NCBI GenBank assembly: GCA_048213135.1
Contig: PS015707.1
Location: 19,105 to 52,652, forward strand
DNA from: Reclinomonas americana ATCC 50394
Lineage: Eukaryota
DNA: 33,548 nt
Reading direction: 5' to 3'
Shown here: one piece after another, positions 1 through 33,548 of the stretch
How positions within the stretch are numbered: the first letter of the stretch is position 1
Layout: every line of letters starts with the position of its first letter
Made by a program: the position numbers and the translations under genes
Notes under the pieces: generated by a model
Seen by the model: only the letters and a program-made list of their open reading frames with translations
Told to the model about the DNA's origin: nothing
Databases searched by the model: none

Positions 1-462
1 ATCACGTGGTGGTGCGCTGTCGATGAACCTGACGGACACGGATCCGGTGGGCTTCACGGCTGTCAACTCTGTGTTTGGCAACAACCGCGCTGTTTTTCAG
101 TCTGCCTATGGCGGTCTGGTGGCGAGCGGTGCCGGCGGTGCTGTGTTCTTCCTCGGAGAAGGTTTCGTTCTCCTCCTTTGTGATTCACTCCCAGTCGTCT
201 CACTCGCGTCGACATGTACAGGACCGCGGTTGGACTTGCTTCAGCAAAACATCGATAGCCGCCTCCTCAACACGTGCACTTTCCAACCGAATTTTGCGGT
301 GTGGGGCCAGCAGATGGCCTCAGGTTGCGGAACTTTGGTCGCTTTGCTGCATTCTCTGGCTGTGAACCTCACTTCTCGCTCACACGCAGGTGCGTACGGA
401 GTGGTATCCACCTCGAGCACCCGTGACGGGCAAGGCAATATTCAGCTGCCATCCGGAAGGTT
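1..462 (+). CDS. Partial multi-exon gene, Pmp-like/pectin-lyase beta-helix repeat protein fragment (open at window edge and at gap)
   Basis: Frame reads SVFGNNRAVFQSAYGGLVASGAGGAVFFLG (FxxN...GGAV); plausible introns from ~162 (GTTTCG) and 324-389 (GTTGCG..CAG); runs into N gap at 463. Confidence 0.55.
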
Positions 463-482
463 NNNNNNNNNNNNNNNNNNNN

Positions 483-9224
<8,742 letters not shown>

Positions 9225-9293
9225 GTGAGTGACGAGTCGCGCGCGTGTGAGTGTGTGACAGTGATGATTGTTCGCACAGAGTGCTCGCGACGA

Positions 9294-9780
9294 NNNNNNN
9301 NNNNNNNNNNNNNNNNNNNNNNNNNNNNNNNNNNNNNNNNNNNNNNNNNNNNNNNNNNNNNNNNNNNNNNNNNNNNNNNNNNNNNNNNNNNNNNNNNNNN
9401 NNNNNNNNNNNNNNNNNNNNNNNNNNNNNNNNNNNNNNNNNNNNNNNNNNNNNNNNNNNNNNNNNNNNNNNNNNNNNNNNNNNNNNNNNNNNNNNNNNNN
9501 NNNNNNNNNNNNNNNNNNNNNNNNNNNNNNNNNNNNNNNNNNNNNNNNNNNNNNNNNNNNNNNNNNNNNNNNNNNNNNNNNNNNNNNNNNNNNNNNNNNN
9601 NNNNNNNNNNNNNNNNNNNNNNNNNNNNNNNNNNNNNNNNNNNNNNNNNNNNNNNNNNNNNNNNNNNNNNNNNNNNNNNNNNNNNNNNNNNNNNNNNNNN
9701 NNNNNNNNNNNNNNNNNNNNNNNNNNNNNNNNNNNNNNNNNNNNNNNNNNNNNNNNNNNNNNNNNNNNNNNNNNNNNNNN
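9294..9780. other. Assembly gap (others at 463-482, 15569-15588, 24977-25950, 26780-27641)
   Basis: N runs. Confidence 1.
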
Positions 9781-9823
9781 CGTTCGTTCGTACGTAACGA
9801 CGACACGACGACGACGACGACTA

Positions 9824-9825
<2 letters not shown>

Positions 9826-9899
<74 letters not shown>
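9826..9899. repeat. (AC)n microsatellite preceded by (GAC)n
   Basis: Directly visible next to the 9294-9780 gap. Confidence 0.95.
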
Positions 9900-9901
<2 letters not shown>

Positions 9902-9951
9902 CCTCACTACCCTTCCCTCTCTTCCCTCTCCCTTCCCTCCTCCACACACAG

Positions 9952-11867
9952 GATAACACGCAGTTGGAGAAGGCCAGCATCATGCCACACCGATACGCCA
10001 TGTATCACGTGGACCCGTCGCACTCGGAAGCGCGTCTGCGCATTGTGGTCAAGTCGACGCGCGCTGACGATCGAGTGACGACCTTTGGCAAGTTCGGGTC
10101 GAGAGTGTATGCCTACAATCGCACGTACCAGGCGGTGTCGGAAGTTGCGCTCTCGCGCTCGGAGACAGCGATTGACATGCACAGCCTTAACTGCCTCTTC
10201 GTCTCGCGCAGATCTCGCCATGGGCGTTCCTTGTGCTTCCCGAGGACATGACGTGCGGTCCACCTACGTATGCAGGTGATTGGCGTGTGGTTGATCCTTG
10301 ACTGCAAGTGGTGGTGGTGCTGATCCGCATAATGTGGCAGCTGGTACGTGTCAGCGCCTGTATGTGAGCGTGATGGGCGACAACAAGTTTCCGGCCACCA
10401 GTGGAACGTCGGCGTACTCGGTGGTCATCATGTCTGGTGTGTGTGTGTGTGTGCGCGCGCTTGCGCGCCGAGGGTCATCTTGTGTGCTCACCTGTGTGCG
10501 CAGACTTTGATTTCAAGGATTTCTCGTGCCCCGACGACAACACTGGCGCGCACGACTGCACCAAGAGCGCGCTGGTGAAGGTCGGCGGTGCCACCACCGT
10601 GTTCGACCCGATTGTGAATCAGGCGGTTCTCCGACTTGTGGACGGGTCGTTGATGCCGACGTCGGCCAGGAAGAACCAGCTCGGTACGTTCTCCGTCAAC
10701 TTGACGACGTGCATATCACAGCCTGATGTGTCTCTCTACCAGGTGGCTGGTTCTACAAGAACCCGAAGCGTCTGATTGACTCCTTCGACACCATGTTCAA
10801 GTTCCGCATTCACACGCAGAGCGAGTGCAACGATCCGCAGGAGTTTCCTCACTGCCACGGCGGCGATGGCTTTGCCTTTGTCTTGTATGGCGGTGTGGTG
10901 CGTCACCGTTGTGGTCCTCATGCCGCACTTCGCCTTCATGATTTGAATGGGTGTTTTTGCTCCAGTCTGCCAGCGAGTTGCCGAGCGTGATCAAGAACTC
11001 TGGTTCCGCGCTCGGCTTCGCCTGCACGGATCCGCTCACCGGCTGCAAGACGGGCCTGCAGAAGAGTTTGGCCGTCGAGTTCGACACGTGGATCAACCAG
11101 GACAAGACGGATCCTGTGGCGGTGCGTGTGTGGGTGTGGGATTGCTCAAGTCGTTGTCTATTGTCAAGCTCACGCCTCTGTCGCTCCTGCAGGGTGTCCA
11201 CTATTACAAAAACGCCTCGGGCAAAACCGTCGACTCGTTCCGAGGGAACCACGTGGCGATCTTCTCGTCGGGTGAGAACCCCAACGGCAATCACCATTAC
11301 TTGTCGGTGAGTGTCCGCGTTGCACGCGCTGAGCATTCTCTCGCACTCTTATTCACCCTGCTTCGTGGCGCGTGCACAGCCTCCTCATCTGGGCACCACG
11401 TTATTCATTCCCGACTTGAGGTGTGTGAAGCAATCCAAATGTCATGGGCTCGAACTGCAAAACCTGACTCAACCATTCGCAGCGACGGACAGGTGCACAC
11501 GGTGGTGATTCAGTATTCCAAGTCCACTGCCCGTGTGGACGTGTATGTTGACGATCTCGATGTGCCAGCACTGGCGGCCGAGGTCATTTTCAGTTGCGTG
11601 TTCTTCTGCATCTTTGTTGTGTGTTCGCATGGATTGTCACCAACACTCGTGCGCACTCAAACAGAGGTGGACGAGGAGCAGCTGCGCACTGGTCGTGCGT
11701 TCATCGGCTTTGTTGGCTCCACCGGCAACACGTACCAGACCGTCGACATTCTCTCGTGGAGGTTCTGCCAGGCTGTCGGATGCGACAGTTGCGTCGTCGT
11801 CGTCGTCGTCGTGCCACTATGCAGCACGCACTCCCGCTTACAGGCCGTCTGTCTTGCAGTTTTCTAA
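9952..11867 (+). CDS. Legume-like (L-type) lectin domain protein, multi-exon; 5' end probably in the gap
   Basis: Joined exons give SFDTMFKFRI, GGDGFAFVL, SLAVEFDTWIN, NHVAI, DGQVHTVVIQY, AFIGFVGSTG and DILSWRF, which are hallmark L-type lectin motifs; unrecognised N-terminal region before about 10504. Confidence 0.85.
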
Positions 11868-11914
11868 TCCCCACCTCCACTAAGAGTCGCGCTTCACTTG
11901 TATGCATTCCGCGC

Positions 11915-14900
11915 TCACCGCTGTAAGACCTTGTACACATCGCGATGATGGCACACATCCTCCTTCTGCGAGCAATAAAATACGGCCAATCCGTCATCCG
12001 GTCGTCTTGCACTGGACGCCGTCGAGCAGCCACAGTCCTCCCACGAACGCGACTCCACTGTTCCCCGCAGGCGAAACAACGATGAGTACGAGCTCACACG
12101 CACACACATTCGAGAAAACATAATCAACGCAACCCCGTTTGCCTCGTCGCAGCAGCATGTCGTATCTGGCGGCGAGACTGATCACGTCTTCTGACAGCAC
12201 CTTGTACGAGCCCTCCTGGAGCACCTTCTTCAGCGCCACGTCCGACACGATCTTGCGCAGCTTCTCTCGCAGGTTGGGGATTTTCATGCCCTCGGGGATC
12301 TGCTTGATCAACTCGACCGCATCCTGCACACACATACATCATCATTATCACCACCGCACGAGTTACCACTATTTTCTCGTTCAAATCACGCAACAAACTC
12401 GGTGCCGATGTGATCCAACAAGCTGGCAATGTGCTCCGGGTCCTTGACACTCAGCTGGATCAGGTCCTGCTTCAGACCGACGTCGTTGTGGTCCACCACA
12501 AACTCCACCGCCATCCGCACGTTGCGGAGCTTCTCCATAATCAAGTGCAACGCCTGCTTCAGGTTGCCCATGCGGCCAAGCACATACACCACCTCCTCGT
12601 TCCTTCCGTAGTGTCTGCGGCGCGAAAGAACGTGAGCAGTGGGGAGGAATAAACCAACCAGGATCAACAACGGTATCAACGGAACTCGCAGATGGCCAAC
12701 GCTCGGTCCAGCATGTAGTGGTCGCTGCGCTCCAAAAACTTGAGTAGCAATTTCTGTTCGCGGTCTTGCGGAGTATCGTACTTGCAGTACAGCTCAATCT
12801 GCATGGGGGTGAACAGACACTCTCTTTTGAGAAACAATAGCATCCCATTTAGAGGACTGGGAGGAACGCACCTGTCTCTCGTGGAACTGAGCGCCAGCTG
12901 CCCTATCCTTTTCAAACAGCGCATGCAAAAAGTAGTGCAGGTTCTCTTCCCGACCAATGGCCTCCAGTTGTGCCACCACCCGCTCCGGCTGCGACAAAGC
13001 ATGTCAGCGAAAATGCAAATGGACACACACGCGCAAACACACCACGGCGCGCGACTCAACCTTGATGCGATCGGCATTGGCAACAAACAACTCCACGGCC
13101 CGCTGCACATTAAATTCGAGCAACTCCTGCAGGCTGTCTTGCACTTCGTGGAACAAGTTGTTTTCGCGAATGTAGTCAAAGGCCGACTCCTTGCGGAGCT
13201 GTAGATACAGCTGTAGTGTCCGCGTCTGGTTACCTTGGCGTCGGTACCTGTGGCGTGCCACCGCACGTCAGTTTCTCTGCTCCACATAACAAAGCACACA
13301 CGGGCATCGGTGACGCAACAACTCCGCCAAGCCCTCCATCAATAGTTCACGCCCTCGACCTTCCGCAGTACGAATGGCGTCCTCGGCGGCCACAATCACC
13401 GTGTGCACGTTGTACAAATCGATTGGCCACGAAAACACGCGTTCCACAAAACGCTCCGGATCCAGAGCAATGAAACGCGACAACACCATCTCGTACACCT
13501 CGGCCGGCAACGCATCCTCTGGATTCACGTCGAACGGGATGTGCACGGCGATGGCCTGGCATACCGACGACGATGACAAGGTGTGAGACAAGTGCTATTC
13601 GTTTCCCCTCGACCCCTCTCGTAACGCACCGGTAGTTTGTTCTTCTGGTCAAACGTGTAAATCCACTTCTCCCACAGCGCCTTGTTGTTGCCAAAAAATC
13701 TCTTGCACTGCTCAGCCGCAAAGTCGTAGTCATCTGGGCACGCAAGTCAATTTTTCTTTTTCCACACATTTCGCATAGATGAGGACGCAACTGCTCTCCA
13801 TCAGAGACGTCAGGTAGCTCTCCGCCACCGTCACCAGCGTGTTGGGTGGCAGAATGGCAGCATTTTGCTGCGCACACTCCAGGGCCTTGGTGAACCTGCA
13901 CAAAACAACATGAGGCCACTGCCGACGGAGAAGGAAAAAAGGGTATGGAGGACTCAACTCGCTGCGGGTCACCAGCCACGTGATGTGGTCGTACATGGTC
14001 CGATTGCGCACGGCCACAATGTCGTGAGGTGAGACCACATAGTAGGTGGCCACCCCATTGACCACCACCCACTCCAACGAGTAATCGCGCCAGTCACATT
14101 CGTGGTGCCTGTGCAAGTGTGCGCGCGAGATGAGAATCAGTGCGCGGGGACAACGACGACGACGACGACAACCACTACTCACCCTCGCAGCGGCAACTCG
14201 TCCGTCAGGTGCTCCTCATTTCTCCTCGAAACGATGCGCACTTCGGGCTTGGCGCCGGTTTGTGCTACGGGATCGTCAGCCTGAAAGCAAATTGCGTGTC
14301 AATGATCTGCATCGACTGAGATTGTTCATGACAAACACCACCACACGCAACGGGCGCATCGTCTGATCTCGGGTACGCCACCAGCACCAGCCGGTCGGCG
14401 TCGAGTGGTCGGATGCCGCATACCGTGTAGTCCGTCATAAACCTGCAAGACACCAATGAGTGAGAATGCTGTAGGGACAGATAGCACAACAGAGGAGCAA
14501 CGCAACATGGAGGTGATTTCCATACACCGAGCGGGAAGACCCGAGTCTCGCTGCTCCTGCGTCGTATCCTACAGGGAAAGCACGAAAGCCGATGAGCAAG
14601 CTCGGAAGACCGATGGAGAAACACTGACTGGCCGTACCTTGACTTGTGCAATGGTGACCGTGTTGGCCCAGGCAATCAGCAACCGCACGCCCGTCTCCCA
14701 CACCAGACTGCACTGGTACAAGTCAGGTCGCAAGTTGCTGGCTGGCCTGTGAATGTTGGTGATCTTTTGGCCGAGCGACAAGTCGTGGACCTGCGGGTTT
14801 CCACCAGGTTTTCAGCAACGCACCCACCGACAATCTCTCTCACTCTCTCACTCACACGACCCACACACCTTGACACCCCGATCATTGGCCCAGGCGATCA

Positions 14901-15345
14901 GTGGTCCGCACCACGCCACGCGAGTGATGGTGCCCTCGTTCTGATACAACACCGTGTCTTTCGTCGAGAACCAACCTGCACAAACACACACGTTCAGCAC
15001 GGGGAAATGAGAGATGTGGCAAACAAGCCGCACTCACCCTTGGTCGAGAACACCAGCTTCTGCCCCGCTCCGCCCGACACAAACGGCTTGGAGTTGCGCA
15101 GCTTGTACGCCGGATCGAGCGCCACACACCGCAAGCCCTTCTCCTGCTGCGGAAACTCGGCGCTCTCCCGAGCAAACGTCGTCGTGATCACAACTCGCCC
15201 ATCATTGGCGCACGTCGCAATCCAGTCACCGCTGTCATCCGTCGACATGTCGTTCACCGGAATGCCCGAGTGTGGCTTGAATCGTCGCACTTCCTTCCCC
15301 TGATGGTCGTACACAATCACCTGTCCGCTGTGCAATCCAATGGCC
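11915..15345 (-). CDS. VPS41: Vacuolar protein sorting 41 (HOPS subunit), multi-exon; first exon(s) unresolved near the gap
   Basis: WD40 start AIGLHSGQVIVYDHQG..VNDMSTDDSGDWIATCANDGRV, WCGPLIAWANDRGVK, YYVVSPHDIV, DHITWL, clathrin-repeat-like EEVVYVLGRMGNLKQAL, and IPEGMKIPNLREKLRKIVSD. Confidence 0.93.
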
Positions 15346-15365
15346 TGCAGTCATCAATGAGTGCG

Positions 15366-15498
15366 AGAGTGTGTGTGTGAGAGAGAGAGAGAGAGAGTGG
15401 GAGAGAGAGAGGAGGGAGGGAGTGAGTGAGTGTGTGTGGTTTGACAAAGGATGACGCGCTCAGATGCTCTTCTCTTTTCTCTCCCTTTTCTCTCCTCT

Positions 15499-15568
<70 letters not shown>
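15366..15568. repeat. Compound (GA)n/(TC)n/(AC)n low-complexity tract
   Basis: Visible dinucleotide runs flanking gap 15569-15588. Confidence 0.9.
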
Positions 15569-15704
15569 NNNNNNNNNNNNNNNNNNNNAAAGACGGAGTC
15601 AATCGATCTGCACTCTGTTAGTCAGTAAGTGACTTTTGTGTTTGTGTGATGTCTCTGAGTGCATCATGCGTGGCCATTCTGGAGGCACTTGCACGCGGAC
15701 ACAG

Positions 15705-18397
15705 TGAGCAACGCAATGATGTCTTTCTCGTCCTCAATGCCGTGTTTGCATGCGTCGGAGCAGTGCTTGTCGTTGTTTCGTCTGTGTCTCTCTCTCTCTC
15801 TCAGTGTCTGTCTGTCTCTCTCACACATGCACACAGCTGTTCTGGTTCGCGCGCAAGCTTCCTTATCTCAAAGCCCGCTCACCTCTGCTCTCAATGCTCA
15901 ATGGATTGCAGCTGATCATTGGAAATATGTTCTCGTTCAGTCAATACCCCTCTGCGCGCATGTTGTTGCACGCCCGCGCTCATGTCGCGTGTTTTTCATA
16001 GTGCTTTGGTGAACCTTTCATCGGTGCCGTGTATGGTTCTGTGGGCGGCGCCGTTCCTGGTCACGCCGATCTTTATCATTGGACAGGTGTTTCGCTGTGT
16101 GCGACTGATGCTCATCTTTCGGCGATCGGAGGCGCAGGCGAAGCGTGCGACACGCTCTTCTTCTTCGCGTAGGCGACGGCCTACGTTGGCGTCGAGGAAA
16201 GGGAACAAGTCACCGCGGGAGTCGAGCGACAGAAGGCGACGAACGCTGGTGGCGTTTGAGGTCGATACGCATAAGGACGAGCATGAGGAGGAGGAGGAGA
16301 TCTCGCAGGGGGTGTTGTCGTCGCCTTCCGGGGCGCGTAGTGAGGAGGAGATGCAGCCGTTGGCGGCCGATGTCGATGCGCAGTCGATGCTGTCGGTGGA
16401 GACGGCGGTGGAGACGGCCGATACGCTCGGTCGCTTTGCGTCGTCGTTTACGGGCGGGGACTCGCTCGACACGGAGAGTGTGGCGGGCGACACGACGCTG
16501 GTCGAGGCCAGCTCCCGCGATCGGCGGTTCAGCGAGGAGTACATGCTGCGGTGGTACTTTGCAGTCGTGGTGCTCATGCTCGTCATCTGGGTGGCCGTGG
16601 GACTGTCGGTGAGTGCACAGCAAGGAGCAAGTTGAGCTGGCGCTGGGCAATGACGGTGTGTCTCGTTGCAGGTGGCGAGCTCGTACCGCACGTCGCAGGC
16701 GCCGACCGAAGAATCGTGTCTGTGCGCCAATCTGGTGCGCTACTTTACTGTCGGCAGCTTCATGGTGGCGCTGGTGTTTGACGTGCTCCAGCTGTACATG
16801 GTTCGCCTTTGCTGTTGTCTGTCTCTCTCTCCAGAAGTGTGTATTCACCTCGTTTGATGCAGATCTACCTGTTGCGCGGCGTGCGCGACCAGTTCTCCAT
16901 CAACACAGAACTCAAAATCACCGTTGCGTGAGGGAATCTCTCTTGCCTCCTCTCCAAGTCCTCACCCGGCGTCCCCTCAGTGCCTGCTGGCATTCGTCAG
17001 CCTGATGCCACCCGTCGTGGTGTCGTTCACGACGGAATTCGGCGGCTCCGCGTACCAAGTGATTCAGCTGATTTTCAGTTTCATCCTTATCGAATCCATG
17101 CTGGTGGCCGTCATCCTGGTCCCGCTGGTACAGGCGTGGCGTGATTGGCGCGCCTCTGCGCATCTATCCTCTCGCTTCTTGGCAATTCGGCCAATGGAGC
17201 AGCATCTGTTGCCGGCCGACAACTTTGAGCATGTCATGTCGCAGACGCACGCGCGGCAGCTGTTCAAGCGGTACTTGGTGTCGGAATTCAGGTGCGATCG
17301 CATTGTGGGGGGAAGGCATGCTTCCATTTGCACTCACAATTGAATGTGCGTGTGTGCGTAGCGTGGAGAACATGGTGCGCTGCGTTGCTTGCCCCTTTTC
17401 GCTTTCCTCCCACCCACCCACTCACTCTTTGCGTGGTTATCAGCTGTTCTGGGAGGACGTGGAGAAACTGAAGGAGTACTTCCTTCGACATGTACTGTCG
17501 CATGCAGCTGATACGTCGCTCGTCGGCACCGATAGCAGCTCCGGACGCGTGTATCACGTCAACATGACCGACACCAGCGGCAGGTTTGCATGAGAAATGA
17601 GTGCGACCTTGTATTTCCTTCCTCACTCGCCCTGCTACAGTTCGAATCCAAACACGCCAAGAGGATCCGTGCGGCATCCGGTCGTGCTCTGCCGCATGGT
17701 GCGCGCATGTTTTCACATCCGCTCTTGCTCGCTGCGCACACTCTCCCTCACTCACTCCCTCCCCTTCTCCACCTCAGTGCGACAAATTATATCAGCGGTA
17801 CATTGCCTCTGGCGCCGAGAACGAACTCAATCTTCCCGGCTCAATCACGGGCGAGATCCGCGAGGCCTTCCTCAAACACCACCCCAATCCCTACGCCTTC
17901 ATGCTGGTCGACCGCTCCAATCGCCCACAATCGGTCGACAAGAGAATCACGCTGTACCCGACCGGCATCCCAGTGCCGGGCACCATCCTGCCACCCTCAA
18001 TGTCCTTCCTCGGCAGCGGCTCCAGTACCGGAAGCTCCATCACACAAGCGGCACTGGCGGCTGTCGTCTCCGCGGGCACCAATAGCGACGTGCCGGTGCC
18101 GACCAATTCCGTGGTCACCATCTTTGACTCGGCCCTCAACAGCGTTCTTTACACATTATGGTATTGTCGACGTGCTTGCTGCACGTCCTCTTCTCACTGT
18201 TCCTCACATGCTGCGTGCGTCATACAGTACCGACAGCTTCCGTCGCTTCGTGGCCTCACCCGACTTCCTGGCACACCTGCGCAGCGAAAGAGAAATCCTG
18301 GTCTGCCAACGTCGCCACCTCCGTTCTCGTGCGAATTTCTTCTCACCCTTCTTCTCTCGTGCTGCAGAGCCGCATCGTAGGCGCCCGCATGTTATAG
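15705..18397 (+). CDS. 7TM-RGS fusion protein (multipass membrane domain plus C-terminal RGS domain); start uncertain
   Basis: Hydrophobic segments with YLKARSP, VPCMVLW and VRDQFSINTELK; RGS motifs FKRYLVSEFSVENMLFWEDV, YIASGAENELNLP and IFDSA...TDSFRRF; stop TAG at 18395-18397 after SRIVGARML. Confidence 0.87.
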
Positions 18398-18489
18398 TAG
18401 CACTCTTACGCACGTAAGCCCCAAGCCCAACTTAATAATAAATATGTTTAACATCGCGTCCTCCTGATCCTCCCTACTCGTCACTTGCA

Positions 18490-20243
18490 ATGCGTCGTGG
18501 GAGCGCAGGAGCCTCTTCCTCTGGGAAGCGAGACAAGCGATCAAGTAAACAGTCAGCAGCACCTCCACCAACAGCAGCTGCAGCAAGTGAAGAAGAGCAG
18601 GCAGGCATTGACACGCGATCATCGAAGGTTCTTCCTCTCTCCCTGAATGTGTGTGAGAGTGCACAGCTCACGCACACTCTTGTGTGAGTGCAGTCGCCCA
18701 CAGCACTCGTTGAGCCGCTGCTTAACAACGTACTAGGCGAGACACGCGCTGACTATTGGGCACGCATCGCGCCCTCACCAGAGTACACGTGCGTGCATGC
18801 ATGCATGCATCTCTCTCGCTCTCTTTCTGTCTGTGAGACTGAGGTAAGGCGACTGCAGGTGGCACCTGCGACTCCGACCACGCCTGCCCATTGGACGACT
18901 ACTGTTGTACTTGCACGAGAAGGCGGCGCCGTTTGCGGGAAGCTGTGCGAGTTGGGAAGGCGTGCGAGCAGTGATTGCGCAATGGGCGGTGTTGCTTGTC
19001 GTGCAGGCTGTGCTGGTGTATCGCTCGACGTTTCTGGGATGGGGCTTGATGGCGCTGGGTGTCTTCTTTCAGGTACACGATTGAGGAGGGGGGGCGAAGG
19101 AGAAGGCTGCGCAGTGCGTGAAAGTGATTGTGAAATCGATGATGTGCAGTGGCAGGAGCTGAATGTGTCGCGACCTGAGTTCCCCGACGAGCGGTTCCTG
19201 GTGCGCGACATGATGCGCGAGGAGTATGATGTGGACGAGGTGGCAGAGTCGCCGCTGCTGCCGTTTTGTGCGTGTGCACACGCCTTCTTTTCTTCGATGT
19301 GCGTTGCATGTGGCTGATATGAGTGAGGGGTATGCAGTGGAATCGCGCATTCGACGAACGTCGGTGGCGCTGACGCCGCTGCACATGTGCAACGTCGTGC
19401 TGAAGGTGGCCCCGGTGGCCTTGGTGTGTCTGGCAATCGGTTGGCCGGCTGGCAAGGGCATGGTGAGTGACGCGCGAATCCGTTGTCATGGTGTGCATGA
19501 GTGCCGATCCTCCTTCCTCTCCTTCAGGTTAGAGGAGTTGTTAACGCCATTGGAATTACCCTGCTGCTCGGCGACGCGTGCTGGCCTTACCTGCACCAAG
19601 ACACGTACGGACTGCCGTCGAGACGGTGCGAGTCGCCGTTGCAGGCGCTGCTCACCATAGGCGTGTTTGCACGCGATGCTCCGGCCTTGTGCGCCCTCGG
19701 CGCCTTTATCGTCCTCGTGTCGTGGCGGTGCTTTTTGCAGTTGCGCACGCACACACCATCGCATGTCACCTCGGTGGTCAGCGAATGCGTGCCCATTCCC
19801 TGGTTTTTTGCAGGTACACGGTGAGCACGCGAGTCTACGACAAGTGCATGCCGGTGCAGCTGCGTGCCACCGCTCCGATGGTTCTCCTGAGCCAAATCCA
19901 CCCCGGCTTCCAACATGGCTTCTTCACCGCACCCTCGCCACCGCCCACCGGCGAACGGCAACGCCTCACCTGCGTCTCCACCTCGCACGTCCTCGACTAC
20001 ATCTTCGTGGCCGTCGTGTGGACCGCCTTTGCCGCCCTCGCCTACCGCGCCTCACCGTTCGCCTACAAGGCCGTCATCGGCGTCGCCCTCGGCCTCTTCC
20101 TCACACGACCTTCGTACGATCCCGACCTGCACTCACTCGCCACGCTCAAGGCCTCCATTAAGAAGTGGTACTGGTGGCTCGGCTATGCACTGCTGGCGGC
20201 CGCCGAGTGGGACCTCTTGTCGGCACTCACTCGCGAACCTTGA
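18490..20243 (+). CDS. Hypothetical multipass membrane protein, multi-exon
   Basis: Joinable GT-AG exons from MRRGSAGASSSGK through TFLGWGLMALGVFFQ, VAPVALVCLAIGW, YIFVAVVWTAFAALAY, VIGVALGLFL and WYWWLGYALL to stop at 20243; no family recognised. Confidence 0.6.
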
Positions 20244-20286
20244 GCTGTCCTGTGAACACCCGCCCAACAATAGTGAAAAAGCAATC

Positions 20287-21190
20287 ATGGGAGAGGTGGT
20301 GTTGTACTCGTACTGGCGAAGCAGCTGCTCGTGGCGTGTGCGGTCTGTGTGCTCTCTCGCACACTCACTTAGAGGGATGCTCATCCTCACTGCATGCACA
20401 GCATTGCACTGGCCTTCAAAGACATTTCATACAAGTACGTCGGTGTGAACCTGTTGACAGGCGAGCAGGTCAGCACTGTGTTGTCTCAGTGTGTGTGAGT
20501 GTGTGTGAGAGAGAACTGAGAGAGGGAGAGTTCCCTGCACAGAAATCACCGGAGTATTTGGCCAAGAATCCCGCCGGACTGCTTCCGAGTCTCGAGATCG
20601 ATGGCACTCTGTTGGCCGAGTCTGCGGCCATTCTTGAGTACTTGGAGGAGACTCGGTGGGCACGCCCCCTCTCTCTCTCTTTCTCTCACTGATCCCCTCT
20701 CCTTCCCTCACTGTGCCCCTGCAGTCCCGAGCCTCCGTTGTTCCCGGCCGATCCCAAGGACAAGGCCGTGGTGCGACAGCTGTGCTACCTCATCATGGCC
20801 GACATTCAGCCACTGCAGAACTTGTCAGTGATCAACAAGGTGCTGTTTTGGCAGGGCGGGCCTGTGGTGTTTGGCAACTCACTGCTGCGCGGACAGGTGG
20901 CGGCTGAGTGCGGCGCGGAGAGCAAGGAACCGTGGGCGCGTTTCTGGATCGAGCGCGGACTGACGGCCTTTGAGGAGATTCTCCGCCGCACCGCCGGGCG
21001 CTACTGCTTTGGCGATGAGGTGACCATGGCGGATCTGTTCCTGCTGCCGCAAATCTACAACGCCAAGCGCTTCAAGGTGGACCTGACGCCGTTCCCGCTC
21101 ATCACCGGCATTGTCGGTCGCCTGGAGGAGTTGCCCGCGTTCCAAGCTGCCGACCCTGCCGCGCAGCCCGACGCACCACCCTCGTCGTGA
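20287..21190 (+). CDS. GSTZ1: Glutathione S-transferase zeta / maleylacetoacetate isomerase; exons 20287-20342, 20402-20468, 20543-20655, 20725-20839, 20897-21190
   Basis: Spliced product has YSYWRSSCSWRVRIAL (zeta SSC motif), NPAGLLPSL, ESAAILEYLEE, DIQPLQNL, GDEVTMADL and QPD. Confidence 0.96.
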
Positions 21191-21278
21191 AGCCTTCCTC
21201 TCTCAGTCTCTCTCACTCTCCCCTCCGTCACCGACACCTGAGAGCTGTCGAGTACAACAAGCAAGATACACCATGCTT

Positions 21279-22216
21279 TCATCTGCCCTTCTCATCACCC
21301 TCCAGCGCCTTGCGCAACCACGTGCGACTGTGGCCGGCAAAGTAGTCGTCGATGCGCCCAATGTCGTCGTAGCCGAGACGCCGGTAGAACTCAGGCGCCT
21401 GAAAGTCAAACGTGTCGACTACAGCGCGTCGACATCCGCGCTGCCTCGCCAGCGACTCGAGTCGCCGCAGCACCTCCGAGCCCATTCCGCGTCCGCGCAT
21501 CGACTCGTCCACCCACACCATCTTCACCTGCAAGTCGCCGCCCAGTGTCACGCCCGTGGCCGCAGCCACGAGCCTCCCACGTTCGCGTACTAGCACGCCT
21601 GCGTCCACGTAGCGCCACGCAAAGCCCACAGCCTCGGTGGCGTGCGCCGAGAGTCCCTCGTTGATCACACGCGCGTCCTCGGCCGACACGCGATTCACCG
21701 ACTCGACTACAGTGTCGGGCGACAAGTGCTGTCGCTCCAGCATGTGCTGCACTGCGGCTGCGTTCGTGGGCAAGCGATCGGGGGCGCTTGGACAAGTCGC
21801 CTCCAATCGCTGCAGTTCCTCTTCCCATTGCGCGTGGCGCTGGAGGAAGCGACGACGGGCGAAGCAGTAGGGGACGAGAGAGAGGCCGAGTGTGCAAAAG
21901 GCGAAGAGCAGACCGCAGGCCAGTGGGCCTTGCAGCTCCTCGTGGGCGCGAGGTTCGTGCGAGAGGTGCGTGCGTCGGCGTCGCTGTGTGGTGTCGGGCG
22001 ATTCCTGTGCATGTGTGGGTGGTGATGAGAGGGCGTGCCAGGGAGAGCACACACACACACACACACTCGTGTGCCACGCACAGGGGATGGGGGCAGCTGG
22101 ATCGCTCTTTGTTGATGATCATCATCGTCTTCGTCTTCGTTTTCGCCAGTGTGATGCAGCAGTGAGCGACGCAGCTGCTCGGTGACCTTGTCGACGCTGT
22201 CGCTGGCGTGCGTCAT
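21279..22216 (-). CDS. GNAT-family N-acetyltransferase with N-terminal extension and one hydrophobic segment; exons 22216-22082 and 22004-21279
   Basis: Motif A VWVDESMRGRGMGSEVL and motif B VDTFDFQAPEFYRRLGY; phase-0 intron 22005-22081 (GTGCGT..CAG). Confidence 0.88.
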
Positions 22217-22346
22217 GTCAGTGCGTTCTTCACTCTCTTCTCTCACACTTTCCGAAACACGACACAACACAAAGAAGCGCAGACGGAGGACGACGAAGTC
22301 TGAATGGCTACAAAAAAGAAACTGCTGCTGCTGCTGCTGCTTCGGC

Positions 22347-24976
22347 TCAGCGCAGTGGAGGAACACCGCTGGCAAACGGTGCCGTTGACTGTGATGGTGG
22401 TGGCACTGGCGATGCTGCTGATGGTGCGGCAGCACGAAGCGTCTCCACGGCTGGCGTGCTGTCGCCGCGCGAGTGGTACGGTACGACAGCCGGTGGTGCG
22501 GCCGCCGGCGACATGGACAACATGGGCGGCACACCAATCGGGCTGGCAGTGGACAACGGCGAGTGCACCGGGGGTGGCACCGGCGACGCGTAGGTCGCCG
22601 TGTAGGGCCCAGCGGTGGCGACCGGAGCAACGTGATACGAGGCGGCTGGTGCTACTTGTGTCCGCACGGGGTCGGAGATCGACGACACTTGCGGAGGCAG
22701 TGGCGCCTGATACGGCGTCACTGTGGGGACTGCCGGTGGCGGCGGCGGCGGTGCGTAGTACGACGGCGGACCCGCTGGAGTCGGTGTCGCGTACACCGCA
22801 GCAGGTGGCGCTCCGTAAGGGAGTGACACAGGCGGCGGCACGGCCGCAAACGCAGCCGGGGCCGGTGCATCGCTGTGCGGCGGCGGTGGCACACTGGAGA
22901 GAGTTGACGGAGCCGAGTTGACTGCCGACGCCGGTGGCTGGCCGGGCGCATACGACACCACAGGCTGCGCGCTACCGTACAGATCTCCAGCCGGCAGTGA
23001 TGATGGTGGAGGCACATAAGAGTGATCGGCAAATGCGGGCGGTTCATGATGGTCGTCGTGAGCGGCCGGGGGTGCGTGCTCCGGCACCAATGACAGCGGC
23101 TGCGCCGGCACCGGTGAGAGCGGCTGATCGATGGCGTAATGTTGCTGCGCAGGCGGAGACAAAGGATCTGCGCGACGAGCGACATGAGAGTGAGCACAAC
23201 GCATGCACGGGAAGAAAGCGAAAGTCACCAACTGACCATGGAACTCGGGTACGCTGTCTGGGTTGCGCAACACGTCCGCCAGGCGCTTCGCCCAGCCTGG
23301 TCCCATCGGCTTTGTCTTGTCGGGGCCGCGCTTGGCTTCATCCTGTGGCACCGCAACAGGTGACATTTCGGTACTGCGCGAGCGAGACACACACAGGGAC
23401 GCACCAGCCACTGCAGCTTTTGTCGCATGCGCCACGCGCGCACGCGGATCGGCGTGTATGGGAAGCGTCCCTCAACCACAGTGCTGTGCTCCAGTGCGAC
23501 TTGCAGACCGAGAACAAAGTCGGTGGGGTTCACCGGTGACACAAAGTCGTAGGTGCGTTGCCGGGCGACCTGATGCAACACGCTAATGAGAAGCCGGTTC
23601 CGCTGCACGCCATGCGCAAATCACATACCACCGAGAAGCAGTTCCACGGAGTGCGGCGGAACGTGGCCCACGGACCGCTCTTCTTGAAGTTCTTGGTGTA
23701 CGGTCCGAGAACCACGTAGCGAATCTGATTCAGCGGGATCACACGGTTCGGTGCCTTGTTGTGCGGGCCTGCAAATTCAACAAGTGAGTGACAAGCCACC
23801 GACAATGCAAGCCTGCTCCAGGGCACCCACCAAAGCGCAGCGACTGCCCGTCGTTAGACAGCTTTACGTAGCGACGCTGGACCTTGTTCTTGCGGAAGGC
23901 GACCTTGTCCACGACCACACCCTGCTTCGCCACCTGGATGTACCGCTCGCTGCGGTCGTGCAGCAACTGGAGATCATGTGTGGAGGAGACTGCGCGGGAG
24001 ACTCAAGTCAATAAAAATGACCCGTACTTTTGATCGTACCACGTCCCAAAACAACGCAACATGATGACGGCGGGGCCAATCGCGGCGGTGGGACCGGTTC
24101 CGGCTCTGGCTCCGGCTCCGGCTCCAATACCGGCTCCGGTTCTGGTTCAGGCTCCGGCTGCTGCGGCGGCACCTCTGTAATCAAAAAAAGAGAGTCAGAG
24201 TCAGATGGAGTCGCCATGAGAGGGGGGAAGCAGACAACCGCGTACGGAACCTGGTACTGGCGGCGGAATCGGTCTTGGGTACGCGTACCGCATGTCGTAG
24301 ATGGCCGGTTGTGGAGGATGCGTGCCGTGTGGCGGGCTGGCGAGTGCACGTGCGGGTGGCGATGCCGACTGGGGGATCGAATGATGCGAGACAGGCGGCA
24401 CCTCACCACTGTGGCCACTCTCGGAATCGCGGTTGTGGCCATTGATGTCGGGCTGCACGAGCAGAGGAGTGAGTGAGGAACGATTACAACAACAATGAAA
24501 GCAATGCAAGCAAACATACCTCCACCGCTCGTGCCATCTCATCGTCATAGTCGAGCAAGTGCTGCGACGGGTGGTGGCCGTGTGGGTCGGCAGTGGCATG
24601 CAGCGGCGACGACAAATGATACACCATGCCGTCGCTGGCTACCTGCGGAGCCACGTCACCATTGTTATGGTGGTAGCCCTGGTCGTACTCATTGCCGTAC
24701 ATGTCGTCATCGTGCGGCGTGCGGTACTCGTCGCCAGCACCACCATACGGCTGCTGACCGTGATGCTGATACTCGTCGTCATTGTAGCCGCCTGTCTGGA
24801 AACCAGAAGCGGCCTCTGCGGCAGCGGCAGCAGCAGCTGCTGCGGCATAGTCGTCCTGCACCGGATACGGTGGTGAATTCGGCTGCGCCGGTCGCTGCAG
24901 GCGAGGGCCGGCCGACGGAACGCGAGTCGGCGACCGTGAACCCTGCCGCCGACTGCGTGCCAGCATACTGAGATTG
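22347..24976 (-). CDS. PH-domain (PLC-type PH-like) protein with Pro-rich regions; 3' part of a gene cut by a gap
   Basis: KQGVVVDKVAFRKNKVQRRYVKLSNDGQSLRF..IPLNQIRYVVLG..NCFSVVARQRTYDF..FVLGLQ resembles PLC-like PH domains; (PE)n tract at ~24090-24157; long Pro/Ala/Tyr-rich tail. Confidence 0.7.
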
Positions 24977-25950
24977 NNNNNNNNNNNNNNNNNNNNNNNN
25001 NNNNNNNNNNNNNNNNNNNNNNNNNNNNNNNNNNNNNNNNNNNNNNNNNNNNNNNNNNNNNNNNNNNNNNNNNNNNNNNNNNNNNNNNNNNNNNNNNNNN
25101 NNNNNNNNNNNNNNNNNNNNNNNNNNNNNNNNNNNNNNNNNNNNNNNNNNNNNNNNNNNNNNNNNNNNNNNNNNNNNNNNNNNNNNNNNNNNNNNNNNNN
25201 NNNNNNNNNNNNNNNNNNNNNNNNNNNNNNNNNNNNNNNNNNNNNNNNNNNNNNNNNNNNNNNNNNNNNNNNNNNNNNNNNNNNNNNNNNNNNNNNNNNN
25301 NNNNNNNNNNNNNNNNNNNNNNNNNNNNNNNNNNNNNNNNNNNNNNNNNNNNNNNNNNNNNNNNNNNNNNNNNNNNNNNNNNNNNNNNNNNNNNNNNNNN
25401 NNNNNNNNNNNNNNNNNNNNNNNNNNNNNNNNNNNNNNNNNNNNNNNNNNNNNNNNNNNNNNNNNNNNNNNNNNNNNNNNNNNNNNNNNNNNNNNNNNNN
25501 NNNNNNNNNNNNNNNNNNNNNNNNNNNNNNNNNNNNNNNNNNNNNNNNNNNNNNNNNNNNNNNNNNNNNNNNNNNNNNNNNNNNNNNNNNNNNNNNNNNN
25601 NNNNNNNNNNNNNNNNNNNNNNNNNNNNNNNNNNNNNNNNNNNNNNNNNNNNNNNNNNNNNNNNNNNNNNNNNNNNNNNNNNNNNNNNNNNNNNNNNNNN
25701 NNNNNNNNNNNNNNNNNNNNNNNNNNNNNNNNNNNNNNNNNNNNNNNNNNNNNNNNNNNNNNNNNNNNNNNNNNNNNNNNNNNNNNNNNNNNNNNNNNNN
25801 NNNNNNNNNNNNNNNNNNNNNNNNNNNNNNNNNNNNNNNNNNNNNNNNNNNNNNNNNNNNNNNNNNNNNNNNNNNNNNNNNNNNNNNNNNNNNNNNNNNN
25901 NNNNNNNNNNNNNNNNNNNNNNNNNNNNNNNNNNNNNNNNNNNNNNNNNN

Positions 25951-26779
25951 AGCTCAGAAATGCTCGGGCCCGAGCCACGCGAGGAGGCCACGGCGGCAGC
26001 CGCAGCGGCAGCAACACGCTGGGGAGAGCGCGCGCTGCGCTGCGGGCTTCCACGACCACTGGTGTTGCCACCGGCACCGCCGGCGCGCATGCCAGGCGGT
26101 GACGGCGAGCGACGGCCCGACTGACCACCCAACGGTTCCTCGCGAGTCAGCGTCACCGCCAGACGCGCAAAGCGGTGCAGACGCGAGCCGTCGTGCGTTC
26201 CATAAAAGTACAAACACAAGTAGCGTCCGACGAGCGTGTCGCGGAACGAGAACGTCTGCGCCGTCTCGTCGTGCTCGGCCGGGCACTCGATGCGCCAATC
26301 CGACTCGATCGTACGGAAGCCAAAGGCTGCGTTCTCCGAGGTCGAAATGAGGCACTTGGTGGGGCATCCACGCGGTCCCGACGGCGTCACATGCACGGTG
26401 ATGACGCCCGGATGCTGCTTCGAGCCGCCAGCTCCACGCTTCAGCTCGAGGACGCACGACGAGCAGTCGTTGCGTGAAATGTTGGTGGTCCAGAAGGGAT
26501 TCTCATTGCGCAAGTTGCGCGGCTGTGCCGACTCGCCCGACGACACGCGCAGCACCGTCTGGCACCCGCTTCCCGACGCCGAAATCACCGTCTTCACCAT
26601 GTTGGAGGTCACCAGGTGCGACGCGCCGCTCTTGGAGGTGGCCGGCGCGAGACCGGTCGGCGACGGACTGCGCGGACGGCCTGCAGCAGCAGCACGCGCA
26701 CCAGTGGGTGGCGATGCCGGAGCCGCCGCTGCCTGTCGCTGTGCCGGTTGCGGTTGCGACGAGTAGCCCTGCGATCGAG
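25951..26779 (-). CDS. Coding segment between gaps with a putative galactose-binding-like (jelly-roll; APC10/IFT25/discoidin-like) domain
   Basis: Open frame throughout; globular part RVSSGES..RNL..FWTT..CVLEL..PTKCLIS..QTFSF..GRYLCLYFYG flanked by RSPSP low-complexity sequence. The fold call is an inference. Confidence 0.55.
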
Positions 26780-27641
26780 NNNNNNNNNNNNNNNNNNNNN
26801 NNNNNNNNNNNNNNNNNNNNNNNNNNNNNNNNNNNNNNNNNNNNNNNNNNNNNNNNNNNNNNNNNNNNNNNNNNNNNNNNNNNNNNNNNNNNNNNNNNNN
26901 NNNNNNNNNNNNNNNNNNNNNNNNNNNNNNNNNNNNNNNNNNNNNNNNNNNNNNNNNNNNNNNNNNNNNNNNNNNNNNNNNNNNNNNNNNNNNNNNNNNN
27001 NNNNNNNNNNNNNNNNNNNNNNNNNNNNNNNNNNNNNNNNNNNNNNNNNNNNNNNNNNNNNNNNNNNNNNNNNNNNNNNNNNNNNNNNNNNNNNNNNNNN
27101 NNNNNNNNNNNNNNNNNNNNNNNNNNNNNNNNNNNNNNNNNNNNNNNNNNNNNNNNNNNNNNNNNNNNNNNNNNNNNNNNNNNNNNNNNNNNNNNNNNNN
27201 NNNNNNNNNNNNNNNNNNNNNNNNNNNNNNNNNNNNNNNNNNNNNNNNNNNNNNNNNNNNNNNNNNNNNNNNNNNNNNNNNNNNNNNNNNNNNNNNNNNN
27301 NNNNNNNNNNNNNNNNNNNNNNNNNNNNNNNNNNNNNNNNNNNNNNNNNNNNNNNNNNNNNNNNNNNNNNNNNNNNNNNNNNNNNNNNNNNNNNNNNNNN
27401 NNNNNNNNNNNNNNNNNNNNNNNNNNNNNNNNNNNNNNNNNNNNNNNNNNNNNNNNNNNNNNNNNNNNNNNNNNNNNNNNNNNNNNNNNNNNNNNNNNNN
27501 NNNNNNNNNNNNNNNNNNNNNNNNNNNNNNNNNNNNNNNNNNNNNNNNNNNNNNNNNNNNNNNNNNNNNNNNNNNNNNNNNNNNNNNNNNNNNNNNNNNN
27601 NNNNNNNNNNNNNNNNNNNNNNNNNNNNNNNNNNNNNNNNN

Positions 27642-28783
27642 TGAGCACGAGTGAACACGCGAAGAGGACAACGGGGACCGCCGTCGACGCAACAGTCACA
27701 TTGCCGGACTGCGGCGTCGGTGATCGCGCGCGCTGAGCAGAGAAACAAGCAAGCATGAAAGAATGAGTCGACGCAAACGACACAATGCCACCAGACACAG
27801 ACACACTCAACAGGGAACTGCACCGGTTGGTACTGCTGCAGCGGCGATCCACCCTGCGTCGGCGACGCACCACGCGGAGGTGCCGAGGCCGCAGGAGGAG
27901 GAGGCGACGAGAATGCCGACTGCTGCTGCTGCGGTGGGGAAGCAGGCGCACCAGCGCCCTGCGATGAGGCACCAGGGTACACTTGATGCAGAGCCGCAGT
28001 GGGCGAGGCCATCTGCAAACAAGTGAGTGAGTGAGGAGAGAGACTGGGAGAGAGAGAGAGAGACTCACTGAGGAGGTGATTGTGCCGGAGTTGACTCGCG
28101 GCACTGCAGACGACTGCGCGCCTCTGTTGGCCTCCTCGGAACGCCTCCGCTGCTCGGCCAATGTCAACAGCTCGTGCTCGCCACGCGCATTCAACGAGCC
28201 CTTCAGCAATGCATCACGCTCGGAAAATGCAAGCTGCAAAACACATGAGTTGCGTGTGCAAGAGAGTGTGAAGAGTGGTGTGGACGAGTGTGCGTACCTT
28301 TTCAAACGCGGAGAACTTTTCGTTGAGACCGAATCGCAGAGGGCCTGTGTGTGGTGTGTGAGTGGAGAGTGTGTGGTGGAAAATGGCCCGCTTGTGTTAT
28401 GCACAACCGAAAACAAAATCGCGATGGCCACTGTATATGCGTGTGTGTCTCGGCCACTCACTCACTCTCTGTGTGTGTGTGCTGCGACCAGTGCAACGAG
28501 TGTGCGTGTGTTTGTTGTTGTTTGTTGTGCGTGACATGGCGATGTCTCTTGTTCTTTCTTCCGCACCTGTGCCAAACGCGTTGACTCCGCCGCCATTCGC
28601 CGCCGCATTGGAGGAGTTGGGGGAGGTGGCGGAGGGAGGCGATGGAGAGCGTCCACTGCGTGCGCCGGAAGAAACGGGACCGCTGTTTGTGGCAGCAGCC
28701 GCTCTCGAGGAGCGGATCGGGTGCGTCGTCTGCACAGGCATGCCGCCGTTGGCGGAGGCCGACGAGGCCGGTGCGCGGTACAT
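27642..28783 (-). CDS. 5' exons of a low-complexity Ser/Pro/Ala-rich protein, probably the same gene as the two segments above
   Basis: ATG at 28783 (MYRAPASSASANGG), GT-AG joinable exons, and RSPSP motifs shared with the 25951-26779 segment. Confidence 0.55.
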
Positions 28784-29426
28784 GCTTTTTTTCCTCGCAA
28801 CAAATCGAAAAACAAATGTGCGACGTCGACGTGTCCGGCGGGACGTTGATTGATTTCGGGCTTTGTGCGAGCAAAAGCGACCAACGACAAAAATCGAAAT
28901 GGGTTGTGGTGCCAGTGTTGCGGGTGTGAATGCTGGGAGACGAGCGTCGCGGTTGAACTTGTGGACGAATGGCAATCCGGATGGACTGACTGACTCGGAG
29001 AGTGACGCGACTGGTTCGTTCGATTTCTTCGGTTTTTTTCACGCGGTTGTGTTGTTTTTTGGAAGGGAGGCAGTTCCTCTTTCTTCTCTTTCCCCACGTG
29101 CGCACACCTCCTTTCTCTCTTGTCGACTGTGTCTGTTTGAGTGAGACAAACGCACGTCTGTGATCGAAAGAGCGACCAACGAAACGTGCACTTCGTGTAG
29201 ACTGACTGACTGTTCTTCTTCCGCTTCACGAAATGCGCAGGGTGTGGTAAACTACGCGAGGCACTCCATTCAGATCTGCAGACACCGCGCATCCACGTTC
29301 AGCGTGTGGTGAGTTGATGTTCGCCAGTTTGTTCGGAGTGGAGAGATATCGGAAAAAGCTCAGGATTGACTATGTGCTTGACTGTGCGCTTCTCGGCAGC
29401 AGAGTCTGGAGATACCGGCGACCCGC

Positions 29427-29906
29427 ATGCCTTCTGCACTTCGTAGACCGGGCGATTCGCCATGTGCACGCGCCAAGTCTGCTCGGTTTGCCACCTCGCC
29501 AACATCACGAAAGTCGTCGGCAGCAGCGGGAGGAGGCGCATGGAACTTTGCTGGAGTGGTGCCGCGATCGCCACGCCGACGCATGAGTGTGGATCTGTCG
29601 ACACTGGCCAATGCGCGAACACCAGTGGAGCGACTGCAGTACTACGCCACAGCGCGGCGGTCGTCGCTGTCGGCCGTCACGAAGGGTCCGACTCCAACCA
29701 ACGACAAAAATGACAACAACAACGCGGCGATGCTGAAACCGGGCGCGTTGGTGCAAGAGCGCACGACACGCGGCATGTGGGAGGGTGCACTGGCCGACAG
29801 TCGCCGCCTGAGCCTCTCGTCGAGTCTGTCGTCGGTCTCGTCGGACAAGCTGACCATGACGACGCTCACGCCCACGGCCGGCAACAACAATGGCGCCGCG
29901 CCATGA
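29427..29906 (+). CDS. Hypothetical low-complexity protein
   Basis: 159-aa ORF with ATG and RRxS motifs, filling the space between two minus-strand genes; no recognisable domain. Confidence 0.35.
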   Translation: MPSALRRPGDSPCARAKSARFATSPTSRKSSAAAGGGAWNFAGVVPRSPRRRMSVDLSTLANARTPVERLQYYATARRSSLSAVTKGPTPTNDKNDNNNAAMLKPGALVQERTTRGMWEGALADSRRLSLSSSLSSVSSDKLTMTTLTPTAGNNNGAAP

Positions 29907-30065
29907 GAGCGGCCGCCGCTTGGCCATTCGTAGATAGCATGTACCGCGTGTTGCAGGCGAAGCGTACGCGAGGAGAAACAGAGACAAGCAAGTGTAAAAT
30001 GATGTGCACCTAGATGTTATATTGTTGTTGCTGTCGTTGTCGTCGTCATTGTTGTTGCTGTTGGT

Positions 30066-33000
30066 CTAGTGCTCGTGGCCGTGCCCACTATCGGGTGGCA
30101 GTGCACCTGCTTGTGCCGCGCGCAGCAAGCGGTGCACCTCGGCCAAGTGCGCCTGCAGCATAACAGCCACATCGCTCTTGATCTGCAACACGCGCAATCA
30201 GCATCCAGCAGAGAAAACAGACCTACTCTGCGTGCGTACCTGGGCGGCCACCGCGTCACTGACGGCTCGCAAACTAATGGCGCGCTGTGCACGCGCACGC
30301 CGCAACAACTCGTCCTCGTCCACAAACGCACCACCCTGCACGGCAAAGTCGTCGGCCGGCGATGCGAAACTGCGCTGTGGTGAAAGGACGGCCGGTGTCT
30401 CGGGGACCAACAACGGCATCTCCTCGGCTGATCGCCGGCGCGAGTGGCCCGCTTGAGAGGCGGCAGCTGGCGGTGCTGCGGTCGCACCCATTTGTGGATC
30501 GTAGTGGTGGTAGTGATGTACATCGTGCGACGGAGCAGCGGCGTGATGCACATCGAGATGCACATCGGCAGCTGCGGGAATTGGAGACATGAATGGAAGA
30601 GAGATGGGCATAGACGTGGGTAGGAACAGGACATATACACACCAGCAGCACTGGCCGTGTTGACAGTGCGCTCCTCTTCGGAAATGTCGGCCAGACGGCG
30701 GCGAATGTGGCGGATTTTGAGGATTTGCCGTGTGGTCTTGTCCTCGATTCGTTTCTGCGCTCACGCACGAGTTAGCAAAGCATTGCGACTGTGTGCATAC
30801 ACATCGGGGCAATGGATACCACGCACCGCGCCCTTCAAGTAGTACGGATCCTCGTCTTCCAAGTTTTCGGTCTCGCAACCAAACTTGTACGACTCCCAAC
30901 TGATTTGAATGAGGCGCGCGCACTCCTCGCGGTGTTGAGCCATGAGACGCCGTCGCTGCATCCAGAGAATGGAGTGCATCTCAAAGTCGTTCGGGCGCAT
31001 CTTGACGTGAATGTAGTCGATGAGGAAGGCGAAGAGGAAGAGACCCCACACGACCGACATCTGCGAGGTGGAGAAAAGAGAGAAATGAGTGCCGCGCGGA
31101 GGTGCGGTGCAAAGAGGGGAGGAGAGACCATGCATACGGCCTTGCCCATGGAGGTCTGCGGGATATAGACCGAGTACGCGTCGACAGGATAGCCGGTGGC
31201 CAGGCAGGTGAAAATCAACTGCGCGGAGCAATCACAGTGAGCGTGCTTGCTCAAGAAGAGGTGGAATATAGCACGCAACAAACAGCGATCCGGTAAAGTC
31301 AAACAGCATCGGCTGTGCCTCGCGCTCAAACACATACACGCAGTATGTGCCGAGCCTGTGACGCGCTCCAATGAGTGACTGCACGCACGTCTGCACAGTG
31401 CAGAAGAAGAGACGCAACAGGATGCCGATTGTCATCCACGACAGACAAAAGAGCACGGGATAGTCGTGGAAGAAGACACGGAGGGTGAGCGACACATTGA
31501 ATGTGGGTGCCAGCTGGTGCTTGAAGCCGGGGATGCGTCGCACGAGTCGGCGTTGCTGGTAGATCAGACTCGTGTCGCTGCAGGGAGGAGAGTGGGGGAA
31601 GGAGTGGGTGCGAGGTGGGAACAGGGGGAAGGAACAGGGGGAAAGAGCAGGGGGAAGGAACAGAGGAAATGGAGAGAGGGAAGGAACAGGGGGAAGGTGA
31701 AGGGGGAAGGAGAAGGGGGAAGGAACAGGGGGAAGGAACAGGGGGGGAAGGAACAGGGGGAAGGAACAGGGGGAAGAGCACGGGGGAAGGAACAGGGGGA
31801 ACGAAAAGGGGGAAGGAGAAGGGGAAAGGAGAAAGGGGGACGAACAGGGGGAAGGAACCGGGGGAAGGGGAAGGAGGGGAAAGAGGGAAGGAGAAGGGGG
31901 AAGGAACGGGCGGCCAGAGGCGAAAGTGTGACAGAGAAAATCCACGCGGCATGCATCACCCGCGACGTGTCACTCACCGCACGAGGAACAAAACAGTGAG
32001 CAAGCGTGGAATCATGGCCACCGTCAGCAGCTTGTCCGTGGCCACACCTGCAGCAGTGCCGTCTGTAAGTGAGCATCGCCTTACGGATGGCACACTGACC
32101 GGTGGAGGGAGTGTGCCTCACCAACATAGTCGACGGGATGTGGCAGAAAAATGAGAATCCAAATCCAAAACTGCGTGCGGAGAATACACGTCAGCTGCAC
32201 TCGCCGCGTGGTGCAGCAGTGCCTTCACCGACACCAAACCGTGTAGCGAGTGGTCGAGCGTGCCCACATGGCCCAGAAGCCCGGGTTGAGCTGGCGCAGA
32301 CGGGCCTTGCGATGCACGTTCTGAATCGTGTGCGGACCGACATGAATCATGGACTCGCGCCTGCAACAACGCGCTCACAGTCGGATGCCGAACAGCAAAC
32401 ACAGACGAAAATGAGCTGCTACAGAACGCAACAGCTCATTGATCTTGCGCTGCACATCGCTCTCGATCTTGGCGGCACGCGAGTCCTCGATCTTGTTCAC
32501 GATGCGCGTTCGGAAAAGATCCACCACTTGGATCACTGCACGCGGCACTCAGCTGCTGTACAGTGGGTACCAAGGGAGAACCACAAAGCAAAAACGCAAC
32601 GTGTAATCACAGTCAGCACCGAGTTGATAATCTTCAGCGTGCGACCCGCACTCGTCGGCAGCAACGAACTGCCGTTCCACTCCAGCTCCAGCTGCAGCAG
32701 CATGCAAGCAACAGTGAGTGTTCGATATGCGTCGAAATATGGCCGTCACAACTACACTACCAAGGCACTGCTGTGCTATTCCTCCTCCTCCTCCTCCTCC
32801 ACTTACACAACATGTAGTGTGCAAAGGCGGGAAGGAGAAACAAGCGACGAGAGTTGTTCGAACACGCGCCAACAAAAAAGATACCCGATTCTCTCTCCTT
32901 TATCTCTCTCCACTCTTTTGGAGTCACAGTGCTGGTACGCAACGACCACCACAGCAATGGCCAGAGAGAGCACAGAGGTGATTGTCAGCAGCACATCGCG

Positions 33001-33415
33001 CAGCATCACTCGGCGATCGCGTTGTTCGCCATTGACCTCCAGCGATCGAATGTTGAACCTGCAACAGCAGCATCTCTCGTGAGAGACAGACAGAGAGTGA
33101 GAGAGTGTGACAAAGAGTGAAGACGTGACTGTCGCGTGGAGCGCTCCACAGGTGCCAACATTGCTTTCAGAGGAACATCGCGTCCGGGCGAGGGTATCAA
33201 TGGAGGATGCACGTCTTCCAGTGCCTCCTCCGCCCAGTGTCGCTGTGCGCCAGAGGGTGGAGGAGAGGAGGCCACTGAGGGACCGGGTGACACACTGCTG
33301 CCTCCTCCTCCTCCTCCTCCATCATAACGCGACTGTGTGTCTTGTGTTGTCAGTTGCTGTGTGAAGAATAGGATGGGAGGCAAGAAGGCACAAAAAAAGG
33401 CGCAACGTCCATCAT
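30066..33415 (-). CDS. SK/KCNN-like (small-conductance Ca2+-activated K+ channel family) 6TM channel with atypical pore, multi-exon
   Basis: Joined exons parallel SK: TLKIINSVLTVI (S2), FLPHP (S3), AMIPRL (S4), FNVSLTLRVFFHDYP, YVFERE (S5), TCLATGYP..PQTSMGKAVC (pore), and KMRPNDFE..ARLIQISWESYK (CaM-binding region); ATG 33415, TAG 30066. Confidence 0.85.
31613..31910 (+). repeat. Degenerate purine-rich minisatellite, unit ~CAGGGGGAAGGAA (13 bp), inside a channel-gene intron
   Basis: About 20 imperfect copies visible; almost entirely G/A on the + strand. Confidence 0.92.
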
Positions 33416-33548
33416 GCGAGAGAGCAGCGAGGTGCGTTCGCCCTCGCGGTTGATGGAGACCACCCCGCGCGTGCGACGAGACATTTTTGTAAAGTTTTTG
33501 TTACAATATGACATGCAGGACTCATGTGTAAGGCGAAGGCTCCACCAA

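Follow-up and report, generated by a model that had tools for sequence, protein, structure and literature searches.

We find that many of the short introns predicted in the window, the whole 33,548-nt stretch of DNA analysed here, begin with GTT followed by the core of an ordinary donor, and we consider it probable that the major (U2-type) spliceosome removes them as genuine GT-AG introns and that their donors form a second, very common class that would be read in a shifted or bulged register. The usual donor would be G/GTGCGT or G/GTGAGT (the slash marks the cut), and the second class would be /GTTGCGT or /GTTGAGT, rarely GTTCCGT. GTTGCG(T) and GTTGAG(T) together appear to account for the starts of about one-third to one-half of the short introns. 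One-base shifted donors are of a kind already known in humans, where they are very rare; here they would be common.

Junctions in the VPS41 gene

Homology allows the junctions to be placed most closely in a partial VPS41 gene (Table 1), identified by Pfam matches to the Vps41 beta-propeller and TPR on its exon open reading frames (ORFs). Its 5′ exons lie beyond a gap of Ns at 15569–15588, and its 3′ end is approximate. The closest VPS41 proteins come from forams, CRuMs, fungi, animals, plants, and jakobids, with 30 to 38% identity, and an HMM was built from 32 distant homologues. Against this HMM, the gene model with 15 introns, which is stop-free and encodes 795 aa, scores 811.0 bits. Its nine GTT-class donors comprise six GTTGCG, two GTTGAG, and one GTTCCG.

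For 14 of the introns, we scored frame-compatible GT/GC..AG alternatives within ±40 nt: the chosen junction scored best in 12 and was within 0.8 bits of the best in the other 2. Including the 15th intron raises the score by 12 bits relative to read-through (811.0 compared to 798.9). Intron retention truncates the protein for 14 of the 15 introns and costs 14.6 bits for the remaining one.

A different placement of the same introns has to be weighed at this point, namely, that they start 3 nt later (GTT/GCGT) and are GC-AG introns preceded by an exonic GTT. Such a 3-nt shift leaves the frame unchanged, and at three junctions the later start comes close: at 14351, which lies in a poorly conserved stretch with alternatives within 0.8 bits, it gains 0.8 bits, while at 12394 and 12133 it loses only 1.1 to 1.2 bits and 0.3 bits, respectively. 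Yet when the GTT-class starts are moved 3 nt downstream, the VPS41 score falls in eight of nine cases, by up to 6.2 bits, a range of loss like that of the control introns of the same gene, five of six of which lose 4.3 to 6.1 bits under the same shift; for the GTTGCG introns taken by themselves, a GC start lowers the score in five of six. Moreover, GA and CC would then be the first bases of the GTTGAG and GTTCCG introns, and GTT persists whatever the codon phase (8 GTT-class introns in phase 0, 5 in phase 1, and 9 in phase 2), so that an exonic codon would not explain it. A general misplacement of the junctions is therefore very unlikely.

A 240-aa single exon had no match to itself in the public protein collections searched, a search with a VPS41 exon for longer homologous proteins gave no match, and no relatives of the VPS41 exon were found in a metagenome scan.

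Table 1. The VPS41 gene and the itemised GTT-class introns of the window, with the evidence for each (margins in bits are over competing junctions in the VPS41 HMM; "new" marks GTTGCG introns not listed in the original prediction)
Feature	Position	Strand	Length (nt)	Donor	Evidence and remarks
VPS41 gene, partial	11915..15350	-			15 introns, 9 of the GTT class
VPS41 intron	14443..14506	-	64	GTTGCGT	CAG end; HMM best of 5, by 4.3 bits; retention truncates
VPS41 intron	14281..14351	-	71	GTTGCGT	New; intron needed; retention truncates VPS41
VPS41 intron	13896..13958	-	63	GTTGAGT	HMM best by 10.6 bits; in frame and stop-free; retention costs 14.6 bits
VPS41 intron	13734..13791	-	58	GTTGCGT	HMM best of 20, by 4.7 bits; passes frame-joining
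VPS41 intron	13248..13319	-	72	GTTGCGT	HMM best of 19, by 3.4 bits; passes frame-joining
VPS41 intron	12989..13060	-	72	GTTGAGT	HMM best of 32, by 6.1 bits; in-frame stop removed
VPS41 intron	12615..12685	-	71	GTTCCGT	HMM best of 10, by 9.9 bits
VPS41 intron	12324..12394	-	71	GTTGCGT	HMM best; homologue alignments break at donor and restart at 12323
VPS41 intron, last	12058..12133	-	76	GTTGCGT	Best C-terminal model, 811.0 bits
Intron	16923..16980	+	58	GTTGCGT	Donor-agnostic and trained models; flanking frames agree
Intron	19740..19813	+	74	GTTGCGC	New; passes frame-joining; trained model
Intron	23990..24060	-	71	GTTGCGT	Passes frame-joining; trained model
Intron	24175..24250	-	76	GTTCCGT	Both gene models; in-frame stop removed
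Intron	31219..31279	-	61	GTTGCGT	Donor-agnostic model; passes frame-joining
Intron	31356..31418	-	63	GTTGCGT	Passes frame-joining; trained model
Intron	32361..32432	-	72	GTTGCGT	Passes frame-joining; trained model
Intron	32536..32600	-	65	GTTGCGT	Donor-agnostic model; passes frame-joining
Intron, large repeat-protein gene	7313..7390	-	78	GTTGCGC	Donor-agnostic model; passes frame-joining
Intron	8249..8313	-	65	GTTGCGG	New; donor-agnostic model; passes frame-joining

Abundance across the window

Counted on both strands, GTTGCG occurs 51 times, compared to 36.2 ± 6.1 times in shuffled sequences, 2 of 100 of which reach at least 51 (the GC content of the window is 57.7%, Ns excluded). We also used a frame-joining test whose only inputs are a GT start, a YAG end, and coding frames, with no preference for any donor. 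It is passed by 12 of 47 GTTGCG sites compared to 152 of 4,135 pooled sites (p=9.5e-8), which is the top enrichment among all GT hexamers, above GTGCGT and GTGAGT; on reversed sequence, 12 of 4,959 pass and no hexamer is enriched. Donor-agnostic gene models likewise put GTTGCG first, with 10 of 87 introns, followed by GTGCGT with 9 and GTGAGT with 5. The original prediction had proposed GTTGCG as a recurrent donor next to GTGCGT, GTGCGC, and GTGAGT and had left open its frequency relative to chance; the other donors are seen as claimed, and VPS41 homology, coding frames, and the enrichment show that the proposal understated the case.

For the comparisons that follow, we defined the GTT class as GTT[GC][CA]G, so that positions +3 to +6 are partly fixed by construction. 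This class accounts for 22 of 76 predicted short introns, the common class for 33, and other donors for 21, with the predicted introns spread over at least five genes on both strands; GTGAGT and GTAAGT donors coexist in the window. The 21 others have one-off donors and are probably in part false, and the models over-predict outside VPS41. Introns in the gene models were limited to 140 nt, replacing an earlier model with a 400-nt limit that had skipped weak exons. Enumeration by ORF openness alone is too permissive in GC-rich DNA here, and a loose test for a downstream branch motif is uninformative owing to its background rate of 31%.

All 20 sites listed in the original prediction carry the motif on the strand given, and 12 are supported as donors. 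Five of these (12133, 12394, 13319, 13791, and 14506) are top-scoring frame-compatible junctions by VPS41 homology, and seven (16923, 7390, 31279, 31418, 32432, 32600, and 24060) are supported by frame tests or donor-agnostic models. Support is moderate for 7717, which appears in the donor-trained model only and has a weak upstream flank, and for 8079, which is frame-consistent although the model favours a donor at 8113. Four sites are ambiguous: at 324, a 66-nt segment that is in frame and stop-free is followed directly by GTGCGT at 390; 11788 and 33406 lie outside any gene model; and 3578 combines an ATAG end and no branch motif with a GTGCGC 5 nt downstream. The remaining two were not upheld, with inconsistent frames at 3160 and no YAG 50 to 95 nt downstream of 5013. 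Conversely, the list lacked GTTGCG donors at 14351, 8313, 2122, and 19740, with probably a further one at 11593, as well as donors with other cores, GTTGAG at 13958 and 13060 and GTTCCG at 12685 and 24250. The designation "channel" for one of the genes drew no Pfam support from the exon ORFs scanned at 30000–33548 on the minus strand.

Intron class

In length, GTT-class introns (58 to 78 nt, mean 67.9 nt) match those of the common class (mean 67.8 nt), and their GC content is similar. All start with GT and end in CAG (20/22) or TAG (2/22), GT and YAG having been selected by construction. Of the 22 GTT-class introns, 13 have the branch motif CT[CGA]A[CT] at a distance of 8 to 45 nt from the 3′ end, with a median of 18 nt; the corresponding figures for the common class are 24 of 33 introns and a median of 20 nt. 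The motif takes the form CTSAC, as in other introns; a branch point peculiar to GTTGCG introns, one of the differences that the original prediction had suggested looking for, is thus not seen. GT..YAG ends, a branch motif, and a removal that restores both the frame and conserved VPS41 sequence are all found, as in U2-type introns.

It could still be asked whether the GTT donors are an artefact of modelling, a product of chance, or introns of the minor (U12-type) spliceosome. The raw excess of GTTGCG is indeed modest (51 compared to 36, a count reached in 2 of 100 shuffles), and the models outside VPS41 are noisy. However, the homology-verified VPS41 junctions, the donor-agnostic enrichment, and the clean reversed control speak against artefact and chance. 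U12-type introns have the donor RTATCCTT and a TCCTTAAC-like branch site; GTTGCG, GTTGAG, and GTTCCG do not resemble this donor, and neither the branch motif nor the 3′ signal sets these introns apart from the others. We consider all three possibilities highly improbable.

Stereotyped lengths and a very high intron density would also be expected of introners, a mobile family whose copies bring their own donor. Against such an origin, common-class lengths are identical, and the interiors of the introns align no better within the GTT class (score 7.37) than between the classes (7.38) or within the common class (7.41), all barely above shuffled sequences (6.85). With no excess similarity within the class in this 33.5-kb window, we reject an introner origin, which had been raised as a check, as scarcely credible.

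A one-base shift in the donor

Both classes would share a seven-base element, G-N-T-G-C/A-G-T, with the GT lying one base earlier in the GTT class, so that one more base would separate the cut from the GCGT/GAGT core. The base frequencies follow this offset: all 22 GTT-class introns have G at +6 and 17 of them have T at +7, mirroring the common class, where +5 is G in all 33 introns and +6 is T in 30; at +5, the GTT class has 20 C and 2 A, and never G. Just as GTGCGT has GTTGCGT, GTGAGT has a counterpart in GTTGAGT. The extra base is T only, since GT[A/C/G]GCG is a donor at 1 of 97 sites compared to 10 of 51 for GTTGCG. These observations support the original prediction's description of GTTGCG as GTGCG with one T inserted. 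Its statement that the motif lacks the +5 G holds in conventional numbering only, the G being present at +6 in every case.

A further difference concerns the exon end, where the preference for G at −1 is lost in the GTT class (3/22 compared to 22/33 in the common class; Fisher p=1.1e-4). This loss, the T at +7, and the T-only rule are independent of how the class was defined. Such a loss would be expected if the +1 G already fills the place normally held by the exon-end G, in keeping with a register shifted by +1. At exon positions −1 and −2 of the GTT class, there is no trace of the extended pairing that would be open to a shifted register.

Pairing with U1 and U6

The standard U1 5′ sequence is ACUUACCU, and the standard U6 box is ACAGAGA. 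Whereas junctions, frequencies, and base rules follow from homology and reading frames, we infer which RNA pairs with which bases. Most likely, the same snRNA elements bind the core alike in both classes. In the +1 shifted register, the +1 G would pair with C9 of U1, the +3 U with A7, the +6 G with C4, and the +7 U with A3, which can equivalently be described as a bulged U at +2/+3. The cut would then be placed at whichever GU stands 2 or 3 nt upstream of the core, and the later pairing of U6 with the core G-U would have to tolerate the same extra base.

Predicted duplexes with the textbook U1 5′ end differ markedly between the classes. In the common class they reach −6.7 kcal/mol, with the canonical register in 30 of 33 introns, whereas in the GTT class they average −1.5 kcal/mol, with no consistent register and with the core G paired with C4 in 11 of the 20 itemised introns. 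When UU is replaced by GC in a hypothetical U1, the GTT class reaches −6.6 kcal/mol; the core G then faces C4 in all 22 introns, and the +1 G faces C9 in 11 of them.

The very weak pairing with the textbook U1 keeps a variant snRNA alive as an alternative. According to it, a co-evolved or additional U1, perhaps together with U6, would make the GTT class a well-paired site, although the one-base offset would remain. Such a U1 could have a 5′ end that pairs strongly with the UGCGU core, for example with G-C replacing the two pseudouridines, or it could be a second paralogue fully complementary to GUUGCGU. Besides the duplex energies, and the uniform placing of the core G at C4 with the altered U1, the strong preference for C at +5 in the GTT class would fit a G in U1: opposite pseudouridine 5 of U1, the GTT class has 20 C and 2 A, compared to 15 C and 10 A in the common class (p=0.02), a stronger preference for C that runs contrary to what limiting pairing with a standard U1 would produce. 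Entamoeba and Mastigamoeba offer a precedent, as reported by Roy and Bowser (10.1101/2022.06.08.495308). On the other hand, the same preprint describes a standard U1 in Thecamonas and five Mamiellales despite their GYGCGY donors, so that C at +4 would need no changed U1; GTGAGT and GTAAGT donors coexist here; and an Rfam search of the window gave no match at gathering thresholds and no snRNA gene even at an E value of ≤1. We therefore see a co-evolved U1 as possible but doubtful. In a form of the idea that we put forward just as tentatively, a strong pairing of a changed U1 (and U6) with the UGCGU core would be the main determinant of the site and the nearest upstream GU would separately set the cut, with the two registers, cut 2 or 3 nt from the core, occurring genome-wide at comparable frequency. 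The third mechanism named in the original prediction, a dedicated protein that recognises a second donor class, would also be compatible with the sequence evidence.

Among the sub-threshold Rfam matches (E value of ≤1) there are miRNA and snoRNA models, located only on the microsatellite palindrome at 15350–15560.

Comparison with known systems

We found no published description of GTTGCG or GUUGCG as a splice donor in open-access papers and bioRxiv, a search that motifs displayed only in sequence logos would escape. The nearest parallel to the shifted or bulged register comes from humans, where shifted +1 and bulge +2/+3 registers are reported as experimentally validated by Tan et al. 2016 (PMC4856993), which refers to Roca and Krainer 2009 and Roca et al. 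2012 for such registers and counts 68 bulge +2/+3 sites among 201,541, or 54 after curation. The GTT class resembles these human sites in the extra base after GU, the conserved G and U at +6 and +7, the absence of a +5 G, the cleavage at GU, and its occurrence in what would be ordinary U2-type introns. It differs in frequency, as about 1 human intron in 3,000 is of this kind compared to 22 of 76 predicted short introns here and 9 of 15 in VPS41, and in that its GCGU core mismatches a standard U1, with predicted pairing far weaker. In addition, the human registers are backed by experiments in cells, whereas the one described here is a proposal.

Changes in donors together with their snRNAs are documented in two lineages by Roy and Bowser (10.1101/2022.06.08.495308): in Entamoeba, the U1 sequence AACAAAC matches GUUUGUU donors, and in Mastigamoeba balamuthi, where U1 has ACGUAC, donors prefer GUGCGC. 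The donors described here similarly depart from GURAGU, which Entamoeba does with U at +3 and Mastigamoeba with C at +4. However, as reported there, each of those lineages has one transformed consensus in the normal register with the +5 G kept, in contrast to two registers of similar frequency here. Furthermore, Entamoeba is intron-poor, whereas the genome studied here is intron-dense. M. balamuthi has 60.7% GC, a mean intron length of 137 bp, and 3.4 introns per gene (PMC8136499), compared to 57.7% GC and introns of about 68 nt in the window.

Closer in the common class are the Mamiellales green algae and Thecamonas, whose GTGCG(T/C) donors and CTGAC-type branch site look like the common donor G/GTGCGT and the CTSAC motif of the window; the portion of Roy and Bowser (10.1101/2022.06.08.495308) available for comparison makes no mention of a GTT class in them. 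The identity of the VPS41 protein to the proteins sampled does not exceed about 38%, and is 34% for a Chloropicon protein, indicating that the source of this DNA is no close relative of Mamiellales-type algae.

If true, a genome with shifted or bulged donors in a third or more of its introns would be a natural experiment that could reveal how the position of cleavage is determined by U1, U6, and the catalytic centre and whether snRNAs co-evolve with their sites. Should the register of U1 and the position of cleavage prove to be uncoupled, this would be the first natural system in which they are routinely so; should U1 prove to be changed, it would add another case of co-evolution between snRNAs and splice sites, in an intron-rich genome. 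A more immediate consequence concerns annotation, because with gene finders that expect a +5 G, about one in three of the introns here would go undetected or be wrongly placed. Such mishandling of GTT donors may explain in part why the public collections that were searched yielded no protein models matching these genes.

Evidence for GTTGCG as a 5′ splice donor

In this analysis, all splice junctions and intron classes were inferred from DNA, protein homology, and coding statistics. The window is eukaryotic nuclear DNA with a G+C content of 57.7% (derived from base counts, five N gaps excluded), strong third-position GC in its coding regions, and a dense gene layout on both strands that is interrupted by many short introns. 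GTTGCG occurs 51 times on the two strands compared to 36.2 ± 6.1 times in dinucleotide-preserving shuffles, a count that 2 of 100 shuffles reach. This raw count is only mildly unusual; the signal lies in the placement of the copies.

The homology test case was the VPS41 gene. Its exon-sized ORFs, on the minus strand from ∼12.1 to 15.4 kb, gave matches to the Vps41 beta-propeller and TPR models of Pfam; phmmer with one of these exons returned 403 relatives among 1.84 billion representatives (none with an E value better than 1e-12). Scored against a profile aligned from 32 matches of 800 to 1,100 residues, among the 150 matches listed, a 14-intron model reaches 796.8 bits and encodes 746 aa without a stop. 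When all frame-compatible GT/GC..AG alternatives within ±40 nt of each junction were scored, the selected one ranked first in 12 of 14 introns, and the other two, both in a poorly conserved stretch, fell at most 0.8 bits below the best. With a 15th intron, at 12133, the C terminus is modeled best (811.0 bits compared to 798.9 for read-through). Retention of any of 14 of these 15 introns truncates the protein, the exception being the in-frame intron at 13958. The donors of the 15 introns are GTTGCG (six), GTGAGT, GTGCGT, and GTTGAG (two each), and GTGTGT, GTACGG, and GTTCCG (one each), so that nine carry T at +3 and lack G at +5. These nine belong to what we call the GTT class (GTTGCG, GTTGAG, or GTTCCG), as opposed to the common class (GTGCGT, GTGAGT, and other GT[GA]NG[TC] donors). 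In a rival reading, such introns would start 3 nt later, as GC-AG introns; this shift leaves the reading frame intact and costs the intron at 12133 only 0.3 bits, but it lowers the VPS41 score in eight of the nine GTT-class introns, and three of the nine would then have to begin with GA or CC.

Two approaches that ignore the donor hexamer gave the same motif. A dynamic-programming gene model that scored only codon log-odds and the dinucleotides GT and AG, with extra credit for YAG and a branch motif, predicted 87 introns, led by GTTGCG (10), GTGCGT (9), GTGAGT (5), and GTGTGT (5); it overpredicts, and many of the one-off donors are probably false. Once its donor term had been trained on the model's own output, the model predicted 92 introns (GTTGCG, 18; GTGCGT, 12; GTGAGT, 7). 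In a frame-joining test on 4,135 GT hexamer sites with clean flanks, a site passes if a YAG 50 to 95 nt downstream connects the best coding frame of each flank around a noncoding interior. Of the 47 GTTGCG sites, 12 passed, compared to 152 of 4,135 for all sites pooled (P = 9.5e-8). This was the top result among all hexamers, followed by GTGCGT (8/50) and GTGAGT (5/40); in reversed, noncomplemented sequence, 12 of 4,959 sites passed and no hexamer was enriched.

On the strength of homology and frame-joining enrichment, the recurrent GTTGCG donor of the original prediction is real and better founded than it was stated to be. The motif is present at all 20 positions listed there, most of them with a CTSAC-like branch motif and a CAG 55 to 80 nt downstream. 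Twelve are supported (five via homology, seven via frame tests or gene models), another two have moderate support, and four are ambiguous, while 3160 and 5013 are not supported. The putative intron at 324 is doubtful, since its 66-nt segment is in frame and stop-free and GTGCGT follows directly. Sites 324 and 3578 each adjoin a common-type donor. The label of "channel" given to one gene found no Pfam confirmation on exon ORFs.

Features in the window
Position	Strand	Feature	Observation
324–389	+	Putative intron	Starts with GTTGCG
390	+	GTGCGT	Immediately after putative 324–389 intron
795–9096	−	Very large repeat-protein gene	Weak Chlam_PMP and pectin-lyase-like signals; ∼35 introns in model, several doubtful
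3573–3578	−	GTTGCG site (3578) beside GTGCGC	GTGCGC begins 5 nt past the 3578 site
∼4840–4960		Long (GT)n run	In repeat-protein gene
11593	+	Extra GTTGCG, L-type lectin-like gene	Passes frame-joining test (72-nt intron); kept within exon by gene models
11915–15350	−	VPS41 gene	∼2.4 kb of coding sequence split by at least 15 introns, every one 58–78 nt; unusually high density, very uniform short introns
12133–12058	−	15th VPS41 intron	GTT class
13958	−	VPS41 intron, 63 nt, in frame	Retention costs 14.6 bits
15350–15568		∼200-nt imperfect palindrome, (GA)n/(GT)n vs (CT)n/(CA)n	Beside N gap, within VPS41 intron
21285–22004	−	240-aa single exon	GNAT acetyltransferase domain

Anatomy of the GTT class

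The set compared here holds 76 introns: the first 14 curated ones of VPS41 (the intron at 12133 excluded) and all further predicted introns that are 50 to 95 nt long and end in YAG. Of these, 33 fall in the common class, 22 in the GTT class, defined by GTT[GC][CA]G (GTTGCG, 18; GTTGAG, 2; GTTCCG, 2), and 21 in neither, the latter with mostly unique donors. Each codon phase is represented among the GTT-class introns (8, 5, and 9 introns), which are spread over both strands and at least five genes.

Comparison of the two donor classes
Property	GTT class	Common class	Fisher P
Conserved G	+6, 22/22	+5, 33/33	
Conserved T	+7, 17/22	+6, 30/33	
Exon −1 G	3/22	22/33	1.1e-4
Mean intron length	67.9 nt	67.8 nt	
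Intron GC	0.53	0.54	
CAG 3′ end	20/22	32/33	
Branch motif	13/22	24/33	

GTTGCG had been described as GTGCG with one T inserted, and the conserved G and T are indeed each displaced by one base. The inserted base is specifically T; the donor-agnostic model placed donors at 1 of 97 GT[A/C/G]GCG sites compared to 10 of 51 GTTGCG sites. Starting with the final base of the exon, the common donor reads G-G-T-G-C-G-T; starting with the first base of the intron, the GTT-class donor reads G-T-T-G-C-G-T, a single-position difference with the GT displaced one base to the left. Of the possible class differences raised at the outset, that in the exon end is seen, the G preference being lost; branch motif, 3′ end, and length are shared. 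An introner origin, also suggested at the outset, does not hold: interior alignment scores are 7.37 within the GTT class, 7.38 between classes, and 6.85 when shuffled, and since GTT-class interiors resemble each other no more than they resemble those of the common class, the introns of this window do not descend from one mobile intron by copying. The class features also led to the rejection of U12-type introns, introners, and chance (donor, branch, 3′ end, similarity, and enrichment).

Pairing with U1

By analogy, the GTT-class pattern matches the shifted (+1) or bulge +2/+3 register of pairing between the 5′ splice site and U1, in the terms of Roca and co-workers (Tan et al. 2016, PMC4856993). 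The +1 G would lie opposite U1 C9, the +3 U opposite A7, the +6 G opposite C4, and the +7 U opposite A3. In this register, the exon-end G preference would be lost because C9 is already occupied by the +1 G, and pairing with A7 would require the inserted base to be T. The human bulge +2/+3 class is put at 68 of 201,541 sites in the text of Tan et al. (2016, PMC4856993), whereas the GTT class makes up ∼29% of the predicted short introns here and 60% of those in VPS41. The GTT class is a new, high-frequency form of a known but rare 5′ splice site reading. No GTTGCG/GUUGCG donor was found in open-access PubMed Central and bioRxiv text, a search that a figure-only motif would escape, and the class would already be known if this donor logo appears in a genome paper on the organism itself.

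The weak point of the shifted or bulged reading is its pairing energetics. For the common class, predicted nearest-neighbor duplexes with a textbook U1 5′ end have a mean of −6.7 kcal/mol and use the canonical register in 30 of 33 introns, compared to a mean of −1.5 kcal/mol and an inconsistent register for the GTT class. Moreover, C outnumbers A by 20:2 at +5 in the GTT class compared to 15:10 at +4 in the common class (P = 0.02), a stronger C preference that is the reverse of what pairing to U1's two pseudouridines would predict. A hypothetical, changed U1 with G-C in place of these pseudouridines would pair with the GTT class at −6.6 kcal/mol, and C4 would face the core G in 22 of 22 introns. 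Such coevolution has precedent in the altered U1 recognition sequences described for Entamoeba and Mastigamoeba by Roy and Bowser (bioRxiv 10.1101/2022.06.08.495308), yet the same authors report that Thecamonas and Mamiellales, which have GYGCGY donors, keep a standard U1. The GTT class may be read by a standard or by a changed U1/U6, a point of particular interest.

Relatives and other features of the window

An Rfam scan of the window returned no family at its threshold. The palindrome within a VPS41 intron gave subthreshold matches to many miRNA-precursor models on both strands and was rejected as an RNA gene, being a low-complexity artifact.

Among the stored matches, none exceeds 38% identity to spliced VPS41, and its best named matches come from all over the eukaryotes (Nonionella, Rigifila, Crassostrea, Chloropicon, Stygiella, and others). 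The closest relatives of the GNAT exon, searched against 5.8 billion protein clusters, are 31 to 51% identical and bacterial where the source is named (Aminobacter, Longimicrobium), with no self match. Neither of these two searched proteins has a close match in public protein collections; given the low VPS41 identity and the missing GNAT self match, the organism appears to be unsampled in the collections searched, and its genome would seem to be an unannotated one from a poorly sampled lineage. The predicted GNAT gene has GT-AG introns upstream of the exon, which, together with its bacterial relatives, suggests that it may have been acquired horizontally and now bears introns.

Follow-up and report, generated by a model that had tools for sequence, protein, structure and literature searches.

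On the minus strand of the window, by which we mean the whole 33,548-nt stretch of Reclinomonas americana DNA analyzed here, lies a gene with an open coding sequence of 1701 nt in 14 exons, encoding a six-transmembrane channel subunit of about 566 amino acids. All 13 acceptors read CAG, 11 of the 13 introns measure 57 to 74 nt, and the GC3 of the coding sequence is 0.725, compared with an intron GC of 0.563, a coding-type composition. Rfam gave no match in the window. The first helix after S6, encoded by exon 11, aligns to HA of SK. The features are as follows.

33130..33161, minus strand: tentative exon 1, with an ATG at 33161, placed by inference
32944..33058, minus strand: exon 2, N-terminal region and S1
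32601..32691, minus strand: exon 3, L-E-L-E-W-N-G motif after S1 and start of S2
32433..32535, minus strand: exon 4, end of S2 and loop
32240..32360, minus strand: exon 5, cytoplasmic loop between S2 and S3
32122..32170, minus strand: exon 6, S3 (FWIWILIFLPHPVDYV)
31978..32047, minus strand: exon 7, S4 (..LLTVAMIPRLLTVLFLVR)
31419..31577, minus strand: exon 8, S4-S5 linker (DTSLIYQQRRLVRRIPGF...) and first half of S5
31280..31355, minus strand: exon 9, end of S5, F-E-R-E motif, turret, and start of the pore helix (..GTYCVYVFEREAQPMLFDFTGSLF)
31129..31218, minus strand: exon 10, the pore-loop exon, 90 nt, phase 0 at both ends
31188-31186, minus strand: Pro codon CCT, where G-Y-G has its second Gly
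30827..31060, minus strand: exon 11, S6 (GLFLFAFLIDYIH) and first post-S6 helix with L-I-Q-I-S-W
30643..30754, minus strand: exon 12, basic helix after HA (KRIEDKTTRQILKIRHIRRRL...)
30240..30571, minus strand: exon 13, His/Ala/Pro-rich insert, then start of the conserved C-terminal helix
30066..30182, minus strand: exon 14, C-terminal helix and TAG stop

The 5′ end of the gene is tentative; a start at the ATG at 33325 is equally possible.

Against an HMM built from six relatives, with the window's sequence left out, the spliced model scored 280 bits (E = 1.5e-87 at Z = 1). The match runs from S1 to past the HA helix and has no gaps from S4 to HA. Conservation within the family peaks in the S4-S5 linker of exon 8, and the His/Ala/Pro-rich insert of exon 13 is missing in the relatives.

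The pore-loop exon

Exon 10 is where the original prediction had placed a rewritten selectivity filter. Read on the minus strand (31218..31129) with the standard code, it translates exactly to LIFTCLATGYPVDAYSVYIPQTSMGKAVCM; the plus strand of 31129-31218 gives an unrelated peptide. The predicted peptide between CAG and GT, for which no strand had been given, is thus found on the minus strand, where ...ctccgcgcag precedes the exon (CAG acceptor) and gtctctcc follows it (GT donor). Its content is the end of the pore helix, the variant filter T-G-Y-P-V-D in place of the K+ signature, as predicted, an extra loop (A-Y-S-V-Y), I-P-Q-T-S-M-G-K, and the start of S6. Being of phase 0 at either end, the exon could be skipped without a change of frame. 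The predicted replacement of the second Gly by Pro is also present, with CCT at 31186..31188 in the assembled sequence; Pro stands in the same column in three of the six database relatives.

Homology supports the boundaries of the exon. The chosen donor leaves 9 residues between G-K and G-L-F-L-F, the same as in the relatives, and the introns on either side (61 and 68 nt) contain no N. With the GTATGC donor that lies 9 nt upstream, the spacing to S6 would be only 6 residues, which is wrong compared with the relatives. Treating a 30-nt in-frame GT..AG segment within the exon (gtcgac...cccgcag) as an intron would remove the conserved D and P, and this was rejected because the relatives are gap-free there and no intron of the gene is shorter than 57 nt. 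The original prediction had allowed that an alternative exon might supply GYGD; the six frames of the window (33.5 kb, of which 2363 N) hold no match to [TS]xG[YFLW]G[DENS].

The SK sequence quoted for comparison was correct, the same letters being present in SK2 and in an SK2-4 chimera. If one counts from the terminal residue of the pore helix, which is T in the window's gene and S in SK, as far as the P-x-T Pro, the loop is 12 residues long, compared with 8 in SK. The predicted excess of about five residues holds when G-Y-P is laid on G-Y-G (+5); counted from the end of the pore helix, the net excess is +4. In AF2 models of two relatives, P0006 and P0003, a pore helix of 14 residues stops at the T that precedes G-W, so the additional residues fall within the loop. 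These models rest on 6-sequence alignments, and their pLDDT is 61-86 at the extra-loop region, with poor whole-model means of 54 and 61. The register given by HMMER, with a gap within the pore helix and D-v-Y-d-e on I-G-Y-G-D, is less likely, both AF2 pore helices being of normal length. A tetramer prediction from four copies of the P0003 pore domain, with the alignment unused, scored 0.21 (mark, 0.32), which weighs neither for nor against such an assembly.

Relatives and kinship with SK/IK channels

A search of 1,835,955,588 proteins gave six matches at an E value of ≤0.001, all unnamed. The query was a 99-aa stretch (31280-31576) that includes a 63-nt intron, and the matches cover mainly residues 1-56, upstream of that intron. 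Further members of the clade are P0009/P0010, together with members of the proteins' 90% clusters. Exon 10 (30 residues) aligns without gaps to all six relatives, with 16/30 residues identical to the closest, and its summed BLOSUM62 score of 293 compares with -162 ± 50 for shuffles (z 9.0; 0 of 10,000 shuffles reach 293).

Across the clade, the filter reads [T/L]-[G/S]-[W/Y]-[P/A/G]-x-D and is followed by the same longer loop before P-x-T. In the seven aligned sequences, the window's included, the filter Asp and the loop length are invariant (7/7 each), the aromatic residue is W in six and Y in one (the window's gene), and the second-Gly position holds P in four, G in two, and A in one. P0008/P0013 carry L-G-W-G-S-D and P0005 carries T-S-W-G-D-D; the K+ signature G-[YF]-G-D occurs in none of the seven. 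Sub-clades are 25-45% identical, yet the W/Y, D, and P-x-T of the pore loop are kept, and S6 and the pore loop rank with the most strongly conserved regions of the alignment. An intron position is shared as well: P0017/P0010, on the same 2852-nt contig, break at ..NSFF/LSISMMLLGWP, in the same column as ..GSLF/LIFTCLATGYP in the window (after exon 9). Given that P0006 (503 aa) is encoded on a 1573-nt contig, the extra loop in the relatives is not an unspliced intron. Because the filter is replaced throughout the clade, its rewriting appears to be an old, selected trait of the clade and not a lesion of the window's gene. A lack of orthologs together with decay of the gene had been named as grounds for refuting the prediction, and these do not apply: each relative identified keeps the filter architecture, and the window's gene has an uninterrupted reading frame and the composition of coding sequence.

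Other searches added little. Word-indexed protein searches gave no match with exon 10, only P0006 itself with P0006, and four proteins with alignment A1. Among metagenome contigs, alignment A3 gave 432 pattern stretches and P0003 gave 91, with no relative in either set, and an atlas search limited to unnamed clusters gave no usable match. In the literature outside subscription-only papers, we found no description of an SK-like clade with such a filter or of a GWG K+ channel filter.

The kinship of the clade is clearest from profiles. When the profile of the relatives was compared with the PDB, the top 12 distinct sequences were all KCNN2/KCNN4 (E = 5.3e-20 to 1e-10), and the SK2/SK4 match extended from S1 to the post-S6 helices; the next family was KCNQ5 (9e-8), and weaker matches were CNGC (0.006-0.05) and MloK1 (0.25). 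The gene had been predicted to be SK-like, with S4-S6 and the flanks intact, and both points are supported, S1-S6 and the first post-S6 helix being intact and alignable. Foldseek placed SK2/SK4 entries at all of ranks 1-19, with identities of about 15-19% in the structural alignments. VIA structure comparison gave the fold as a tetrameric cation-channel pore and listed SK2 (Z 10.5) and SK4 (Z 9.7) first, but tied with generic pore folds. Taken alone, the S6/HA exon matched only KCNN4 in the PDB (E = 0.85, residues 272-329), and exons 8-9 had no phmmer match in the PDB at an E value of ≤10.

Like the animal SK/IK channels (KCNN1-4; KCa2.x and KCa3.1), which are the best structural matches of the clade, the clade has M-F-L-R-L-Y in S4, an E-R that follows S5, a P-x-T-x-x-G-K beyond the filter, and, in the HA helix, A-A-x-[VL]-[LI]-x-x-x-W. 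Unlike them, it has no T-x-G-Y-G-D, its pore loop is 4-5 residues longer, and at the end of its S6 the SK sequence is replaced by L-L-I-D-Y-[VI]-H. Domain libraries miss the clade because every match is below threshold. No Pfam family reached its threshold in any of five relatives: SK_channel (PF03530) scored at best 21.3 bits, in one of the five (cutoff, 31.8), and Ion_trans_2 (PF07885) gave 20.9, 19.1, 17.5, and 10.4 bits in four, with no match in the fifth (cutoff, 22.5). Three single exons of the window matched no Pfam family at an E value of ≤1. With all relatives unnamed and below these thresholds, the suggestion of an uncharacterized subfamily has held up.

The region expected to bind calmodulin, predicted to be intact, is so in part. 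All seven sequences carry the L-I-Q-x-x-W motif of this region, which the alignment places on HA of SK; however, CaMBD (PF02888) was found in 0/5 relatives at an E value of ≤1 and not in the window's S6/HA exon, and the window's protein has no basic residue where an IQ-like motif would have one. At the HA helix, a loose IQ pattern ([FILV]Qxxx[RK]xxxx[RK]) matches four of the seven sequences, the window's not among them, and the strict pattern with Gly matches none.

We are confident of the exon and the gene model, and that these proteins form a conserved, unannotated, distant SK/IK-like eukaryotic clade with a rebuilt filter.

Ion selectivity of the rebuilt pore

What such a pore would conduct is a matter of inference. 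Most likely, the proteins are Ca2+/calmodulin-regulated cation channels without K+ selectivity. Four subunits would form a cation pore whose filter would offer a few backbone carbonyls and a ring made by the invariant Asp, in the manner of CNG and NaK channels. Pro cannot take the backbone angles that the G-Y-G glycines require. In this proposal, a four-site K+ filter would be impossible, because Pro or Ala occupies the position that needs a left-handed Gly; K+ selectivity disappears when the second Gly is lost, as PMC3283738 also states. The pore may then pass Na+ and K+, perhaps also Ca2+, without selecting K+. Gating would be SK-like, with calmodulin bound to the conserved post-S6 helix that carries L-I-Q-x-x-W and acting on the highly conserved S4-S5 linker. 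One can picture a rise in Ca2+ depolarizing the cell instead of hyperpolarizing it. The statement as a whole, joining the conserved SK/IK-like clade and its rebuilt filter to a non-K+-selective Ca2+/calmodulin-regulated cation channel, is one that we favor tentatively, with somewhat more doubt than assurance.

The likeness to CNG, HCN, and NaK channels is an analogy of mechanism only; what is common is the pore fold, together with a filter that is shortened or altered and a ring of acidic residues. Structurally, the pore domain matches chains of NaK and CNG (Z 9.6 and 8.4), tied with many others. The clade differs from these channels in having no cyclic-nucleotide-binding domain (no Pfam match in five relatives), other filter sequences, and far weaker profile E values.

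The nearest published parallel is a set of GYX proteins, the KCa2/3-like proteins of kinetoplastids and Trichomonas. As described in PMC3283738, these protist proteins are closest to KCa2/KCa3, have an IQ-type motif just after the last transmembrane helix, and have lost the second Gly; the authors suggested that they are nonselective or nonfunctional (Prole & Marrion 2012). Their filters are GYSD, GYSE, or TIGYRD, with no insertion reported in that text, and the clade has G-[W/Y]-[P/A/G]-x-D with 4-5 added residues, so that the descriptions set the two apart. For the kinetoplastid GYX paralogs, a role has been proposed that the window's protein might share, that of an obligate heteromeric modifier or "silent" subunit, which would conduct nothing alone but join a canonical G-Y-G SK-like subunit of its own organism and tune conductance, selectivity, or trafficking. 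The GYSD/GYSE proteins adjoin canonical paralogs in Leishmania and Trypanosoma cruzi (PMC3283738), and PMC9799330 describes TbK1 and TbK2 as the subunits of a heteromeric K+ channel, its available text not saying whether they are a GYG/GYX pair. The strong conservation of S4-S5, S6, and HA would also suit a subunit that still assembles and gates. Against this, the 33.5-kb window contains no second SK-like gene or canonical paralog and no canonical filter motif, in a stretch that holds 2363 N and covers one side of the gene, ending only about 220-390 nt past its likely start. Moreover, retention of the pore-loop W/Y, D, and P-x-T across sub-clades of such low identity argues for selection on a used pore. 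We consider a modifier role unlikely.

Could the channel still select K+? Two of the seven members (P0008 and P0005) keep G-W-G or W-G-D, an observation that runs against our preferred reading, and some members might still be K+ selective. Kir channels have a longer post-filter loop, yet are K+ selective, so a longer loop alone is not incompatible with K+ selectivity. A G-[W/Y]-x triplet could combine with the conserved Asp and a long outer loop like that of Kir to form an unusual filter in a Ca2+-activated K+ channel. The filters of P0008/P0013 and P0005 are close to G-Y-G-D, the T...D spacing is that of T-V-G-Y-G-D, the pore helix has the canonical length in both AF2 models, and the nearest profile relatives are all K+ channels. 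The second-Gly position, however, is P in 4/7 (counting the window) and A in 1/7, and Pro cannot adopt the backbone conformation of that Gly; with the position not conserved as Gly, there is evidently no selection that keeps a G-x-G filter in place. Retained K+ selectivity therefore seems quite improbable to us.

That the protein is nonconducting (a channel-derived scaffold or calmodulin-binding protein), or that the gene is decaying or a pseudogene in this genome, is very improbable: the window's copy does have Y for the otherwise invariant W, a single acidic residue in its loop, and a nonbasic IQ-like position, but none of the 14 exons is interrupted, their splice sites fit the consensus, GC3 exceeds intron GC (0.725 versus 0.563), and the match to the family HMM (280 bits) is gap-free from S4 to HA, with some of the strongest conservation in S6 and the pore loop.

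Possible meaning for protist Ca2+ signaling

A Ca2+/calmodulin-regulated channel without K+ selectivity, the reading we prefer, has a possible physiological counterpart. Paramecium, a protist that also has SK channels, shows a calmodulin-activated inward cation (Na+) current (PMC8208649, PMC9608856), which is the kind of current expected from an SK-like channel with a non-K+ pore. That current is a physiological phenotype, with no gene named in the available text of these two reviews. The window's organism, unlike Paramecium, is GC-rich and uses TAG as a stop, and the clade is not known to occur in ciliates. A bolder proposal by analogy is that the clade constitutes an unrecognized class of Ca2+/calmodulin-gated depolarizing Na+/cation channels built on the SK scaffold by rewriting the filter alone, the counterpart of protist calmodulin-activated inward currents such as the Ca2+-dependent Na+ current of Paramecium; this we hold to be doubtful. 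If the channels of the clade pass Na+ or Ca2+, their genes, currently annotated as hypothetical proteins, would be candidates for the calmodulin-dependent cation currents that are without named genes in the available text of those reviews.

The clade keeps the SK voltage-sensor-like domain, S4-S5 linker, S6, and putative first calmodulin-binding helix, yet its K+ filter is replaced, and it would thus be a natural experiment in which one gating machine has been recoupled to another ion. SK/IK channels are the textbook route from a rise in Ca2+ to hyperpolarization. Should the clade conduct Na+ or Ca2+, protists would gain a Ca2+-activated depolarizing channel, and if the reading as an unrecognized class is correct, SK-type gating would be coupled to opposite electrical outputs through a rewrite of the filter alone.

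The channel gene and its pore exon

The SK/IK-like channel gene lies on the minus strand and was modelled by script from a reading of that strand together with tblastn placement of its relatives. Its coding sequence of 1701 nt (566 aa) runs over 14 exons, is open throughout, and ends with TAG at 30066; the start codon candidates are 33161 and 33325. The host of the window is GC-rich, with short GT-AG introns and TAG used as a stop. All 13 acceptors of the gene are CAG, and 11 of the 13 introns measure 57-74 nt. The donors are GTTGCGT (five), GTGAG (two), and GTGCGT, GTGTGT, GTACGC, GTTTGG and GTCTCT (one each), with GTCACG at the tentative first intron. Since GC3 is 0.725, against a GC2 of 0.414 and an intron GC of 0.563, the composition is that of coding sequence. 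A single 99-aa exon at 31280-31576 was rejected; it holds a 63-nt intron, without which S5 has exactly the length seen in the relatives.

Pore exon of the channel gene
31129-31218, minus strand: exon 10; the reverse complement translates to LIFTCLATGYPVDAYSVYIPQTSMGKAVCM

The original prediction gave these coordinates and this peptide correctly and left the strand unstated; the plus strand of the same interval encodes an unrelated peptide. The exon is bordered by ...ctccgcgcag before and gtctctcc after, is in phase 0 at either end, and sits between introns of 61 and 68 nt that are free of N. The codon CCT at 31188-31186 (minus strand) specifies the Pro that stands where the filter would have its second glycine. 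The GTCTCT donor is unusual, and is supported by the nine residues that it leaves between G-K and G-L-F-L-F, the same spacing as in the relatives; an alternative donor, GTATGC, 9 nt upstream, leaves only six and was ruled out by this spacing. Skipping of the 90-nt exon, in phase 0 on both sides, would preserve the frame and give a pore-less protein. An alternative exon supplying a canonical GYGD-type filter had been envisaged. None exists across the frames of the window: the motif [TS]xG[YFLW]G[DENS] occurs in no other frame, and no second SK-like gene was found within the window.

Several further features were seen. The five GTTGCGT donors (minus strand) are at 32937-32943, 32594-32600, 32426-32432, 31412-31418 and 31273-31279. 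The window contains 24 copies of the heptamer where 8.9 +/- 2.7 would be expected, a count reached by 0 of 100 shuffles, and it has the look of an extended consensus for 5' splice sites in this organism. A 13-nt minisatellite, GGAACAGGGGGAA (plus strand; 31618-31907, 22.4 copies, 77% matches), occupies most of the one long intron (400 nt, 31578-31977), between the S4 and S4-S5 exons. In exon 13 (30240-30571, minus), about 100 residues rich in His, Ala and Pro, ..DVHLDVHHAAAPSHDVHHYHHYDP.., are encoded between the post-S6 helices and a conserved C-terminal helix; this stretch is without counterpart in the six relatives. Elsewhere, an open frame at 21279-22118 (minus) carries a GNAT acetyltransferase domain (Acetyltransf_1, E 1.1e-11, 45.4 bits, above the cut-off). 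Within 12127-14506, also on the minus strand, GTTGCGT recurs six times together with a sub-threshold Vps41 TPR-like match (12676-13338, E 1.6e-4, 21.4 bits versus 27), which suggests another multi-exon gene, possibly Vps41-like. Five runs of N (463-482, 9294-9780, 15569-15588, 24977-25950 and 26780-27641; 2363 bases) leave parts of the window unread; none is in or beside the channel gene.

A conserved variant pore

A full HMMER search with the S4-S5/S5 stretch against 1,835,955,588 representative proteins returned six proteins at E <= 0.001 (8e-9 to 9.5e-5). P0009 and P0010 came from a further search with a profile, and members of their 90% clusters were obtained by exact look-up. All come from JGI/IMG, save one NCBI fragment. 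Six relatives cover the pore, and between S4 and the first helix after S6 they align without gaps to the window's spliced protein; together with the window's own, this makes a set of only seven distinct pore sequences.

Pore segments of the window's channel and of its pore-covering relatives
Window: LIFTCLATGYPVDAYSVYIPQTSMGKAVCM
P0003: LIFLCMVTGWAADVYDRYDPLTSIGKACCV
P0005: IIMNSLLTSWGDDTFDIYTPVTWPAKIICI
P0006: LSFISMFTGWPSDVYEEYDPRHFFTRLACI
P0007: VSISMMLLGWPADVQGNHVPRTSTGTILSF
P0008: IIINSCLLGWGSDTFDEYTLRTWPGKILSL
P0009: LSISMMLLGWPADVRGELVPGTYTGTVLSY

The filter Asp is present in all seven sequences, and the pore loop has the same length throughout. The filter aromatic is W in six and Y in the window, and is preceded by G (six) or S (one). 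The "second glycine" column holds P in four (the window among them), G in two and A in one, counts drawn from rows that are not independent (identity is 66% between P0007 and P0009 and 49% between P0005 and P0008). The pore exon matches P0003 at 16 of 30 positions; its score against the six relatives lies 9.0 sd above shuffles and was reached by 0 of 10,000, and the spliced window model scores 280 bits against a family HMM made without it. A sequencing error at the Pro codon seems unlikely, because Pro recurs at that column in three other sub-clades. The 503-aa P0006 fills its 1573-nt contig, and its loop is part of an uninterrupted coding sequence. The original prediction had allowed for a variant without orthologues; the filter architecture is kept in all six relatives. 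Judged from these alignments, the variant pore is real, conserved and a trait of the family.

P0017 and P0010 are two gene calls on one 2852-nt contig, halves of a P0014-type channel split right before the pore exon. Because their break, between ..NSFF and LSISMMLLGWP, falls at the column of the window's intron, between ..GSLF and LIFTCLATGYP, the two genes appear to share this intron position.

Where the extra residues lie depends on the register. HMMER anchors on P-x-T and lays D-v-Y-d-e on I-G-Y-G-D, opening a gap in the pore helix. AF2 models of P0006 (mean pLDDT 54, pore region 64-86) and P0003 (mean pLDDT 61), each from a six-sequence alignment, both predict a 14-residue pore helix ending at the T before G-W (H312-325 and H86-99, respectively), then 11-14 unstructured residues up to S6. 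On these two modest-confidence models the register first proposed is tentatively preferred: as in K+ channels, T would be the last residue of the pore helix; G-[W/Y]-[P/A/G] would lie in the filter and the surplus would follow it. The insertion, put at about five residues in that proposal, becomes a net four, or five with G-Y-P laid on G-Y-G.

Kinship with SK/IK channels

A Pfam scan of three single exons of the window's gene found no family. Among five relatives, Ion_trans_2 scored 10.4-20.9 bits in four (cut-off 22.5), SK_channel 21.3 bits in one (cut-off 31.8), and CaMBD was detected in none; by such scores, single sequences of the clade are too distant from SK for curated models. A profile from the six relatives, searched against all PDB sequences, is decisive for SK/IK kinship at the level of sequence and upholds the description of the channel as SK-like. 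The 12 distinct sequences that it ranks highest all belong to KCNN2, KCNN4 or a chimera of the two (E 5.3e-20 to 1e-10), in an alignment spanning profile positions 14 (S1) to 376 (C-terminal helices), and the next family is KCNQ5 (E 9e-8). For the window's S6/HA exon, the sole PDB match is to residues 272-329 of KCNN4, a weak one (E 0.85). The clade and SK/IK channels have in common M-F-L-R-L-Y in S4, E-R after S5, P-x-T-x-x-G-K after the filter and A-A-x-[VL]-[LI]-x-x-x-W-x-x-Y-K in the HA helix.

Searches by structure bear this out only in the order of their matches. With the P0006 model, Foldseek placed SK2/SK4 at ranks 1-19 (best E 3.8e-5, TM 0.34/0.46). Compared with 48,161 chains, the P0003 model matched SK2 (Z 10.5, rmsd 17.9, 144 aligned) and then SK4 (Z 9.7), with NaK, KcsA, TRPV and Kv pores differing by no more than one Z unit, so that this comparison points only to the common tetrameric cation-channel pore fold. 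A feature-based Atlas search put P0006 nearest to protist K+-channel clusters (Oomycota, Haptophyta, Ciliophora) and IK/SK clusters, a lead only.

Calmodulin gating of the SK type is suggested by the very well conserved S4-S5 linker (the part that phmmer picked up), the conserved S6 motif L-L-I-D-Y-[VI]-H, and an L-I-Q-x-x-W helix, aligned to the SK HA helix, that all seven sequences have. The intact CaM region of the original prediction stands in part: this helix is there, Pfam detects no CaMBD domain, and even a loose IQ pattern is matched by only four of the seven sequences, the window not among them. By sequence the gene is a relative of KCNN, and its gating is probably similar. Of the defining features that could be checked, three are missing: the K+ signature, and the SK_channel and CaMBD domains at threshold. 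We therefore do not count it among the KCNN channels.

What the pore may conduct

The glycines of a K+ filter need backbone conformations that are impossible for Pro. Replacement of the second glycine abolishes selectivity or function, as described in PMC3283738. In this clade the column is evidently not under selection for Gly, as it holds P, A or G while the neighbouring aromatic and Asp are fixed. With CNG and NaK channels as the analogy, the pore is most simply read as a cation pathway without K+ selectivity. We imagine a short carbonyl-lined constriction with a four-fold Asp ring, passing monovalent cations and possibly Ca2+, and gated in the SK manner by resident calmodulin.

That the protein instead modifies a heteromeric channel is unlikely. 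There is precedent in kinetoplastid GYX paralogues (KCa2/3-like proteins lacking the second Gly of G-Y-G) that adjoin canonical genes (PMC3283738) and in the heteromeric TbK1/TbK2 channel (PMC9799330). However, no partner gene lies within the window, which shows one side of the channel gene incompletely. Retained K+ selectivity would be most conceivable in the G-W-G and W-G-D members, and we regard it as quite unlikely. Kir channels too have a long loop after the filter. A non-conducting protein or pseudogene is very improbable, since the frame is open across 14 exons, the composition is that of coding sequence and the pore is conserved.

The closest published idea is the GYX group of Prole and Marrion, which, as presented in PMC3283738, has other motifs, no reported insertion, and canonical genes adjacent. 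The members of the present clade are unnamed in the database (one is labelled "hypothetical protein"), and the literature searched, subscription-only papers lying outside it, yielded no account of SK-like proteins with a G-[W/Y]-[P/A/G]-x-D filter as a clade, in keeping with the uncharacterised subfamily originally suspected.

Paramecium is described as having SK channels in cilia as well as a calmodulin-activated, Ca2+-dependent Na+ channel, for which the available parts of the same sources name no gene (PMC8208649; PMC9608856). Nothing in evidence links the clade to ciliates. On the boldest reading, held to be unlikely, a Na+ current of the Paramecium type could be carried by a channel that keeps the SK scaffold around a non-K+ pore.
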